Source: Candidatus Poribacteria bacterium (lineage in GTDB: Bacteria; Poribacteria; WGA-4E; WGA-3G). Taken from it: a stretch of 64,000 bases of DNA. The notes under the pieces are model-generated. The model ran no database searches. It was given only the letters and a program-made list of their open reading frames with translations, and was not told the DNA's origin. Below, piece by piece: positions 1 to 64,000 of this stretch. Both the position numbers and the translations under genes were made by a program. The number at the start of each line of letters is the position of its first letter. Positions within the stretch are counted from its first letter, which is position 1. The stretch spans positions 1,664,001 through 1,728,000 of the forward strand of contig OZ240248.1 in the NCBI GenBank assembly GCA_965198235.1. Reading direction: 5' to 3'.

Positions 1-15
1 GTGATGTTCTTCTAA

Positions 16-108
16 TAGGACTTACGCAATTTTCTTATCAGCACCTACATGCGCACGCCGCTGGCGAGGTTTCAAACCTCGCCAGCAAAGGAAGCTGCGT
101 AAGTCCCG
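16..108. mobile_element. 93-bp MITE-like element carrying an internal REP-like hairpin
   Basis: Ends taggacttacgca / tgcgtaagtcccg are inverted repeats; flanked by tctaa at 11-15 and 109-113 (possible target duplication); internal hairpin gctggcgaggtttcaaacctcgccagc. Confidence 0.6.
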
Positions 109-164
109 TCTAATCAAGGACAGTCTATTTTTAGGATAGCATATTGTAGGCGGATTGTCAAGTT

Positions 165-947
165 CTACACTGACATCGGTGCATATTCATCCAGCAAGTT
201 TCTTAGAGAGTTTGCTTTGTCTAAAATCTCATGGCTTTCAAAGCTGCGGATCTCGAACAGGCGTGGCAACTGTTGGTAGAGTGCCGGTAGTTCTAAAATC
301 TCTACAATCTGTTCTTGGATCCACTTGTCGTAGGTGATAGGGTAGGTGCGTCGAGCGATAAAGAGGGCTTGTAGAAACTCACGGAACGCATCGTAAAAGC
401 GGTTGAAGCACTGAAAATGGAGTCGGCGTTCAATGTAGAGTGGGATATGGTCGAGATTGTTGAGACAATACTTCTGTACCATTGATAGGCGATCGCGGCG
501 CAGCGTTTCATCGTAGTAGGGCAACCACTTTGCCTTGAGTTCGTCGAGATAATTGCCTCTCTGGTAGAGTGGAACGCTATAGACTAAATAATTGCCAATC
601 ACGAGTTCAAACTCATCCGGTCCACCGACCCAATAGTGTTCCGTCGGCACGAAGTGTCCATCGCTGAATTCGAGATCGACGTGTGCATATTTCCCGACAG
701 CGGCGAGCTTTTGAAAAATAGGGGCAGTTGTATAAAATTCGTCCCAAATTTTCTGAATTTCCTCCTGTGCTGTAGACATGGCTTCAGGTCTGCCGAGGAC
801 GAGGATATCCAGACAACTGTCTCGGCTTGCTTTGCGGCGGGCACATGAACAGATTAAGCAGACCGCTTCAATTTCTGGGATTGCGGTGAAGAACTCGACA
901 ATCGCTTCAGCGGTACTCCGGTGTTCGGGGGTTGGATAGAGATTCAT
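165..947 (-). CDS. Nucleotidyltransferase (Pol-beta superfamily) domain protein
   Basis: ORF 165..1082; likely start MNLYPT at 947 because the longer start overlaps the upstream gene deeply; hh-S-x-ARxxxxxxS-x-LD-h pattern plus helical C-terminal domain. Confidence 0.6.
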   Translation of the reverse strand: MNLYPTPEHRSTAEAIVEFFTAIPEIEAVCLICSCARRKASRDSCLDILVLGRPEAMSTAQEEIQKIWDEFYTTAPIFQKLAAVGKYAHVDLEFSDGHFVPTEHYWVGGPDEFELVIGNYLVYSVPLYQRGNYLDELKAKWLPYYDETLRRDRLSMVQKYCLNNLDHIPLYIERRLHFQCFNRFYDAFREFLQALFIARRTYPITYDKWIQEQIVEILELPALYQQLPRLFEIRSFESHEILDKANSLRNLLDEYAPMSV

Positions 948-3618
948 AACCGTTGGTATGTTCATGAATTCGTTGACGTTCACGGTTGACATCTGCATCT
1001 GCCCGGCGAGGAATACCCGTGATTGCGTCGACGGATTCGTCTGCCTTAAAGCGTAGGTAGAGTTTTTGGGATTTCGCGGCAAGCGAGGGGTTCTTGAGGG
1101 CGCGGTAGCAACGCATCATATTGTAATGTGCGTCCAGATCTTCTGGGTCGACGGTAAGCGTCTTTTGGAATTCAGCCAGAGCGGTTTCGTAGTTGCGTTT
1201 CAGAAAGTGTATACGTCCAAGTTTATTTCGGACACGGGTATCGCGTGGGAATTGCGAGACAGCGTGCTCCAGATGCTCAATCGCTGTGTCGTAATTGCCG
1301 TAGACCTCTTGAATGAGTGCGTAAAAGTAATGGACCTTCGCGCGGTGTGGATTTTCAGGTGGCAATGTCTTTTGGATTTCAAACGCCTTTTCAAGCATCG
1401 ATTCTGCGCCTTGCATGTCTCCTTCTTGGATTCTGGCTCTTGCCACGTTTACCCATCCATCGAGGTATGCTGGCTCTATCTCGGTTACTTTGAGAAATGC
1501 GGTCTCTGCGGCTTTCAGATCGCCCTGTAGGAGTAGCCCGATGCCGTAGTCGTTCCACCGTTCGCGCGTATTTTTAGACTTTGGTTGTGAGTCCACCGGG
1601 TCCACTACTTCGGCTGACGGCACAGGGACTGTGCCTGCTACCTTTAAGGTTGTTTTGGTAGATGCCATTACGATAGTGGGTAGGTTTGGGATCGCTTTGA
1701 TTTTTCCTGCGACATCTGAGGTATCCCCGGTCCAGACCCACTTGCCATCATCGTAGCCTTTATCTACCTGAAAATCTGTGTCTTCTGGGTCGCGCACGCC
1801 GGCGTAAGCCCACTGTGTATGCCACCAATTGAATTTGCGATAGTTGAGTTTCGCCTCCACTGTGAGAAAATTTCCACAATCCGTTGGGATTTCGAGTCGG
1901 TAGCGTGCGGTATCGGCGGCACCCGGCGGAATTGTGTTTGAGTAGAGGACGGTTCGAGTTGCCCAGGCATTTCGTTTATTAATCAGATTTCCGTGTGCAT
2001 CCAGCATATAGGCGCGATAAAAGTGTGCGCTTGGATCGACGGGTCCGTTACCATTGGGTGCGGCGATTCTGCCGTTCCAGAAGACAATTTTTCCGTTTTC
2101 ATCAGTGGCTTTCACTTCCAGCCAGATGTCGAATGCGTCAATCGTGCCAGCTGGAAAGCGGTGACCGACCCCCCGTGTGCGGACTACGACATCGACCCGT
2201 GTGTCCTCACCTCGGACAACTTCAGTACCGTCGCGTGGGATCGGTGTGCCGTCTGCAAACAAATCTAACGTTACGACTTCATCCTGCAAAAATTCTGTTA
2301 TGATTTTGAGTTGCTCTGGATGTTGATTCACAAAAGGCAGGGCTGTGTTCGCGGCTGGGAATCGGTGGTTGTGGACCTTGCCGTTGATATTCCCGGCGTC
2401 TGTGGAGTCAACGAGTGGCATGTGACAATCGACACACTTCTTCGCCGTTTCGGGATAGTAGAAGGACAACGCGCCTTGATGTGAGACACCGCTTTTCTGC
2501 CACTGATCGTAGTCGTCAAAACCTCGTATCCATCGAAAATTGTTGACCGGTTCGTCGAGATGCACTTTATGACAGGTTGAACAGAATTCGGCGGTGTTTT
2601 CACGGTGGAACGGTTTGAGAAAACTTTTTTTGTGAGGCTCCGGATCAAGCCGAATGAGATAGTTGTGCAAATTGCGGATAACAGGATTATCGCTGGCAGC
2701 GATGTCGTGAAGGGGAGGGTATTTAATCACGTATCCGCTGTTGCCCATCGTGTCTTTGACCTTTTCAATAGAGTGGCAAGCAGTACATGCAAGTCCGGCT
2801 TGGGCGGCGGGTGTGTGCAGGTTTTCACGAATGGGTCTGTCCATCACACCGTTGAGTAGGATTGCTGGATCGTGGCATCCCCCGCACCATTTGGAAGGTT
2901 GAATGCCGTTGACATCCTGCATATAGATAATTGACTTACGATACCACTGGTTATTGAAAGAAGAGAAATGGTGGGCGGATTCGTTCCACTGCTGATAGAT
3001 GTCTGAATGGCATCCCTTGGTAGCGCAGGTTTCCGAGGTGAGAAAGAAATCGGTTGGAATCAGCGCACCCGTCTCTGTTTCGACGGATGCGGGGAAGAAA
3101 TGACCGGTTGTACCACCGCCCTCCTCATACATACTCGTAGGGGGTAGTGCGGGGTTCTCGACGAGATATGTTTCATTCGGTAAATAGTGTTGTGTGAGTT
3201 TCGCGCCTACCGGGAAAAGGACGACAACAGTTAGCACGCCGATGCTTATTTTTCTCAACGATGGCGTGAGGAGTTCCTTGTCTCTTAATAGGTGAACACA
3301 GAGGAGAATACTCCCCGCGCTTACACTGACGATGTGTGTGATGAGTAGCCATCGATACGGAGTTGTCGCGCCGACAATCATCAGATAGCCACCACTGATG
3401 ACACCAACGGCTATTCCGATAATTCCTATTCGTCCGAGCGTTGAGATTCGCTTGAATTGTCGGTAGATGTAGATACTGAATGGAATTATCAGAACAATAC
3501 CAAGTCCAACGTGAAGGAGGACGTTGGAGATGTAAAAGAGCGTCGGTTCGCCGAAGCTAAACAGGTACGCGCTGTTTATGAGTAGAATGAGGAAAGTAAT
3601 CAAGGAAAGTTTACGCAT
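907..3618 (-). CDS. Membrane-anchored multiheme cytochrome c (c554/c552-like) with C-terminal TPR repeats
   Basis: N-terminal TM helices; heme motifs CATKGCH, CGGCH, CTACH, CSTCH, CVDCH; TPR-like helices in last ~220 aa. Confidence 0.8.
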   Translation of the reverse strand: MRKLSLITFLILLINSAYLFSFGEPTLFYISNVLLHVGLGIVLIIPFSIYIYRQFKRISTLGRIGIIGIAVGVISGGYLMIVGATTPYRWLLITHIVSVSAGSILLCVHLLRDKELLTPSLRKISIGVLTVVVLFPVGAKLTQHYLPNETYLVENPALPPTSMYEEGGGTTGHFFPASVETETGALIPTDFFLTSETCATKGCHSDIYQQWNESAHHFSSFNNQWYRKSIIYMQDVNGIQPSKWCGGCHDPAILLNGVMDRPIRENLHTPAAQAGLACTACHSIEKVKDTMGNSGYVIKYPPLHDIAASDNPVIRNLHNYLIRLDPEPHKKSFLKPFHRENTAEFCSTCHKVHLDEPVNNFRWIRGFDDYDQWQKSGVSHQGALSFYYPETAKKCVDCHMPLVDSTDAGNINGKVHNHRFPAANTALPFVNQHPEQLKIITEFLQDEVVTLDLFADGTPIPRDGTEVVRGEDTRVDVVVRTRGVGHRFPAGTIDAFDIWLEVKATDENGKIVFWNGRIAAPNGNGPVDPSAHFYRAYMLDAHGNLINKRNAWATRTVLYSNTIPPGAADTARYRLEIPTDCGNFLTVEAKLNYRKFNWWHTQWAYAGVRDPEDTDFQVDKGYDDGKWVWTGDTSDVAGKIKAIPNLPTIVMASTKTTLKVAGTVPVPSAEVVDPVDSQPKSKNTRERWNDYGIGLLLQGDLKAAETAFLKVTEIEPAYLDGWVNVARARIQEGDMQGAESMLEKAFEIQKTLPPENPHRAKVHYFYALIQEVYGNYDTAIEHLEHAVSQFPRDTRVRNKLGRIHFLKRNYETALAEFQKTLTVDPEDLDAHYNMMRCYRALKNPSLAAKSQKLYLRFKADESVDAITGIPRRADADVNRERQRIHEHTNGYESLSNPRTPEYR

Positions 3619-3660
3619 CTTTTTTTATGGTGTGCCGCTGTGGTTGTGCGATTGAATAGA

Positions 3661-3812
3661 TCATTGGTTCCTGATGCGGTCTGTAGGTCGTGAGAGTAGT
3701 TCTCCGTATTGTTTAAGGAATTCTTCTTTGGACAATATCTGACGGTTTACCAGAACCATGGCACCATACAGAAAAGTAAAAAACGAATCGGCTTTATATT
3801 TAAAAGGAACAT
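3661..3812 (-). pseudogene. Collapsed gene remnant (signal-peptide-like start joined out of frame to a C-terminus)
   Basis: AGGAG RBS, ATG at 3812 (MFLLNIKPIRFLLFCMV...), stop at 3747; another frame reads ...QILSKEEFLKQYGELLSRPTDRIRNQ* ending 3661. Confidence 0.4.
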
Positions 3813-3841
3813 CGGTTTTCTCCTAATCTCTTTAAGCAGGC

Positions 3842-4534
3842 TTATTGAGACGTTCCACTGGGGGTAACCCGCATCGGTAGGGGTTCTGTCAGTTCATAAA
3901 TCCATCCGCCGGGGAGTAGTGGATTTTCCGCCACACCTGTCACCTTCAAATAGGAAGTATATCTCGTAATTTTTCCAGTGTGAGCGACATCGTTGAACAG
4001 CCGCTTTACCTCTTGCCACGTCTCATCACGCCATGCGATGAGCTCGGGCGACTTTCCAGCCACTCCATCCGTACTTCTCAGTTCCGTATAGAGTTCTACG
4101 GCTTTGGTTAGGTTCGTGCGAATTTCCTCCTCAAGCACGGGGATTTTCTCTTCAATTTCAATGAGCGTTAATCCATAGTAACGTTCTTCTTTAGACTCGG
4201 AGACGTTTTCCGTTTCGGTGCTATCGGACGGAGTGCTTTCTTCAGTCGTCACTTCCGCTTCGGAAAGTTGTGTATCTTGCGGTGTGAGACCTTCAGAATC
4301 AATAGACACGCGGGAATCCACGGATGTAGAGGTGTCTTCTGTTTCATTGGCATCTTCTTTTGTTTGTTCCTTTTGTTTATCTACGGACTGAACTGTAGCG
4401 CGCCGTTCTGGCACGACAATTTTATAAATTTTTATCGGTTCCTGAGGTGGCTGGTTTGTTCTATAAAGCAGAATACCGACGAACACCGCTACACAGAGCA
4501 ATATGCCACCCCAGAATAACTTTGAGTTAAACAT
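3842..4534 (-). CDS. Hypothetical membrane-anchored protein with acidic low-complexity linker
   Basis: 230-aa ORF, N-terminal TM helix, GGAG RBS upstream. Confidence 0.7.
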   Translation of the reverse strand: MFNSKLFWGGILLCVAVFVGILLYRTNQPPQEPIKIYKIVVPERRATVQSVDKQKEQTKEDANETEDTSTSVDSRVSIDSEGLTPQDTQLSEAEVTTEESTPSDSTETENVSESKEERYYGLTLIEIEEKIPVLEEEIRTNLTKAVELYTELRSTDGVAGKSPELIAWRDETWQEVKRLFNDVAHTGKITRYTSYLKVTGVAENPLLPGGWIYELTEPLPMRVTPSGTSQ

Positions 4535-4654
4535 GGTGCAAAGCTCCCTTTATGGTGGATTGGTGTGTCGTATCTACTCTTAACGTCAGGTTGAGTCAGA
4601 AGATACCGATTATAGAACCTTTCAGTTTTCGGTTGTACTGTGCCGTACAGAATT

Positions 4655-5404
4655 TTATCCTGCGGTATAACCACCATCAATCGGTAAAGCGATGCCTGTA
4701 ACGAAAGCAGACTCGTCGGAGGCGAGGTATAGTGCGCCGTAGGCGATCTCTTCGGGTTGAGCGAGCCGCCGCATCGGGTGCTTGTCCGCGAGTGTCCGAT
4801 ATTCCTCTGGCGTTTTGATGACACCGGCAACTAACGGCGTTTCAACGAAGCCGGGGCAGATGCAATTAACCCGAATGTTATCCTCCGCGTAATCAAGTGC
4901 CATCCCGCGTGTGAGGTTCGTCACACCGCCTTTGGAAGCGACATACGCTGCCCGAACGCCCGCACCGACGATTCCGTAGATGGAGGATAGGTTGATGATG
5001 GAACCACCACCGTTTTTCTGCATTGCGGGAATCGCTGCTTTGGCGCAAAGATAGACCCCAGTGAGGTTAACATTTAGACAGCGGTGCCAGTCGTCCTCTG
5101 GCAGATCGGCAACAGGGAGCCGCATTGCAATTCCAGCACTGCTGATCAGGATATCAAGTTTTCCATAGTTGTTAAGGGTCTCCTGCACCATACGCTCAGC
5201 GTTGTCTAAAATTGTCACATCGGTTTGGACATAGATCGCTTCGTTGCCTGCGTCTCGGATAGTGGTGACGGTCTGGTTGGCGCGATCTTCATCGATGTCG
5301 GCGACGACTACCTCCGCACCGTGTTCGGCGAAAAGGATCGCTGTGGCTTTTCCGATACCGGATGCGGCACCTGTAACGATGGCTACCTTGTCTTTGAGTC
5401 GCAT
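4655..5404 (-). CDS. SDR family NAD(P)-dependent oxidoreductase
   Basis: TGAASGIG, YVASK, DGG C-terminal motifs. Confidence 0.92.
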   Translation of the reverse strand: MRLKDKVAIVTGAASGIGKATAILFAEHGAEVVVADIDEDRANQTVTTIRDAGNEAIYVQTDVTILDNAERMVQETLNNYGKLDILISSAGIAMRLPVADLPEDDWHRCLNVNLTGVYLCAKAAIPAMQKNGGGSIINLSSIYGIVGAGVRAAYVASKGGVTNLTRGMALDYAEDNIRVNCICPGFVETPLVAGVIKTPEEYRTLADKHPMRRLAQPEEIAYGALYLASDESAFVTGIALPIDGGYTAG

Positions 5405-5558
5405 TTTAATTTATGGTCCTCTGGACTGCCCTCCACTATGTTAAGGGCAGGTTCTTGATGGACTCAGCAGTAAGCGCAACCAACGGGCGCGCTGGATATA
5501 CGCCGAGGATCGTTATTCATTCAACCCACCTCACCGATCCGCAAGGGAAAATTAAAGA
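5405..5558. repeat. Junction element, family A
   Basis: Left end ttttaatttatggtcctctggactgccctcca matches reverse complement of 39575-39612; right end ccgcaagggaaaattaaa matches 51075-51094; abuts SDR ATG and contains FAH stop codon. Confidence 0.75.
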
Positions 5559-6481
5559 CCTTTTTCCGTCCATTCCGCGGGGTTCACGTCAGGTTCACCG
5601 ATTTGGTTTCTGAGTACGCCGATGTTTTCAACCTCAAGTTCAATGACATCCCCAGGTTGAATCCAGCGGTCGAGTTCCCACCCGCACCCTTTTCCGACGG
5701 TGCCGGAGCCTAAAAACTCGCCGGGATGGAGCGTCTCTGATTGTGATACGAACGAAATCATTTCTTCAAACGAGTAATACATATCCGAAGTATTGCCATC
5801 TGCCCAGACTTCGCCGTTGACTCTGGCGATCATTCGGAGGTTGTACGGGTCGCGGATTTCATCTGGTGTAACGAGGCAGGGTCCCATAATGTTGCTATTG
5901 TCGAAATCCTTCCCTTTAGCGGGACCGAGTGCCATGGTCATGTGCCGAAATTGAATATCCCGCGCACTGATGTCGTTGTAAATGGTATAACCAGCGATGT
6001 ACTCGGAGGCTTCTGCTACGGAGATATTTTTTCCAGTTTTGCCGATATAGATGCCCCACTCCAGTTCAAAATCGAGTTTTTGGGTGTAGTTGGGCCAAGT
6101 GACAACGGCTTCGTGTCCGGTAATGGAGGATGGACTCGTGCTGCCGCGGTAATAGTTGGGCAGTTTGAACCATTCAGGCGAGATCTCTTTGCCGGTAATC
6201 CGCGCGGCGGCATCCATGTGGGTTTTGAATACGCCGAAATCGCGTAGGCTTGCAGGACGTGGAAACGGCGCGAGCAGTTGCACATCAGCCACAGGGAAAA
6301 CAACATCGGACAGGTCTGTGCGTTCAATGTACCTTTGCGCGTCGGCTATGCAATTCTGTTCAAAGAATTGGCACATATCTGGGGCAACTGCGGTGAGGTC
6401 AACAATCTGATCGCCGTCAATCCGAGTGCCGAGCCTTGGTGTAGTAGGTGTTGATTTGGTTTGAAAGGTAACGAGTTTCAT
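5552..6481 (-). CDS. Fumarylacetoacetate hydrolase family protein
   Basis: DFELE, NDISARD, KGKDF, GSGT motifs. Confidence 0.9.
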   Translation of the reverse strand: MKLVTFQTKSTPTTPRLGTRIDGDQIVDLTAVAPDMCQFFEQNCIADAQRYIERTDLSDVVFPVADVQLLAPFPRPASLRDFGVFKTHMDAAARITGKEISPEWFKLPNYYRGSTSPSSITGHEAVVTWPNYTQKLDFELEWGIYIGKTGKNISVAEASEYIAGYTIYNDISARDIQFRHMTMALGPAKGKDFDNSNIMGPCLVTPDEIRDPYNLRMIARVNGEVWADGNTSDMYYSFEEMISFVSQSETLHPGEFLGSGTVGKGCGWELDRWIQPGDVIELEVENIGVLRNQIGEPDVNPAEWTEKGL

Positions 6482-6710
6482 AAGCGTTCTGTATTACGAC
6501 AATTACAACTCCTTGTTCAAATAGTTGTATAGTGTTGATTATACGATAGATACATTTAGAAATCAAGATTTTTTTTGAAAGTTTAGATAAGATTTTTCTT
6601 GCGTCTACGACGGAGATGCGGCATAATGAGTTGTATACGTTTTACACATTTGCGGGTGTTCCTGTTGATATCGCTGACCCTGTGATAGACCTGCCGAAAT
6701 AAAAGAGGGA

Positions 6711-7469
6711 ATGAGTATGGTTACCCGGCAAGACATTCAAGCTACATGTGATGACATCGTACGCGAATTCGCGCCACTACAAATTATTCTTTTCGGTTCT
6801 TATGCGTACGGCACACCCTCGGAATACTCTGATGTTGATTTGTTGATAGTGATGCCGGGTCCGAAATCAGAGACGCGCAGGCAGGAAATAGAGATTCAAG
6901 AACGTATTCCGCGCCGCTTCCGCATGGACTTGCTCGTGCGTTCGTCTGAGGAGATAGCGTATCGCCTCTCTTATAACGACTGGTTTCTCCGCGAGGTCAC
7001 TGAAAAGGGTGAAGTCCTCTATGAATCTGCCAATTTTCTCTTGAAACCGCCGAAAAAGGAACAGTGTGCCATGAATCCGTTGGCATTGGAATGGGTAGAG
7101 AACGCCGAAGAGGATTATCTTGGGATGCGGCAGCTTCAGCAAGGGCAGCATCCGCTATATAATATTGTATGCTTCCATGCCCAGCAATGTGTCGAGAAGT
7201 ATCTAAAGGCATGGCTTCAAGAGCGGAACATTCCCTTTCCGAGAACACATGATTTAAAAGAATTGCTGGAACTGGTTCTTCCTGCGATGCCTATTTGGCG
7301 GGTTTGGCAGCCCGATTTTACATTGCTTTCCAAATACGCGGTGGCGACTCGCTATCCCGGTGCCTCTGCTACAGCCGACGATGCAGAACACACGGCGCGC
7401 ATCTGTACTGAGGTGCGTCAAGCCGTGCGCGAGCATTTAAAACTACCGCTTGATGGAACAGCTGACTAA
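6711..7469 (+). CDS. Fused MNT (minimal nucleotidyltransferase)-HEPN domain protein
   Basis: GSYAYG...SDVDL in N-half; FHAQQCVEKYLKA, RTHDL, TRYPG in C-half. Confidence 0.85.
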   Translation: MSMVTRQDIQATCDDIVREFAPLQIILFGSYAYGTPSEYSDVDLLIVMPGPKSETRRQEIEIQERIPRRFRMDLLVRSSEEIAYRLSYNDWFLREVTEKGEVLYESANFLLKPPKKEQCAMNPLALEWVENAEEDYLGMRQLQQGQHPLYNIVCFHAQQCVEKYLKAWLQERNIPFPRTHDLKELLELVLPAMPIWRVWQPDFTLLSKYAVATRYPGASATADDAEHTARICTEVRQAVREHLKLPLDGTAD

Positions 7470-8734
7470 GGAAGTTTCGGCTTTGTTAGCAGATGCACAA
7501 GTGGTGGTTCGCCTGTCAACGTTTCTAAAAACTCGACAAGATCTCTTTTTTCCTGTTCACTGAGATGGAGGGGTTCCACTGGGCCTGCGCTTCTGCCGAC
7601 AAATTCGTTTGTGGTGCCGCCTACGTCATTGAATTCAATCACAGAAGCGAGTGTTGGAAATTCGCCGGTGTGGAAATAGGGTGGCGTTAGTGCGACGTTA
7701 CGGAGGGTTGGCGTTTTGAATTCGCCTTGATGTTCCAGTCTCGGCTCCAGGAGACTCAGCATGCGTGTGGCATCCGCCCTTGAATCGCTATAGATGCTGG
7801 TACTGTTAAACGGATCGGCTAAGAGTTTCGCGATTCCTTGGAAACGTCCGGTATCTTCTGGCAGCGCGCCTTGTGGTATCCCAAGGTTATGGAAATCGTT
7901 GTCTCTAAAGTGTGGTGTTCCATGGCAGAGGACACAGACACCTTTTCCGATGAATATCTTTAAGCCGCGCTTTGCTTCAGGTGTAATCGCCTCTTCATCG
8001 CCTGCTACATACTGATCGAAAGGTGCGTTCCGACTAATCAAAAGGCGTTCGTAGGCTTCAATTGCCTTACCGATGTTTGCAAAGACAGTGTTCGCAGCAA
8101 CCTGATCAGCTTCGGACATGTTATCGAACACCGCATCGCCGGGTTTACCATTAGGCGGGAAACGTGTGGCATCTTCGAGTTCAGGAAGGGTGCCGAAGAC
8201 GGCTTCATATTCTGCTTCATAATGCCCTTTGATGAGGTGTGCGTACTGGAGTCGTGTGCCGGCTTGTTCTTCGCCACCTTCGAGTGCGAATAGTGCTTGT
8301 GCCCAGAGGGTCTCCGCGCGTCCGTCCCAAAATTGCCATTTGTTATAGGCAGCATTGAGAACGGTTGGTGCATTTCTTGTGCCGCGTCTGGTCCCTAATG
8401 AAGTGGCTTCAACATCGGCAAAGCCATGGAATGGTGAATGGCATGTTGCACAGGAAATTGTGCCTTCCTTTGAGAATCGTGTGTCAAAGAAAAACATCTG
8501 CCCTAACTGTGCCGCATCTGGATTATCAGCGACGCGATTTGTGAGACTTGGTGGTGGTTTGTCAGGTAGAGGCGATAAACTTTCAATCACTGCCCATTCG
8601 CTCTCGGTAAAGAGATTGGGAGTCTCCGTGAGGTGTTCTGGCTCAGATTCGGGTTGCATCTCTTCAATGCTTTCTTCACCGCACCCAAAGAGAAGTAGGG
8701 CGACGTTGCCTATAATCCAGATGATTAGACGCAT
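7466..8734 (-). CDS. Di-heme cytochrome c peroxidase/MauG family lipoprotein
   Basis: CATCH and CVLCH, QFWDGRA, FKTPTLRNV, PYFH; lipobox LFGC; start taken at MRLIIW (8734). Confidence 0.88.
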   Translation of the reverse strand: MRLIIWIIGNVALLLFGCGEESIEEMQPESEPEHLTETPNLFTESEWAVIESLSPLPDKPPPSLTNRVADNPDAAQLGQMFFFDTRFSKEGTISCATCHSPFHGFADVEATSLGTRRGTRNAPTVLNAAYNKWQFWDGRAETLWAQALFALEGGEEQAGTRLQYAHLIKGHYEAEYEAVFGTLPELEDATRFPPNGKPGDAVFDNMSEADQVAANTVFANIGKAIEAYERLLISRNAPFDQYVAGDEEAITPEAKRGLKIFIGKGVCVLCHGTPHFRDNDFHNLGIPQGALPEDTGRFQGIAKLLADPFNSTSIYSDSRADATRMLSLLEPRLEHQGEFKTPTLRNVALTPPYFHTGEFPTLASVIEFNDVGGTTNEFVGRSAGPVEPLHLSEQEKRDLVEFLETLTGEPPLVHLLTKPKLP

Positions 8735-8787
8735 GATTGACGTTTCCAACGGGCGGGATGAACCGATGTCGTAGCAGACAGCACACA

Positions 8788-9762
8788 CTATATCGTCAAG
8801 GACAGGAACAGTTCCTCAAGTGACATTTCAGTCGTGTGCATTTCAAGCAGTTGCCATCCACGTTTGACGATGGTTGCTGCTACTTCTGAACGGATGTCGG
8901 TCGCCAGTGTATAGTGAAGGTGGAACGTCGCCGTGTCATCCGTATCAGTATCGATCTGATCGACTTGAATCACGTTTGGTATGTCGTGGAGTTCGGTTGA
9001 TATATCGTCTGCTGGTGCTCCTGCTACCTCAAGTGCAAGAATGGAGGAGGCAACTTGCAAATTCTCTGTATTACGGGTAGATCCATCGCTCTGTCTGGGG
9101 GCGGCACGTCCATCTTTCAACAGAACATCCCCTGTAATTTTACCACGACTGATGATAATCAACCGTTCGCATGTGAGACTGGCTTCGGGTAAGATGTGGG
9201 TGCTGAACAGGATAGTCCGTTCCTTGCCGAGTGCTTTGATTAGTTCTCGAATTTCGACAATCTGCCGTGGATCCAATCCGGAGGTGGGTTCATCGAGAAT
9301 TAAAACGTCAGGCTCGTGAATGAGTGCTTGTGCTAAGCCGACGCGTTGTCGAAAACCGCGCGATAGTTGTCCGATAATCTGATGCCGGCGTTCGGTGAGA
9401 CCGCATGCCTCAATGGCATTATCCAGTTGCCCTTTGATGCTATTACGCGGCACACTGCGGATCTTTGCCATGTACATCAAGTACTTCGTCACCGTCATTT
9501 CCGGATAGAGCGGAACGTTTTCGGGGAGGTAACCGATGCGTTTCCGAACCTCTCGCGATTCTTTGAAAACATCATATCCGGCGACGGTAACGCGTCCGCT
9601 ACTCGCCGGCATAAAACAGGTGAGGATTCGCATTGTCGTTGTTTTTCCTGCTCCATTAGGACCGAGGAAGCCGACAATTTGTCCCTTGTCTACTTGGAAG
9701 GAGATGCCCTTGAGTGCTTGGAAGGGACCGTAGTTTTTGGTGATATTTTGAACTTCAATCAT
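8788..9762 (-). CDS. ABC-2 type transporter ATP-binding protein (GldA-like)
   Basis: GPNGAGKTT, LSRGFRQRV, ILDEPT, H-loop. Confidence 0.92.
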   Translation of the reverse strand: MIEVQNITKNYGPFQALKGISFQVDKGQIVGFLGPNGAGKTTTMRILTCFMPASSGRVTVAGYDVFKESREVRKRIGYLPENVPLYPEMTVTKYLMYMAKIRSVPRNSIKGQLDNAIEACGLTERRHQIIGQLSRGFRQRVGLAQALIHEPDVLILDEPTSGLDPRQIVEIRELIKALGKERTILFSTHILPEASLTCERLIIISRGKITGDVLLKDGRAAPRQSDGSTRNTENLQVASSILALEVAGAPADDISTELHDIPNVIQVDQIDTDTDDTATFHLHYTLATDIRSEVAATIVKRGWQLLEMHTTEMSLEELFLSLTI

Positions 9763-9967
9763 TTTTTAATTATTGGGCTTCTGGTCTGCCTTCCAAATGT
9801 AAAGCATTCTCACTGCGAAGCAAAATTATGCCGTTTAAGGAAACCTAATTTCATTTCAGGCAGGTTTTCGGTAATCCTAACGCCTCCATCACCGCTCTCT
9901 GTCAAGAATTAATCAGAAACCATCGCGAAACGTAGTGGAGCAGTGCCCAGATTTAATCGTTAAAAAA
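9763..9967. repeat. Junction element, family A
   Basis: 9763-9880 matches reverse complement of ~39500-39612; right ~60 bp is the gaaacgtagtgga module; abuts ABC ATG. Confidence 0.85.
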
Positions 9968-9990
9968 TCGTTCGTTAAGCGGGGCGCGGT

Positions 9991-10890
9991 TCACACCTCA
10001 TCAATAGAAGTTTGTAAGTTCCGAGGAATATTGAAGTTTAGATCTCGGTCTCTGCCCAATAGATAAGGATTGTTATCCGGATTGACTGCTGCTGATTCAG
10101 CGAGGACATCCGGTAAGTTGACCGGCACGGACTTCACGTCAACTCTATCGGGATATACCAGGACCTGTCGCCACATCATCGGATAACAGATAATGCCAGA
10201 GGAGACGATACACAGCATACCTTGCTCTCTGAAGACGCGATTGAGATGCAGGTGTCCACAGAAAAATGCCAAAATTTGTCTTTCAAAGGGGGCGGTAATT
10301 TCGAGAACCTCTGCGGAGTTGGCAACTCTTGAACCAATCCCCTGGAATTCGACACTTGGAAACGGGAGTTGATGTGAGAAAATGAAAACCTCTTGGTTGT
10401 AATCACGCGCCCTTTTCAATTCTCGCTCTGTCCACGCCAGTTGGTTAGTGCTGATATACCCGTGTGTGAGGTCTTCGGGCACCTCCTGCGAATCGAGGAG
10501 GAGAAACCGGATATTTTCGTGCACAAAACTGACAGAGCCCATGCCGTTGGTACTGAAGCGTGCCAAATAATCGTCTTTAGAACCGGTTTCCGGATGCAAA
10601 TCGTGGTTGCCGGGGATGTAATAGCAAGGAGCATTCATACGCTGCCCGAGTTGTTGCGCACCGTCAAGTGTGGCTTCGTATTCTTCTGCGAACATGTCAA
10701 AACTGTTACCACCGCACACGATATCCCCGCCATGAATTACAAAGGCAGGCTCAAACGCGTTCAGTTGTTCAACTAATTTTTCATAGAGTGCAAGACTATT
10801 TTTTTGCTGTTGAAGTCCGCTTGCGAAGTTCTTCGGCGCGTTTAAATACAGATGTGTGTCCGTAATAAAAGCAAATTTAAAAAGTATCAT
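9991..10890 (-). CDS. Calcineurin-like metallophosphoesterase (CpdA/Icc-like)
   Basis: DTH, GD, GNHD, SH, GHLH motifs. Confidence 0.88.
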   Translation of the reverse strand: MILFKFAFITDTHLYLNAPKNFASGLQQQKNSLALYEKLVEQLNAFEPAFVIHGGDIVCGGNSFDMFAEEYEATLDGAQQLGQRMNAPCYYIPGNHDLHPETGSKDDYLARFSTNGMGSVSFVHENIRFLLLDSQEVPEDLTHGYISTNQLAWTERELKRARDYNQEVFIFSHQLPFPSVEFQGIGSRVANSAEVLEITAPFERQILAFFCGHLHLNRVFREQGMLCIVSSGIICYPMMWRQVLVYPDRVDVKSVPVNLPDVLAESAAVNPDNNPYLLGRDRDLNFNIPRNLQTSIDEV

Positions 10891-10996
10891 GACATATCTC
10901 GTCTTTCGGGAAGGCTCCTAATCTGATTAGCAAAGATGTTTTTAACAGATGGGGTTCCCAACCTCTCCAATGATGCACCTACCGAGACTATTATAA

Positions 10997-11740
10997 TCAG
11001 GAATGCACATGTTTGGATAGAATTGCGACATAAGTCGGTGTATCGGCTGCGTCAATGTAGCGTTCGACCCGCCACGCTGTTCCGTCAAGGATGTCTTCGA
11101 TCTCCGCTTTTGAAACAAACAGATAATCGAACCATGGTGTAGCGTATTGTTTGTATCGGATCCGTAGTTTCAACTGACCGCTCATCCGTCCTCTATCTCT
11201 ATTGAATTGATGATAGGCGAGATGACCTGGATCTGTCGTTTCGTAAGGGTCCATTGTTTCAGCGATAATTTTTGCGGTATCTGTTGTCATAGCAGCGAAG
11301 CGTCTCAATAGCCATTTTGCTCTTTTATAACTTCCAGCGAGTCCGAAATTGTGTCCTATCATGAGAATCGTGTCAAAGGTGCCAATTTTGGAATTCAACT
11401 GCGTGACAGGCGCGACAAGAGCATTTTTGAGCCCACGGCTTTGGCAGGTCTGGATGGCTAATGGTGAGATGTCCGTTCCTAAAACATCATGTCCCTGTCC
11501 TTGGAGATAGAGGCAGTGCCGCCCTGCACCACAACCGATATCCAAGACCCGTCCTATAGCGTGCGCTATTGCGAGTTTTTGATGTTCAGCCCAGTCCTCA
11601 TATTCAGCGAAATAGTTGAAAGGTCCCAGGCGGCTTACATCAATGAATCCGTCTTCTCTCTCCACAATTTCGACGTTTTTTTGACCGTTATGATAATCTG
11701 AAAGGAGGTGCCCATAGGCATCTTGGATGTCGGTTAGCAT
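10997..11740 (-). CDS. Class I SAM-dependent methyltransferase
   Basis: VLDIGCGAGR; start taken at MLTDIQ (11740), just after the sulfatase stop. Confidence 0.85.
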   Translation of the reverse strand: MLTDIQDAYGHLLSDYHNGQKNVEIVEREDGFIDVSRLGPFNYFAEYEDWAEHQKLAIAHAIGRVLDIGCGAGRHCLYLQGQGHDVLGTDISPLAIQTCQSRGLKNALVAPVTQLNSKIGTFDTILMIGHNFGLAGSYKRAKWLLRRFAAMTTDTAKIIAETMDPYETTDPGHLAYHQFNRDRGRMSGQLKLRIRYKQYATPWFDYLFVSKAEIEDILDGTAWRVERYIDAADTPTYVAILSKHVHS

Positions 11741-11741
11741 T

Positions 11742-13094
11742 TTACTGTTCCTTGACGTAACCGGTTGTACCGTTCGGGTTGACCCATTCGGTCTCCCAAT
11801 GCGTTTCAATGCCTTCGCGCCACGTTTGAGCGGCTCCTGTCAATTCAGTGGTGAGTTCCGGGTGTTCATCTTTCAGGTTCTTCGTTTCACCCATGTCGGT
11901 GTCGAGGTTTGCGAGATGCACATCGTCTTCTGGAGGCGCGCCCTCTACCAATTGACCGTTGAGTACCAATTTCCAATTACCACGACGCACAGCAGTCTGC
12001 TTACCCATCTCCCAATAGATTTCGCGATGTGGTGTGGGTTCGCCGTTTGTCACCATAGGGAGTCCATCGAGTCCATCGAGTTCGTAGGCAGAGGGATCTC
12101 CACCTGCCGCTGCGAGAAAAGTCGGGAACACATCCATTGCTGCGCCGACTTCATTGATTACCTGTCCTGCGGGAATTTGTTGGGGCCAATTCATGATTCC
12201 GGGTGAACGGATGCCGCCTTCATAGAGACTAAATTTATGTCCTTTCAGTTTACCGGCAGTGCCGCCGTAATACGGGTCCTGTGTGCCATCTAACCAATTT
12301 CGGGTTTCACGCGAGGGACCATTGTCGCTTTGGAAATAGGAGAAGGTGTTTTCTGCAAGTCCGAGTCTCTCAAGTTCGGCAAAAATTTCGCCGACGCTAT
12401 CGTCAACGGCACTGAGCATTGCCGCCATAATCTGTCTGTCCCACGGCAGGTTCGGGAATCGGTCCACGTACTTCTGAGGCGCGTGCATCGGATAGTGCGG
12501 TGCGTTGTAAGGCACGTAGAGAAAAAAAGGTTTACCGAGTTCAACAGACTTTCGGATATATCTGATGGCGTATTCGGTGATAAGTTCGGTGAAGTATTCA
12601 CCGTTGCGGTAGATTTCTTCGCCGTTTTCCCAGAGGTCATGTGTTTGATCGATGCCAGGTTGTCCTAAGCCCCAATAGAAGATGTGCGAGAAGAAATCGA
12701 TGCACCCTGCCATGAATCCGAACCAATCGTCAAACCCGTGGTGTTCCGGACGTGAACCCTCTGCGAGCCCCAGATGCCATTTTCCAGACATCGCCGTGTA
12801 ATAGCCTCGTTCCTTCAGTGCTGTTGCGAGCGACGGAATAGAAGGCGGTAACCCTGTAGCAGTGCGATGCCCTGATAAAATGGAACGGACCCCAGCATGG
12901 CACGGGTATCGTCCTGTCAGTAATGCTGCGCGCGAAGGGGAACAGACGGGTGAATTTGAGTACCAGTCCGTGAAGCGTGCTCCCTCTGCTGCCATTCTGT
13001 CGAGATGTGGCGTTTTGAAATCAGTCGCGCCCATGCAGGACAGATCACCGTATCCTTGATCGTCGGTTAGGAAGATAATAAAATTAGGTTGCAT
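11742..13094 (-). CDS. Sulfatase (formylglycine, Cys-type)
   Basis: DDQGYGD, CSPSRAALLTGR, GKWHLG, SDNG. Confidence 0.93.
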   Translation of the reverse strand: MQPNFIIFLTDDQGYGDLSCMGATDFKTPHLDRMAAEGARFTDWYSNSPVCSPSRAALLTGRYPCHAGVRSILSGHRTATGLPPSIPSLATALKERGYYTAMSGKWHLGLAEGSRPEHHGFDDWFGFMAGCIDFFSHIFYWGLGQPGIDQTHDLWENGEEIYRNGEYFTELITEYAIRYIRKSVELGKPFFLYVPYNAPHYPMHAPQKYVDRFPNLPWDRQIMAAMLSAVDDSVGEIFAELERLGLAENTFSYFQSDNGPSRETRNWLDGTQDPYYGGTAGKLKGHKFSLYEGGIRSPGIMNWPQQIPAGQVINEVGAAMDVFPTFLAAAGGDPSAYELDGLDGLPMVTNGEPTPHREIYWEMGKQTAVRRGNWKLVLNGQLVEGAPPEDDVHLANLDTDMGETKNLKDEHPELTTELTGAAQTWREGIETHWETEWVNPNGTTGYVKEQ

Positions 13095-13100
13095 TTTTCC

Positions 13101-13183
13101 TTTCTTTTAATTAGTCGCCAAGCGTAGCGGAAATGGCTTTGTGCATGCACCATTCCTGTTTGCTTTTGCTAATTTTAAGAAAA
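13101..13183. repeat. Short junction element, probable family A
   Basis: Imperfect inverted ends tttcttttaattag / ctaattttaagaaa; internal aagcgtagcggaa resembles the family core aaacgtagtggaa. Confidence 0.4.
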
Positions 13184-13198
13184 CTTCTCTTTGTAGGG

Positions 13199-14767
13199 TT
13201 ACTTTTTCCAGAAGCTTCGGTCGAGACTCCGATATTGTATAGCTTCAGAGACATGGAGTGCCTCTATATGCGGGTTTTCGTCTAAGTCAGCGATGGTGCG
13301 TGCGACTTTCAAAATCCGGTCGTAGGCACGTGCACTCAACCCTAATTGGTTAATCGCGACTCGGAGAAGCTCTTGTGCTTGGGAATCAATTTTGCAATAT
13401 TCTCGTATCTGCTTAGATTCCATGTTTGCGTTGGCGTGTATTGCTGTGTCTGCAAAGCGTTGGTGTTGGATTTGACGTGCCTTTTCAACGCGTTCTTGGA
13501 CGTGTGCCGAAGGTTCACCGGTTGTTTCATTAGCAAGTTCTGCATATTTCACCGCTGGCACTTCAACTTGGATGTCGATTCTGTCTAAGAGCGGTCCAGA
13601 GATACGGGAGACGTAGTTTTGAATCTGATTGGGTGAGCATTTGCAATCTCTGGTAGGGTCGCTAAAAAACCCACAAGGGCAAGGGTTCATGGCAGCGACG
13701 AGCATGAAGTTCGCCGGATAAGTGAGAGATGCGGATGCGCGAGAGATGGTCACTTGCAGGTCTTCAAGGGGTTGCCGCATGACTTCAAGAACGTTTCGCC
13801 GGAATTCGGGGAGTTCATCCAAAAAGAGCACACCGTTATGTGCGAGGCTCACCTCACCGGGACGCGGTACTTTTCCACCGCCAATTAAACCTGCGTCTGA
13901 AATCGTATGGTGTGGTGAACGATATGGGCGGGTCACAATCAAAGGTGTGTCGCTCGGCAAAATGCCGATAATACTTTGGATTTTCGTTGTTTCTAAGGAT
14001 TCATCCATGGATAGTTTCGGCAGAATCGACGGAATTCGCTTCGCTATCATGGTCTTTCCGGAACCGGGCGGTCCGATCATGATGAGGTTATGCCCACCAG
14101 CAGCGGCGACTTCAATGGCGCGTTTAACATGTTCCTGCCCTTTCACGTCGAGCAGGTCAAGATGTGCTTCGGAATGCTCGTTGTGCCCATCAGTGGGCGA
14201 ATGCGCGTGTGGCATTCGCCAAGATGTATGCGATTCTGGCTCGATCTCTTTATCCGAGTTAAGAAATGCAGCAGCCTCTGTTAAGTTTGTGACCGGATAA
14301 ACATTCACACCTTCTACGATTGCTGCTTCTTTTGCGTTTTCAACAGGCAAGATGATATTTTGGATGCCGTTCTCTTTTGCAGCAATGGCGATAGGGAGTC
14401 CACCTTGTATGCCGCGAATGCTGCCATCAAGTGCGAGTTCACCTAAAATTATTGCGTTTTCAAGCCTCGCGAGATTCACTTGATTGGTAGCTGCCATAAC
14501 ACCGATTGCGATGGGGAGGTCAAACGCCGATCCTGCTTTTCGGATATCCGCGGGTGCTAAGTTCGCCGTGATTCGGGTTGGCGGAAAGTAGAAACCGGAG
14601 TTTTTAATGGCTGCAGTAACCCGATCCCGACTCTCTTTGATGGCGTTGTCGGGTAAGCCGACAGTACTGAAGGACGGCATTCCACCGGCAACGTCTACTT
14701 CAACTTTCACGATATAAGCATCAATTCCCAGCATTGCACTGCTTAGGACTGTTGCGAGCATAGGCAT
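13199..14767 (-). CDS. comM: YifB/ComM family Mg-chelatase-like AAA+ ATPase
   Basis: VGLPD..IKESRDR, GPPGSGKT, PHHT, LFLDELPEF, NPCPCG, LSARAYDRILKVARTIAD. Confidence 0.9.
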   Translation of the reverse strand: MPMLATVLSSAMLGIDAYIVKVEVDVAGGMPSFSTVGLPDNAIKESRDRVTAAIKNSGFYFPPTRITANLAPADIRKAGSAFDLPIAIGVMAATNQVNLARLENAIILGELALDGSIRGIQGGLPIAIAAKENGIQNIILPVENAKEAAIVEGVNVYPVTNLTEAAAFLNSDKEIEPESHTSWRMPHAHSPTDGHNEHSEAHLDLLDVKGQEHVKRAIEVAAAGGHNLIMIGPPGSGKTMIAKRIPSILPKLSMDESLETTKIQSIIGILPSDTPLIVTRPYRSPHHTISDAGLIGGGKVPRPGEVSLAHNGVLFLDELPEFRRNVLEVMRQPLEDLQVTISRASASLTYPANFMLVAAMNPCPCGFFSDPTRDCKCSPNQIQNYVSRISGPLLDRIDIQVEVPAVKYAELANETTGEPSAHVQERVEKARQIQHQRFADTAIHANANMESKQIREYCKIDSQAQELLRVAINQLGLSARAYDRILKVARTIADLDENPHIEALHVSEAIQYRSLDRSFWKK

Positions 14768-14873
14768 GTTCCTTCCAATTTGCGATAATTTAAAAATATA
14801 TTGCGATATTGTGTTTTGTGAGCGTGTGTTTTACAGCGGCGAGATTCAACCTCGTTCAGTAAAATCTAACACT

Positions 14874-14903
14874 ATTGTATCACAGTGGAAGATAACAGGT
14901 CAA
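14874..14903 (-). promoter_or_regulatory. sigma70-like promoter for comM
   Basis: TTGACC-N18-TACAAT on minus strand. Confidence 0.5.
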
Positions 14904-14913
14904 CGCTTTTCCT

Positions 14914-15933
14914 TTAACTTGAATCTCCGGTAAGTTTGTGCAATGTTTGTAGTTGCTTCTGATTGGCTATTACCAACAAGGCATCACCGGCTGCAATTTT
15001 CTTATCCCCCGGTGGGTTATAGAGGAACGTCCCGTCGTTATCATGAATTGCGATGACAACTAACCCAGCCTGTTCTGGGATACTGGCGGCTTTGAGTGAG
15101 ATTCCATCGAGAGCAGCGCCTTCTTGAATAATGGATTCCGTGAATCGAGCCCCGTCTTGATTTTGGGTGATATTTTCCAAAAATCCTACGAGTTGAGGCT
15201 GCAGTATTCCAGATGCGAGGCGGAGTCCACCAATGTGATCGGGAAGGACGACCTCATCTGCTCCGGCAGTGATGAGTTTTCCGGGGGAATTATCTTCAAC
15301 GGCTTTAGAGGCTATCCTTAAACGTGGGTTGATTTTTCTTGCGGAGATCACGACAAACAGATTATCTTGGTCACGGCTAAGGCATGTGACGAGCCCTTTG
15401 GCGCGCTCGATCCCCGCTCGCGTGAGTAATTCGTCATCGGTTGCGTCACCATGGAGGTATAGAAAATTTCGTGTGTCAGAAAGGTGGGTGAGCCGTTCTT
15501 CCTCGAATTCAATACCGACGAAATCTACTTCTGCCTTTAGCATCTCATCAAGCACATGTACGCCGGTATCACCGAGTCCACAGACAATATAATGGTTTGA
15601 TAATTTATCGACAGTTCGAATCATTTTTTGTTGTCGGAAAAAACTTTGTAGCTGCCCTTCAATCAGAAATGCAGTAGCGATCGTAACACTATAGGTGAAT
15701 ACACCGATCCCGCCAATGAGGAGTAGTATTGTGAATACACGCCCGCTATCGCTCATTTCGAGGTCCTCATGACCGGCGGTTGTTAAGGTAATGACAGTCA
15801 TATAGATTGCATCAAGGAGATGCCATCCGCGTTGCGGATTGTCTCTTTCAAGCGCCAGGTACCCAATGGTTCCAGTCAAGAGCAAACCGACGATCATAGC
15901 GAAAGCGATGATAATCTTGCGTTGATAATTCAT
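14914..15933 (-). CDS. 2-TM potassium-channel family protein with TrkA-N/TrkA-C (RCK) domains
   Basis: TM-pore helix-TM layout, HYIVCGLGDTG, GDAT, C-terminal RCK-C; filter reads TTAGHED. Confidence 0.85.
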   Translation of the reverse strand: MNYQRKIIIAFAMIVGLLLTGTIGYLALERDNPQRGWHLLDAIYMTVITLTTAGHEDLEMSDSGRVFTILLLIGGIGVFTYSVTIATAFLIEGQLQSFFRQQKMIRTVDKLSNHYIVCGLGDTGVHVLDEMLKAEVDFVGIEFEEERLTHLSDTRNFLYLHGDATDDELLTRAGIERAKGLVTCLSRDQDNLFVVISARKINPRLRIASKAVEDNSPGKLITAGADEVVLPDHIGGLRLASGILQPQLVGFLENITQNQDGARFTESIIQEGAALDGISLKAASIPEQAGLVVIAIHDNDGTFLYNPPGDKKIAAGDALLVIANQKQLQTLHKLTGDSS

Positions 15934-15954
15934 TCTCCTCTTTTCGAGTTGATT

Positions 15955-16177
15955 CTAATTCCGCTTTTTAGCGATGCGTTTAACAGTGGGATTTGGGTCA
16001 TGCCGTGCGATGTCGAAGAGCGTGCGGTGCTCAATTTTTCCGTCGCGCCTTTTGTTCGGCGCGGTTTTTCGCATAACCCCGATAATTTGTAAACCAGACG
16101 GTTCCGCCGCGTGGACGGAACCCGTTTTCAATGATCCCTCTCGCACTGCTTAATGTTGTGCCATGATAGAATTCCAT
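15955..16177 (-). pseudogene. Collapsed gene: ART/PARP-like N-terminus plus out-of-frame HEAT-like C-terminus
   Basis: AGGAG RBS, ATG 16177: MEFYHGTTLSSARGIIENGFRPRGGTVWFTNYRGYAKNRAEQKARRKN* (stop 16031); other frame ends ...LFDIARHDPNPTVKRIAKKRN* at 15955. Confidence 0.55.
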
Positions 16178-16298
16178 AAATGATTCTCCTTGAGAGTTTA
16201 ACGGAGTTAACCCAATTTATGGCAGACAATTCATAAAAATAGACAGTGTTGAGGCTTGTATGGTAGATCGCTTGTCTCAGTGGTTGCTGAGCCTGCGA

Positions 16299-16664
16299 TT
16301 AAGAGGGATTTTCAGTGTTTTCAGTGGAGACCTCTTCCTCGGTTTCTTCAGTTTGTCCTTCTTGCTGTGCGACTTTTTCCTGTCTATTGATGGCACGGAC
16401 GTAACCCATTCTGAGTTCATAGAGGGTGTTTGCCAAGAAGTTGGTTTCTGGTGCAGTGAGATTTCCCTTCGTCTTTTCTTCGAGCATCTCAATAGTATCA
16501 ATAATATGTTTCACGAGCGGGAGGTTTATAACTACCTCGTCCGTTTCGGGGTTAGGGATCCCCTCTAAGTAGAGCCGTCCTGTTTCTACAAGGTTGGCAA
16601 GATAACTCATAAAATCGACAGGAGGAAGTTGTTGAGTTTCCTCCTGAGCCGTAGTTTCTTCCAT
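16299..16664 (-). CDS. DUF1844 family protein
   Basis: LEGIPNP...NLPLVKHIID..EMLEEKTKGNL...L.ELRM pattern. Confidence 0.8.
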   Translation of the reverse strand: MEETTAQEETQQLPPVDFMSYLANLVETGRLYLEGIPNPETDEVVINLPLVKHIIDTIEMLEEKTKGNLTAPETNFLANTLYELRMGYVRAINRQEKVAQQEGQTEETEEEVSTENTENPS

Positions 16665-16724
16665 ACATTGCTCCTGATTCCGATTCGCCCAATATAGGCA
16701 GTAGATATTTGTAGAGAAATTTCC

Positions 16725-17096
16725 CTATTCGTCATCAAAAATGATGATTTGTGCGAGTAAGCTTCCTGCTTGGTTATTATTGTTTGGGCTTTCGTTCATT
16801 GCGAGAAAAATAACACCGTCAGCGGGGGCAGGATTGTCGTAGCGTGAGCCAACAGCGAAGACGACATTTCCGATCTTAGCGATGAGGGCACCGATGTTTG
16901 TGCCGGGAAGCAGATAATCGCTGGAACCCGGTGTCTTGGGAACACCATCCCCACCGCACCATCCGATCCGATTTTGCAAATCCGGTGACCATGCGCCTTC
17001 CGCATCAATAATGAGTCGTTGCCCTTTTTCCACGCGCACGTAACTTTCCTGCCAAACGGGACTTGGGCGAGCCGTGCGGATAACTGTTAATGCCAT
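16725..17096 (-). CDS. Small beta-sandwich protein, LecA/PA-IL-like
   Basis: W..S.V.V.KG..L.I.AEG.W, GALIAKIG, FLAMN...N.GSL pattern; GGAGG RBS before ATG 17096. Confidence 0.55.
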   Translation of the reverse strand: MALTVIRTARPSPVWQESYVRVEKGQRLIIDAEGAWSPDLQNRIGWCGGDGVPKTPGSSDYLLPGTNIGALIAKIGNVVFAVGSRYDNPAPADGVIFLAMNESPNNNNQAGSLLAQIIIFDDE

Positions 17097-17141
17097 GCAT
17101 GCCTCCATTTAAATTAGAATCTATGATTAAAATCCAGAATT

Positions 17142-17171
17142 GCTGGGCGAAGTTCGGGAACCTCGCCCAGC
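17142..17171. repeat. REP-like hairpin
   Basis: gctgggcgaagttcgggaacctcgcccagc, similar to hairpin at 60-86. Confidence 0.6.
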
Positions 17172-17222
17172 GGTGAATTACAGGTTACGGTTAGTTTTGC
17201 ACCAACCCTTAGATTGTGATTG

Positions 17223-17825
17223 CTATTCCTTGTCTCGAATGGTGATGTTTGTAATTACGTCATCGACTACGATGCTGTCAACCACATCCATCCCGTTGAT
17301 GACGTTTCCGAAAATGGTGTAATCACTGTCGAGGATCGCATCACCTCGGCAGATAAAGAATTCGGATGCATACGAAACGCTTGCGCCATCCTCTTTCGCC
17401 ATGGCGACGACACCTCGCGACATCTCTTGCGAACCGTTCTCAATGGGGAGTGTATCTCCAGCGGCAAGCTTTGAACCCGCTTGGATGAGGAGTTCTTCAG
17501 CGCGATTAAACTTCTCACCCTTGTAATACATCACCTGCGCGTTTTTGATGAAATTCTTAGAAGTTTCTGGAGCTTCGGCTGCAAGGAATTCAAATTCAAT
17601 AGTACCCTTTGCCGTTTCAATGACCGCAACCACCGTTGCTGGATCGATCTGAGGTTTTGCTGGGGTTGTTGCGGTGCCTGTGCCGGCGCGACGTGCTCGC
17701 GGTACAGGTGCCGGTTTATCCTCTTGTGCGCAACTCAGCACGAAGGTCGCGAAGAATGTCGCTAAAACGAAGAGTGCTGCGGCTGCGAACTGCCGATGTT
17801 GCTTATTCTGCTGTTGCCTTAACAT
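17223..17825 (-). CDS. Cyclophilin-type PPIase-like lipoprotein (divergent)
   Basis: ETAKGTI, APETSKNF, RGVVAMA, SEFFI, YTIFG; lipobox VLSC. Confidence 0.75.
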   Translation of the reverse strand: MLRQQQNKQHRQFAAAALFVLATFFATFVLSCAQEDKPAPVPRARRAGTGTATTPAKPQIDPATVVAVIETAKGTIEFEFLAAEAPETSKNFIKNAQVMYYKGEKFNRAEELLIQAGSKLAAGDTLPIENGSQEMSRGVVAMAKEDGASVSYASEFFICRGDAILDSDYTIFGNVINGMDVVDSIVVDDVITNITIRDKE

Positions 17826-18408
17826 ATTTTGACTTCGCCTCCAATCGGATCTTTGTCATGACATCGCCCATCGATAACTGATCGACGATATCCATCCCTT
17901 GAATTACACCACCGAAAGTAGTGTAGTCTCCGTCAAGATGGGGTTGGGGTTTCAAGCAGATGTAGAATTGGCTCCCGGATGAGTTCGGTGCGGAAGTCCG
18001 AGCCATCGCGACTGTACCTCTAACATGTGGGCGTTGGTTCGGATTTGTGTACTCGTCGGTAATAGTCCAACCGGGACCACCTGTTCCATCGCCTTCTGGA
18101 CACCCGCCCTGAATAATATTCAAACCGGGTGCATCAACTTTCCGATGGAATGTTAAGCCATCGTAAAACTTCTGGTTAATTAACTTGATGAAGTTATCCA
18201 CTGCCACGGGTGCAGCATCCTGATAAAACTCAAGCACAAAAATGCCTTTGTCGGTTGTGACGACCGCGACCTGTTCTTCAGGAGTTAGGTTCTGGCTGAA
18301 GGGAAGCGCGCAGCCGATTAGGGTTAGTAGTAAAAGAAGAAACGTTGGACTTTTATAAAGCACATTTTGGCTTGTAAGCTCCACCAAAAGATAGCGTGTT
18401 GTTTTCAT
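17803..18408 (-). CDS. Cyclophilin-type peptidyl-prolyl isomerase lipoprotein
   Basis: FYDGLTFHR, IQGG, GTGGPG, GSQFYI, HLDGDYTTFG; lipobox LIGC. Confidence 0.9.
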   Translation of the reverse strand: MKTTRYLLVELTSQNVLYKSPTFLLLLLTLIGCALPFSQNLTPEEQVAVVTTDKGIFVLEFYQDAAPVAVDNFIKLINQKFYDGLTFHRKVDAPGLNIIQGGCPEGDGTGGPGWTITDEYTNPNQRPHVRGTVAMARTSAPNSSGSQFYICLKPQPHLDGDYTTFGGVIQGMDIVDQLSMGDVMTKIRLEAKSKYVKATAE

Positions 18409-18430
18409 TAACCCTCCTTTGCTGTCCTGA

Positions 18431-19180
18431 TTAATCGATTTTGAGACGTGCCCAGACGGTTGTCAGTTTGTCCTGTGCGTCAACATGCAGCGTGACAGGC
18501 TCTTCCATATCCTTGAGCAACTCTGCCTTGGTTAAGGCGTAGTTGTACATTTTGATTTCATCCATGGCTCCGGTGAGAAAGCGTCCACTTCCACCACGGG
18601 CACCGATGAAAAGCGGATCATTGTTCGGTTTCAGTTCACCCTTACACGGCATCTCCGTTTCAAGTTCGCCATCAATGTAAAGTAGGATGTCTTCACCATC
18701 CCACGTTCCAGCGAGAAAATGCCATTCTCCATCTTGGATGCTGGGACCGATATTATCGTCGTTACACGGTTCGGGTAAGTCAAAAAATTGAAGGATAGTT
18801 CCACCGTTATAAAGCGCGGCGAGGTTATATAGACCGGAAACCCAAGCTGCACCTTTCTCAACGCCGCTCTGGAGTGCTTCTCCGCCTTCGAGGGTCGCCC
18901 AGAATTCGATGGTAATACCATCGACTATATCAAGGCTTGCATGGTCGGGAATTTGCCCGAAAGTTTTTCCATCAAACTCCAGTGCTTTTTCAAATACGCC
19001 TTCAATGAGTTTGGGTGAACCTTTGAAGGTTGCGTCGTTACCAAATTCCGAACTGTCCTTTGCGACCTTTCCATCTAATGCATCAAAGGAGAGATGTAGC
19101 ACCAGTTCTTGTGCCTCACAGACCGCTGAAACGCTTATCAAAATGAGAGAGAGTAACCAGAAAATAGCACGCTGTTTCAA
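18431..19180 (-). CDS. Secreted LamG-like jellyroll protein with conserved C-terminal motif
   Basis: Signal peptide; ALEFDG, WHFLAGTWDG, LYIDG, DEIKMYNYAL; tail VDAQDKLTTVWARLK. Confidence 0.85.
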   Translation of the reverse strand: MKQRAIFWLLSLILISVSAVCEAQELVLHLSFDALDGKVAKDSSEFGNDATFKGSPKLIEGVFEKALEFDGKTFGQIPDHASLDIVDGITIEFWATLEGGEALQSGVEKGAAWVSGLYNLAALYNGGTILQFFDLPEPCNDDNIGPSIQDGEWHFLAGTWDGEDILLYIDGELETEMPCKGELKPNNDPLFIGARGGSGRFLTGAMDEIKMYNYALTKAELLKDMEEPVTLHVDAQDKLTTVWARLKID

Positions 19181-19201
19181 GCTTCGATCTCCTAAAGTAG
19201 A

Positions 19202-19230
19202 ATTATAAGCGACATCTTTACAGATGTCAA
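19202..19230 (-). promoter_or_regulatory. Consensus sigma70 promoter with overlapping palindromic operator
   Basis: TTGACA-N17-TATAAT; GACATCT-TTAC-AGATGTC at 19211-19228. Confidence 0.75.
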
Positions 19231-19584
19231 CAAAAATTGAAAATTTCTAAACGGTTAACACAATTTTAAGATAGCAACAGTCAAAAAAAAAGTCAAGGGT
19301 TTTCAGACATCGCTTAAGGTGTTTAGTTTTCGGTTGTCGGTAACGAGAAATTTTTTACTCCAATGCTCCAAAAAGGGAATATCGATATCTTTACGCGAAA
19401 TGTATTAGAATAAGGCTGCTATATTAACAGCCGAATTCACGGAGCTTTCACGGAGGGCTTTTTATCGTAGGTATTTCAGGAGTTTCCTGAACTTGAATCT
19501 GTTTTTTCTCCGTGAATACGAATATGAGTTATATTTATTTCAACGAATAGATGTTTTTAAATCTGAAACCTTCCTAACCGAATA

Positions 19585-19713
19585 CAGGGTCATTCAGTTT
19601 TAAGAAATTATCGGATTTCACGTCTTTTTTTGACGGTCCGGTGCGGTTAGGAAACCACACCTACCGGGCCTGGGGCAAAACTAGACCGAAGAATGGAAAA
19701 CTAAATGACCCTA
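19585..19713. mobile_element. 129-bp MITE with 17-bp TIRs, 9-bp target duplication and internal REP
   Basis: TIRs cagggtcattcagtttt / aaaactaaatgacccta; AACCGAATA at 19576-19584 and 19714-19722; internal ggtgcggttaggaaaccacacctac. Confidence 0.8.
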
Positions 19714-19799
19714 AACCGAATAGGCGTTTTCTTGAAACAATTTTTTACTTGTGCTAATATGCATAGCAAGTACTACCTCAAAAAACGGAGGGATGTCCA

Positions 19800-20513
19800 A
19801 TGAAATGGGCAAAGTATATATGGCTTGTGATGATAGCGATGCTGATAAGCACGCTTGCTGTCTTTGCGGTCCATGACGAAAATAAGGGACCTGAAAAGTT
19901 AGGGCGTTACGAGTTTAAGGAGCAGGACATCAAAGCGGCAACGGATGAATGTGACGCTGGAGGCAAGCCGGGACCTGAATTTGTGCCGACGGTCCGGGAC
20001 AAAGAACCCAACTTGGCATTACTCAAAGATGCGAAAGGGGAAGCTTCCACGCAGCTGGAGGGATGGTGTCCTCGTAGACACTGTATCGAATATCTCAATG
20101 ACGGTTTTTACAACAACTGCCGGAGCTGGATCATCGGTGCGATACCCGGTTGGGCACAGATCGATATAGGTGATGTTGCCAATGTGAATCGCATCTACTT
20201 CGCCAGCGATCATTCGCAGGGATTTCTCGACCGGACAACTGCTGACTTTGATATCCTTGTCGCGACCTCAAAGGCGGATCCAAACTCCGATGCGAACACA
20301 TGGACAAAGGTTTACACTCACAAGGGCGATCCAATTAGTGAAACCACTGAGTTCACCTTCAAAGATGTAGAGGCACGGTGGTTGCGCCTTCATATTCGCA
20401 CCAATGGCGGTGCTCGCGTCGATGAAATCGAAATTTACGGTGGCAGAGACCCGATGGCTGTTGAACCGAACGGGAAGCTTACCACGACATGGGCAGAGGT
20501 TAAGACAGAGTGA
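19800..20513 (+). CDS. Secreted discoidin (F5/8-type) domain protein with conserved C-terminal motif
   Basis: Signal peptide; LNDG, WAQIDIG, ARWLRL, EIEIYG; tail VEPNGKLTTTWAEVK; GGAGG RBS. Confidence 0.75.
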   Translation: MKWAKYIWLVMIAMLISTLAVFAVHDENKGPEKLGRYEFKEQDIKAATDECDAGGKPGPEFVPTVRDKEPNLALLKDAKGEASTQLEGWCPRRHCIEYLNDGFYNNCRSWIIGAIPGWAQIDIGDVANVNRIYFASDHSQGFLDRTTADFDILVATSKADPNSDANTWTKVYTHKGDPISETTEFTFKDVEARWLRLHIRTNGGARVDEIEIYGGRDPMAVEPNGKLTTTWAEVKTE

Positions 20514-20524
20514 CACCGTTGGCT

Positions 20525-20563
20525 GTAGGCACGATTTTATAGAACAGGATAAATCGTGCCTAC
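20525..20563. repeat. GTAG-type REP palindrome
   Basis: gtaggcacgattt ... aaatcgtgcctac perfect 13-bp arms. Confidence 0.7.
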
Positions 20564-20574
20564 GGAAAATAAGA

Positions 20575-20715
20575 ATGATCCTATAAGGTGGAGACAGAGC
20601 TGGTGAACACGCACAGTACGATAATATCGTCGTTGTCACGCCTGACTTCGACCCTACACCTGTTGAACCCCAACGGAAGTTGGCATTAACGTGGGGGAAG
20701 CTCAAAATACAATGA
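20575..20715 (+). pseudogene. Collapsed gene retaining only the conserved C-terminal motif
   Basis: ATG ATC CTA TAA then in frame GGDRAGEHAQYDNIVVVTPDFDPTPVEPQRKLALTWGKLKIQ*; stop overlaps next ATG (ATGA). Confidence 0.65.
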
Positions 20716-21722
20716 GACCTCAAAAACCGTTAGCAATAGGCATCATCGGTGCTGGCAGTATGGGAAGACATCATCACAGAGCGGTAACCGATTACGGTGC
20801 GCGTGTCGTTGCAGTCCATGATGTGCGGCTTGAAGCAGCGCGCGAACTCGCAGCACATTCTGAAGAAGCGCTTGCCACTACTGCATTGGATGCTTTTTTC
20901 GGCGTAGATATGGACGGAGTGGTTATCACGACACCACCCCCTGTCCGTCTTGAACCAATCCAGATGGCGTGCGATCGTGAGATTCCTGTGATGGTTGAAA
21001 AACCACCTGCCTTGAACATGGCTGAAGGTAGAAAGTGCCTTGCATGCATTGAGAAAGCGGATGTCATCGCTGCTGTCGGGTTCCAACTGCGCTATCATCC
21101 GCTCTATGAACGGCTGAAAGCGTTAATCGCTTCGGAACCGGTCCACCTCGTCCGGACGGTGTGCACTGTTGATTATTACCTGAGTTTCCGGATGTCGCCT
21201 TGGTTTCTGCAATATGAGATAAGCGGTGGTCCCTTGCCAGAGCAGGCGGTGCATGTGTTGGATTGCGCACGGTTCGTTATGGGAAACCCGAAACCTGTGC
21301 AGGCACATGCGTTTGCTATCAAGAACATGGCGTTGGACCGAACCGAATTCGATGCCGAAAATGCCATCCAGATGACCTATCAATTGGACAACGGTGTCTT
21401 CGGAACACACATGAATCACTGCGGTACCGAGGGATTTAGTTTTGAGGTTGAAGTCGTCGGACCACATTTGCGATTACAGGCGAATATGACGGATAACGCT
21501 ATTCGTGGATACCTTAACGGTGAAATCGTCAATAAACCGGCGGTTTCAGAAAATAGTCTGGGTTTAGACAAATCCGGAGCATGGTTGCGCGCTATTGAAA
21601 CAGGGGACAGGACGCTGATTCGCTCGCCGTTCGCTGATGCAATTGAGACACTTGCCCTGATTGATGCTGCGGTCCAGAGCCGCAACACCGGCAGATTTAT
21701 CAACGTGGAGGAACTGTCATGA
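20712..21722 (+). CDS. Gfo/Idh/MocA family oxidoreductase
   Basis: IGIIGAGSMG, VEKP, GG.L.EQAVH.LD; start at MRPQKP. Confidence 0.9.
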   Translation: MRPQKPLAIGIIGAGSMGRHHHRAVTDYGARVVAVHDVRLEAARELAAHSEEALATTALDAFFGVDMDGVVITTPPPVRLEPIQMACDREIPVMVEKPPALNMAEGRKCLACIEKADVIAAVGFQLRYHPLYERLKALIASEPVHLVRTVCTVDYYLSFRMSPWFLQYEISGGPLPEQAVHVLDCARFVMGNPKPVQAHAFAIKNMALDRTEFDAENAIQMTYQLDNGVFGTHMNHCGTEGFSFEVEVVGPHLRLQANMTDNAIRGYLNGEIVNKPAVSENSLGLDKSGAWLRAIETGDRTLIRSPFADAIETLALIDAAVQSRNTGRFINVEELS

Positions 21723-22051
21723 TAGATTGGATTTATTTTCGGAATAGCTGAAACTCGTGTAAAAAAGTGCAAGAGTTTCTTGACGAACACAAATTACAAC
21801 CAGAGAGTCGGACTGATGCGCGAAAAGAGAAAATGGATGCAACAGCGGTATGGGATTTAATGGGCAGTGCGGAGCGAATTGTTGTTGCGAAAGGGAGGCG
21901 CGTGGAAACCTTCGTACCAACCGAAGACATGCAGGAATCAATCTTAAAAGCGGTGATAGGACGAAGCGGCAGCCTACGTGCACCGACAATACAAAGCGGG
22001 AATGTCTTCCTTGTTGGTTTCAACGAGACACTCTATAAAACAAATTTTTAA
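21719..22051 (+). CDS. ArsC/Spx-like thioredoxin-fold protein, probable selenoprotein (UxxC)
   Basis: GGAGGA RBS and ATGA coupling; MIDWIYFRNS-TGA-NSCKKVQEFL in frame with ORF 21767..22051 (GRSGSLRAPT...VGFN); hairpin immediately after TGA. Confidence 0.8.
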
Positions 22052-22240
22052 CGATTCGTAAGGCGTTAAATCAAGCGATGGGTTCCATAAGGGTTTTCGC
22101 TAAAGGGTCGCCTGCGCCTTTGTTGCAGGCTGCCATCACTTTCTGACTTAGAAACCGTACATCTCCTCGGTCTCGTCGGAATTAACCGAAAACCGTTGTG
22201 AAACGTAGTGGAACAACGCCCAGGAGCCAATAAATTAAAA
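22045..22240. repeat. Junction element, family A
   Basis: Aligns along most of its length with 35108-35280; contains the upstream stop TAA and abuts the next ATG (22241). Confidence 0.85.
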
Positions 22241-22850
22241 ATGTCTATTGAAAAGATTCTGATTACCGGTGCGAATGGGTATCTGGCACAATTTATCATT
22301 GATCGGTTGCGTGGCAAGTATGAACTTACGCTAACTGACATTGTTGAACTGGATCGGGCGATTACAGGCACGACTTTTATCAAAGCAGATGTGACGGATG
22401 CCTCCGAAATCGAAGCAGCGTGTGTGAATCAAGATGCTGTCGTCCATCTTGTTGCTTTGGTACGGGGGCGGTCTAATAAACCAGCCCCGCTGTTTGCGGA
22501 TGTCATGGTGAAAGGTACATGGAACGTCGCAGAAGCCTGTGTAAAGCAAGGCATTGTGTTAACATCTCAAGTATTTCGGCGTGCTCCCCTGCCCCAAGTG
22601 CAAAGTTACCTTACGAGGTGGACGATGACTTCCAGTTCGGTCCGGGAGCTTTACTACGCACTGGCAAAGTACCTCGGCGAGCAGATCGGAGTGGCGTATC
22701 ATCAGGCGCATGGGTTGGATGTAATCCATGATAGATGGAGATGGACAGAATCCCGGTCCACGGCTCCTGAAGTTGTGACAGATCCTTGGTTTGTTTACGT
22801 GGATCCGAGGGATGTTGCGCAGTGTGTTCAGAGACGGTGAAGTATGGTGC
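22241..22850 (+). pseudogene. NAD-dependent epimerase/dehydratase, frameshifted
   Basis: ILITGANGYLA, VVHL, YALAK, YVDPRDVAQ present but spread over frames after ~22550. Confidence 0.65.
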
Positions 22851-22859
22851 GTGAAACCA

Positions 22860-23580
22860 GAAGAGGATTTAGGGTATTAAATTGGCCAAGATCCCTGGTG
22901 GTGCATAAGAAATTGAAACTGTCGAACATCGTTGTGGACGCTGAACTCGCCAAGGACTTTAAAACAATTGTCAGTTTTCAGGGAAATAAAGGCAAACCCG
23001 CCTATAGTTGGTACAAATATAAGGAAGCTTTTTCAGCGGGACGTTGAATATTTTCTGGGTAGTTATGTTGGGCGTCCTGCCCCGCTAATGTCCGTGAAAA
23101 TACCTTGCAAGTTCCCAAGGAGCTGATGGTATAGAATTATTGCCTGTAGGTCAGGAGATTATCCGTACCCGTTTTTTGTCAGAAAGGAACGACATCGAAT
23201 GACATCGCTCCAACTTGAACGCTGGATAACGTCTCTGCCTTGGAAGGAATTTCCGGGAGTTCCGTTTAGCACCATCCGGATTACAGAGAACGCTTATCCA
23301 CCAGAAACGATAGAAGCGATTGAACGGTACAGGGGTGCCCTTCAACAGGAAAATGAGAAAATTCAAGCAATCTTGAGACTTGCCCTTCTGTGCAAGGGCG
23401 TTACCTTACGAGAGATCCGGCAAACGACGCCCGGAGCGAAATTCTCGCTTTTGATGCTGCGTATAATCAAAGAAATCGGATATCCGCGATGTTCAGATGC
23501 CTGTAACGCTTTTCCCTGGCAGACTATGGAGGATATTCGGTTATTTGAAGGATCATGTCTTGATCCATGTCCGTCCGGGG
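22860..23580 (+). pseudogene. Fragments resembling a DNA modification methyltransferase
   Basis: SFQGNK...WYKYKEAFS segment typical of DNA methyltransferase N-termini; broken into short ORFs. Confidence 0.4.
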
Positions 23581-24000
23581 GTTATAGATGGAGTTGAGCG
23601 GACAGAATCCCGGGAAAAGGTCCTGACGGCTCCTGGGGAAGTTGTGACGGAGATCCTTGGTTTCGCGTTTACAAGTTTTTCATGGAATCCGAGGGATGTT
23701 GCGCAGTTTTGAAGTGTGGTGCGGGGAAAAAGGGAAATAGTAGTCCGCGCCATCGAAACCGAGGACGGTGAGTCGTCAGTATGGTGCGTATAACGACCTG
23801 TCGCGGGTCGTGCGGATTCCCGTTTCGCGTGGAAACAGGCAGAAGAGGAACCAGCGGGTACGAATTTTTCGAGGAGGGTATTTCTGTTGACACGCGGAGA
23901 CGGTTCGGAGCACAATTGGCCAGATATCCCGGACGGTGACACGTAAAGATCCTGTTTTGATAATCATCTCATTTCTCACCTGTTAATGATCCCGTGTCCC

Positions 24001-25701
24001 TCAGAACGGCTTTTGCCAATCAGAACCTTTCGCCAGATAGTTAATTGGAATTTGGTTCGACTTCAGGTTGGAAAACCGCTCTGTGAGTCCGCTTTGCCAA
24101 TGAATTTCAAGGGTCTCGACTACCGGATTCTTTCCCAATCCAAAGTGGACGCGGAGATCGCTTTGTGAAAGGTAACTCGCACCGCTCCGTACCTCTTTGG
24201 TAAGAGACAAATTACCCGCTTTCACAACTATTTTTGTACCGATCCCGGACGTGTTGCTTTGGGTCCCGACGGGTTGAATTGTCAGCCAGTGATTGCTATT
24301 ACCGCCCTCATTTCGGAGAAGTGTTGCGTGTTGATTGGAGTTGTTGAGAAAAATATCGACATCTCCGTCATTATCGTAGTCCCCGAATGCGGCAGCGCGG
24401 CTGACTTTTTTGGGGAGTTGTGCCAATCCGATGTCAGTAGACGTATCAGTAAAATGGTATGTGCCGTCTTGCCTACGTACGTTGCGGAAAACCAAATCTC
24501 TCTGTGGATAGGTACTCTCCGAAAAGAGCGAAATGTTTTCTTGGAGATGTCCGTTCGCAACGAAGAGGTCAAGGAGACCATCGTTGTTGTAATCTATAAA
24601 TTCGACTGCCCATTTAAAGTAGGGAAGAGTCACTGCTCCAATTCCTGAGACAAAAGAGACATCGGTAAAAAATGCAGCATTTTCATTTTGATAGAGAAGT
24701 GCAGGCAGTCCAGAGGCGTTGCTGACGACGAGGTCGAGGTAACCATCGTTATTATAATCACCGAATGCGTTTCCCATACCGCTTCCCGGGAAACCGTTTT
24801 CATCATATCCTGTCCCGGTAAGATCAGCAGTTTCGGTGAAGGTGCCATCGCCGTTATTATGGTAAAAGAGGTCTGCTTCCATATCGTTAGCGATGTGCAG
24901 GTCTGGATAGCCATCGTTATCGTAGTCTCCGACTGCGACGGCGAGACCGAGGGCACGATGTGAAATCCCCGCAGTTTTGGTGACATCTGTGAAGGTTCCG
25001 TCTCCATTGTTGCGATAGAGGATATCAGGCTCGCTTACAAAGTGGCTGCCAGCAATCTGATCTGTCGGGCTGCAATATGTTCTGATACCCCGAGTTTCCC
25101 ACCATTCGTTCTCCGCAACGGAAAATTTCATGTAATTGACGACGTATAAGTCAACATACCCGTCTAAGTCGTAATCCAGAAAGGCAGAACTTGTGCTCCA
25201 GCGTTCATCACCGACTCTCGCTTTTTGTGTCACATCTGTAAAAGTGCCATCACCGTTGTTGTAATAGAGGCGGTTGCGTCCGTAGTTGGTTACGTAAATT
25301 TCGGGATAACCGTCATTATTGACATCGGCGGCTGCGCATCCGACTCCATAGCCGGTATCTCCAACCCCTGCACTGTCTGTAATATCAGTAAAAGTGCCGT
25401 TGCCGTTGTTTCGGTAGAGTTTGTTTCGCGGAAGTGGGGGATGTATTTGTGAGGTTTTTTCGCTGGCTGGTGACGGGATATGGGTAGCATTCACTACATA
25501 AAGATCCAAAGCCCCATCAACATCGAAATCGAAAAAAAGTGCGCCAGAACCGAGCGTTTCGATGAGAAATTTCTCACCGGTTCTGCCATCAACATGTCGA
25601 AACGTGATTCCTGCAGCAGTGGTCGTCTCGACGAATTGAACCTCTGCGGAAGTGGATATGCTCAGAAGGAAAGAGAGGATAATATAGCAGAAGCATCTCA
25701 T
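24001..25701 (-). CDS. CRTAC1-like FG-GAP repeat protein with ASPIC/UnbV domain
   Basis: Repeated DYDNDG..DL.V.N / LYRNNGDGTFTD; C-terminal GASYLSQ..VHFGLG; extreme C-terminus runs into the scrambled region. Confidence 0.9.
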   Translation of the reverse strand: MRCFCYIILSFLLSISTSAEVQFVETTTAAGITFRHVDGRTGEKFLIETLGSGALFFDFDVDGALDLYVVNATHIPSPASEKTSQIHPPLPRNKLYRNNGNGTFTDITDSAGVGDTGYGVGCAAADVNNDGYPEIYVTNYGRNRLYYNNGDGTFTDVTQKARVGDERWSTSSAFLDYDLDGYVDLYVVNYMKFSVAENEWWETRGIRTYCSPTDQIAGSHFVSEPDILYRNNGDGTFTDVTKTAGISHRALGLAVAVGDYDNDGYPDLHIANDMEADLFYHNNGDGTFTETADLTGTGYDENGFPGSGMGNAFGDYNNDGYLDLVVSNASGLPALLYQNENAAFFTDVSFVSGIGAVTLPYFKWAVEFIDYNNDGLLDLFVANGHLQENISLFSESTYPQRDLVFRNVRRQDGTYHFTDTSTDIGLAQLPKKVSRAAAFGDYDNDGDVDIFLNNSNQHATLLRNEGGNSNHWLTIQPVGTQSNTSGIGTKIVVKAGNLSLTKEVRSGASYLSQSDLRVHFGLGKNPVVETLEIHWQSGLTERFSNLKSNQIPINYLAKGSDWQKPF

Positions 25702-26846
25702 TGTTCGTTAGCGTATTTTTCCTGTTTTTCACGCGCTTGTTGCGCCTCACTTTTCAATCCGAGGAGGGTGCAAATTTGGGAGAGCGTGTCCCAATAGTTC
25801 GCTTCAGTCGGGACAAGACGAACAGCGGTTCGGGCATGGGAGAGTGCTTGGTCCAAATCTATCCCCGATTCTATATAGCAGACAGCGACATTATTATGCG
25901 CAATCGCGAGTGTGGTGTCGATGGTGAGTGCTTGTTGGTAAGCCGCGATAGCGAGTTTAGCTTTTCCCAGTTTATGGTAAGCATGTCCCAAGTTGTAATG
26001 TGCTGTGGCTAAAGCAGGGGCAAGAGAAATGGCGCGTTTGTAGTTCTCAATCGCGTCCTCAGAACGACGGCGTGCGAGGTAAACAATACCGAGATTGTTG
26101 TAACCTCTTGCGTCATCGGGATGGCTTTTCACCCATATCTCGGCTTGCTCAAGAAGCGGATCTGTTTGACGGAGGACTTTGAAGAATGCCATTGCCGAGG
26201 CGGCTTTCTCCTTTTCGCCACGTTTAATATAAATTTGAGCGAGTTGGTAGTGTGCTTCTGTGTTGTCCACCTGAATTTCAATTGCCTTCTCAACCGCGGT
26301 GATTGCGTCATCCAAGCGTCCCTGCTTTGCATAGACCTTACCTAACCCGAAAATAGCACTCGGATTTCCGTTCGGATTGAGACGTGTGGCTTGCTTATAG
26401 GCGCGAGCAGCCTGTCCGAAATCGCCCTGCTTCAAATAGACCTCGCCGAGTCCCGTATAGGCATCTCCCCATTCGACATCAATAGCAATCGCGCGTTTAA
26501 ACGCCTCAAGGGCACGCGGGAAATCGCCTTGCTTGAGGTGAACCAGCCCTATATTATAGTGTGGTTCAGCCGTCATGGGAGACAACGCAAGTGCCTTCTG
26601 GTAGGCATCAAGTGCGGCATCGTATTGCTTCAGTTCGGAATATGCGACACCGAGTCTGTTGTAGATGATAGGGGAGTTTGGATTAAGCGCGATGGCTTTT
26701 CTGTATTCGGAGATAGCTTGCTCGAATTCTCCGAGATTATGGTAGGCAGCGGCACTCTTATAATACTTTTCAGCAGGTGAAGTATCGGATAAAGCGATGT
26801 TTATGAAAGCACTACAGAGGATGAATATGGTGAGATATTTTAGCAT
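25698..26846 (-). CDS. Secreted tetratricopeptide repeat protein
   Basis: Signal peptide and multiple A.Y.LG..Y...G....A...Y..A TPR units; ATGA-coupled to CRTAC1-like gene. Confidence 0.9.
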   Translation of the reverse strand: MLKYLTIFILCSAFINIALSDTSPAEKYYKSAAAYHNLGEFEQAISEYRKAIALNPNSPIIYNRLGVAYSELKQYDAALDAYQKALALSPMTAEPHYNIGLVHLKQGDFPRALEAFKRAIAIDVEWGDAYTGLGEVYLKQGDFGQAARAYKQATRLNPNGNPSAIFGLGKVYAKQGRLDDAITAVEKAIEIQVDNTEAHYQLAQIYIKRGEKEKAASAMAFFKVLRQTDPLLEQAEIWVKSHPDDARGYNNLGIVYLARRRSEDAIENYKRAISLAPALATAHYNLGHAYHKLGKAKLAIAAYQQALTIDTTLAIAHNNVAVCYIESGIDLDQALSHARTAVRLVPTEANYWDTLSQICTLLGLKSEAQQAREKQEKYANEQ

Positions 26847-26899
26847 ACGCTTCCCTCTAATGTAAGGGCGGCGTTTCCCCGCCCTTATTAAGCGTATTT

Positions 26900-27676
26900 C
26901 TAATCGCGATCCGCTTTAATGCTGCCCCACGTCGTCGCGAGTTTCTCCGCGGGTTCCACGGGCAGAAAATCGCCACTCATAATTTCGTCGATCTCTGCCT
27001 CGGTGATGATCCGGTTGAAGAGAAATACCTCGTCAATGATGCCTGTGAAAAATTCTTCGCCAGGGTGACGCGCACCAACCATAACGGAGCCATCAATTTC
27101 ATCAACAACTGGCGGTTTAGCTCCACCGCCGGCTTCTTTCCCATCATTATAGATGACCACTTTTGATTTCGTATCATGTGTGACTACCAAGTGCACCCAG
27201 TCATCGGGTTGAACGTCATCGGTGACGGCTTTTTGTGCCCAACCACCACCAGATGTAGACCAGAAATAGGTTTTACTGTCGCTATTTCTAAAAATTGATG
27301 CCCATTTCAAGGAGCCTGCTGTCACCATGTAATTCCACTCCCGAATTTGGGCATCGTCACGTTTAACCCAGAAAGCGATGGAGAACTGTTCTCTTAACTG
27401 TAAGGTGTCGTTTATAGGCACCATTACATGTTCTCCCTTGGTCCCATCAAACTCCAATGCTTTACCGAACTGTCCATCTACCCATGTGGGATTTTGGACA
27501 AATTCACCATCATGACCATGGACAGAACCATCTGCAACCTTCCCTCCCTTTCCTTCATCAAAGGAGAGGTATAAAACGAGGGATTTGTCATCTAACCCTG
27601 CCTGTAAAGGTGTCGTCAAGGTGAACAGTACGCATGCTACGACGAGTCCACCTATAAATTTTTCAAATTTGTGCAC
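26900..27676 (-). CDS. Secreted LamG-like jellyroll protein with conserved C-terminal motif
   Basis: GGAGG RBS before GTG 27676; LYLSFDEG, GKALEFDG, WVHLVVT, GIIDEV; tail VEPAEKLATTWGSIK. Confidence 0.85.
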   Translation of the reverse strand: MHKFEKFIGGLVVACVLFTLTTPLQAGLDDKSLVLYLSFDEGKGGKVADGSVHGHDGEFVQNPTWVDGQFGKALEFDGTKGEHVMVPINDTLQLREQFSIAFWVKRDDAQIREWNYMVTAGSLKWASIFRNSDSKTYFWSTSGGGWAQKAVTDDVQPDDWVHLVVTHDTKSKVVIYNDGKEAGGGAKPPVVDEIDGSVMVGARHPGEEFFTGIIDEVFLFNRIITEAEIDEIMSGDFLPVEPAEKLATTWGSIKADRD

Positions 27677-27810
27677 AGTGAATTCCTCCTTCCAATCATA
27701 CGAAATACGGTAAGATTTGCCCAAACGGCAAATTGGATATTAAGAGAGAAATCTGATTTAAACTTGGACGACCGAGTGATTATTCGACTGGTGTTAGGTG
27801 AGATAAAAAG

Positions 27811-29535
27811 TTAGCAGGCACCACACTTCTTACAAACAGTCGTATCGCATTCACTGGTCGTAAAACCTTTTTTGTGCTTGTGGAACTCAAGTTGTAGGAA
27901 TTGCGGTTTAACGTTAAGGTCAAGATGGTCCCACGGATTGCTCTCATGCAGGGGGCGTTGACGGGTTGCATAAAAATGTGGGACTAATTCATGCTTGCGG
28001 AAGGCTTGGTTCCATGGTACCCCGTGTGCAAGCTCAAGGATGACTTTCCCAAGTCGCCGGTCGCCACGTGCGAAGACGGCTTCTTGGTGTGCGAGTCTTG
28101 CACTGGCAGAGCCAACTTTTATGCTACCAAGCTGGTTAATTTCGCGCTTCAGAAAATCAAGTTTTCGGGAGATGGTTTTCGGGGGTTCCATCGCTACCCA
28201 TTGAAAAGGCGTATGTGGTTTTGGGACCATGGGTGAAATCGTAAAGTTGATACGGGCGATTTTTCCTGTTCGCTTCGCATGGGGGAGAAGTATGGTTCGC
28301 ATCTCCTTTGCCATATCAACAATGGCTTCTACATCCGCTGGTGTTTCATGTGGGACCCCGATGAGGAAGTATAGACGAAGGTTGAGAATGTCGCGTTTCA
28401 ATGCTTCCTCAAAAACATAATAGAGGCGTTCACGTGGAATAGCTTTATTGACAACTTTTTGGAGTTTTTCGGTCGCAACTTCTGGGGCAATTGTGATAGT
28501 CCCTTGTTCGCTGTCTGCGAGTGCGTCAAGCAGCGGGGTGCGAACAGTTTCAGCGCGGAGTGAGGCACAAGAGATGCGAAATCCACGTTCGACGAGACCT
28601 GTAGCAATCTCGTCGATTTGGGGATGGTCAGAGATAGAGGCACCGACAAGTCCGATTCTGTCTGTAATGCCGCGTGCGCGTTCCGCAAGTGCGAGTGTAT
28701 TCTCTACAGAACGATGTCTCGGCCATCGGCGTGCATAGTCTGCGACACAGAACCGGCACTGCCTACCACACCCGCGCACGATTTCAATGAGATGAGCGTT
28801 TGCGAATTCGGTATTGGGTGTGTGGATGTGCGTACAAGTTTCGACATCGTCAAGTTTTGGGACGGCTCCTGCATGGATCCGAGGCGATATGCCAGGCTTT
28901 GGAGAGACAGTATCAATGGTGCCATCATCGCGATAAGTTACGTCGTAGAAATGTGGCACGTAAAGCCCTGGAACAGTCGCGAGCGTTTCAAGCAATTCAC
29001 TCTTCGGTGCGCCGGATCTTTTCCATTCGTTGAAATGTGCCATGAGTTGATGGATGACAAGTTCGGCTTCTCCGACGACAAAAACATCAACAAAGTCAGC
29101 AATAGGTTCTGGATTGTAAGATATATTAATCCCACCTGCAATAACAAGTGGGTCCCATTCCGTACGTGCCTCAGCAAGCGGTGGGATGTTCGCCAACTCT
29201 AACGTTCGAGGAATGTTCACATAATCTGATTCGAAGGAGACTGAAAATCCGATGATGTCAAATTGGTTCAAGGCAGTCTGCGTCTCAAACGAGAAAAGAG
29301 CCTTTTTCTGGGAGGCAAGTTTCCGAAGATAGTCAGGCTCAGGAATAAAAACACGTTCGCAGGCGGTGTCCGCTCGACTGTTGAGGATTGCGTACATAAC
29401 TTGAACGCCAAGACTTGACATACCGAGCGCATACGTGCTCGGATAGACGAGCGCGAATTTGTTAGGTTTTCTGAAATTATTATGTGCGCCGTGTTCCTCA
29501 CTGCGCAAATGTTGGTAATGCTGATGTAGGTTCAC
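27811..29535 (-). CDS. Radical SAM protein (TIGR03960-like, N-terminal B12-binding-like region)
   Basis: YP..Y..GMSSLG, CGRQCRFC, PKPHTPFQW, C-terminal Cys cluster. Confidence 0.85.
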   Translation of the reverse strand: MNLHQHYQHLRSEEHGAHNNFRKPNKFALVYPSTYALGMSSLGVQVMYAILNSRADTACERVFIPEPDYLRKLASQKKALFSFETQTALNQFDIIGFSVSFESDYVNIPRTLELANIPPLAEARTEWDPLVIAGGINISYNPEPIADFVDVFVVGEAELVIHQLMAHFNEWKRSGAPKSELLETLATVPGLYVPHFYDVTYRDDGTIDTVSPKPGISPRIHAGAVPKLDDVETCTHIHTPNTEFANAHLIEIVRGCGRQCRFCVADYARRWPRHRSVENTLALAERARGITDRIGLVGASISDHPQIDEIATGLVERGFRISCASLRAETVRTPLLDALADSEQGTITIAPEVATEKLQKVVNKAIPRERLYYVFEEALKRDILNLRLYFLIGVPHETPADVEAIVDMAKEMRTILLPHAKRTGKIARINFTISPMVPKPHTPFQWVAMEPPKTISRKLDFLKREINQLGSIKVGSASARLAHQEAVFARGDRRLGKVILELAHGVPWNQAFRKHELVPHFYATRQRPLHESNPWDHLDLNVKPQFLQLEFHKHKKGFTTSECDTTVCKKCGAC

Positions 29536-29552
29536 TGTTTGCCTCAGGTTTT

Positions 29553-29575
29553 GTAGGAGGGGTTTTTAACCCCGA
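29553..29575 (+). repeat. GTAG-type REP
   Basis: gtaggaggggtttttaaccccga; 22/23 identical to 45255-45277 inside murE. Confidence 0.75.
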
Positions 29576-29773
29576 TTCCTTTACTTGGAATGTGCCCGTA
29601 AGCAAAGGTCCGCGCTAAAAAGTGTATTTGCAGGCGAAAAATGAAAAAGCGATGCACGCCGCACTATGTTATCGAAACACGGTGCGGCGTTAGTTCTTAA
29701 GGAATCTCAATCAGGAAATCGGGAACTACACTCAAACAATCAGAAGCGATAGGAGTCGGTATAGAGGTAGTTC

Positions 29774-31075
29774 CTATTTATCGTTTCCACGTCTTTTTTG
29801 AACGCGCAGAAAAGCGGGAATTTCCCAATCTGTTTCACGCTGCTGCGAGCCTTGGTCTCTCCCTCGGGCAGGTTTCTGCGGGTTGCTTTGGGGTACATTC
29901 TCCTCCTCTGTAGATGGTTCGGCGTTTGCCCTTTGCCCACGACCCGGAATCCTGGATCTGTCGGATGGCGTTCTGGCGACACTCTGTCTCACCCTGCTTG
30001 GACTTGGTACACGCTGTTCGGGAAGTGCCGGTGTTTGCCTTTGATAGGTATCTGCGTCATCATATCGTGCGGCTGTATTTCTGTCATCGATTTCGTGGAC
30101 TTCCTCTTCAACAGTATCAAATCCTGTTGCAATGACGGTTACAAGGACTTCATCTTCAAGTTCCAATTCACCTTTGTAAACAAGTCCAAAAATAATTTGT
30201 GCCTCGGGGGCGGTATCCTGAATGACACCCATAGCGTCATCGAGTTCGTGCATCATGAAATCGGGCGGTGCGGTAATGTTCACAATCATACCGACGGCTC
30301 CGGCAATATTAGTTTGCTCAAGGAGGGGTGAGCTGATCGCTTGTTCTGCGGCGATTTGAGCGCGGTTGTCTCCTGTAGCATGCCCCATGCCCATCAATGC
30401 ACTTCCTGCATTTCGCATGATGGATTCAACATCAGCAAAGTCAACGTTGATTTCACCGGATTCAGTGACGATGTCGGATATGCTTTTAACACCATGTAAG
30501 AGAATCTGATCTCCCATACGAAATGCTTCCCGGATAGGAAGTTTCCTGTCCATGGTGTCGATGAGACGCTGGTTTGGTACAACAATTACGGAATCAGCAG
30601 CTGCTCGGAGTTCCTCAAGTCCTGCTTCGGCGGCGGCTGCGCGACGTTGTCCCTCAAAGTTGAAAGGACGTGTCACGACCCCGATGGTAAGTGCGCCACG
30701 CTCTTTTGCTTGTGTAGCGATGAGTGGTGCCGCGCCGGTGCCAGTTCCACCCCCCATACCTGCGGTGATGAAGACCATATTTGCGTTTTCTACGATAGTT
30801 TGAAGATGTTCTCTGTCTTCTTCAGCAGCTTTTCTGCCAATATCGGGGTTTGCACCGGAGCCTAAGCCCTCGGTGGTGTTGACACCAATCTGGATTTGGG
30901 TAGCACCGCGGCAGGTCACCAGTGCTTGTTGGTCAGTATTGACGGCATAAAATTCTATGCCGGTAAGTCCTGCTTCAATCATACGTTTGACAGCGTTTCC
31001 ACCTGCTCCACCGATCCCAATAACTTTAATTTTCGCACGTAGACTTTCGAATTCTTCCTGTTCAAATTCTATCAT
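29774..31075 (-). CDS. ftsZ: Cell division protein FtsZ
   Basis: GGAGGNA, GGGTGTG, NVDFAD, C-terminal WEIPAFLR. Confidence 0.97.
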   Translation of the reverse strand: MIEFEQEEFESLRAKIKVIGIGGAGGNAVKRMIEAGLTGIEFYAVNTDQQALVTCRGATQIQIGVNTTEGLGSGANPDIGRKAAEEDREHLQTIVENANMVFITAGMGGGTGTGAAPLIATQAKERGALTIGVVTRPFNFEGQRRAAAAEAGLEELRAAADSVIVVPNQRLIDTMDRKLPIREAFRMGDQILLHGVKSISDIVTESGEINVDFADVESIMRNAGSALMGMGHATGDNRAQIAAEQAISSPLLEQTNIAGAVGMIVNITAPPDFMMHELDDAMGVIQDTAPEAQIIFGLVYKGELELEDEVLVTVIATGFDTVEEEVHEIDDRNTAARYDDADTYQRQTPALPEQRVPSPSRVRQSVARTPSDRSRIPGRGQRANAEPSTEEENVPQSNPQKPARGRDQGSQQRETDWEIPAFLRVQKRRGNDK

Positions 31076-31193
31076 CTTAGATTTCAGTTACTATAACTAA
31101 AGACACAGCAACCTAATTCCTCCTATCATTATAGCCTCAATCTCCAGACCGAGGTTCTTTAATAACTTTCATGGATTCGCTTTTTCACATTAA

Positions 31194-31222
31194 ATTATAC
31201 GCTATTAGCAAAGTTAAGTCAA
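31194..31222 (-). promoter_or_regulatory. Internal sigma70-like promoter for ftsZ
   Basis: TTGACT-N17-TATAAT on minus strand. Confidence 0.65.
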
Positions 31223-31280
31223 GCGTTGCGGCAAGTTTGGCATAAGTGGGGTTCGTCCTATTAAATAATGAGGAGGACGC

Positions 31281-32507
31281 TTAATATCCAAACCATTCTT
31301 TGATGCGTTGCAGGAGTGATCCAAAGGCGTTCCCTCCATGGCGTGCGTTGTGTTCGCGTTCTAACTGCCGCAAAGTCTCACCGTAAAGAGCGAGTCCGAT
31401 TCCTGTCGAGTACATTGGATGGTTCACTCGGTCGGTTAAGCCTTGTAAGCCACGCGGATATCCGATCTGGACGCGCAACTGGAGTATAGCTTCAGCGAGT
31501 TCTTGCAAACCGTCCATGAGTGCAGTACCCCCCGTGAGCACGAGTCCACCTGGAAGCGGAATATCACCTAATTCGTCACCGATTGCATCTAAGATTTCAG
31601 CCATACGGTACTCAATAATTTGGGCAAGTTCAATCCGGTCGATGAAACGCGGTGGCGTTGAATCACTCGCGACTGGAATAGATCTAACTTCATCGGGATC
31701 AACTAATTCTGTCCAAGCGCAGCCGCGATGAAGTTTAAGTTCCTCCGCTTCTGGAAGGGTGACTTTTAAGTATTGCGCAATGTCATTGGTAACGTGTTGT
31801 CCTCCAACAGGAATTACGGCTGTATGTTCGATAGAATCCTCTTTGTAAACAATAATTTCAGTTGTTCCATCACCGATGTCAACAAGTGCGATGCCGACTT
31901 CACGCTCATCCTTTGAGAGGGTAGCTTGTGTTGCTGCGAGCGGTGCAGCGACAAGCGTTTCAACTATAGGCACGCCTGCCTTTTCGATACTATTGAGCAA
32001 ATTCTGGATAGCCGTTGTGCCACCTGTAATAATGTAGGCGTAAGCTTCAAGACGCGCTCCAGACATACCGATGGGTTCCCTAATACGACTCTGGGCATCA
32101 ACGACGAAATTCTGTTGGATTACATGCAGTATTTCCCTATCTGCGGGAATGGAGATTGCCTTCGCCGCTATCATCGCTCGGTCAACATCGTCCTGCGAAA
32201 TCTCAGTATTTGCCACAGAAACAACCCCATGTGACGTTTGCCCAATAACATGTTCACCGGAAATGCCGACACAGACGGAGTCTATTTTCACCCCTGCCAT
32301 CAATTCAGCACTGGAGATGGCTTTACGGATAGCCTCAGCTGTTTGGTTGATGTCAACGACAACTCCCCTGCGGAGTCCTTCGGAAGGCGCGTGCCCAACA
32401 CCGATAATTCCTAATTTTTGGGTGCCCCCGTGTAGCGTGTTCCCAACAACTACCGAAATTTTGCTCGAACCGATATCAAGTCCTGCGATAATATTTTGTT
32501 TTGGCAT
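31281..32507 (-). CDS. ftsA: Cell division protein FtsA
   Basis: LDIGSSK, GLRRGVVVD, VDIGDGTT, LTGG, C-terminal amphipathic helix. Confidence 0.96.
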   Translation of the reverse strand: MPKQNIIAGLDIGSSKISVVVGNTLHGGTQKLGIIGVGHAPSEGLRRGVVVDINQTAEAIRKAISSAELMAGVKIDSVCVGISGEHVIGQTSHGVVSVANTEISQDDVDRAMIAAKAISIPADREILHVIQQNFVVDAQSRIREPIGMSGARLEAYAYIITGGTTAIQNLLNSIEKAGVPIVETLVAAPLAATQATLSKDEREVGIALVDIGDGTTEIIVYKEDSIEHTAVIPVGGQHVTNDIAQYLKVTLPEAEELKLHRGCAWTELVDPDEVRSIPVASDSTPPRFIDRIELAQIIEYRMAEILDAIGDELGDIPLPGGLVLTGGTALMDGLQELAEAILQLRVQIGYPRGLQGLTDRVNHPMYSTGIGLALYGETLRQLEREHNARHGGNAFGSLLQRIKEWFGY

Positions 32508-32605
32508 TTAAATGTTTTCACCTCCTTCTTCTTTAAGTATCAAGGGCAGTAAACAGGTGCGGAGCCAATATTCTATAGGGCCCTATAGGTCCTACAGGGA
32601 TAGTG

Positions 32606-33604
32606 CTACTTGCTTTCAGTATAACCCCCCAAGTAGAGTGTGTCTTGGTACCGGACATCAAGATATGGCTTTCTTACACTCGGGATCTCACCCATAAGTT
32701 CAAGGATCCGAGTTTTATGCTGTTTTAGAAGCAGGGTCGTATGATGAAGCCCAGATTCGATCGCGTCTCCAGCAAGCCATACTGGTACAGGCAGCGCATC
32801 AATCTGTAGCTTAATTTTTTGGAAATCACTTGCGTCGATAATCCGTATTTGTGCCGCAAGTGCTGGTTCCTGGAGCAGGGCAGTCTTTAAAACCTCTAAT
32901 CCCAATTTAACCTCGCTTCTCTGAACGGCAGTACCAATTCTCGGTAGTTCATTACTCACTACCGGGAATATCGCCATTCCTTCAAGCCCTTCAAATCTCC
33001 ATTGACCTGTTTCTCCAACCTCTATATTTTTTAACACATGTCCTTCGCTATCTACGAGAAAAAACGAAATATCACCATCGAGTGGCGCACTTACAGCGGA
33101 TGATTTATTACCTAACGTTTGTACTCTGGGCATGTGCGCTTGAGAAGTTTGCGAAGCATTACCGAACCGCAGGAGAGCAAAAGGTTCACGTTCGGTGACT
33201 TCAATGGTGAGTATCCGCTTCATCACATGTTTAACGACGTGTACTTCTTTAATGTAACTCAAGCTCTCCTTCAGATAGTCAGCTGTTTGCTCTTCGGAAT
33301 CTGTGACGATATTTTCTAACTTCTCGCCTAATACATCATAGATTTGTACATCAGTATAGTGTATATTCCCTGAAAGTTCAAGTGAAACGTATCCAGCACT
33401 AAAAAAACCGAGCCCTATTTTTCCTGCAAACGATAAAGTAACCATGACCGCGATGACGAGGATTATACGCCGCCACATGTATATTTTGGCGTTGGGGTGT
33501 TTACCAAGTCGTCGCGCAGGCATTGAAGTCTGCCACGTATATCCATTACGCTTTTTACCAATTTTTAAGTGATTGAATCTGGTCATCGTTCCACTTCGTT
33601 TCAC
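32606..33604 (-). CDS. ftsQ: Cell division protein FtsQ/DivIB (start uncertain)
   Basis: TM helix, POTRA-like region ending EREP, YLDVRY C-terminal motif, position between murC and ftsA; the longest start lies in a repeat. Confidence 0.75.
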   Translation of the reverse strand: MKRSGTMTRFNHLKIGKKRNGYTWQTSMPARRLGKHPNAKIYMWRRIILVIAVMVTLSFAGKIGLGFFSAGYVSLELSGNIHYTDVQIYDVLGEKLENIVTDSEEQTADYLKESLSYIKEVHVVKHVMKRILTIEVTEREPFALLRFGNASQTSQAHMPRVQTLGNKSSAVSAPLDGDISFFLVDSEGHVLKNIEVGETGQWRFEGLEGMAIFPVVSNELPRIGTAVQRSEVKLGLEVLKTALLQEPALAAQIRIIDASDFQKIKLQIDALPVPVWLAGDAIESGLHHTTLLLKQHKTRILELMGEIPSVRKPYLDVRYQDTLYLGGYTESK

Positions 33605-33756
33605 GATGGTGTTCGTCGAATTCCGACGCGATCGAGGACATGTACGATTTTTATGTGCTTATATCCGCTACCCATCATTATTGGGAGAGGTTGGACTTCA
33701 TCGCGGAAATCGCCGTGAAATGTAATGGAACGGTGCCCGGCGTTAATCGTTTAAAA
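33562..33756. mobile_element. ~195-bp MITE-like junction element with ~60-bp imperfect TIRs (family A)
   Basis: Left arm is the reverse complement and right arm the direct form of the module gaaacgwagtggaacggtgnccagatttaatngtttaaaa; contains the murC stop codon. Confidence 0.8.
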
Positions 33757-35107
33757 GTCTATTTAAGAACTCGTGTCCTACTTTGCTGATGTCCCCTGCT
33801 CCCAGTGTAATGACGATATCTTCTGGTTGTGTTATTTTCATCAGAACGTCCGTAACTTCATCTGTGTCTGGTACATAGAAGACATGACGATGCCCGTGTG
33901 ATTGTATCGCTTCTGCCAGTTTTTCAGCCGTGACGTTTTCAATAGGTGCCTCACCTGCACTATAGATTGAGGTAACAATGAGGACATCTGCCTGATAAAA
34001 AGAGCGAGAGAACTCATCTGCTAAATCTCTGACACGCTGATATCGATGTGGCTGAAAAACGGCGACGATACGACGCTTATAACCGTCGCGCGCACCACTC
34101 AATGCGGCTTTCAACTTCGCTGGATTATGTGCGTAATCGTCAACGACAATGATGTTCTTAGCTTCACCGAGTACTTCAAAGCGGCGATGTACTCCCTGAA
34201 ATGACTCAAGACTCTCCCGGATTTGATTGAACGGAATATCAAGTTCAAGTCCAACAGCTATCGCTGCCAAAGAGTTAGAAATATTATGGCGGCCCGGCAT
34301 TTTAAGGTGAATTTCGCCATATAGGTGTCCATTTTTGCGAACTCGGTAACGAGATGTCGGACCTTCTACAGTAATGCCTTCAGCAGTCAGATCCGCTCGC
34401 GTTTCAAGTCCATAAGTAATATAACGCTTTTTAACCCGCGGGATAAATCTCTGAATATTCTCAGCATCTAAGCAGAGGACTGCGGTACCGTAGAACGGGA
34501 CTTTATTGATGAATTTGAGGAAGGTTTCACCAATCTCGTCAACGCTACTGTAATAATCCAGATGGTCGGCATCAACTGACGTAACAACAGCAACAGTCGG
34601 ATAAAACATCTCAATAGAGCCATACGCCTCGTCTGCTTCGACTACCATAACATCACCTTCGCCACTTCGAGCGTGACTACCATTCATGAGTTTCCCACCT
34701 ACAACGACCGTCGGATCAAGACTGGCAACGACTGTCGCAGTCATAGCGGTTGTAGTTGTTTTTCCATGTGTCCCGCTGATAGCAACGCTATAGCGCATGC
34801 GAGTAATTTCATTTAACATCTCCGCGCCTCTGACGATTGGAATTTTCTGTGTTTCTGCAGCGAGAAGTTCTGGGTTATCAGGTGGAATAGCAGGAGACAT
34901 AACGACGACATCGGCACCCTGTATGTGTGATGCTGCATGCTCATAATGGATAGTTGCTCCCCGTCCACGCAAGTGTTCCGTAGTGTATGACTTTCGGATA
35001 TCTGAGCCTGTTACGTGGAATCCGAGGTCCAGCAGAATCTCAGTGATGCCACTTAAGCCAGCACCTCCTATGCCGATGATATGGATATGTCGTGTTTTTC
35101 CAAACAT
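33743..35107 (-). CDS. murC: UDP-N-acetylmuramate--L-alanine ligase
   Basis: GIGGAGLSG, GTHGKTTTT, EADE, DHLD, DDYAHNP, FQPHRY; start MFGKT at 35107. Confidence 0.95.
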   Translation of the reverse strand: MFGKTRHIHIIGIGGAGLSGITEILLDLGFHVTGSDIRKSYTTEHLRGRGATIHYEHAASHIQGADVVVMSPAIPPDNPELLAAETQKIPIVRGAEMLNEITRMRYSVAISGTHGKTTTTAMTATVVASLDPTVVVGGKLMNGSHARSGEGDVMVVEADEAYGSIEMFYPTVAVVTSVDADHLDYYSSVDEIGETFLKFINKVPFYGTAVLCLDAENIQRFIPRVKKRYITYGLETRADLTAEGITVEGPTSRYRVRKNGHLYGEIHLKMPGRHNISNSLAAIAVGLELDIPFNQIRESLESFQGVHRRFEVLGEAKNIIVVDDYAHNPAKLKAALSGARDGYKRRIVAVFQPHRYQRVRDLADEFSRSFYQADVLIVTSIYSAGEAPIENVTAEKLAEAIQSHGHRHVFYVPDTDEVTDVLMKITQPEDIVITLGAGDISKVGHEFLNRLLND

Positions 35108-35280
35108 TTTTTTAACGATTCGCAAGGCGTTAAGTCAAGCGATTAGGTCCATAACGGTTTTCATTGGGAAGTCGCCTGCGCCGTTGTTGCAGGCTGACCT
35201 CATTTTTTATTCGCGCTGGAATTCACCGAAGACCACCGTGAAACGAAGTCGAACGGTGACCAGAGTTAATAGTTTAAAAA
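35108..35280. repeat. Junction element, family A
   Basis: Homologous to 22045-22240; abuts murC ATG and encodes the last codons and stop of murG. Confidence 0.85.
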
Positions 35281-36465
35281 GATTGACTTGGCAATATCAT
35301 CGCTGGCATATGGTTTACCGAGTGCGCGACTTGCGATTACCATGCGTTCGTGTGTATTTCCGTCCAGGGCCATGTTAGTTAGGTTTTTAACCAATACCTC
35401 TACTGTGAAAGTGCCTTGTTCAAGTACAACAGCCGCACCCTCTTCTGCAACAGTGTGAGCGTTTAATACTTGGTTGTTTCCGGTTTGCGAGGGTAAGGGT
35501 ATGAAAATTGCCGGGATACCACAAGCAGTGACTTCGGCAATAGTCATTCCCCCTGCTCTGCACACCATAACATCTGCGATGCTATAGATTTCTTCAACAG
35601 TATCAAAGAAAGGTTTGACACAGTATAGGAATCCTTCATGCGAAGCGAGTGTTTGATCATAAGCGTTTTGAACCTTTTCTACTTCCATCGCACCAGTTTG
35701 ATGGACTATCTGGATCTGATCGGCATATTCAGTTAAGTGTGGCAGCGCAGCTACAATCGCTTCATTGATAGCGTGAGCACCCTGGCTCCCACCCATCACA
35801 AAAATAGTTTTCCGCTCTGGATGCAACCCGAATCTTCTGTAGGTTTCCTCGCGCCTCGGGAATGCAGCGATTGCAGGACGAATAGGGTTTCCTGTTATCT
35901 CTATACGCGTGGTTCGTCGGAACGAATTGTTCTCGCGAACCGATTCCATGGCAAGGTAGGCGACATCCGCCCATCGTGCTAATATACTGTTCGTTAAGCC
36001 AACAGAAGCATTCTGTTCTTGGATAGCAATCGGAATTTTGCCCAGAAGACCAGCTAACAGCACCGGACCTGAAACATATCCCCCCGTTCCTATAACGACA
36101 TCTGGTTTCAACTCCTTCATATATCGCAATGACTGAATAAGTCCACGAAATGCCTTCCAAATGGTTGGTAACCATTGTAAAGTGAGGCGACGCGGAAACC
36201 CAGCAACTGAAATAGGCAAGAAACGGAATCCATGTTGTGGAACAAGCGTTGATTCCAACTTGTCTGAACCACCAATGAACGCAACGTCTACAGTGGCATC
36301 CAAACGTTGCAGTGCCTGGGCGATACCAATGGCGGGATAGATATGCCCGCCTGTCCCGCCGCCCGCGATAACGATTTTTTTGTGTGTCGCACGCTGTTGC
36401 AGTGCCAATAAGCTGCGGTCGTGGGTTTCTGATAAATTTCTATCGCAACACTTAGAAGTAATCAT
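35266..36465 (-). CDS. murG: Undecaprenyldiphospho-muramoylpentapeptide GlcNAc transferase
   Basis: GGGTGGH, GGYVS, EQN, GNPIR, GGSQGA, RAG. Confidence 0.95.
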   Translation of the reverse strand: MITSKCCDRNLSETHDRSLLALQQRATHKKIVIAGGGTGGHIYPAIGIAQALQRLDATVDVAFIGGSDKLESTLVPQHGFRFLPISVAGFPRRLTLQWLPTIWKAFRGLIQSLRYMKELKPDVVIGTGGYVSGPVLLAGLLGKIPIAIQEQNASVGLTNSILARWADVAYLAMESVRENNSFRRTTRIEITGNPIRPAIAAFPRREETYRRFGLHPERKTIFVMGGSQGAHAINEAIVAALPHLTEYADQIQIVHQTGAMEVEKVQNAYDQTLASHEGFLYCVKPFFDTVEEIYSIADVMVCRAGGMTIAEVTACGIPAIFIPLPSQTGNNQVLNAHTVAEEGAAVVLEQGTFTVEVLVKNLTNMALDGNTHERMVIASRALGKPYASDDIAKSIFLNY

Positions 36466-36529
36466 GATTTGAGTCTATTAAAGGACCTCATCCGGAGTCC
36501 CTCGCCTTACAAAATCAAGCAATTTGGTA

Positions 36530-37798
36530 TCAGTCTACGTTCTTACTGCTGCTACGTGATACGTTCAAAAGGATCCCGACGCTCACCAGGCTCAGAACAA
36601 TTGATGAGCCGCCGTAACTGATAAACGGCAAAGTAATCCCTTTTGTCGGCAACAAGCCTGTCACAACACCAATGTTGATGAATGCCTGTAGACCGATGAG
36701 TGTCGTGATTCCGGTGGCGAGCAAAGAAGCGAATAGGTCACTTGCATGTCGGGCAATGTGGAGTCCTCGCCATACAAAAAGCATGAAAATAAACGTCACA
36801 GTCACAGCACCAATAAACCCGAATTCCTCACCTAACACCGCGAAAATAAAATCTGTGTGTGGATAGGGAAGACGTGATATTTTCTGAAGGCTGCTATCGA
36901 TTCCTAAACCGAGGAGTCCACCACTTTCGAGTGCATCCAGCGAACGTGTTAGCTGATAGTTTGTCGCATCTGGAGATTTCAACATTGCCAAATAATCCAT
37001 AAGCCGTTTTAGTTTATATGAATCCCGAATTATCAGTAAACTGAGAAGGCCGCCCCCGACACCTGCAAGTGTTAGCACATGCCAGAGACGCATACCACCA
37101 ATAAATAGCACCATGCAGACGGTTACTACGAGTAAGAACGCCGAACCGAAATCCGGTTGGATGTACACAAGACCAAAAGCGACACCTACAATCAGGATAT
37201 TCGGAAGTACACCGTTGAAAAAACTCTTAACGCGCTCTGGGTTGCGGCTTATGAAATTTGCCACATGCATAACCAACGCTATTTTTGCAAATTCCACAGG
37301 CTGAAAATGGACGGGTAGATTCCCGATCTGGATCCAGCGTCTAAATCTACCGCCGTCGGCACCTTGTACGCTTGCCCCTAAACCTGGGACGAAAACCAAT
37401 AATAACCCTATAAAGGCGAGTATCAAAAAGAGGTTTGCGAACTTCGCATAAAGCCTATAGGGTAGGTAAGAAGTAAAGAGCATACCGACTAAACCAATCA
37501 CACATGCGATGATGTGTATCTGCAGATACCGGTAACTATAGCCATCATAGTGTCTTGAAGAGAGAAGATGGCTTGCGCTGTATACCATCAGAATGCCTAT
37601 CGCAATAAGGCAGAGCGTAAGAGCGATCAACCCTCTATCCATTCGTCTCAATCTTTGCGGAGAAGGTGCTTCTACTACTTGTTTCTGCTGTTCCTCTACA
37701 ACGGAATAGGCGCGCGTGTTTGTCCATTTAAACCCAGATTTTGATTTGGATTTACGATCCCTATTGCTACGGGCAGAGTTTTGGTAATTGCGTACCAT
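36530..37798 (-). CDS. ftsW: Peptidoglycan polymerase FtsW (SEDS)
   Basis: RWI, QPVEFAK, QPDFG, HTDFIF, EEFG, LPFISYGGSS. Confidence 0.93.
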   Translation of the reverse strand: MVRNYQNSARSNRDRKSKSKSGFKWTNTRAYSVVEEQQKQVVEAPSPQRLRRMDRGLIALTLCLIAIGILMVYSASHLLSSRHYDGYSYRYLQIHIIACVIGLVGMLFTSYLPYRLYAKFANLFLILAFIGLLLVFVPGLGASVQGADGGRFRRWIQIGNLPVHFQPVEFAKIALVMHVANFISRNPERVKSFFNGVLPNILIVGVAFGLVYIQPDFGSAFLLVVTVCMVLFIGGMRLWHVLTLAGVGGGLLSLLIIRDSYKLKRLMDYLAMLKSPDATNYQLTRSLDALESGGLLGLGIDSSLQKISRLPYPHTDFIFAVLGEEFGFIGAVTVTFIFMLFVWRGLHIARHASDLFASLLATGITTLIGLQAFINIGVVTGLLPTKGITLPFISYGGSSIVLSLVSVGILLNVSRSSSKNVD

Positions 37799-37861
37799 CG
37801 TTGTGCTCTTAATCCTTTTCTGTGTTGTCTCGATCCTAAAAATCCATGTTTATGAATAGTT

Positions 37862-39307
37862 CTAATGAAGGGGTTGGAGCGCGTCAACTGCTTCTTTAAA
37901 ATCGGTACCTCTTGCTTTGTAATCGGGGTACATATCAAAACTCGCATTTGCCGGGGACAACAGGACGACATCGCCCGGTGACGTGTGTTTATGTGCCATC
38001 TGCACGGCTTTTGCCATTGTTTCAGCTTTCATTATTTTCGTGGTATTGGCGAGAGTCTTTTCAATCTGTTGGGTGTACTCTCCGAGCATTACTGCCCCTT
38101 TAACCTTAGTTTGAACAATTTCACGCAAAGGCGTGTAATCATTACCCTTGTCATACCCTCCCATTATCAGTAGAACCTGGGAATCGGCTAACGATTCAAG
38201 AGCTGCTTTGACGGCTGCCACGTTTGTCGCTTTTGAGTCGTTTATGAATCGGACCCCTTCTAAGGTCCGCACCAACTCAAAAGCGTGGGATAAAGCGGGG
38301 TGCGACCGATCGAAGCATTGAAGTGCTTTTCGGATCTCTGCCCGTGTTACACCAAAAATCTGTCCTACAGCAATAGCGGCGAGGACGTTCTGTACATTGT
38401 GCGCCCCTGGAAGTGGAATGTCTATGATGTCACATATCTTCTCGCGTGTCTCATTCTGCTGCGCGAAAAGCCCCGAACCCTCTCTAAATGTTCCTGAGAA
38501 CGACAAATCTTCAGGAGCACCTTTGTCTGTAAAGTAGACCGCTTCCGCCGATGTTGATGCTGCGAAATCTTTGACAGATGCATCTGAATCATTGAGAACT
38601 ATCCAGTCTGCAGTCGTTTGGTTGTTAGAGATTTTCTGTTTTGCTTCGCAATAGGCGGACATTGTTCCATGTCTGTCCAAGTGGTCGCGAGACAAATTAA
38701 GCACAACGCTAACCTTCGGATGAAAGGTCACGGTGCTTTCCAACTGAAAACTACTTGCCTCAACAACGACTATATCTCGACTTGTAAGATTTTGAACCTC
38801 CGCTGCCAATGGAACACCGATGTTGCCAGCAACGCGAACGTTTGGAAATCTACCACCGGCTTTTAGTATGGCAGCTGTGAGCAGCGTCGTTGTTGATTTA
38901 CCTTTCGTGCCAGTGATGGCGACAATAGTTGCTGGACATACGCTCGCGGCAACCTCCAATTCTGCGAGGATTGGGAGGTTTCTCGACCGCGCCTCGCACA
39001 GGATCGGAATATCAAGCGGTACACCCGGGGAGGCCACTATCAGGTCTGCATCTGTAATGCATTCCAAAGGATGCCCGCTAAAATATGTTCGATACGGATT
39101 ACAGATGTCTGAAAATCTACTGTTAGCGATCTGCGCTTTGCTTGGCTCTGAGGACTCATTGAGCGCAGCAATTTCTGCTGATAGTGTTTCACGAGAACGC
39201 GTATCTGTAAGCGTAACAACGGCGCCGTGTGAATATAGTAATTTCGCCGCGGCGATCCCGCTCCGATTCAAGCCAAAAACTGTAACCCGTTTTCCTTGTA
39301 ATTGCAC
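37862..39307 (-). CDS. murD: UDP-MurNAc-L-Ala--D-glutamate ligase
   Basis: SPG, GTKGKSTT, GNIG, SSFQL, DHLDRH, NDSKATN, LLSPA; start taken at GTG 39307 (VQLQGK). Confidence 0.94.
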   Translation of the reverse strand: MQLQGKRVTVFGLNRSGIAAAKLLYSHGAVVTLTDTRSRETLSAEIAALNESSEPSKAQIANSRFSDICNPYRTYFSGHPLECITDADLIVASPGVPLDIPILCEARSRNLPILAELEVAASVCPATIVAITGTKGKSTTTLLTAAILKAGGRFPNVRVAGNIGVPLAAEVQNLTSRDIVVVEASSFQLESTVTFHPKVSVVLNLSRDHLDRHGTMSAYCEAKQKISNNQTTADWIVLNDSDASVKDFAASTSAEAVYFTDKGAPEDLSFSGTFREGSGLFAQQNETREKICDIIDIPLPGAHNVQNVLAAIAVGQIFGVTRAEIRKALQCFDRSHPALSHAFELVRTLEGVRFINDSKATNVAAVKAALESLADSQVLLIMGGYDKGNDYTPLREIVQTKVKGAVMLGEYTQQIEKTLANTTKIMKAETMAKAVQMAHKHTSPGDVVLLSPANASFDMYPDYKARGTDFKEAVDALQPLH

Positions 39308-39612
39308 TTTTTTAATTATTAAATCTGTTAACCATCGAAGAAATCCGCAGAAACACCCAAGCAAAAACCCCAAGCAAAAACACTCGTGCTTTAACATTTA
39401 TAGCGGAGTCGAGTTGATGGTTAAACCGCTCCACTTCGTTCCGCGGTGGTTTTCGGTTAATTCTAACTGCCTCTGGAATCTGAACGTTATTTAACAAAGT
39501 CTGTTAGGAGGATCAAAAACCTGCCCGAAATGAAATTAGGTTTCCTTAAATGGCATAATTTGTCTTTGCTTTACATTTGGAGGGCAGTCCAGGATCCCCA
39601 TAATTAAAAAAA
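39308..39612. mobile_element. 305-bp composite junction element (family A) between mraY and murD
   Basis: Inverted ends ttttttaattat / ataattaaaaaa; contains modules shared with 9763-9880, 5405-5440, 43259-43295 and the gaacgaagtgga core. Confidence 0.85.
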
Positions 39613-39615
39613 TAG

Positions 39616-40719
39616 TTACCGAAGTTTCAATGTGCTTAAGGCGATTAAGACCAAAATAAGCCCCACAATCCAAAATCGGATGACAACTTTGGATTCCTTC
39701 CACCCTGAGAGCAGGAAGTGATAATGGATAGGAGACATTTTGAACACACGTTTGCCAAATGTACGGAATGACCAGACTTGGATGATGACCGATAATGTTT
39801 CAGCGACGAAAATGGCACCGACTATCACGAGTAGGAATTCCTGCTTTATAAGCACTGCTACCGTTCCAAGTGTGGCACCGAGTGCCAGCGATCCAGTATC
39901 TCCCATAAAGACTTGCGCCGGATGCCCATTATACCATAGAAATCCCAAGCCTGCCCCGACCAATGCTGCACAGAAAACTGCTGTAACTTCTCCTCCTACT
40001 GGTAGGTGAAAGATGTCCAGGTACGCTGCAATCTCGCTGTGGCTCGTCATGTACCCGACTATACCTAAGGTCCCTGCAACAAACAGGGTGCATCCAATTG
40101 CTAATCCGTCCATTCCATCCGTAAGATTGACTGCATTAGAGGCCGCAACTATGACCAGAGTTGCAAAAGGGATAAACAGAATACCTAAATTTGGCTGAAC
40201 CTCTTTGAAAAAAGGAAGGATCAGCGATGTCCGTGTTGTTAAATCTCCAGTGTGCGTGGGACCCCACTGGTAAAGATAACCAGCAATCGCTAATGCTCCT
40301 ACTGTTTGAAGTCCAATCTTATGCCAACCGCGGAGTCCTAAGGATTGTTGCTTTACCAATTTGCTGTAATCATCTAAGAATCCGAGTCCACCGAACCAGA
40401 GTGTTGTTAGGATCATCAAGTAGATATAGGGTTGATCCAAACGCGACCAGAACACTACGGATATCAGGACGGAAACGATAATAAGCACGCCTCCCATTGT
40501 TGGAGTCCCTGCTTTACTTTGGTAATCTTTTGGTCCCTCTTCGCGTATGTGTTCGCCGATTCGGAGTTGTTTGAGCCGATTTATCATGAACGGTCCCAAG
40601 ACAAGCGCGATAATCAGTGATGTTGCCGTTGCATAAATTGCTCGGATACTGATGTAACGAAAAATGTTGAATGGCGAAAAGACATCAACGAGGTTCTCAT
40701 ATAGGAGATGGTAAAACAT
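39616..40719 (-). CDS. mraY: Phospho-N-acetylmuramoyl-pentapeptide transferase
   Basis: KAGTPTMGG, DDY, NAVNLTDGMDGLA, FMGDTGS. Confidence 0.96.
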   Translation of the reverse strand: MFYHLLYENLVDVFSPFNIFRYISIRAIYATATSLIIALVLGPFMINRLKQLRIGEHIREEGPKDYQSKAGTPTMGGVLIIVSVLISVVFWSRLDQPYIYLMILTTLWFGGLGFLDDYSKLVKQQSLGLRGWHKIGLQTVGALAIAGYLYQWGPTHTGDLTTRTSLILPFFKEVQPNLGILFIPFATLVIVAASNAVNLTDGMDGLAIGCTLFVAGTLGIVGYMTSHSEIAAYLDIFHLPVGGEVTAVFCAALVGAGLGFLWYNGHPAQVFMGDTGSLALGATLGTVAVLIKQEFLLVIVGAIFVAETLSVIIQVWSFRTFGKRVFKMSPIHYHFLLSGWKESKVVIRFWIVGLILVLIALSTLKLR

Positions 40720-40747
40720 TTTTCTTAAAAGGCGACCGGTGATAATT

Positions 40748-41944
40748 TCACGCGGTGCCTCCTAACTTATTGCCCTTCTTCAATTTGGCAAGACTCGCAC
40801 CTGCTTGGCTTAGGAGGTTCGTCGTATATGTATAAGTTAACGCATTTTTCTCTGCATGTGCCGTAAATGCTAAGTCGATGAGATCGGATACAAGATGCGG
40901 AAACTCAATGCCTTGATGCGTCCACAAGTAGTAACTATATGATCCGGGAATGGTGTTGATTTCATTCACGTAAACGTTCTCGTTTGCATCTACGAGAAAA
41001 TCGATACGTGCTACACCGGCGCAATCTAAAACCTGAAAGGTATATATCGCAAGATTTTGTATATATAACGTCAATTCTTCTGAAATGGGTGCAGGAATTT
41101 TCCTGTCCGCACCTGCCATTCCTGAAGATTCTCCATTTTGATGGATGTATTTATCATCAAAACTGAGAAAGTTTGCCTGGGTCACAGGTTGTTCGCAGAC
41201 AGAGGCAGTTGGATCGTCCGTACCCATTACAGCACAGTTGATTTCGAGAGGATTCTCAACCGCTTTTTCGACGAGAATTCTACGCGAATAATGTCCCGCA
41301 ACTTCCGCAGCACCGCAAAGTTCATCTTGGTTTTTAACATGGCTGACCCCGATACTTGAGCCGCTCATTGCGGGCTTGACAAACAGTGGGTAAGAAAGCG
41401 ATGCTTCCACCTTTTTGATGAGTTCGTCACGGCGCGTTTCCCAATCATGATGAGTCCAACATAAATACGGAAGTATTGGAAGTTCATTTTCGCTGAGAAT
41501 TGCCTTCATCATGATTTTATCCATACCGACAGCGGCACCGACGACTCGCGCACCAACGTAGGGCAGATTCATAAGCTCAAGTAACCCTTGAAGCGTTCCA
41601 TCTTCGCCGTGCATGCCGTGTATTGATGGAAAGACGATATCTACTGGAAGAACAGCTCTTTTCTGACCGAGCCACTGTTTAGAGGTAACAACAAATTGCG
41701 GGTTCGGATGAAATTCAACGCTGACTTTGTCGAAGTCGGCTGGGTGTGGCAGATTTCCATCAGTAAAGGTAGACAAATCGCGAAGGGCATCGCCGGTTAA
41801 CCACTCGCCATTTTTTGTGACATAAATCGGGATAACGTGATGGTTTTCTTGTAAAGCGATGCAAACTTGGTGTGCAGTTACGATTGAGACTTCGTGTTCA
41901 GGTGTGCATCCGCCAAATATAAGGGCTACATTGTATTTTGACAT
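40748..41944 (-). CDS. ddl: D-alanine--D-alanine ligase
   Basis: FGG..EHEVS, HG..GEDG.LQG, GSSIG, DKY, NEINTIPG. Confidence 0.92.
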   Translation of the reverse strand: MSKYNVALIFGGCTPEHEVSIVTAHQVCIALQENHHVIPIYVTKNGEWLTGDALRDLSTFTDGNLPHPADFDKVSVEFHPNPQFVVTSKQWLGQKRAVLPVDIVFPSIHGMHGEDGTLQGLLELMNLPYVGARVVGAAVGMDKIMMKAILSENELPILPYLCWTHHDWETRRDELIKKVEASLSYPLFVKPAMSGSSIGVSHVKNQDELCGAAEVAGHYSRRILVEKAVENPLEINCAVMGTDDPTASVCEQPVTQANFLSFDDKYIHQNGESSGMAGADRKIPAPISEELTLYIQNLAIYTFQVLDCAGVARIDFLVDANENVYVNEINTIPGSYSYYLWTHQGIEFPHLVSDLIDLAFTAHAEKNALTYTYTTNLLSQAGASLAKLKKGNKLGGTA

Positions 41945-42049
41945 TTTTTTAATGGCTTTCAGCAGTTGGCTATCGGCTATCAGTTAAGAGGTTTTCGTTT
42001 AATAGAAGCCTTTTGTGACTGATGGCTGACGGCTGATGGCTGACGGCTA
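41945..42049. repeat. Heptamer-armed element (family B)
   Basis: Left ctatcgg/ctatcag, right (ctgatgg ctgacgg)x2; core ATCAGTTAAGAGGTTTTCGTTTAA identical to 44506-44529. Confidence 0.75.
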
Positions 42050-43699
42050 TTCCTCGTAGTTGTCCGGGAGGTCGTTTTCAAAAAGGACAACATCACCGGC
42101 TTGCACTTGTGTTGCTAAATGTTGTTTGACTTCTTCGAGGTTGAGTGTGACAATGATTTGCTGGCTCGGATAGTGGACGGCTTTCAAGCCGTCTAAAATC
42201 GGGGTAGTCCGCTTGGGTCCCACTAAAATAACCAAATCACAGACATCGGCTGCGTGTTCTCCGAGACGCTTATTTTCTTCGTATTCCCTTTCGCCGAGTT
42301 CTACCATCCCAGGTGTCACTAACACCTTTTTACCACCTTGGATCTCGGTGAGGACTTCAAGAGCCGCTTTCGCGCCGACTGGGTTCGCGTTGAAGCTATC
42401 GTCAATGATGGTTACGTTGCCTTCACTGGAGGTCAATTGCAAGCGGTGTGGAACAGGTTCAACGTTAGCGATTGCTACCCGAATTTCCTCAAGCGTCATC
42501 CCACATTCTGTTGCAACTGCCGTTGCAGCGAGAATGTTGGATACGTTATGCCTGCCCAAAAGTTGTGCCCGAATTTCTGCCGTCCCGACAGATGTGTGTA
42601 TTGTGAAAGCAAGACCTTCGTCGGTGTGTTGAATGTTCGTGGCAGTTAACTCGGCACGCTCAGCAGCCGAGGCTATAGGAAATGGTTCCGTCGCGTACCG
42701 GCGCACTGGGTTGCCATCATGCTCCCGTTTATCGGCAAGTCCAGCGCAAATTTCATTGTCGCAATTGAAGACTGCAAGCCCGCCCGGTGGGAGTGATTCG
42801 ATCAACTCATATTTCGTTTTGGCAATATTCTCTATGTTTTTGAATCGTTCTAAGTGCTGTGGTCCAACAGTTGTGAGAATGCCGATTTGGGGGGATGCTA
42901 AGTTACACAATTCTCGGATGTCGCCACGTTTGTAAGCCCCCATTTCAACGATGAATATCTCATGTTCGGCGGTAAGTTCCCCGCGGATGACCTTGCAGAT
43001 ACCCATTGGTGTATTGTAACTGTCGGGTGTCATCAATGTGTTAAATTTTTGGGACAAAATCTGATATAGAATATATTTAGTACTCGTCTTGCCGTAACTT
43101 CCTGTGATCCCGACAACTTTGGGCTGGAACGTTTTGATTCGCTTTCTTGCTGAAAGGAGATACGTCCCATTTATGGTACGCTCCAAAGGGTAGATAAGAA
43201 AATTAGCAATCGTTAAATTAATGACGGTTACTTCGCTAAAGAGGAAAATTGAAATTCGCCATCGAGGAAACGCCCAAGCAAAAACACTTGTCTTTGCTAT
43301 AAGCACGAGTGTTGTCGCAATGCCAATGAGCAAGCAAATCGAGAGCCCAAACACCCGTTTCGCGCGTGCCGTGTAAACGAGTGGTTTTTTTGCTTCAACC
43401 TTTTTCCGTTGCGTGCTCATATAGATTTGAAACCCTCCCCAAACCAAGCACAGCACAGGAAACAGCCACGTATCGTTATATTGTGGGTAGAACGCGGTCA
43501 GGATGAGAATTCCACCAATAGCGAGAATCTCTTTAGTTTCAAAACAATTCCTCAGATGCTGACGCATCCACTTCAGGTACCGACCCGTCTTATAGCCATC
43601 GAGTTGGAGTATATGGAGCCCCCGCGTAGTCCTGACGACTGCCCTTACTAAACAGGTTAGCGTCGCGAAGTAGAAAAATACAGTACTCATCGTTTCCAA
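42047..43699 (-). CDS. murF: UDP-MurNAc-tripeptide--D-Ala-D-Ala ligase with N-terminal membrane domain
   Basis: GITGSYGKTSTK, NTPMG, EMG, DDSFNANP, GMVELG, ENDLPD; ~170-aa hydrophobic N-extension. Confidence 0.88.
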   Translation of the reverse strand: METMSTVFFYFATLTCLVRAVVRTTRGLHILQLDGYKTGRYLKWMRQHLRNCFETKEILAIGGILILTAFYPQYNDTWLFPVLCLVWGGFQIYMSTQRKKVEAKKPLVYTARAKRVFGLSICLLIGIATTLVLIAKTSVFAWAFPRWRISIFLFSEVTVINLTIANFLIYPLERTINGTYLLSARKRIKTFQPKVVGITGSYGKTSTKYILYQILSQKFNTLMTPDSYNTPMGICKVIRGELTAEHEIFIVEMGAYKRGDIRELCNLASPQIGILTTVGPQHLERFKNIENIAKTKYELIESLPPGGLAVFNCDNEICAGLADKREHDGNPVRRYATEPFPIASAAERAELTATNIQHTDEGLAFTIHTSVGTAEIRAQLLGRHNVSNILAATAVATECGMTLEEIRVAIANVEPVPHRLQLTSSEGNVTIIDDSFNANPVGAKAALEVLTEIQGGKKVLVTPGMVELGEREYEENKRLGEHAADVCDLVILVGPKRTTPILDGLKAVHYPSQQIIVTLNLEEVKQHLATQVQAGDVVLFENDLPDNYEE

Positions 43700-43717
43700 T
43701 TTCTAATTTTCCTTAAC

Positions 43718-44470
43718 TTAAAAATTCAAGAAGTTTGCGACAATTCGGCAAAACTGTGGAAACCTGTCAAGGTACGAAAAATGTCCCGCTTCCTTTAGAA
43801 CAACTAATCCTGCGTCAGGTATTTCCTTCTCCATGATTTGTCCGAAAGACACGGGTGTATCCTTGTCGTTTTCACCCCAGATTAACAGTGTTGATGCGGT
43901 TATCCGAGGCAAGAGCGAGCGCAGGTCCTGATTCACGACTTTGACAAGCGTGGCACGCATATCTCCGGCATTCTGGTAGTCTTTGGAGCCGGCACGTGCG
44001 GACATCGCGTCTGCAATGAGAACACCATATTTCCCGCATCGACGGAGCAATTTACCGATTTTTGCCAAACCTACGCGAAGATGGTATTTTGCGGTTCGAC
44101 GCGGTTTGATTCCCGCGCTGTCAACCAAGATAAGTTTATCGATTTTTTCAGGGTATTCCGCTGAGACGATAATCGAAATTCTACCGCCAAAGGAGTGCCC
44201 GATGAAGTGAGCCTTCGGAATGCAAAACTTCTCCAGAAACGCTATAACGAACTGCGCATAGTCGGAGGTATTCCACGCTGTAGGTGGAATCTGACTCTTA
44301 CCGAACCCCGGCAAATCCAGTGCGTAGACTTTGTGGGATTGTGTGAGCCACTCAAAAACCGGTTGAAAACTCGCCGCTTCTCCACCCCAGCCATGCAGGA
44401 GGAGAACAATGTCACCCTCTCCGGCAACCTGATATGAGGTCTTCAGACCGTTAATCTCCGTACTCTGCAT
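43718..44470 (-). CDS. Alpha/beta hydrolase
   Basis: LLHGWG, DLPGFG, GHSFGG, WGEND, GHF. Confidence 0.9.
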   Translation of the reverse strand: MQSTEINGLKTSYQVAGEGDIVLLLHGWGGEAASFQPVFEWLTQSHKVYALDLPGFGKSQIPPTAWNTSDYAQFVIAFLEKFCIPKAHFIGHSFGGRISIIVSAEYPEKIDKLILVDSAGIKPRRTAKYHLRVGLAKIGKLLRRCGKYGVLIADAMSARAGSKDYQNAGDMRATLVKVVNQDLRSLLPRITASTLLIWGENDKDTPVSFGQIMEKEIPDAGLVVLKEAGHFSYLDRFPQFCRIVANFLNF

Positions 44471-44572
44471 GTTTTTTAAAGGCTATCGGAAACCATCGGT
44501 TCTCCATCAGTTAAGAGGTTTTCGTTTAACGTTCGTTTAACGGAAGTCTTTTTGCTGATTGCTGATTGCCAT
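44471..44572. repeat. Heptamer-armed element (family B)
   Basis: Same 24-nt core as 41979-42002; right arm gctgattgctgattgcc encodes the murE C-terminus AISNQQ. Confidence 0.75.
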
Positions 44573-46054
44573 TTCCAAAAAATCTGAGGCGATAACCCTA
44601 TCGTCAAAGGGAAATCTTTTGCCATTAATTTCCTGATAATCCTCATGTCCTTTACCCGCGATTACAACAACATCACCGGATTTTGCCGTCGCGATTGCGT
44701 GATGAATAGCGTCGCGTCTCTCTGAAATACACACATACTCGGTATCATGTGGTAAATTTGACGCAATTTGCGCGATGATTTCATCAGGGGCTTCGGTGCG
44801 CGGATTGTCGGAAGTAATCACGCTATAATCCGCAATTTGGGCAGAAATATTTCCCATCTTAGGACGCTTTCCCTTATCCCTATCGCCACCGCATCCGAAA
44901 ACACAAATCAAATTACATTCAGCAACACGCTTGGCGGCAGTCAACACATTTTCTAAACCATCGGGTGTATGTGCATAGTCAACGATGACAGCGAAATCCT
45001 GTCCTCGATCAACAAGCTCAAATCGACCGGGAACTATAGTAGCGGCGAGACCTTCCTGAATTGCTGAGAGCGGACAATCGTAACGAAGCCCAACAGCAAT
45101 GGCGGCAAGGGCATTGTAAAGGTTGTATTCTCCGAGTAATCGTAACTTAGCGGGGATTCGTCCATCTGGCGTAACCGCTGTAAACACCAATCGATTATGA
45201 GAAAAATTAATATCCTCGGCATATAGATCCGCTTTTTCACCAAGTCCGTACATCGTAGGAGGGGTTTGTAACCCCGAAACCTTGCAGGCGTGGGCAATGC
45301 GCTCCGCTACCGGTGAGTCGCTGTTCAAGATCGCAACGCCTTCCTTGTCGAGTTGCTCGAACAACATCAGTTTCGCCTTTAAATATGCTTCCATCGTTTG
45401 ATGGTAATCAAGGTGGTCCTGGGTGAAGTTGGTAAAAACAGCCGTATCGAAGGTAAGCCCTGCCAGTCGCTGCAGTGCTAACCCTTGGGAGGAGGTTTCC
45501 ATCGTAACGTATTCTACGTTGTCCTCAGTAAACTGCTTGAAAAGAGCATGGAGTGCGAACGCATCGGGGGTTGTGAGGGAAGCAGAGAGTGTTTCCTCTT
45601 CGCCTTGGGCGTTTGTGTACTGGTGTCCGACTGTTCCAATGAGTGCTGTTTTCCGCCCGCTTGCCTTGAATATGGCATGTATAAGGTGTGCTGTTGAGGT
45701 TTTACCGTTGGTGCCTGTAATACCGATGAGTTTAAGACGTTTTGCAGGGTTTCCGTGCCAATTGGCGGCAAGTAAGGACATCGCTCGGCGTCCGCAGGGA
45801 ACTCGCACATAGGTAATCGGCTTTTCTTGGGTCTCTATAGTTGTTATCGGTTTTTCACCAATGACAACTGCTGCTCCTTTTTGAAGTGCATCTGGAATGA
45901 AGTTGTGACTATCCACGCTGATGCCTTGATAACAGACAAAAACATTACCGAATTCGACTTTCCGATTGTCACTGGCAACACCCGTAATATCAATATCCAG
46001 CGATCCAGAACTTGTGGTAATGTTAAGCCCACGGAGCAGTTGACGAAGCTTCAC
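44537..46054 (-). CDS. murE: UDP-MurNAc-dipeptide--diaminopimelate ligase
   Basis: GTNGKTST, TTPD, DHLDYH, DYAHTPD, GCGGDRD, DNPR, AGKGHE. Confidence 0.96.
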   Translation of the reverse strand: MKLRQLLRGLNITTSSGSLDIDITGVASDNRKVEFGNVFVCYQGISVDSHNFIPDALQKGAAVVIGEKPITTIETQEKPITYVRVPCGRRAMSLLAANWHGNPAKRLKLIGITGTNGKTSTAHLIHAIFKASGRKTALIGTVGHQYTNAQGEEETLSASLTTPDAFALHALFKQFTEDNVEYVTMETSSQGLALQRLAGLTFDTAVFTNFTQDHLDYHQTMEAYLKAKLMLFEQLDKEGVAILNSDSPVAERIAHACKVSGLQTPPTMYGLGEKADLYAEDINFSHNRLVFTAVTPDGRIPAKLRLLGEYNLYNALAAIAVGLRYDCPLSAIQEGLAATIVPGRFELVDRGQDFAVIVDYAHTPDGLENVLTAAKRVAECNLICVFGCGGDRDKGKRPKMGNISAQIADYSVITSDNPRTEAPDEIIAQIASNLPHDTEYVCISERRDAIHHAIATAKSGDVVVIAGKGHEDYQEINGKRFPFDDRVIASDFLEMAISNQQKDFR

Positions 46055-47850
46055 AGCCCCTCTCCTTTCAGCGTCGGGGATTGTTTTGTCACAACAGGTG
46101 AAAAGTCGGAGGACTTTTGAAGTTCAGGTCCGAAGAACTCGGTTTGCTTCAAGTATTGCATTGTTTGGGCAGCGACTTGCTGAAAAAGAGGTCCGGCGAT
46201 TTGTCCACTGAAACGTGCCCCTCTCGGTTCATCAAGCATGACGATTATTGATACCATAGGATTCTCTGCTGGTAGGAACCCCATGAAGGACATGATCTCT
46301 TTTCCTGCGTAGCCTCTACCATGTTTTTCAGCTTTTTGGGCTGTTCCTGTTTTTCCTGCCACGCGATATCCTTCAACACGTGCCCGCCGGCCACTACCAT
46401 CTTCAACCACACCGACAAGTATCTCTGTCATCTGTTTCGCTACTATCGGGCGGATTACCTGTCGAACTTCAATGGGGTATTTCTTTTCAATCACCTTTCC
46501 ACTACTGTCCCGAATTTCTCGGGTAATATGTGGACGGAGGAGTTTTCCACCGTTCGCAATGACGTTTAACGCGCTCACCATCTGAAGAGGGGTCACCATA
46601 ATCCCTTGTCCAAACGGGACGGAGCCAAGGGAATGAGTGTCCCAGTGCTTTACGGCATGAAGACTTCCGCTGTGTTCATAAGGCAGGTCTACACCGGTCG
46701 CTTTCCCAAAGCCGTACTTTTCAATGTAAGTATTAAAGTTCTCATATCCCAATTCCTTCACAACTTTAATCATACCGATATTACTGGATTTGTGGAGGAC
46801 TTGTTCTAAGGTAAGCCATCCTTTTCCCGCGACGTCGCGGATGATTCTACCGTTTGAGAGTCGGTACCGTCCATTCTCGCAAAAGACCGTTGACTCAGGG
46901 CTCATAATACCCTCGTTCAGGACAGCGGAGGATGCAACGATTTTAAAAATCGAACCGGGTTCATACGCAAACCAAACACCGAGATTCCTTTTTGCTTGCT
47001 CGCTCCCGAGCGTGTAATGATTCAAATCGTACGAGGGGTAGCTTGCAAGTGCCAATATCTCTGCCGTTTTTGATGCCAAGACGATGACTGTACCCCGTGG
47101 TGCGTTCCATTTTCGACACGCTGCTGCTAATTCCTGCTCGGCGACGTACTGAATATATTCGTCAAGCGTCAAGACGACACTATACCCATAATCGTCAGTG
47201 GAGTCACCGTTGGTTAACAAGTTTATGGGTTCATTGCGGGCGGCTTCTGCCCGCCGCGCCGCTTGTCGCTGCCTCGCGCTCAAAAGATAATTGTTGTACT
47301 GATACTCAATTCCCTCACCCATATTCTGATCGTTTATATGTCCAATGACTTGGGCGGCGAGTTTCCCTTTCGGATAGGCACGTTGCTGTTCGACTTCGTG
47401 CTTTATACCACGGATGTCTTTCTCAATTGCTCGAATCTCGTCAAGCCGTTCGTAACCCATATCCTTTTTGAGCCACACAAACCGTTTATCCTTGCGGCGA
47501 AGTTGGGTAAGCAATTCAGAGTCGGGAACACCTAAAACCGGGGCAAGCCTGCGAGCAGTTTCACTCGGATCGGTCTTCATATACGTTGGATCAGCATAGA
47601 CGGAGAGGCTGTGACGACTCAGAGCTAAAACATTCCCATGTCTGTCAAGAATTTTGCCTCGTTTTATCGTTGCTGTGCGCGGGGAGCTCCAAGGGTGTCC
47701 AGTTGGTCCTTGGCGTGCCATATCACTGGAGATCTGTACTTTGAACAGTTTGCCAACCAATAATAGGAAACCCACCTGCAGAATAATGAGCACGAAAACC
47801 AATCGGCGAATAGATAAATATGAATTGTTTTTCATGTTTTCCCTATCCAA
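46051..47850 (-). CDS. ftsI: Class B penicillin-binding protein FtsI
   Basis: RGKILDRHG, EPGSIFK (SxxK), SSN, KTGT. Confidence 0.93.
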   Translation of the reverse strand: MDRENMKNNSYLSIRRLVFVLIILQVGFLLLVGKLFKVQISSDMARQGPTGHPWSSPRTATIKRGKILDRHGNVLALSRHSLSVYADPTYMKTDPSETARRLAPVLGVPDSELLTQLRRKDKRFVWLKKDMGYERLDEIRAIEKDIRGIKHEVEQQRAYPKGKLAAQVIGHINDQNMGEGIEYQYNNYLLSARQRQAARRAEAARNEPINLLTNGDSTDDYGYSVVLTLDEYIQYVAEQELAAACRKWNAPRGTVIVLASKTAEILALASYPSYDLNHYTLGSEQAKRNLGVWFAYEPGSIFKIVASSAVLNEGIMSPESTVFCENGRYRLSNGRIIRDVAGKGWLTLEQVLHKSSNIGMIKVVKELGYENFNTYIEKYGFGKATGVDLPYEHSGSLHAVKHWDTHSLGSVPFGQGIMVTPLQMVSALNVIANGGKLLRPHITREIRDSSGKVIEKKYPIEVRQVIRPIVAKQMTEILVGVVEDGSGRRARVEGYRVAGKTGTAQKAEKHGRGYAGKEIMSFMGFLPAENPMVSIIVMLDEPRGARFSGQIAGPLFQQVAAQTMQYLKQTEFFGPELQKSSDFSPVVTKQSPTLKGEGL

Positions 47851-47913
47851 TTAATGTAAATTTGAGCACCTTCCAACAGAGCAAAAAGGGCACCTTAACC
47901 CTAAAAGACTAAA

Positions 47914-48240
47914 CTATTTATCCCAGACTATCTGTGAGGCTTCGGTGGGTTCAACCATTCCGAGCTCAGTCGCGATTTGCCGAATCCTTTGAACACCCGT
48001 TAAGGTTGATTCTTTCAATTCAAGTCGATGAATTTCGTCCTGAATTTGACGCTTCTGCCTCTCGAAAGTAGGCTGTCGTTGCAAAGCAACCTTCTTGGCG
48101 TAAGATGAGAACCAGATGCTGCCAGAGAAGGTACAGAAAGATAGCACCAGAACAATATACGCTAACGGAAATCTCTTTTTCGGTTTTGGGTCTTCTGTAT
48201 TCGTAATGCGTGTCGAATGACTATTATGTAATGTTTGCAT
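47914..48240 (-). CDS. ftsL: Cell division protein FtsL
   Basis: TM plus coiled coil ending RI..IA.ELGM..P; located between rsmH and ftsI. Confidence 0.75.
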   Translation of the reverse strand: MQTLHNSHSTRITNTEDPKPKKRFPLAYIVLVLSFCTFSGSIWFSSYAKKVALQRQPTFERQKRQIQDEIHRLELKESTLTGVQRIRQIATELGMVEPTEASQIVWDK

Positions 48241-48342
48241 TTATTCAACTACCTAAACGGAGTTGGAAGATGGACTCTATGCTTCAATCCTACGTCCTTT
48301 TACAACTATTCCGCACATATTCATTGGGTGACAAAGGCTCTC

Positions 48343-48500
48343 TTTTTTAAAGGTTGAATACTGTATTTTTAAACGTTGAATGCTGTATTTAAGATACATT
48401 ATAATTGTAAAATTCATCTACTTTCGCAAAGACGAATGGACTTAACCAAAAACCACCGTGAAACGTAGTGGAACGGTGACCAGATTTAATAGTTAGAAAA
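48343..48500. repeat. Junction element, family A, with internal 22-bp tandem duplication
   Basis: ttttttaa start; tttttaaaggttgaatactgta / tttttaaacgttgaatgctgta; right module ccaccgtgaaacgtagtggaacggtgaccagatttaatagtt. Confidence 0.75.
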
Positions 48501-48542
48501 TCATTTTTTCGTTCATAGGGCGGGAAATAGAGGCACCTTACG

Positions 48543-49505
48543 CTACAATTTGCGAGCGACGCGCAATTTAGCACTCCGCGCTCGCGGGTTATGTTGAACT
48601 TCAACGGTGTCTGGTAATATAGGACGCTTCGTGAGAATTTCCAGAGATGCGGTGTGTTCGCAAATACAGATGGGCGTTTTCGGTGGACAGACGCACGCCC
48701 GTGCGCATGTCTGGAAACGGTGCTTGACTATTCTGTCTTCAAGTGAATGAAACGTGATTACACACAGACAACCGCCGGGTTTCAAAAGCTGTATCGCAAC
48801 GTCCAAACCCATCGCAAGATTTTCCAATTCGGCGTTGATATGAATGCGGAGTGCCTGAAATACACGAGTCGCAGGATGGATTTTGGATACGCCCTTGGGG
48901 ACGGCTCGCTTGACAATCTCTGCGAGTTGCGTTGTTGTCGCTATCGGTGTTTCTCGTCTCGTCTGGATAATCCGATAGGCAATCCGTTTCGCGAATCGTT
49001 CTTCGCCATACCGTTTGAAAATATCAACAAGGACATCCATTGGACTGTCGTTGACGACCTGCATGGCTGTGAGAGTCGCTTCCCGCTCTCTATTTAACAC
49101 CTGCCGCGCATTCATGCGCATATCTAACGGACCGGGACGGTTAAAACTGAAACCTCGGTGTGGTGCGTCCAGTTGCAAGGACGACACCCCTAAGTCAAGC
49201 AGGATCCCGTCTACAGCATGAACCGAGTGTCTTGCTAATAAGACATCCATTTCAGCAAAATTACCGTTAATGAGAGAACAACGCTCCCCGAAGACGTGTA
49301 ATCTACCTTTTGCGATAGTGAGTGCCTCAACATCTAAATCAATTCCGATCACACGCCCGTTCGGTGCGGAAGTCTCTAAAATAGCAGCACTATGCCCTCC
49401 GAGTCCCGCAGTGCCATCTATGTAAACACCCTCCGGTTTTGGTCTGAGAAAGTCAATTACTTTATCACATAAAACTGATATGTGGTGTGTATTCATAGTT
49501 TTCAC
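48543..49505 (-). CDS. rsmH: 16S rRNA m4C1402 methyltransferase
   Basis: DGT.G.GGHS, DLGVSS.QLD, LDMRM, FQALRI, FHSLEDR, NPRARSAKLR. Confidence 0.96.
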   Translation of the reverse strand: MKTMNTHHISVLCDKVIDFLRPKPEGVYIDGTAGLGGHSAAILETSAPNGRVIGIDLDVEALTIAKGRLHVFGERCSLINGNFAEMDVLLARHSVHAVDGILLDLGVSSLQLDAPHRGFSFNRPGPLDMRMNARQVLNREREATLTAMQVVNDSPMDVLVDIFKRYGEERFAKRIAYRIIQTRRETPIATTTQLAEIVKRAVPKGVSKIHPATRVFQALRIHINAELENLAMGLDVAIQLLKPGGCLCVITFHSLEDRIVKHRFQTCARACVCPPKTPICICEHTASLEILTKRPILPDTVEVQHNPRARSAKLRVARKL

Positions 49506-49526
49506 AAGTGACCTATCATTATAAGT

Positions 49527-49542
49527 AGCAAGAAACGTGCCA
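49527..49542 (-). promoter_or_regulatory. sigma54-type -24/-12 promoter upstream of rsmH/dcw
   Basis: TGGCACGTTTCTTGCT on minus strand. Confidence 0.55.
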
Positions 49543-49564
49543 ATTTATTTTACACTTTGGTTGT

Positions 49565-50531
49565 TCAAGCATCTATCCGATTTTGATAGATAGCCGTCAC
49601 GAGTTCCATCGTCTTGACTGCGTCCGCGAAACAGGTTAACGGTTGCTGATTCTGCTGGATACAGTCAACAAAATGTCTGCTCTCCCCGTAAAATCCATAA
49701 GCCCTATGTGAAGCATCAGATTCTGCGGCTTCTTCAGGGGTGATTTCAGTTGTGCCTTTGGGTGTATGAAGGATGGCGCGTCCACCAGCGTCGGGGTTGA
49801 TATAGGCGGAAATCTCGCGCGCATGCATCTCAAATGTATGGATACGTCCTCCAACTGACCAGTTGGTACAAAGATAACCTGAGGCACCACTGGTGAATTT
49901 AACGAGCGCGTTGAAACTGTTTTCACGCTCGGAGTAGAAACTATTGATGTCGCTCGCGACTGCTTTCACCTCACCACCGCCAAGCCATCGGAGTGCGTCC
50001 ACGGCGTGAATCGCATCACATGTTAGAACGTCTATCACACCGTCGTAGTAGCGTGCGTCCGGTGTGTTTTTGTGGAAGGTTGACATGCATTGAATGATCG
50101 GACCTTGCTTTTCGACTATCGTTTTGACCTTTTGCAAGAGTGGAATAAAGCGACGATTGAAACCTACCATTGACTTACAGTCGTTTTTCTCTGCGGCGCG
50201 TGCCATTTCCTTGGTTTGATGAAGTGTAACACCGGGGGGTTTCTCAATAAAAACGTGGTGCTGCTGTGAGAGACAGTGGATGACGAGCGGGAATAGGTGT
50301 TGCGGCGGCATGAGGATATACACCGCATCGGGACTCGTCTTCTCAAGCATCTGTTTATAGTCAGATAAACGTTTCTTCAATCTCAAAGCGTTCCGCTGTT
50401 GCCTGAAGTTTTGATGGGACCATATCACACAATCCAACAAGATTTACATCTTCACACTCTCTGAGCGACGGATAATGGACACCGTTTGCCATCCCGCCCG
50501 CGCCGATTAGCGCAATATTGATTTTTTTCAT
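49565..50531 (-). pseudogene. Gfo/Idh/MocA oxidoreductase with a single frameshift near 50367 (or sequencing error)
   Basis: ATG 50531 MKKINIALIGAGGMANGVH...EETFI* continues in another frame as SDYKQML...EKPP; GGAG RBS. Confidence 0.8.
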
Positions 50532-50644
50532 CTGGAGTCCTCCTAACGAATCTTTCCTTGCATATTATAGGAGAGAATGTTAAAATGCAACTAACTTCTG
50601 AATATTGACGCTACTTACTAACCAACGCAGACATCGACAACACA

Positions 50645-52336
50645 ATGAACGCTGATCCTATCAAACTTGAGCTTTATAAAAATATGCTGACCTCGGTTGC
50701 TGAGGAGATGGGTGTAACGCTGCAGCGTACAGCGTTCTCACCGAACATCAAGGAACGGCTTGATTTTTCATGTGCCGTGTTTGATAACATGGGTAAGATG
50801 GTTGCACAAGCCGCGCATATTCCTGTGCATCTCGGTTCCATGCCACTTTCGGTTCTTGCGGCTATTGCCCATACAGAAATGTTGCCCGGCGATATGATTG
50901 CCCTTAATGATCCATATCGCGGTGGCACTCACCTACCAGATATTACGCTCGTCGCCCCTGTCTTCTCAAATGAGGATATTGTTGAAGAAGAATCAAAAAA
51001 AGTGCGTAGCCTGAAACGAAGTGGAAGGCGGATATACGGAAAGGACTTTTCTTCACACAACCCGACTGAACGAACCGCAAGGAAAATTAAAAAACCTGTT
51101 TTCTTTGTCGCAAATCGCGCACACCACGCGGACGTGGGTGGGATGACGCCCGGTTCAATGCCGATTGCAACGAGTGTAATTCAGGAAGGCATCCGAATTC
51201 CACCCGTTAAACTCATCCGAGGTGGAGAATTGGACACCGACCTCTGGGAATTGATTCTCGCGAATGTCCGCACGCCTGAGGAGCGCCGTGGCGATATGGA
51301 AGCGCAGATCGCTGCGAATCGTGTCGGTGAACGGCGACTACAGGAGATGATGGGCAAGTATGGTGCGACAGAGATTACGGCGTACATGCAAGAACTCTGC
51401 GCGTATGCAAGTCGAATGGTCAGGGCACGCCTTCGGGAAATTCCGGATGGACGTTACACATACACTGATGTCCTTGATAATGACGGCATCACTGATGAGC
51501 CTATTGAGATACGGGTCGCGATTGAGATCGAAGATGATACCGCATTAGTTGACTTCACTGGCACGGCTAAGCAGGTCCAAGGTTCAGTTAACGCGATTTA
51601 CGCGATTACGCTCTCTGCTGTTTTTTATGCTTTTCGATGTATCGCTGGTGCAGACGTTCCTGCCAATGCTGGGTGTTTGGAACCGATCCGAGTTGTTGCG
51701 CCAGGGGGAACTGTTGTGAACGCAAAGTTTCCGGCAGCGGTTGCAGGGGGAAATGTCGAAACATCGCAGCGTATTGTTGATGTTCTGCTTGGGGCATTGG
51801 CGCAAGCGTGTCCTGATCAGATTCCCGCTGCGAGTTCCGGCACCATGAATAACCTCACAATAGGGGGTTATGATGTTTCGCGCGGGAAGGATTTTACCTA
51901 TTACGAGACTATTGCAGGTGGGATGGGCGGGCGCCCAAACCGGGACGGAATTGATGCCATCCATACGCATATGACCAATACGATGAACACGCCTATAGAG
52001 GCAATTGAGACGAACTATCCGATGCAGGTAGCGGCGTATGCGATTCGACATGGGACAGGCGGGGCAGGGAAATTCCGAGGAGGTGCAGGTGTCATTCGGG
52101 CACTACGCCTTCTTGCGAACGCGGAGGTCACCATCCTCTCAGAACGCCGGACGCGGGGTCCTTACGGCTTACAAGGCGGTGAACCGGGAAAACCGGGGCG
52201 TAACTTGCTGATCCGTGATGGCGTGGCGCAGCCCCTCACTGGCAAAGCAACCTTTTCTGCGCGCGAGGGTGATGTTATCCACATAGAAACACCCGGTGGT
52301 GGTGGATATGGGAACAAGGGAACAGCGAACTCCTGA
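50645..52336 (+). CDS. Hydantoinase B/5-oxoprolinase subunit with a repeat-derived in-frame insert
   Basis: [37 protein letters not shown]. Confidence 0.92.
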
Positions 52337-52420
52337 ACTGGTGTTTTTATAATATTCATTCCAGAAATGTTGGGAAATCGGTGTTCGTCTCCAATGTCAT
52401 ATTCCCAAACAAAAATGAAG

Positions 52421-52934
52421 ACTTGAGTTGAGAATAAGCCGGATTCTGTATGTGACGGTCATTCATCTGGGATGGATGTTACCATCCACCTCAAGCGGTT
52501 ACCTGGGGACGAGGTGGGCACACCTGCGTATGTCCCCCATTTACCTTGCTCCAGATGGGGTTTACCGAGCTCCATAAGTCACCTTATGGACTGGTGCGCT
52601 TTTACCGCACCGTTTCACCTGTACAACGCTCTTTTAACCATCTGCCAATTTCTTCGCCTTCGTCCGTTGTCCGAAGGCGATCTTCTTTAAAATCAACAGT
52701 CCCACTATCTGCGGAATATATCACTTGATTTTAACACAACCCATTTTTTGACAACGTCAAAAAATGAACAAGAAGGCCCATAATTAAAAAAACGTTGTAG
52801 TCTACTCTCTGTTGCACTTTCCATAGCGTCGCCGCTCCTGGGTGTTACCCAGCATCTTGCCCTGTGGAGTCCGGACTTTCCTCATCCCAATAGTAAGATT
52901 ACGATCAGGACGCGACCATCTACTCAACTCAAGT
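52421..52934 (-). ncRNA. rnpB: RNase P RNA (type A) with a greatly extended P12
   Basis: Minus strand has GAGGAAAGUCCGG, GGAAAGUGCAACAGA, GGUAAACCCC, AGAUGAAUG, ACAGAAUCCGGCUUA; P1 gagttgag / ctcaactc. Confidence 0.95.
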
Positions 52935-52940
52935 GCTTCT

Positions 52941-52970
52941 ATTATACCCCATTCAACAACTTGATAGCAA
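52941..52970 (-). promoter_or_regulatory. sigma70-like promoter for rnpB
   Basis: TTGCTA-N18-TATAAT ending ~7 nt before the predicted 5' end. Confidence 0.55.
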
Positions 52971-53136
52971 CGAAATCGAGAAATATTCAGAAGTATTCAG
53001 TTGTCAGAGAAGAGATTGTCGGATATCCGTTTTTGATTGCTGGCAACTGCAGTGCAGTTGGGAAATTGCGGCAAAGGAAAGGGATAAAAAAAGGCGCGCT
53101 TTGGAAGCGCGCCTACAAAAACGTTATAGCAAAAGA

Positions 53137-56100
53137 TTAGGAACATCCACTCGTTGAACCACAATTCGTGCAGCGATAGCAGACACCACTTCTCACCATA
53201 AGGGAACCACATTCAAGGCACGGCGGGGCATCTGCATGTTGAAGCGAAATTTGCTTCTCATGCGCCAACCATGAATCTGTTTCACCGTTACTACCATGCC
53301 CGTAGGGATGGAGTTCCTCGGGAGGCACCATCTCTGCATCCGTGTCCAGGCTGTCGGTTCCTGCTGTCGGTTCCTGAGCGAGGAACTGTGTGCCGAGCCA
53401 CCGGAAAACGTAATCTATAATCGACTTCGCCATCGGAATGTCACGGTTAGATGTAAAGCCTGACGGTTCAAATCGGACATGGCTGAACTTATTAACGAGC
53501 GACTCTAACGGCACACCGTACTGCAACGCAATAGAGGTGAGGACCGCGACAGAGTCCATCAGTCCAGAGACAGCTGTTCCTTCTTTGCTCATGCGAAGGA
53601 AAACTTCTCCAGGACTACCATCTTCATAAAACCCAACATGGATGTAGCCTTCATGACCCCCAACGCTAAATTTGTGCGTGAGAGAGGAACGCGTGTCTGA
53701 GAGACGCTTCCTGATGGGACGTTCGGTGGAAGTCTCGGCAATAGCCTCATCGGTTTTACTCTCCGTATCCTGTTGGCTTCGGGTTGAAAGTGGTTGGCTA
53801 CCTTTGCTACCATCACGATAAACGGCGAGACATTTGACACCGCGTCGCCACGCTTCCACGTATAACGTTTTGATGTCATCTACGGTTGCGTCGTGCGGGA
53901 CGTTGACGGTCTTGGAGATAGCACCAGAGATGAAGGGTTGCACAGCCACCATTATTTTCAAGGGTCCCATGTGATTTATATAACGAGTTCCATGCTTACC
54001 ACACTGGACGGCGCAATCGAAAACGGTGTAGTGCGTCGGTGAGAGATGTGGCGCGCCCTCAACCGTGCCGGTACCACAGATGACTTCTTCAGCAATACTA
54101 ATTTCATCTTCGCTAAATCCAATTGCAGAGAGGAGGTTAAAACTGGGATCTGCTGCTTCTTCTTCGGTTATACCTAACCGCTCAAGACACTCTTCTCCGA
54201 GAAAGCCCGGGGCAAAGGCAAGATTTAGGTCGAACGCACTCGGTAACATCTCCGCAACGCGGGCGATATCTTCCGGTGTGAAGCCTTTCCGCTTCAATGT
54301 ATCCGCATTGATGTGCGGTGTCCCTTCAAAAGTACCTGTTCCGATGAGATACTTAATAATAGCCTCAGTTTGCTGGAGCGTATAATCTAAGTTGTGCAAG
54401 GCATCGCGAACGCTCTGGTTGACAATTTTCATGTACCCGCCGCCTGCCAACTTCTTGAATTTGACGAGAGCGAACTCCGGTTCAATCCCAGTCGTATCAC
54501 AATCCATCAGGAAAGAGATAGTTCCCGTCGGAGCGATAACACTAATTTGGGAATTCCGATAACCCCAACGTTCTCCCTTTTCAAGACAGACATCCCAATC
54601 CGCTTTTGCAGCATCCAAAAGGTCGGGTGGGCATGCTATCGAGTCGATACTGTAGGCGGCATCGCGGTGCATCCGCATAACGTCTAACATAGAGTCGCTA
54701 TTCTTCACATACCCAGCAAAAGGACCAATACTCCCCGCAATTTCGGCACTTGTTTGATACCCCTTACCACTCAGGATAGCAGTAATGGCACCTGCATAAG
54801 CACACGCTTGGTCACTGTCGTAAGGAATCCCTAAACGCATCAAGAGTGCGCCCAAGTTAGCGTAACCGAGTCCGAGGGGACGATATTCATGTGAACGTTG
54901 TGCGATATTTTCAGTCGGGTATGAGGAGAGATCTACGATGATCTCCATCGCAGTGGCGAACACACGAACGGTCGCGCGGAAACCCTCAATGTCAAAGGTA
55001 TTATCATCTCTCAAGAATTTGGCAAGGTTAATGCTGGCGAGGTTACAGGCAGAATCGTCTAAGAAGAGGTATTCACTACAGGGATTACTTGCGTTAATCC
55101 TACCTGTGTTTTTGCATGTATGCCAATTCTGAATCGTACTGTCAAACTGGACACCCGGATCTGCGCATGCCCACGCGGCATAGGCAATCTTTTCCATCAG
55201 TGTTCTGGCATCATATTCGTCGGCAACTTCACCACTCGTCCGGTACGTCGTTTTCCATGAATCTCCCTGTAAGTAGGCATTCATGAAATCATCTGGAATC
55301 CGGACGGAATTGTTGCTGTTCTGTCCGCTGACAGTGCTGTATGCCTCACCATTGAAATCGGCTGGATATCCTGCGGCGATGAGTGCCTTCGCCTTATTTT
55401 CTTCTCTTAGTTTCCAGTCAATATAGTCAGCGATCTCCGGGTGATCCATGTTGAGGATGACCATTTTGGCTGCGCGTCTTGTGGTGCCACCAGATTTGAT
55501 ACTGCCTGCCCATCGGTCGAAGCCTTCAAGGAATGAAAGGACCCCCGAACTCTCACCACCGCCGGAGAGGAGTTCACCCTTCGCGCGAACTTTGCTGAAG
55601 TTGGAGCCTGTGCCGCTGCCGTATTTAAAGAGACGCACTTCAGATCTCTGGAGCTCCAACATAGAGTCCAGAGAATCGTCAACGCTTTGAATGAAACATG
55701 CGGAATTTTGCGGGTGTTCATACGCATTGGTAGTGACCTTGACTTCCTGTGCGTCTCGGTCCCAATAGTAGTTGCCGCCGCCCCCTTCGATATTATATTC
55801 ATGCCACAAGCCGCAGTTAAACCAAACAGGCGAGTTGAAAGCACCCCGTTGTGTAACGAGGATATGCGTCAATTCCATCTCAAACGTCTCTGCGTCTTCA
55901 GGGGTAGCAAAATACCCCCCGAGTTCTTCGCCTGCGCGACGGAGCGTACGCGCCACACGGGTAACCAATTGGCGAGCACTGTCTTCTGATTCTGCCCCGG
56001 GGACTCCAGCTTTTCGGAAATATTTCGATGATGCAATATCTGTCGCGAGCTGGGTCCAGTTTTCCGGTACTTCAACCTGCTCTTGTTTAAAGATGACATC

Positions 56101-56280
56101 ACCCTTTTCATTGTAGATGACCGCGTCGCGACGTTCCCACTTCAACAGATCGTAGGGATGAACGCCGGACTTGGTAAAGTAGGGTGTGAAAGTAATCCCC
56201 GTTCGATTGCCTTCGTTCGACTGTTTTGGAGAGGTTGTCTCTTCGTCAACCCCTTTCGAATTATCAACCGTCATGCTCAT
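53137..56280 (-). CDS. nrdJ: Class II (adenosylcobalamin-dependent) ribonucleotide reductase
   Basis: FNSPVWFN, SACFI, GGTTRRAA, NPCSE, ACNL, APTGTI, YRDG; C-terminal TSCPD-like region and Zn ribbon. Confidence 0.95.
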   Translation of the reverse strand: MSMTVDNSKGVDEETTSPKQSNEGNRTGITFTPYFTKSGVHPYDLLKWERRDAVIYNEKGDVIFKQEQVEVPENWTQLATDIASSKYFRKAGVPGAESEDSARQLVTRVARTLRRAGEELGGYFATPEDAETFEMELTHILVTQRGAFNSPVWFNCGLWHEYNIEGGGGNYYWDRDAQEVKVTTNAYEHPQNSACFIQSVDDSLDSMLELQRSEVRLFKYGSGTGSNFSKVRAKGELLSGGGESSGVLSFLEGFDRWAGSIKSGGTTRRAAKMVILNMDHPEIADYIDWKLREENKAKALIAAGYPADFNGEAYSTVSGQNSNNSVRIPDDFMNAYLQGDSWKTTYRTSGEVADEYDARTLMEKIAYAAWACADPGVQFDSTIQNWHTCKNTGRINASNPCSEYLFLDDSACNLASINLAKFLRDDNTFDIEGFRATVRVFATAMEIIVDLSSYPTENIAQRSHEYRPLGLGYANLGALLMRLGIPYDSDQACAYAGAITAILSGKGYQTSAEIAGSIGPFAGYVKNSDSMLDVMRMHRDAAYSIDSIACPPDLLDAAKADWDVCLEKGERWGYRNSQISVIAPTGTISFLMDCDTTGIEPEFALVKFKKLAGGGYMKIVNQSVRDALHNLDYTLQQTEAIIKYLIGTGTFEGTPHINADTLKRKGFTPEDIARVAEMLPSAFDLNLAFAPGFLGEECLERLGITEEEAADPSFNLLSAIGFSEDEISIAEEVICGTGTVEGAPHLSPTHYTVFDCAVQCGKHGTRYINHMGPLKIMVAVQPFISGAISKTVNVPHDATVDDIKTLYVEAWRRGVKCLAVYRDGSKGSQPLSTRSQQDTESKTDEAIAETSTERPIRKRLSDTRSSLTHKFSVGGHEGYIHVGFYEDGSPGEVFLRMSKEGTAVSGLMDSVAVLTSIALQYGVPLESLVNKFSHVRFEPSGFTSNRDIPMAKSIIDYVFRWLGTQFLAQEPTAGTDSLDTDAEMVPPEELHPYGHGSNGETDSWLAHEKQISLQHADAPPCLECGSLMVRSGVCYRCTNCGSTSGCS

Positions 56281-56378
56281 ACCTCTTTGGTTATCGGTGC
56301 ACTGCGAAAAGTGCTCCTGCGAAAACCGTCTTATGATAATGCATGCTTTGAAGCACGCTTATAAATATTCCGTAGTTA

Positions 56379-57659
56379 TTATTCATTTCTTTTTAAAACA
56401 ATTCTATGATAACGTTTCTTGCCAGCACGGAGTAGCAGTGCCTCATCCTCAAGCAGGTCGGTACCAACGACCATATCTATCGCACGATACTGTTTTTCGT
56501 TGATGTAGGCACCACCCTGCTGAACGAGCCGCCGCGCTTCGCTACGTGAATTTGCCAACCCGACTTCATGGAACAATTCCATGATTGGAATCCCGCTGTC
56601 AAGTCGTTCTGGTGTGATAACTGAAGTCGGCATCGCGGCTGCATCAAGGTTCCCACCACCAAACGCAGCGCGTGAGGCTGCTTGTGCTTTGTCCGCCTCT
56701 GCCTTTCCGTGGGCAAGTTTTGTGGCTTCATACGCGAGGACTTCTTTTGCCTCCCGAATTGCTTCATCTTCCAAATTACCGAGGTGTCGAATCTCATCCA
56801 TTGGGAGGAAGGTAAAATACGCTAAGAACCGGGAGACATCGCGGTCGTCCACGTTAATCCAATATTGATAGAATTCATACGGTGAGGTCCGTTCGGCATC
56901 AAGCCAAACTGCACCGCCTGCGGTTTTTCCCATCTTCGCGCCGCTCGCTGTAGTGAGTAGCGGAAAAGTGACTGCGTGAACACGTTCGCTTTTGACTCGA
57001 CGGACGAGATCGACACCAGCAAGAATATTGCCCCACTGGTCGTCCCCACCGAGTTGGAGACGGCACGCGTACTTCTGAAAAAGATATAAATAATCGTATG
57101 CTTGGAGCAGTTGATAGTTAAATTCAAGGAATGAAAGTCCAAGTTCACGTTCAAGACGTTGTCGATAACCTTCTGCCCGAATCATCTCATTAACTCGAAA
57201 GTGTTTACCGATGTTGCGTAGAAATTCGATGTAATTTACAGACAGTAGCCAGTCAGCGTTGTTAAGAAACCTTCCCGCTTTTGATGCAGTCTGGGATTCC
57301 TTGTTATTTGCTATTCCGTTATCAAGATTTAAGTAACGTTGCAACTGTGCAAGGATGTCTTTGCCGTTCGTTGAAATTTGTTCCTGCGACAACATTGGAC
57401 GCATTTCAGTCTTGTCTGTTGGGTCGCCAATCATTGTCGTGCCGCCCCCAATGATTGCAATCGGTTTGTGCCCGGCGCGTTGCAGGTGTGCCATCGCCAT
57501 TATGGGGACAAGACTTCCGACATGCAGACTCGGTGCTGTTGGATCAAAGCCGACGTAGTAGGTGACCTGTTCTTCACCTAACAAGCGCGTGACCTGTTCG
57601 GCATTCGTAGTCTGTTTGATAAAACCCCGTTCATTCAGGGCTTCAAAGACGTTGTCCAT
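56379..57659 (-). CDS. tyrS: Tyrosine--tRNA ligase
   Basis: GFDPTAPSLHVG, QLGG.DQWGN, KMGKT, C-terminal S4 domain. Confidence 0.96.
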   Translation of the reverse strand: MDNVFEALNERGFIKQTTNAEQVTRLLGEEQVTYYVGFDPTAPSLHVGSLVPIMAMAHLQRAGHKPIAIIGGGTTMIGDPTDKTEMRPMLSQEQISTNGKDILAQLQRYLNLDNGIANNKESQTASKAGRFLNNADWLLSVNYIEFLRNIGKHFRVNEMIRAEGYRQRLERELGLSFLEFNYQLLQAYDYLYLFQKYACRLQLGGDDQWGNILAGVDLVRRVKSERVHAVTFPLLTTASGAKMGKTAGGAVWLDAERTSPYEFYQYWINVDDRDVSRFLAYFTFLPMDEIRHLGNLEDEAIREAKEVLAYEATKLAHGKAEADKAQAASRAAFGGGNLDAAAMPTSVITPERLDSGIPIMELFHEVGLANSRSEARRLVQQGGAYINEKQYRAIDMVVGTDLLEDEALLLRAGKKRYHRIVLKRNE

Positions 57660-57951
57660 TGTTTATCCTGCTTCGATTTAAGTGTTTTTATTATAAGCAT
57701 TCGGTTGGTGCGTTTCGTATTGCGATATTGGAAACCTACAAACTCCACCCTACAACAGACCGTTTGTAGACCTAATACGCAAGAGGCACAATCGGAAATT
57801 TGATCGGAAATGTATGCTTACAATCTAACTCATGCAGAAATTGGGGAAAGGATTTCTTACCGAAATATCCTTAGCCAATATTATATAGAATTTTTGTAGC
57901 TCTGACAAGTAATTTTCTCTGAGACTTTTGACGTTTTTCAAACTTTTGGGA

Positions 57952-58530
57952 TTAACCCGAGGCGACCTCGACGCGTCTGTAGATGTCCTGCAAACCGAGT
58001 TCACAGCCTATGGAGAGAAGCGATAGGACATCCGCAAGTCCCTGGAATTCGGTCTGCAGCCACTCGGACCCTTGACGACAATAATGTTCAACGTGAACCT
58101 TGTCTTGGGAGATGAGAAGGTAATCTTTTAAGGAAGCAATTTGCTGATAATGCTCAAATTTCTCGCCTCTATCGTAAACTTCGGTTGAGGGGGAAAGCAC
58201 TTCCACGATGAGAGTTGGATTCAGAAGGGTGTCAAAAGTATTGTCTTCAGCGCGCGGTTCACCACAAACAACGACAACATCGGGGTAAAAATAGGAGTCT
58301 ATTTGGGTAACCTTCACCCGCATATCGCTTGCAGCGACTTGACACTCTCCTCCGATTAATTGGTTGTAGAGTTGATTCGCCACATTCATTGTGAGGAAAT
58401 TATGCGCGAAGCTTGCACCCGACATTGCGACTATCTGTCCGTTCAGATATTCGTGTTTCGTCGTCGCCTTGCGCTCAAAAGCGAGATATTCTTCAGGTGT
58501 TAGGTAGGTTCGGGCTGCAGCGGATGCCAT
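57952..58530 (-). CDS. Uma2 (DUF820) family endonuclease-like protein
   Basis: EYL.FE, HEYLNG, YPDV.VVC, VEVLSPST..YDRGEK. Confidence 0.9.
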   Translation of the reverse strand: MASAAARTYLTPEEYLAFERKATTKHEYLNGQIVAMSGASFAHNFLTMNVANQLYNQLIGGECQVAASDMRVKVTQIDSYFYPDVVVVCGEPRAEDNTFDTLLNPTLIVEVLSPSTEVYDRGEKFEHYQQIASLKDYLLISQDKVHVEHYCRQGSEWLQTEFQGLADVLSLLSIGCELGLQDIYRRVEVASG

Positions 58531-58611
58531 GCATGCCTCCATAAATCTTGCTTCAGAGGGGTGCCGGTTCCGAGAGAGAAACCGGCAGTGCGAGTTACGA
58601 AAAAAATGCGT

Positions 58612-59346
58612 CTATTCTTCTTCGTCTTCCGCATAAGAGTGTCCGCTGAAAATTGCACGGACCTGCTTTGCTGTCTTCGGACCTGAGAGCAGTTTCCCAA
58701 TCCGATCGCCCTCTTCTTCAAGCAATGCCTTGACGTTCGTCAGGACCGCCTCCAGTTTATCCGCCGGAAACTTACATGCGCCGTTCTCATCCATGTGGAT
58801 AATTTCACCCGGTGCGACATCCATCCCTGCTATTGCAACTGGGACGTTGACAGCATGAACCGCCATCGCACCGTGCCCAGGCGTGATACCGCTTAACAGA
58901 TACTGAAACTCCATTGGCCGAATTTCGTCAATATCGCGCGACGGACCATTCGAGATCGCCCCCAGACAGCCGATTGATTTCATTGCCGCCGTCATGTTAC
59001 CACCCGCTAAACCGACCTTATTCGCGAACTCGGGTGGGAATTTCTGCTGAAATGCGAAAATCGTCGGTTGCTTAGAGGTGCCCAACGCATCAATGACATC
59101 CATAAAAGAGAGTTCCGAGTAGTTCGGATCCGGTATACCGTAGACGCACGTCACGGCGTAACCGGCAACGGCTCCAAGCTCAGGGTACATACAACGGAGG
59201 GTTGTATCCGTATACCAATTCTCCGTCCATGGATTATAGAGTCCAAGGCAAAGGGGGTTCCCCGGATACGTAGCCACCACGTTTGTGATTGAAGGCGTAT
59301 CATATTTGCGCAGTTCTGCCAACATTTCCTGCTCTGTTAATGCCAT
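58612..59346 (-). CDS. RraA-like/HMG aldolase family protein
   Basis: GYAVT, GG.M, G..RD..EI, V.PGEIIH.D.NG. Confidence 0.8.
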   Translation of the reverse strand: MALTEQEMLAELRKYDTPSITNVVATYPGNPLCLGLYNPWTENWYTDTTLRCMYPELGAVAGYAVTCVYGIPDPNYSELSFMDVIDALGTSKQPTIFAFQQKFPPEFANKVGLAGGNMTAAMKSIGCLGAISNGPSRDIDEIRPMEFQYLLSGITPGHGAMAVHAVNVPVAIAGMDVAPGEIIHMDENGACKFPADKLEAVLTNVKALLEEEGDRIGKLLSGPKTAKQVRAIFSGHSYAEDEEE

Positions 59347-59367
59347 AATGAATATTCCTTTTTATTA

Positions 59368-59515
59368 CCTGTCAGTCATCAAGTTGCTTGCTGTGTTGGC
59401 TGTCAGTCATCGGCAAAGGATGTGCTGTGGTAGGTGAAAACACTTGTAGTGTTACTGTAGGTGAGGTTTGAAACCCCAATACTGACCACTGATTGCTGAT
59501 AGCCGATAGCCGACA
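59368..59515. repeat. Heptamer-armed element (family B) containing a REP half
   Basis: Left ctgtcagtcatc x2; right ctgattgctgatagccgatagccgac; internal gtaggtgaggtttgaaacc. Confidence 0.55.
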
Positions 59516-60394
59516 TTAGACAGGCATTGTTCTACCGGCGTGCGCCCGTCCGATGCGTGCAGCTTCTTCGCCGCCACCGGTGATCCGTACACCAGCGTCG
59601 ATGCTTGCCTCAATTGTATCAGGTGAAGTGCTTTCCAAGAACGCAATACCGGCAGCTTTGCAGGCTGCAGAGACGCGATTCCGGGCATCTTCCAATTCTT
59701 GTGGACGTGGGTTCGGTGGATTTTTGTAGCCAAATGACATGCTCATGTCACCGGGACCCCATTCCGCAAAGGCTATTCCGGAGACCTGCGCCGTGATCTC
59801 GACGTTCGCTAAAGCTCGCTTGTTTTCAAATTTGAGGCCCAATAGGAGTTCACCATTCGGGTTCAAGGGCCATGGATCAGCGACATCCAAGTATTTGTCA
59901 ACGGAAATGCCCCAGATAGGTGCAGCGGAACCTTGCCCCGCGGAGCCGCGCCTTCCAACATCCAATTGTGTGCCGACTCCGATGGTCTGGAATGGGTAAC
60001 GGCACGCTTCAACAAACGCCTTGACTGCTTCTGGGGATTCAGCGTGACAGAGCAACAAACCGTGCACACCGCGTGCGAGGAGTTGCCGCATTTGCCAACC
60101 GTTGGCGCGAATTACATCTGCACTGATGCCATCTACTGGCAATTCAACAATAACAGCCGGGGTTTGGTGTCCGCTGTTGGTGGGACCGCCGTCAGCGAGC
60201 CCGCGCATGAAACTATCCAATCCAGCGAGATCGAAACTCCCGTGCTCCATGCCGACATTGATATAGTCTGCCCATGTTTTTGCCATTGCGCGACCTGCGT
60301 CATAATTCAGATCCGCGCCTGTGTGACTGCCGGTATAGAAGACAGGCAGGTCGTCTACTAATAATTCAATCGCTTTGTTAACGCGTTTCGGCAT
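59516..60394 (-). CDS. HpcH/HpaI aldolase/citrate lyase family protein
   Basis: MEHG, L.RG..G, E, GPGDM motifs. Confidence 0.8.
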   Translation of the reverse strand: MPKRVNKAIELLVDDLPVFYTGSHTGADLNYDAGRAMAKTWADYINVGMEHGSFDLAGLDSFMRGLADGGPTNSGHQTPAVIVELPVDGISADVIRANGWQMRQLLARGVHGLLLCHAESPEAVKAFVEACRYPFQTIGVGTQLDVGRRGSAGQGSAAPIWGISVDKYLDVADPWPLNPNGELLLGLKFENKRALANVEITAQVSGIAFAEWGPGDMSMSFGYKNPPNPRPQELEDARNRVSAACKAAGIAFLESTSPDTIEASIDAGVRITGGGEEAARIGRAHAGRTMPV

Positions 60395-60481
60395 TAGGGA
60401 TTCTCCTTAATTAAGGTAACGTGAAAAATGAAAAATAGTTTCGATCACTTCCTACTTATTTTGGTGCAATAACTTTAAGAG

Positions 60482-60510
60482 ATTGTATCAAAAACGCGAC
60501 AATCTGTCAA
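60482..60510 (-). promoter_or_regulatory. sigma70-like promoter for the aldolase genes
   Basis: TTGACA-N17-TACAAT; divergent TTGACA-N17-TAATCT on + strand near 60563. Confidence 0.65.
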
Positions 60511-60638
60511 CAGAATTTTTTGAAAAATTGCGCACGATGGCAGCCAAAAATTCTGAAAATCCTTGACAAATCTACGAGTTTCGGGTAATCTGAACGGCGA
60601 ATCCTATATTAAATTTTTTCTAAGGAGTTGCCAATATT

Positions 60639-61589
60639 GTGAGAGCACTTGTCGTTAAATCATTGCCAGATAAAAAGCGCGAAAAAATTGTTGTCACCGA
60701 TTGGGAAGAGCCAGCACCACCTACTGGAAACGAGGTGTTGTGTCAAGCTGTCTTCACAGGGCTTACCAACGGCACAGAACGGAATCAACTGATCGGTGGG
60801 AACTATTCAGCCTCCGATAGCCGACTACCAACCACCGATGGATACCAGAACGTAGGCAGAGTCATTGAAACGGGACCGGACGTAACGCAACTTCAAGTTG
60901 GCGACCTCATCTATGCCAGTGTGAATCATGTCGAACGGTTTACCATTCCAGAAGATGGACTCCTGCTAAAATTGCCGGAGGACATTGACCCAGGCGAAGC
61001 CGCCCTCTTCGGCATCTCCGGGGTCGCAATGCATTGCTGTCGACGCGTCGATCCACGCATCGGGGAAAAAGTGCTTATTGTTGGACAGGGTTGCATCGGT
61101 ATGTTTGCGGCGCAGATCGTCAATGCCATGGGAGCCCGCGTTACAGTATGCGACATTGAGGAATCTCGGCTGGAACAGATCCGCCAACTCGGTGTAGCAG
61201 AGGAGGTTTTCAATACAAGTGGTGATGGTTGGGATGCTCAAATTCAAGAGGGTTCCTTTGATGCTGTCATGGATTTCGCTGGTGTTTCAGACATGGTAAC
61301 ACCGATGATCCACGCCTGCAAAGTTCGAGGACGATTGCTTTTAGTTGCCGGACGCTTCGATGTCAATTACACCTTTAACGTCGGGCAACATAAGGAGATT
61401 AGTATCCTTCAGTGTAGCCACTTCACTTGTGACGATCTGGAAAATCTCTGTCGATTGCTCCGCCAGGGTTCTGTCAAAATTGCACCGCTAATCCGACATC
61501 GAGTGAGTGTTGACGAAGCACCACAAATCTATAGATGGCTCCGCGATGAACCGATGCAGTTGTTGGGGACCGTGTTTCAGTGGGAATAA
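60639..61589 (+). CDS. MDR (zinc-binding dehydrogenase-like) oxidoreductase
   Basis: GTE, GY.NVG.V...G..V, VGQGCIG Rossmann motif; AAGGAG RBS. Confidence 0.85.
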   Translation: MRALVVKSLPDKKREKIVVTDWEEPAPPTGNEVLCQAVFTGLTNGTERNQLIGGNYSASDSRLPTTDGYQNVGRVIETGPDVTQLQVGDLIYASVNHVERFTIPEDGLLLKLPEDIDPGEAALFGISGVAMHCCRRVDPRIGEKVLIVGQGCIGMFAAQIVNAMGARVTVCDIEESRLEQIRQLGVAEEVFNTSGDGWDAQIQEGSFDAVMDFAGVSDMVTPMIHACKVRGRLLLVAGRFDVNYTFNVGQHKEISILQCSHFTCDDLENLCRLLRQGSVKIAPLIRHRVSVDEAPQIYRWLRDEPMQLLGTVFQWE

Positions 61590-61641
61590 GCTCGAATTTT
61601 ATTCCCTACACTGACCAGAAACGTGCCATCCTTAAGGGTTT

Positions 61642-61794
61642 GGTGCGGTTGCATGAAGTTTAAGTATTTAATCGGGTAATTTCCGAACGTGCTATAAATA
61701 GCACGACTACAAGCAGCCTCGTTTGTAGTAGGGCAATTCATGGTCTCCCGTCAATTACCGAATTATTTTTTAATCTTCATCAAACCGCACCTAC
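61642..61794. repeat. Nested inverted-repeat element
   Basis: ~40-bp imperfect inverted arms ggtgcggttgcatgaagtttaagtatttaatcgggtaatt / aattaccgaattattttttaatcttcatcaaaccgcacc; inner actacaa...ttgtagt. Confidence 0.65.
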
Positions 61795-61840
61795 CACATT
61801 CAGTTAGTCCTGCCTAAATCCCTTCCAGAAATATTAAATT

Positions 61841-61952
61841 AAAAAAAGTGCAACTTTTTTGCAACTCGTTTGTAGTAATGTTAACCTTGAAACGTGTGAA
61901 ATTACAATAAGGAAAAAAAGTGCAACTTTTTTCAAACTTGTTTGTAGTAACG
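61841..61952 (+). promoter_or_regulatory. Duplicated ~40-bp promoter/operator upstream of ECF sigma gene
   Basis: aaaaaaagtgcaactttttt..aact.gtttgtagtaa at 61841 and 61913. Confidence 0.6.
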
Positions 61953-61980
61953 ACAACCTCACAATGCGCGGAGTTGAAAC

Positions 61981-62526
61981 ATGACAGAAGATAAATTCCT
62001 TGAGCTTGTCCATAAACACGAGGCTCAGATTTATCAGCACACCCTCTATCTACTCGGAAATCGGGAAGATGCAGAGGATATAACACAGGAGACGTTTATC
62101 AAAGCGTGGCAACACCGTACCGAATTGCGTCTGAAGACCGTGCGTTCATGGTTGCTAAAATGTGCGCAGAATCTCTGTTTCAATCTGCTAAAACGGAACA
62201 AATTTCAGGTGCACTTAACAGAAGGAGACGATACAGATCCCGAAACAGAACTCGAAACTTTAATGCACGCACATTCCGGTCGATCAAACCCAACACCAGA
62301 TGAAATTGTGATCGAAGAAGAACTCAAAGCGTCCGTACAGTGTGCCATTAAGAAATTGCCGCCAGAGATGCGGTCGGTGATAGTTATGCGGGAATTGAAC
62401 GGCATGAGTTTCAAGGAGATTGCAGAAGTATTAGAGCAACCCGAAGGGACTGTGAAATCAACCGCATTCCGTGCCCGTAAAAGGTTGCGGGAGTTTCTGC
62501 GTCCTTACTGGAGAAATGACAAATGA
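61981..62526 (+). CDS. ECF RNA polymerase sigma factor
   Basis: DAEDITQETF, SWL...A.N, region 4 SFKEIAEVL..PEGTVKS...RAR. Confidence 0.93.
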   Translation: MTEDKFLELVHKHEAQIYQHTLYLLGNREDAEDITQETFIKAWQHRTELRLKTVRSWLLKCAQNLCFNLLKRNKFQVHLTEGDDTDPETELETLMHAHSGRSNPTPDEIVIEEELKASVQCAIKKLPPEMRSVIVMRELNGMSFKEIAEVLEQPEGTVKSTAFRARKRLREFLRPYWRNDK

Positions 62527-63185
62527 ACAACTTTCCTCTTCACCAGGATTTATCTTGCATGGAAGCTCAGGACAACTTAGAGGCATACCTCGCCGATGAG
62601 TTGGATACAGACCTTCATGCGACAATAGCGGCGCATGTTGCGTCCTGTTCAACGTGTCAAGATGAAGTTCGCTTTTCACAAGCGATTGGTGAAGCATTAC
62701 ACGAACTTCCGAGACCTGAGTCGCCACCAGAAATCTTCAACGCGGTTGAGGCTTATGTTCGCGCGCATCCCAATAAGGGACCGAAATGGCTACATCGGAT
62801 ATTCCAACTGTTCACGTTCTCGGATGATTTAACTGCGTCACTCGCTCGCGCAGGGGCGTTAGCGTGTCTCATCGGAGTCGTCCTGTTTGGTACTTATCAG
62901 TATCACCAGCATAAGAAAGTTACACAAGCCTCACGCGACCTCTATTATGCGCTCGGTAAGTTGAATTACGCAGTAGAGCGAACCGGCACCGTCGTTAACG
63001 AAAAACTTCCTGATGTGCGGATTAATGAGGTTTCAAGTCGTCCCTTTGTTCAGATTGAAACAGCTTCCCGCCACGCATCGAAACAGACGAAAAATATTTC
63101 ATCAGCGATTCACCGGAGTCTGGATAGCCTTAACCGGTTACCGCAGAACGCTCTGGATACAAAAAGCGATCAACGTTCATATTAA
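62523..63185 (+). CDS. Zinc-binding (zf-HC2) transmembrane anti-sigma factor
   Basis: C...HVASCSTC motif, one TM helix, ATGA overlap with sigma gene. Confidence 0.85.
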   Translation: MNNFPLHQDLSCMEAQDNLEAYLADELDTDLHATIAAHVASCSTCQDEVRFSQAIGEALHELPRPESPPEIFNAVEAYVRAHPNKGPKWLHRIFQLFTFSDDLTASLARAGALACLIGVVLFGTYQYHQHKKVTQASRDLYYALGKLNYAVERTGTVVNEKLPDVRINEVSSRPFVQIETASRHASKQTKNISSAIHRSLDSLNRLPQNALDTKSDQRSY

Positions 63186-63198
63186 GGAGAAGAAACCC

Positions 63199-63891
63199 AT
63201 GAGAAGATTCACCCTTACAATCCTTTTAACAGGTATAGCCTTTTTAGCAGTTTGCTGTTTCTTCACCAATGGGCACGCCCAGAACAGCGATGTAGGAGAG
63301 ACAGTTCGGGGGAAAATAGAAATGAATCTGTCGGATGCCCCTGTCCCCAAAGTTGAAATTAACTTGGACGAGAGTCTCTTGAATCTCTTTATCAACTTTG
63401 GCATCGCAAGTAATCCGAAACTTACCGGAGATAAATCAATAGATTTGTCGGAATATGCGGCGTATGCCGAAATGCTAAAAGGTGCCTCTATCCGGGCTTA
63501 CGATAGAGAGATGAAAGACTTCGACCAGATCGTGGACCACTATCGTGGCATTCTTGAAAACGAGAGATGGGAACGTCTCGTCAGAATCAGGGACAAATTC
63601 GATCTCAGCCTGCTCTACTCGGAAAAACCGGGTATAGTGAACGGTATCTTCCTTATGTTCACCGATGATGGAAATTCAGGCTTTGTGAACATCTATGGCG
63701 AGATTGACTTTCAAAAACTCGGTACTCTATTCGGAAGGTTTCTCGAATCTAATTCAGAGGAGAATATCTCCAAAAAGGTTCGCGGTTGGGTAAAGGGTCC
63801 CGCGCCCCAGTGGCTGAAAGTAAAGTTTAGTTCGGAAAAACCCAATGATATCTCCACATCAGCAACTGAAACAAATGACCCTTCAAAGTAA
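63199..63891 (+). CDS. DUF4252-like secreted protein
   Basis: AAGGAG RBS, signal peptide, VEINL, WERLVR, VNIYGEID...LG pattern. Confidence 0.7.
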   Translation: MRRFTLTILLTGIAFLAVCCFFTNGHAQNSDVGETVRGKIEMNLSDAPVPKVEINLDESLLNLFINFGIASNPKLTGDKSIDLSEYAAYAEMLKGASIRAYDREMKDFDQIVDHYRGILENERWERLVRIRDKFDLSLLYSEKPGIVNGIFLMFTDDGNSGFVNIYGEIDFQKLGTLFGRFLESNSEENISKKVRGWVKGPAPQWLKVKFSSEKPNDISTSATETNDPSK

Positions 63892-63901
63892 GGAGTATAA
63901 C

Positions 63902-64000
63902 ATGAAACTGCAAAAGCACTTTATACGACTGTTCACGCTGCTGTTTTTAGTCTTATCGTTAGCACTGACGCATCCAGCAGTCGCGCAGCAGGACAAACAG
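63902..64000 (+). CDS. Secreted protein, 5' part only
   Basis: AAGGAG RBS; MKLQKHFIRLFTLLFLVLSLALTHPAVAQQDKQ signal peptide, runs off the window. Confidence 0.65.
   Translation, partial: MKLQKHFIRLFTLLFLVLSLALTHPAVAQQDKQ

Follow-up and report, generated by a model that had tools for sequence, protein, structure and literature searches.

A hairpin repeat family at gene junctions of Candidatus Poribacteria, probably co-opted as intercistronic cassettes

Gene junctions of Candidatus Poribacteria carry a family of short hairpin repeats with a covarying stem and a conserved loop. The A-rich end of the repeat adjoins start codons in a fixed register, and the reversed end holds stop codons of neighbouring genes. 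We consider it probable that this is an old REPIN/BIME/BOX-like repeat family of Poribacteria that has been co-opted as intercistronic cassettes. The family is present in the window, which here means the whole 64,000-nt stretch of DNA analysed, and in sister genomes, where a junction may have a copy in one genome and none in another and orthologous copies are conserved.

Elements in the window

Membership in the family was based on repeat finding, BLAST of each element against the window and an iterated nhmmer profile. Repeat finding gave a 67-nt family of five copies, plus inverted copies at 33562–33631 and 39430–39463, and BLAST linked the seven elements of the preliminary description to one another. 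The profile placed hairpin units on the minus strand at 5400–5467, 33558–33629 and 39425–39468, and on the plus strand at 9906–9970, 22174–22242, 33690–33757, 35213–35280, 39578–39613 and 48437–48501. The seven elements do form one family; a hairpin unit of about 70 nt is common to all, and the outer ends read TTTTTAA...TTAAAAA. A tentative further element, 13101–13183, matched itself alone in the BLAST search and is therefore unrelated. A 32-nt degenerate pattern had six matches in the window and none in each of 100 shuffles.

No strand is assigned to the elements as wholes. The element at 5405–5558 has a left unit (about 5400–5467, minus strand) with a CTGCC-type stem, adjoining the SDR start (ATG, 5402–5404), and a right arm (5468–5558) of a longer sub-type with the FAH stop (5552–5554) in its tail. 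At 9763–9970, the left unit (9763–9881, minus strand) is split into halves by a loop insert and adjoins the ATG of an ABC ATPase gene (9760–9762); the right unit (9906–9970, plus strand) is followed about 20 nt further by the neighbour's own TGA stop (9991–9993). The element at 22045–22240 occupies the spacer of two plus-strand genes. Its left arm (22045–22142) is another hairpin type and contains the TAA stop of a 94-aa ORF (22049–22051), and its right unit (22174–22240, plus strand) adjoins the epimerase ATG at 22241.

Four elements were said to lie within the dcw cluster, which Pfam annotation confirmed. The one at 33562–33757 is an inverted pair: the left unit (33562–33629, minus strand) adjoins the TTG start (33559–33561) of the gene in the FtsQ position, and the right unit (33690–33757, plus strand) contains the murC stop (33743–33745). 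At 35108–35280, the left arm (35108–35206), of the same type as the left arm at 22045, adjoins the murC ATG (35105–35107), and the murG stop (35266–35268) is inside the right unit (35213–35280, plus strand). In the element at 39308–39612, about 97 nt of inserted sequence divide a minus-strand unit into a tail (39301–39327) and a hairpin (39425–39468), and this unit adjoins the probable murD GTG (39305–39307); an inverted unit with a loop insert of about 85 nt (39503–39612) ends 3 nt short of the mraY stop (39616–39618). The last element, 48343–48501, starts with two end-like copies, followed by an AT-rich spacer and a unit at 48437–48501 (plus strand). The rsmH stop (48543) is on one side of it and the ftsL start (48240) on the other, and it adjoins neither.

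A block of about 110 nt, noted earlier at 9763 and inverted at 39500, was recovered by repeat finding (67 nt at 87%, 45 nt at 89%). It is a hairpin unit with another stem, of the CTGCC/GGCAG type, and an insert of about 85 nt in the loop; the same kind of loop insert occurs in a sister genome, at the orthologue of the 33562 element. The elements had been described as shuffled modules. The sharing holds, and is better described as one hairpin unit with several stem types, found singly or in inverted pairs and with nested inserts.

Anatomy of the unit and covariation of the stem

From its 5′ end, the unit of about 70 nt has a short flank, a 6-bp stem whose sequence is free, a 13-nt loop, then CCAG, about 10 nt and the tail TTAAAAA. 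The conserved loop is GAAACGWAGTGGA, and two further pairs can close inside it. A unit may stand alone, may have a left arm that is degenerate or of another kind, or may belong to an inverted pair, at times with smaller nested pieces; the family looks modular because of these varied arrangements and nested pieces. Among the matches listed, an inverted partner was detected no more than 350 nt away for 36 units out of 118; in many of the others the left arm is of a different kind or decayed. Terminal inverted repeats are present, in that the outer 20 nt or so mirror each other, from T-run to CTGG at one end and from CCAG to A-run at the other.

At least 15 distinct versions of the stem were found, each perfectly complementary. 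At each of the six stem positions, 112 to 121 of the 122 units have a Watson-Crick pair. In the 68 units that abut a start codon 99.3% of the cells pair, whereas merely 11–51% do so when the partner columns are slid by 1 to 3. Double-sided stem changes in these 68 units number 87, compared with 20.4 ± 6.9 in shuffles, and none of 500 shuffles reached 87. Mismatches of the G-U and A-C kinds number 15 and 7 among the 122 units and 6 and 3 among the 68, counts that do not decide the folding strand. Folding of whole elements as RNA gave no clear gain in stability over shuffles (z = −1.3, −2.0 and −0.7). The profile has at least 142 matches in at least 97 loci and the window, nearly all between ORFs. 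A scan of the whole window with Rfam 15 at the gathering threshold gave RNase P as the sole match and no family for the units, and permissive Rfam scans of two elements returned chance-level matches (best E = 0.29).

Position relative to start codons

The five elements first reported to abut start codons (those of SDR, ABC ATPase, epimerase, murC and murD) do so, and the gene in the FtsQ position adds a sixth case. For the pattern matches in other genomes, a start was scored as the first ATG of an ORF of at least 80 codons, located +8 to +49 from the match. Such a start lies downstream in 52 of 105 pattern matches among those listed; the offset is +17 in 30 of the 52 and between +16 and +18 in 44. 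At the same loci, 70 of 2605 control positions had a start, with at most 6 at any single offset. A lenient start call was set aside as start evidence, since 235 of 695 control positions also score under it. Start and stop codons fall at element ends far more often than at control positions, and in a fixed register.

Toward the downstream gene, the unit would be sense-oriented, and its A-rich tail would meet the start codon directly, replacing the Shine-Dalgarno (SD) sequence. Judged from sequence, translation initiation may then be SD-independent, on an open A/U-rich leader beside a fixed local hairpin.

A fixed register is also the behaviour of leaderless promoters. If the unit carried an outward-facing promoter, the mRNA of the abutting gene would be leaderless or nearly so, which would explain the fixed ATG distance, and the region before the tail is AT-rich. 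However, sites with at least 10 of 12 matches to the sigma-70 consensus, which may not be that of the host, were found four times across 51 start-abutting units, all four upstream and none ending inside a unit. Candidate hexamers lack A at position 2 or T at position 6, and many units stand inside operons such as dcw. We hold an outward promoter to be very improbable. At locus L065 the unit separates the ATG from a 12-of-12 promoter-like site about 100 nt 5′ of it. The location of these sites weakly suggests that the unit would be a leader and not a promoter, insofar as a sigma-70 consensus applies to this host.

By eye, about half of the other genes in the window also have A-rich leaders and no SD. 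Leaders of the TTAAAAA type precede the unit-free genes ddl, mraY and that of an alpha/beta hydrolase.

Stop codons and copies inside genes

The neighbour's stop codon is inside the element end in the four cases proposed earlier, namely FAH, the 94-aa ORF, murC and murG. Among the matches listed, the stop of an antisense ORF lies within 70 nt in 28 of the 35 pattern matches that have no lenient start call, and 17 antisense stops fall inside the unit tail, 8 of them at +2 and 9 at +9 to +11. Read backwards, the unit end (TTTTTAA, ATTAA) holds stop codons in two of three frames, and the upstream gene's own stop would therefore be dispensable. Toward the upstream gene, it would be this reversed end that supplies the stop codon.

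One copy is part of a protein gene. The hydantoinase B gene harbors a unit-like insert at 50969–51097 (plus strand), in frame, of the same sub-type as the arm at 5468–5558; its loop motif is at about 51012–51026, and its tail translates as K-I-K-K. Among 32 aligned orthologues, five have an insert of about 40 residues, one has a shortened form, four have another insert in the same loop, and 22 have the short loop only. In the RNase P RNA, an element-end-like stretch at 52768–52801 (minus strand), a weak match to the end alone, opens an extension of about 160 nt of helix P12.

Distribution, alleles and conservation

The modules also occur beyond the window. A pattern search of genome contigs found the 32-nt pattern in at least 97 loci of at least 28 assemblies, 26 titled Poribacteria and two titled 'uncultured bacterium', where our own arithmetic gives a chance expectation of less than one match; the matches listed come from genomes other than the source of the window. 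Among these matches the family, as seen here, is confined to sponge-symbiont Candidatus Poribacteria.

Units were present in one genome only in 12 of 39 collinear gap comparisons, at about eight junctions. Locus L011 has a 221-nt element where L076, at the same junction, has an 18-nt spacer with an SD, the flanks being 96% identical. Similar differences were observed between L014 and the window and between L005 and L053. Alleles without the element, as the preliminary description anticipated, do exist in sister genomes, and there an entire spacer, which has a stop codon and SD of its own, stands in place of the element. Simple pre-insertion sites, i.e. empty targets, are ruled out for the aligned element-free alleles, which show whole-spacer replacement instead. 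Some copies (e.g. L010, L031, L041 and L054) still have, after the element end and ahead of the ATG, an SD-like stretch, and therefore fit stepwise compaction.

Across 13 gene groups, 20 orthologous pairs show a unit identity of 0.87, compared with 0.71 in the 120 nt upstream and 0.65 at third codon positions; the 0.87 is biased upward, because only orthologues that both matched the search pattern were fetched. Conservation above silent sites is what a pure cis-regulatory RNA motif would display, that is, an operator hairpin ahead of many genes, by which a single protein or RNA acting in trans controls translation or the stability of the mRNA, never mobile and multiplied by local duplication or gene conversion. 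The fixed unit-to-ATG register, the invariant loop with its covarying stem, those units that separate a promoter-like site from the ATG, and the lack of bursts and of a transposase in flanks and window (below) all accord with such a motif. Against it speak the 28 of 105 pattern matches, among those listed, that are antisense and beside the stop of a facing gene, the inverted partners within 350 nt, the nested inserts, the in-frame copy in hydantoinase B and the end-like piece in the RNase P RNA. The downstream genes are of unrelated functions, unlike a regulon. A motif that was never mobile is, in our judgment, rather unlikely.

Tests for mobility

The elements had been read as non-autonomous mobile elements. 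Their end positions, spread and element-free alleles agree with that reading, but the signs of transposition itself are missing, with no target-site duplication, no transposase in the flanks and no burst. No direct repeat was present outside the ends at any junction read, although the palindromic TTAA within the ends could hide one; outside the ends lie a start codon on one side and coding sequence on the other. Neither a Y1/HUH nor a DDE transposase was found among 222 cluster representatives of 289 flanking ORFs (320 kb of flanks), a transposase is also absent from the 53 ORFs of the window, and no full-length IS with matching ends occurs in the 320 kb. Among the matches listed, unit identity is 0.704 within assemblies (250 pairs) and 0.706 between assemblies (5210 pairs), and no near-identical pair was found within a genome, the maximum being 0.92 over 64 nt. 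Since copies within an assembly are no more alike than copies between assemblies, there is no sign of recent bursts. The flanking ORFs include a single TnpB fragment, which lies about 1 kb away from a unit.

These results bear on a selfish MITE moved by a DDE transposase with a T-run/A-run palindrome as its target, for instance one with a TTAA core. TTTTTAA/TTAAAAA would then be the target, and gene junctions would merely hold it, where a TAA stop meets an A-rich leader. The inverted ends of about 20 nt, always bordered by a T-run and, at the opposite side, an A-run, are consistent with a MITE, as are the TTAAAAA-type leaders of the unit-free genes named above and the variation in presence and absence between genomes. 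However, the aligned element-free alleles have no such target at the junction, and many single units, the in-frame copy included, have no matching left end. Near-identical copies are lacking in any genome among the matches listed, an IS partner is lacking in the 320 kb of flanks, and orthologous copies are conserved above silent sites. We regard a MITE as unlikely.

Comparison with known repeats

REP sequences have a conserved GTAG tetranucleotide at the 5′ foot of the hairpin. The stem foot of the poribacterial unit is ACC or ATC, and GTAG is restricted to the loop, where it arises when the W position is T. The family resembles REP, BIME and REPIN sequences: the repeats are short extragenic hairpins, single or in inverted doublets with variable linkers and a mosaic look, and the structure of the stem is kept while its sequence is free. 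REPINs are long-lived and vertically inherited within a lineage, according to PMC3337134, 10.1101/2022.05.22.493013 and 10.1101/2021.07.10.451892. The poribacterial units differ from the proteobacterial ones in sequence, host phylum and the conserved 13-nt loop. No REP-associated tyrosine transposase (RAYT) was seen in the flanks or window searched, and the ends adjoin start codons in one register and supply stops.

In a strict REP or REPIN system, a RAYT present in one copy per genome, at another locus, would act on the hairpin, and the gene-end positions would be a by-product. The free stem between fixed flanking and loop sequences, the coexistence of singlets and inverted doublets, and an old, burst-free family in one lineage, among the matches listed, fit such an element, and so do persistence and vertical inheritance as those papers describe them for REPINs. 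Against it stand the missing GTAG at the stem foot, the absence of a Y1 transposase from the sampled flanks and the window, and the strict ATG register, which was not found described for REPs in the literature searched. A strict REPIN is quite unlikely.

Correia elements (CREE/NEMIS) of Neisseria are small, bounded by inverted repeats, located in or beside operons and co-transcribed; RNase III cuts their RNA hairpin, and their ends can affect expression of the neighbouring gene. They have a TA target duplication and promoter elements, whereas the poribacterial units have no duplication at the junctions read, no promoter-like site inside and no clearly stable whole-element fold. Rickettsia palindromic elements insert in frame into protein genes and are tolerated in surface loops. 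The copy in hydantoinase B is similar, but it is a single case in a family that is overwhelmingly intergenic.

BOX elements of Streptococcus pneumoniae are modular, made of boxA, boxB and boxC. In a passage of PMC3049150, 36 cases are given in which the neighbouring gene ends at a stop codon encoded by the BOX repeat, the elements are co-transcribed with neighbouring genes, and start codons within BOX are those of new ORFs of doubtful status that lack a good Shine-Dalgarno, not those of resident downstream genes. The poribacterial family shares with BOX the modular build and, as described there, the supply of stop codons to neighbours. It differs in sequence and host, and a fixed register to resident starts is not reported in that passage of PMC3049150.

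Proposed origin and function

In the explanation that we favor, an old repeat family co-opted between cistrons, the cassette would fill the entire spacer between two genes. The units would first have spread by a transposition-like process. A deletion bias may then have stripped the redundant old stop, spacer and SD until the element met both coding regions. Useful copies would have been kept by selection and passed on vertically, and occasionally copies would have been gained or lost, or alleles exchanged.

It is conceivable, though doubtful, that the domesticated mobile hairpin has become a standard intercistronic part, in which a protein dedicated to the task, or the ribosome itself, reads the 13-nt loop, borne on the covarying stem, at its fixed distance from the AUG and thereby recruits ribosomes or cuts the polycistronic mRNA. 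If so, Poribacteria would possess a lineage-specific system of SD-independent initiation or of processing that serves a large share of their genes, including the essential genes of cell division.

Results

The window has a G+C content of about 48%, and the minus strand carries most of the genes. Pfam assignments reveal a complete dcw cluster at about 29.8–49.5 kb, in the order ftsZ, ftsA, the gene at the FtsQ position, murC, murG, ftsW, murD, mraY, ddl, a Mur ligase gene, an alpha/beta hydrolase gene, murE, a PBP gene, ftsL and rsmH. Families elsewhere include sulfatase, ASPIC/UnbV, Laminin_G_3 and GFO/IDH/MocA, among others. The closest DNA among the matches listed belongs to Candidatus Poribacteria MAGs, with flanking genes 82–94% identical.

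Seven elements, E1 (5405–5558), E2 (9763–9970), E3 (22045–22240), E4 (33562–33757), E5 (35108–35280), E6 (39308–39612) and E7 (48343–48501), are linked by repeat finding and BLAST into one related family, as a preliminary description had proposed. Its possible eighth member, 13101–13183, was ruled out, showing no similarity to any of the seven by BLAST. A degenerate 32-nt pattern of the common module has six matches in the window and none in any shuffle.

The elements have in common a unit about 70 nt long. From 5′ to 3′ it comprises a short conserved 5′ flank, one side of a 6-bp stem, the loop GAAACGWAGTGGA, the other side of the stem, CCAG, about 10 bases and the tail TTAAAAA. The stem is maintained through structure, not sequence. 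At least 15 stem versions occur, all perfectly complementary, and Watson-Crick pairs are found at each stem position in 112–121 of 122 units. In 68 start-abutting units, 99.3% of stem cells are paired; when the partners are slid out of register, 11–51% of cells pair. Double-sided stem changes number 87 in these 68 units versus 20.4 ± 6.9 after shuffling, and none of 500 shuffles reached as high a count. The covariation extends to two more pairs within the loop, and compensatory stem changes separate orthologous units, for example those of L011, L067 and L074 (loci from other assemblies that match the 32-nt pattern). Wobble pairs were considered as an indicator of the folding strand and dropped, their counts being too few. 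Folds of three whole elements gave z values of −1.3, −2.0 and −0.7, none of them a very stable RNA hairpin; by this modelling the element as a whole is not clearly a stable long hairpin. No Rfam family matched the unit or the elements, permissive scans of two elements included.

The elements had been described as sharing shuffled modules. Recurrent pieces do exist, but they are variants and arrangements of the one unit. In the block of about 110 nt, a unit of the CTGCC/GGCAG stem type carries a loop insert of about 85 nt. An insert of this type is present in the E4 orthologue of a sister genome (L027) and absent from E4 of the window. On the murD side of E6, a different insert, about 97 nt long, interrupts the unit. 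A third hairpin type, with only the outer 12 nt or so in common, forms the left arms of E3 and E5, and E1 has a longer sub-type of the unit as its right arm. An inverted partner is detectable within 350 nt for 36 of 118 units. Many apparent singlets are still extended upstream by about 45 nt, often also with a T-run-type left end on another hairpin. The motif CCCAAGCAAAAAC occurs twice in tandem in the insert splitting the murD-side unit (39328–39424). It recurs at about 1880–1905 in L003, where it falls within the stem region of a unit, and may thus represent one more small nested insert.

The 32-nt pattern carries about 43 bits by our own arithmetic, so fewer than one chance match is expected in a scan of the genome collection. 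At least 97 loci from at least 28 assemblies match it, and thus the modules occur well beyond the window. Among the matches listed, from which the source genome of the window is absent, 26 assemblies are titled Poribacteria and two "uncultured bacterium", and no record is titled as any other phylum. About 11 further units were counted by us well away from the seed in the 2-kb flanks of 80 loci. From this count and the density of seven elements per 64 kb we infer hundreds of copies per genome. Unit identity is 0.704 within assemblies and 0.706 between them, each genome contains the same mixture of stem versions, and the comparison within versus between assemblies disclosed no genome-specific subfamilies. 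Because units within an assembly are no more alike than units from different assemblies, the family is old, with no recent bursts in evidence.

On reading the junctions, the start and stop codons named in the preliminary description were all located as stated. Beyond these, a sixth start was found to abut an element: the FtsQ-position gene begins with a TTG at 33561, a start backed by a sister genome, in which the downstream in-frame ATG is not conserved. For a wider count, only the first ATG after an in-frame stop no more than 75 nt away was taken as a strict start, provided that it opens at least 80 codons. Such a start lies 8–49 nt beyond the pattern in 52 of the 105 matches listed, at +17 in 30 of them and at +16 to +18 in 44. 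Control positions in the same loci, shifted by 400–1800 nt, gave 70 strict starts in 2605, with at most six at any offset. The coincidence of element ends with starts extends far beyond the window. The strict test replaced a lenient start criterion, because 235 of 695 control positions also passed the latter.

The stop side was sampled in 35 matches having no start under the lenient criterion. An antisense ORF stops within 70 nt in 28 of them, eight at +2 and nine at +9 to +11. At these offsets the stops are inside the reverse complement of the TTAAT and TTAAAAA of the unit. The start and stop registers together thus indicate that one end serves as leader in the forward direction and as stop in the backward direction.

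In a minority of copies an SD-like sequence still separates the tail from the ATG. Judged by eye, roughly half of the unit-free genes of the window have an SD, and the remainder have A-rich leaders. The genes downstream of units are diverse, including those for ProRS, NuoF, DXR, MutL, UvrD, riboflavin, the proteasome and ABC transporters. Mechanical calling of the longest ORF places the starts of the FtsQ-position gene (33604), murC (35125), murD (39397) and the epimerase gene (22208) inside the repeat, and for that reason these four starts are probably false.

The tight spacing to the ATG could also be read as that of a leaderless promoter. By sigma-70 consensus, which may not be that of the host, no promoter was found inside the unit in 51 start-abutting copies, and the four promoter-like sites of at least 10/12 near these copies are all 5′ of the unit. 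At L065, the unit lies between a plus-strand promoter match (12/12) and the ATG. Since this site precedes the unit, the resulting 5′ UTR, about 100 nt long, would include the unit. The same locus has back-to-back sigma-70-like matches of 12/12 and 11/12 at 1917–1980, between divergent genes.

Gain and loss were followed in 39 gap comparisons among collinear loci and the window. Units are in one partner only in 12 comparisons (about eight junctions) and in both in four. Six presence/absence junctions were aligned in detail. In L014 versus the window, L011 versus L076 (flanks 96% identical) and L005 versus L053, the difference spans the last codons or stop of the upstream gene to the common ATG. 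Alleles lacking the element carry a stop of their own, a short spacer and an SD; in the partner allele the element stands alone, and in L014 it contributes one Phe codon and TAA. Because the whole stop-to-ATG stretch differs, these are exchanged alleles and not empty target sites. The empty-site comparison suggested earlier thus yielded element-free alleles but no empty target site. Another rival explanation is a selfish MITE that inserts at a T-run/A-run target; no target duplication was seen across the six aligned junctions.

A further rival is an operator motif that was never mobile; conservation among orthologues is in its favour. Of 80 start-abutting units, 29 belong to 13 orthologous gene groups. 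In 20 orthologous pairs unit identity is 0.87, a value biased upward because both orthologues had to match the pattern, versus 0.71 for the 120 nt upstream, 0.65 for third codon positions and 0.93 for first and second positions. An element is present at the ABC ATPase junction in L057 as well as in the window, with the well-conserved unit on opposite sides. L057 also aligns across window 7466–8788, where it lacks the di-haem cytochrome c peroxidase gene, and across 10997–11809, where it lacks most of the methyltransferase gene. These differences amount to gene-content turnover beside repeat junctions.

A transposase partner, whose existence the preliminary description had raised, was not found: no Y1/HUH or DDE kind occurs in 222 flanking ORF clusters, for which representatives were searched against Pfam (150) or NCBIfam (72). 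This search also bears on a strict RAYT system, in which such an enzyme would accompany the repeat. The clusters are ordinary housekeeping and metabolic genes plus one TnpB (IS200/IS605-type RNA-guided nuclease) fragment, at L056 3–830 on the minus strand and about 1 kb from a unit. The matching position in the window is a Uma2-family gene, and no link of the fragment to the repeats was seen.

Two copies or likenesses occur in unusual places. The hydantoinase B gene (50645–52336, plus strand) harbors a unit-like in-frame insert at 50969–51097, of about 105–125 nt and 40 residues, in a loop of the enzyme. Among 32 of 120 listed Poribacteria orthologues, chosen across the length range and aligned, five have the insert of about 40 residues, one a shortened form, four a different insert at the same loop, and 22 the short loop only. 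Comparison of the second insert type with six-frame translations of the window insert is only suggestive; it may be the same element in another frame. The RNase P RNA (52420–52931, minus strand), the sole Rfam match of the whole window at the gathering threshold, is 512 nt long versus a 367-position model. Its helix P12 has an extension of about 160 nt starting with an element-like end (52768–52801), a weak resemblance because the match is limited to that end.

Other small repeats were observed in the window. A stop-codon-rich repeat has copies at 41951–41983 and about 44480–44530, in the spacers that precede ddl and the alpha/beta hydrolase gene, and near 59.5 kb (59496–59528); strings resembling it stand upstream of units in several loci, such as L040, L001 and L074. 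A hairpin family with G-run/C-run arms and a short AT-rich loop occurs at 29553–29581, 45255–45283, 59457–59485 and 16543–16567, with two copies within long ORFs, those of murE and DUF1844. Two tandem 47-nt copies, 87% alike (61841–61887 and 61913–61959), each start with an A-run and GTGCAAC and lie immediately upstream of an ECF sigma factor gene (61981–62526).

Discussion

Small dispersed repeats occur in many bacteria. BOX elements share the modular build of the Poribacteria repeat, Correia elements are co-transcribed with their neighbours, and RPEs insert in frame, as does the hydantoinase B copy. An old repeat family of the REPIN/BIME/BOX kind, whose ends happen to serve as stop and as SD-less leader, fits the observations best.

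REP, BIME and REPIN sequences are reported to persist for a long time by vertical inheritance (PMC3337134, 10.1101/2022.05.22.493013, 10.1101/2021.07.10.451892). The Poribacteria repeat shares that persistence with them, together with the hairpin, the doublets and the mosaic architecture. The BOX report gives 36 cases in which the repeat supplies the stop codon of a neighbour (PMC3049150), a further likeness. Dispersed repeats and BOX stop codons are thus already known. No description of the present repeat was found in text searches on Poribacteria intergenic repeats or MITEs, and no published description, the REP literature included, was found of an exact register to resident start codons at this scale.

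The register may have arisen by compaction. An element occupying a spacer would render the previous stop, spacer and SD redundant. Deletion bias would strip the redundant sequence until the element adjoins both coding regions, and copies serving expression would be retained. The few copies in which an SD follows the tail would be intermediates of this process.

The repeat offers a simple marker for Poribacteria contigs. Under a leader role it would also affect gene calling, since several long ORFs of the window probably start falsely inside it, and N-termini in Poribacteria genomes may be over-extended by gene callers. The family further lends itself to studying how a repeat could become fused to the edges of coding regions through deletion bias and pre-adapted ends. 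Of the copies sampled, about half precede a resident start in tight register, replacing the SD, and orthologous copies are better conserved than silent sites. If the leader role holds, the family would be a clear example of a repeat recruited for repeated use in gene expression throughout an entire uncultured phylum.

Follow-up and report, generated by a model that had tools for sequence, protein, structure and literature searches.

A lineage-specific palindromic insert in the P12 loop of a Poribacteria RNase P RNA, and its probable origin from a gene-junction repeat

Genome-wide repeats called STRR, said to be tandem heptamers, were reportedly found by Vioque in 1997 inside helix P12 of rnpB in heterocyst-forming cyanobacteria. 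The intervening sequences of 23S and 16S rRNA are stem-loops of 100-200 nt that replace the terminal loop of a conserved helix, occur sporadically among close relatives and are removed by RNase III with no re-ligation. Correia/NEMIS, ERIC and REPIN doublets are short, non-coding palindromic repeats with inverted ends or a hairpin doublet, sited in transcribed gene junctions. For the P12 insert described here, the closest precedents are the cyanobacterial P12 tandem repeats and an excised P12 segment in Thermodesulfatator indicus. As described in PMC9945441 (RNA 2023;29:376), the type A RNase P RNA of T. indicus carries a P12 expansion of ~70-87 nt, and Northern blot and RACE demonstrated that it is excised. 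The cuts flank an A/U-rich part of P12, next to a U run that directly overlies the lower stem; in the closest relative P12 is short and lacks the expansion. One passage of PMC2858038 calls P12 'sometimes dispensable (e.g. in cyanobacteria)'. That the length of P12 varies is known. So are large expansions of this helix, of which one is cut out in vivo (PMC9945441, in its account of T. indicus), and the origin of such expansions is rarely visible.

The rnpB gene considered here lies in the window, by which we mean the whole 64-kb stretch of DNA that was analysed. It encodes a bacterial type A RNase P RNA (Rfam RF00010) on the minus strand, 52931..52420, with a covariance-model score of 289.2 bits where the gathering score is 100. 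The alignment takes in model positions 1-367 of 367, so the gene is 512 nt long; an earlier note, made from the letters of this DNA, had put it at ~510 nt. No other RNA gene is found by Rfam in the window. Both P4 strands, P13/P14, P18 and the GGU of L15 (within GCAAGGUAAAUGGGG) align with high posterior probability, and a fold of the full 512-nt RNA has P1, P3, P8, P9, P13, P14 and P18 as expected. All of the surplus length falls between model positions 136 and 137, which is the P12 loop. A consensus scan places a promoter-like site ~9 nt ahead of the mature 5' end; the adjoining upstream gene, for a class II ribonucleotide reductase, has its own terminator-like hairpin at 53114-53092. In the comparison with the nearest relative, L111, RNA positions 410/417 show a compensatory change, U-A to C-G, which argues that the core is under structural constraint, and several G-U pairs have become G-C. 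The coordinates of all features are collected in Table 1.

Relatives were sought in one contig scan with a very general 26-nt pattern from the P4 region, which hit at least 119 loci in many phyla. Among the matches listed, three are close relatives of the rnpB in the window, all labelled Candidatus Poribacteria: L111 (OZ246979.1), with 336/354 = 94.9% identity outside P12, L056 (JAJEEK010000032.1), with 90.1%, and L085 (JAKZSX010000119.1), with 84.9%. Their rnpB genes score 276-296 bits with RF00010 (the complete L056 gene, 354 nt, 296 bits), and in L056 and L111 a class II ribonucleotide reductase gene also stands beside rnpB. The spacer between the two genes varies, from ~110 nt in the window (52977-53085) to ~29 nt in L111, and in L056 ~1 kb of unrelated DNA (894-1906) separates them. 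In a four-sequence alignment, P12 of all three relatives is a hairpin of 22 nt, UACAACG-(U/C)CUCAAAG-CGUUGUA, and the window has the same 7-bp stem unchanged, with the 8-nt loop replaced by 164 nt (52792-52629). As 3/3 relatives have the 22-nt hairpin where the window has 178 nt, the alignment shows that the insertion into the P12 loop is specific to this lineage; the three also supply the empty sites that are looked for with a MITE. The earlier note had named a long P12 shared by all relatives as the outcome that would speak against it, and the comparison gave the opposite. As the window is nearest to L111 and short P12 hairpins recur in progressively remoter relatives, a single gain on the branch of the window would be the simplest history. 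Across the wider set, the spacing over P12 is 189 in the window, the largest value among the matches listed, against a median of 37 and 33 in the Poribacteria relatives; this is a crude regular-expression measure that worked in 75 of 120 sequences and failed in 45, because of which it gives context only, the failures being short loci or variant flanks. By the same crude measure, long P12 spacings also occur in a Nitrospinota MAG (L016, rnpB 1526-1959, 434 nt; spacing 121) and in an Acetothermia MAG (L078, rnpB 1968-2389, 422 nt; spacing 124), and these may be further P12 expansions.

The P12 domain of the window is closed by a helix of 20 consecutive pairs without a bulge, 52799-52780 with 52641-52622, composed of 13 A-U, 3 G-C and 4 G-U pairs. 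This is exactly the closing helix with four G-U pairs that the earlier note had read, and the three enclosed hairpins that it listed are found as well, together with an inner helix in which 52777-52770 pairs with 52654-52644. The ancestral stem by itself amounts to 7 bp and -6.5 kcal/mol. Directly above it the 13-bp extension opens with seven U (U7) and is made of 9 A-U and 4 G-U pairs with no G-C, at -6.7 kcal/mol. On the sense strand the whole domain folds at -66.8 kcal/mol (z -6.9; matched by 0/200 shuffles), whereas the antisense strand reaches -43.5 kcal/mol, so that the sense fold is better by 23 kcal/mol. The structure is identical when the domain is folded alone and inside the 512-nt RNA, in both the minimum-energy and the centroid prediction, and by this modelling the insert folds autonomously as a three-hairpin domain.

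Table 1. Coordinates of rnpB, the P12 domain, the insert and the junction modules in the window.
Feature	Position	Strand	Basis or remark
rnpB	52420..52931	-	RF00010 289.2 bits; 94.9% identity to L111 rnpB outside insert
Promoter-like TTGCTA-18-TATAAT	52941..52970	-	10/12 consensus matches; consensus match only
Whole P12 domain, 178 nt	52622..52799	-	fold, alone and within 512-nt RNA
Ancestral P12 stem, 5' strand UACAACG	52793..52799	-	identical in 4/4 aligned sequences
Ancestral P12 stem, 3' strand CGUUGUA	52622..52628	-	identical in 4/4 aligned sequences
Insert proper, 164 nt, replacing loop (T/C)CTCAAAG	52629..52792	-	four-sequence alignment, blastn gaps
13-bp helix extension, 5' strand	52780..52792	-	U7 run and most of shared 16-mer
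13-bp helix extension, 3' strand (other inverted terminus of insert)	52629..52641	-	pairing
Hairpin 1, 11 bp, 3-nt loop	52742..52766	-	fold
Hairpin 2, central, from inner ends of both units	52679..52741	-	fold
Hairpin 3, 7 bp, 9-nt loop	52656..52678	-	fold
Unit A, module-like, tail towards 52801	52721..52801	+ (antisense to rnpB)	R1 18.8 bits
Unit B, inverted relative to unit A	52621..52700	-	R1 1.9 bits; homologous to unit A
Junction module 1	5393-5471	-	model R1
Junction module 2, with 21/24 terminus	9753-9883	-	model R1; abuts ATG of ABC ATPase gene 8788..9762
Junction module 3	9900-9977	+	model R1
Junction module 4	22173-22251	+	model R1
Junction module 5	33552-33629	-	model R1
Junction module 6	33688-33767	+	model R1
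Junction module 7	35213-35290	+	model R1
Junction module 8	39397-39469	-	model R1
Junction module 9, with insert-identical terminus (39597-39612)	39501-39620	+	model R1; ends 3 nt from mraY stop
Junction module 10	48433-48510	+	model R1

What is the insert made of? Its halves align as inverted copies with a score of 24, against 8.4 +/- 3.5 in shuffles (0/500 reach it), which identifies it as a palindromic, inverted duplication. Because the halves are inverted copies, the 13-bp extension of P12 is the pairing of the insert's own two ends. Several features of known short elements are present. The insert is 164 nt long and its overlapping ORFs are incidental, of at most 72 aa; its 13-nt termini pair (9 A-U, 4 G-U) in the manner of the terminal inverted repeats of a MITE; and its two units stand inverted to each other with a hairpin in each, as in a REPIN. 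The target-site duplication of a MITE is missing, since comparison of the filled with the empty sites revealed no direct repeat at the two junctions; later mutation could have hidden one. Tandem Repeats Finder returned 0 rows for 52400-52950 at a minimum score of 30, no meaningful ORF was found within the insert, a consensus scan found no promoter reading out of it, and Rfam searches of the insert and one junction element at E up to 10 gave chance-level matches only. A single, weak terminator-like site lies inside it, at 52716-52700. By blastn-short there is no second copy within the 64-kb window, and neither a transposase nor a RAYT gene was found among the 51 window ORFs scanned against Pfam. 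The motif GACAACG occupies the tips of two insert hairpins (52742-52766 and 52656-52678); it resembles the P12 flank GACUACAACG (52793-52802) and also the conserved loop GAAACG of the junction modules described below, and it could be chance, a target preference or the trace of a local duplication. Two genes of a defence- or toxin-antitoxin-like kind, for a fused nucleotidyltransferase-HEPN protein (6711-7469, plus strand) and for a Uma2-family putative endonuclease (57952-58542, minus strand), have no evident link to the insert.

The gene junctions of the window hold a dispersed repeat, a module of ~78 nt present in 10 copies. From the 10 aligned modules we built a covariance model of 78 positions, R1. 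A 6-bp hairpin is paired in 98.3% of the alignment cells, against 69.5% in shuffles (0/500), and its covariation score is 0.844 against 0.263 (0/500 shuffles reach it). The loop is conserved (GAAACGTAGTGGA) and the A/T-rich tail ends in ...ATAATTAAAAAA; two copies have an insertion of 40-55 nt in the loop. Modules are often arranged as inverted pairs that occupy a whole spacer with their tails outward, touching a start or stop codon, as at 9753-9977, 33552-33767 and 39397-39620, and three such spacers belong to the division/cell-wall (dcw) cluster. Of six elements folded, 33552-33767 shows an asymmetry of 26 kcal/mol that favours the strand opposite to the flanking genes. The module matches no Rfam family, and R1 finds none in ~5.3 kb from three Poribacteria loci, too little DNA for a conclusion. 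It may be a mobile repeat, an RNA hairpin or a promoter-like element. A second repeat type of 105 nt (22038-22142 and 35102-35206, 82% identical) makes up the opposite arm in two junction elements; its start, TTTTTAACGATT, resembles the reverse complement of a module tail. A partial R1 match of 20.2 bits at 51009-51029 (plus strand) covers the hairpin only, lies in the coding sequence of a hydantoinase B/oxoprolinase and is probably chance.

The division/cell-wall cluster itself is complete (29774-49505: rsmH, ftsI, three Mur ligase genes, ddl, mraY, murD, ftsW, murG, murC, an ftsQ-like gene, ftsA and ftsZ), with an alpha/beta hydrolase gene (43718-44470) between two of the Mur ligase genes, and several of its spacers are unusually long, ~140-220 nt, and filled with repeats. 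Elsewhere in the window a tandem pair of 47-nt repeats (61841-61887 and 61913-61959, 87% identical) stands directly upstream of a gene for an ECF-type sigma factor (61981-62526) and the zf-HC2 anti-sigma gene that follows (62523-63185); the pair may be a duplicated autoregulated promoter.

The insert and the junction repeat are most alike at their ends. The 16-mer TTTTTTTAATTATGGG occurs exactly at 52777-52792 and at 39597-39612 (both minus strand) and with two mismatches at 9761-9776 (plus strand), and over the terminal 24 nt of the insert 21/24 positions are identical at 9762-9785, which agrees with the matches that the earlier note had seen at the first of these junction sites and, as a resemblance, near 9763. 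Three such matches compare with 0.13 expected in the window and are reached in 0/100 shuffles, although, in A/T-rich spacers, matches of so A/T-rich a 16-mer may be more frequent by chance than global shuffles suggest; neither the 16/16 nor the 21/24 score was reached in 300 shuffles, and blastn of the insert against the window gives the 16-mer an E-value of 0.002. At all three sites the shared motif forms the extreme end of its element: in P12 it lies at the boundary that the relatives define for the insertion, and in the two repeats it adjoins a stop codon and a start codon. The layout is also common to both, two inverted units with their tails outward.

Beyond the ends the likeness fades. 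The best full-length R1 match in the window outside the training set is unit A, at 18.8 bits over 78/78 positions with the hairpin in register, a weak score (E ~0.085 for the whole window, 0.0003 for the 221-nt region); the best R1 score elsewhere, over 21 other loci totalling 74.7 kb, is 11 bits, and unit B reaches 1.9 bits only. In global alignments of the two units with five canonical modules, one of 10 comparisons beat all 300 shuffles, and two further ones were reached by 6 and 17 of 300. A sequence-only profile of the modules (nhmmer) scored the insert at -0.3 bits, with E 15 and a match to the tail only, and the best score in 28/30 shuffled windows was higher. By blastn-short the insert matches the remaining window over its terminal 16-21 nt at most; with the alignments to the junction elements included, the ~140 nt beyond its terminal 16-24 nt have no match elsewhere in the window, and although 10 junction modules are present, only their termini match it. 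The idea of a captured mobile junction repeat, put forward in the earlier note, has thus gained a demonstrable gain in one lineage, a shared terminus and a common two-unit layout, while homology over the whole insert remains weak in both the covariance (18.8 bits) and the profile (-0.3 bits) comparison; the likeness to the dispersed element is confined to 16-24 nt at one end, the other ~140 nt being unmatched in the window. Shared ends with a diverged interior are usual among non-autonomous elements, and we infer a diverged member of the family or a sister subfamily with junction-repeat ends.

Based on these observations, we consider a mobile palindromic repeat of the junction type, captured in the P12 loop and carried there as a tolerated passenger, to be the best explanation and a probable one. 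The host gene would be a working type A rnpB. In the lineage of the window only, a palindromic element of 164 nt would have landed in the apical loop of P12, consisting of two inverted, hairpin-bearing units with outward A/T-rich ends, as in the junction repeats, and being most likely a non-autonomous mobile repeat, MITE- or REPIN-like, of the junction family or a sister subfamily. Because the ends of the element are inverted repeats, the transcript would fold back on itself: the ends pair, and the 7-bp P12 stem with 13 added A-U and G-U pairs would become the 20-bp helix, which carries a self-contained three-hairpin domain while the base of P12 and the remaining RNA stay as in the relatives. 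The ribozyme would tolerate this passenger because P12 is directed away from the catalytic core and its length differs between bacteria. The sequence comparisons and folds show the identity of the gene, the gain in this lineage, the palindromic build, the common terminus and the autonomous fold; mobility of the insert, retention of rnpB activity and absence of a function for the insert are inferred, and a tolerated passenger is the simplest reading.

How does the insert compare with the known systems? Like the reported cyanobacterial case, it would represent a genome-wide repeat that entered P12 of rnpB, a dispensable helix; unlike STRR, it is an inverted duplication with hairpins and contains no tandem array. 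An STRR-type expansion was ruled out, as Tandem Repeats Finder returned no row and the insert, having no tandem repeats, is not STRR-like. It resembles the rRNA intervening sequences in that a stem-loop stands in place of a terminal loop, those being located in rRNA, and it resembles Correia/NEMIS, ERIC and REPIN in being short and non-coding, with inverted ends or hairpin doublets; it differs from these repeats in that no transposase or RAYT gene was found among the 51 window ORFs scanned and no target duplication at the insert. With T. indicus, as described in PMC9945441, it shares a large P12 extra where the nearest relative is short, and an A/U-rich part with a U run above the lower stem; here too the expansion is absent from the relatives and its lower part is A/U-rich. 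Unlike the T. indicus segment, the one in the window is 164 nt long and palindromic, and one of its termini recurs in a dispersed repeat; the account of the expansion in PMC9945441 draws no link to dispersed repeats. A literature search, which covered few subscription journals, found no palindromic or transposable repeat in rnpB P12 and no intervening sequence in an RNase P RNA.

Other origins of the extra DNA have to be weighed against capture. Repeats can cause misjoins and the data come from one genome window, yet an assembly artefact or a dead copy of rnpB is barely credible, for the flanking DNA on either side is collinear and in register, the two junctions sit exactly within a hairpin loop, the insert lengthens this very hairpin, and the rnpB core scores as high as those of the relatives (289 vs 294-296 bits). 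Nothing mobile need have been involved if P12 grew by a local palindrome-forming duplication, for example by template switching, with the likeness to the junction repeat due to chance. The occurrence of GACAACG at both insert hairpin tips, close to the P12 flank, would suit such an event, as would the lack of a visible target-site duplication, the negative sequence-only profile and the interior that is unique within the window. We nevertheless think it improbable: an exact 16-mer lies precisely at the insertion boundary and at the ends of two recognised repeats, the terminus match was seen in 0/300 and 0/100 shuffles, the inverted two-unit layout equals that of the junction elements, and GACAACG also resembles the module loop. 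The earlier note went further than capture and took the insert to be domesticated. A domesticated insert would be kept for a role, such as a platform for a factor that binds the junction repeat, an antisense to mRNA leaders that bear the repeat, or a folding aid. All four non-Watson-Crick positions of the bulge-free 20-bp helix are G-U in the sense of rnpB, the sense fold has the advantage given above, and in T. indicus complementation was impaired when the expansion was replaced (PMC9945441, in its complementation assays). Even so, four of four G-U has a probability of 1/16 under neutrality and the element at 33552-33767 is equally asymmetric, for which reasons domestication is not accepted as established and seems to us very improbable; no observation points to a function of the insert. 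Neither the strand asymmetry nor the G-U pairs were accepted as proving selection, as one of the six folded junction elements is just as asymmetric, on its non-coding strand; and with the insert in one of four lineages, conservation gives no argument for domestication.

A rival of another kind concerns the fate of the insert after transcription. It could behave as an intervening sequence, with RNase III or RNase E cutting the transcript at either side of the long helix's A/U-rich lower part and the distal domain being discarded, so that the mature RNase P RNA would consist of two pieces, joined through the ancestral P12 stem and by tertiary folding. We regard this course, argued by analogy, as possible though unlikely. 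T. indicus P12, in the account of PMC9945441, provides a direct precedent, the 13-bp extension that follows the ancestral stem starts with U7 and is free of G-C pairs, and the relatives lack the expansion; conversely, the 20-bp helix may simply persist, the remaining ancestral stem would have only 7 bp and -6.5 kcal/mol, and the description of cleavage in PMC9945441 does not identify the responsible nuclease in T. indicus. Excision to a two-piece ribozyme is plausible because the helix shares with T. indicus both the U run and the A/U-rich pairs. The full sequence of events, a one-step insertion of a mobile palindrome into P12 followed by excision at the A/U-rich stem to give a two-piece RNase P, is rather doubtful as a whole. 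A captured, tolerated passenger of mobile origin is the reading that we carry forward.

What are the implications of such a capture for RNase P RNA? Existing knowledge of RNase P catalysis is unchanged. The window offers a filled site together with three empty sites at 85-95% identity. The point of insertion, in the hairpin loop, can be placed to the nucleotide, and what was inserted has both the end sequence and the layout that mark a dispersed repeat of this genome. It thereby illustrates how a structured RNA can acquire an extra domain. The gene with and the gene without the insert form a natural pair of constructs, by which one could ask whether a P12 passenger is neutral, aids folding or is removed. 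If both insertion and excision hold, the origin of fragmented P RNA of the T. indicus type would be tied to mobile palindromic repeats, and so, by analogy, would that of the intervening sequences of rRNA.
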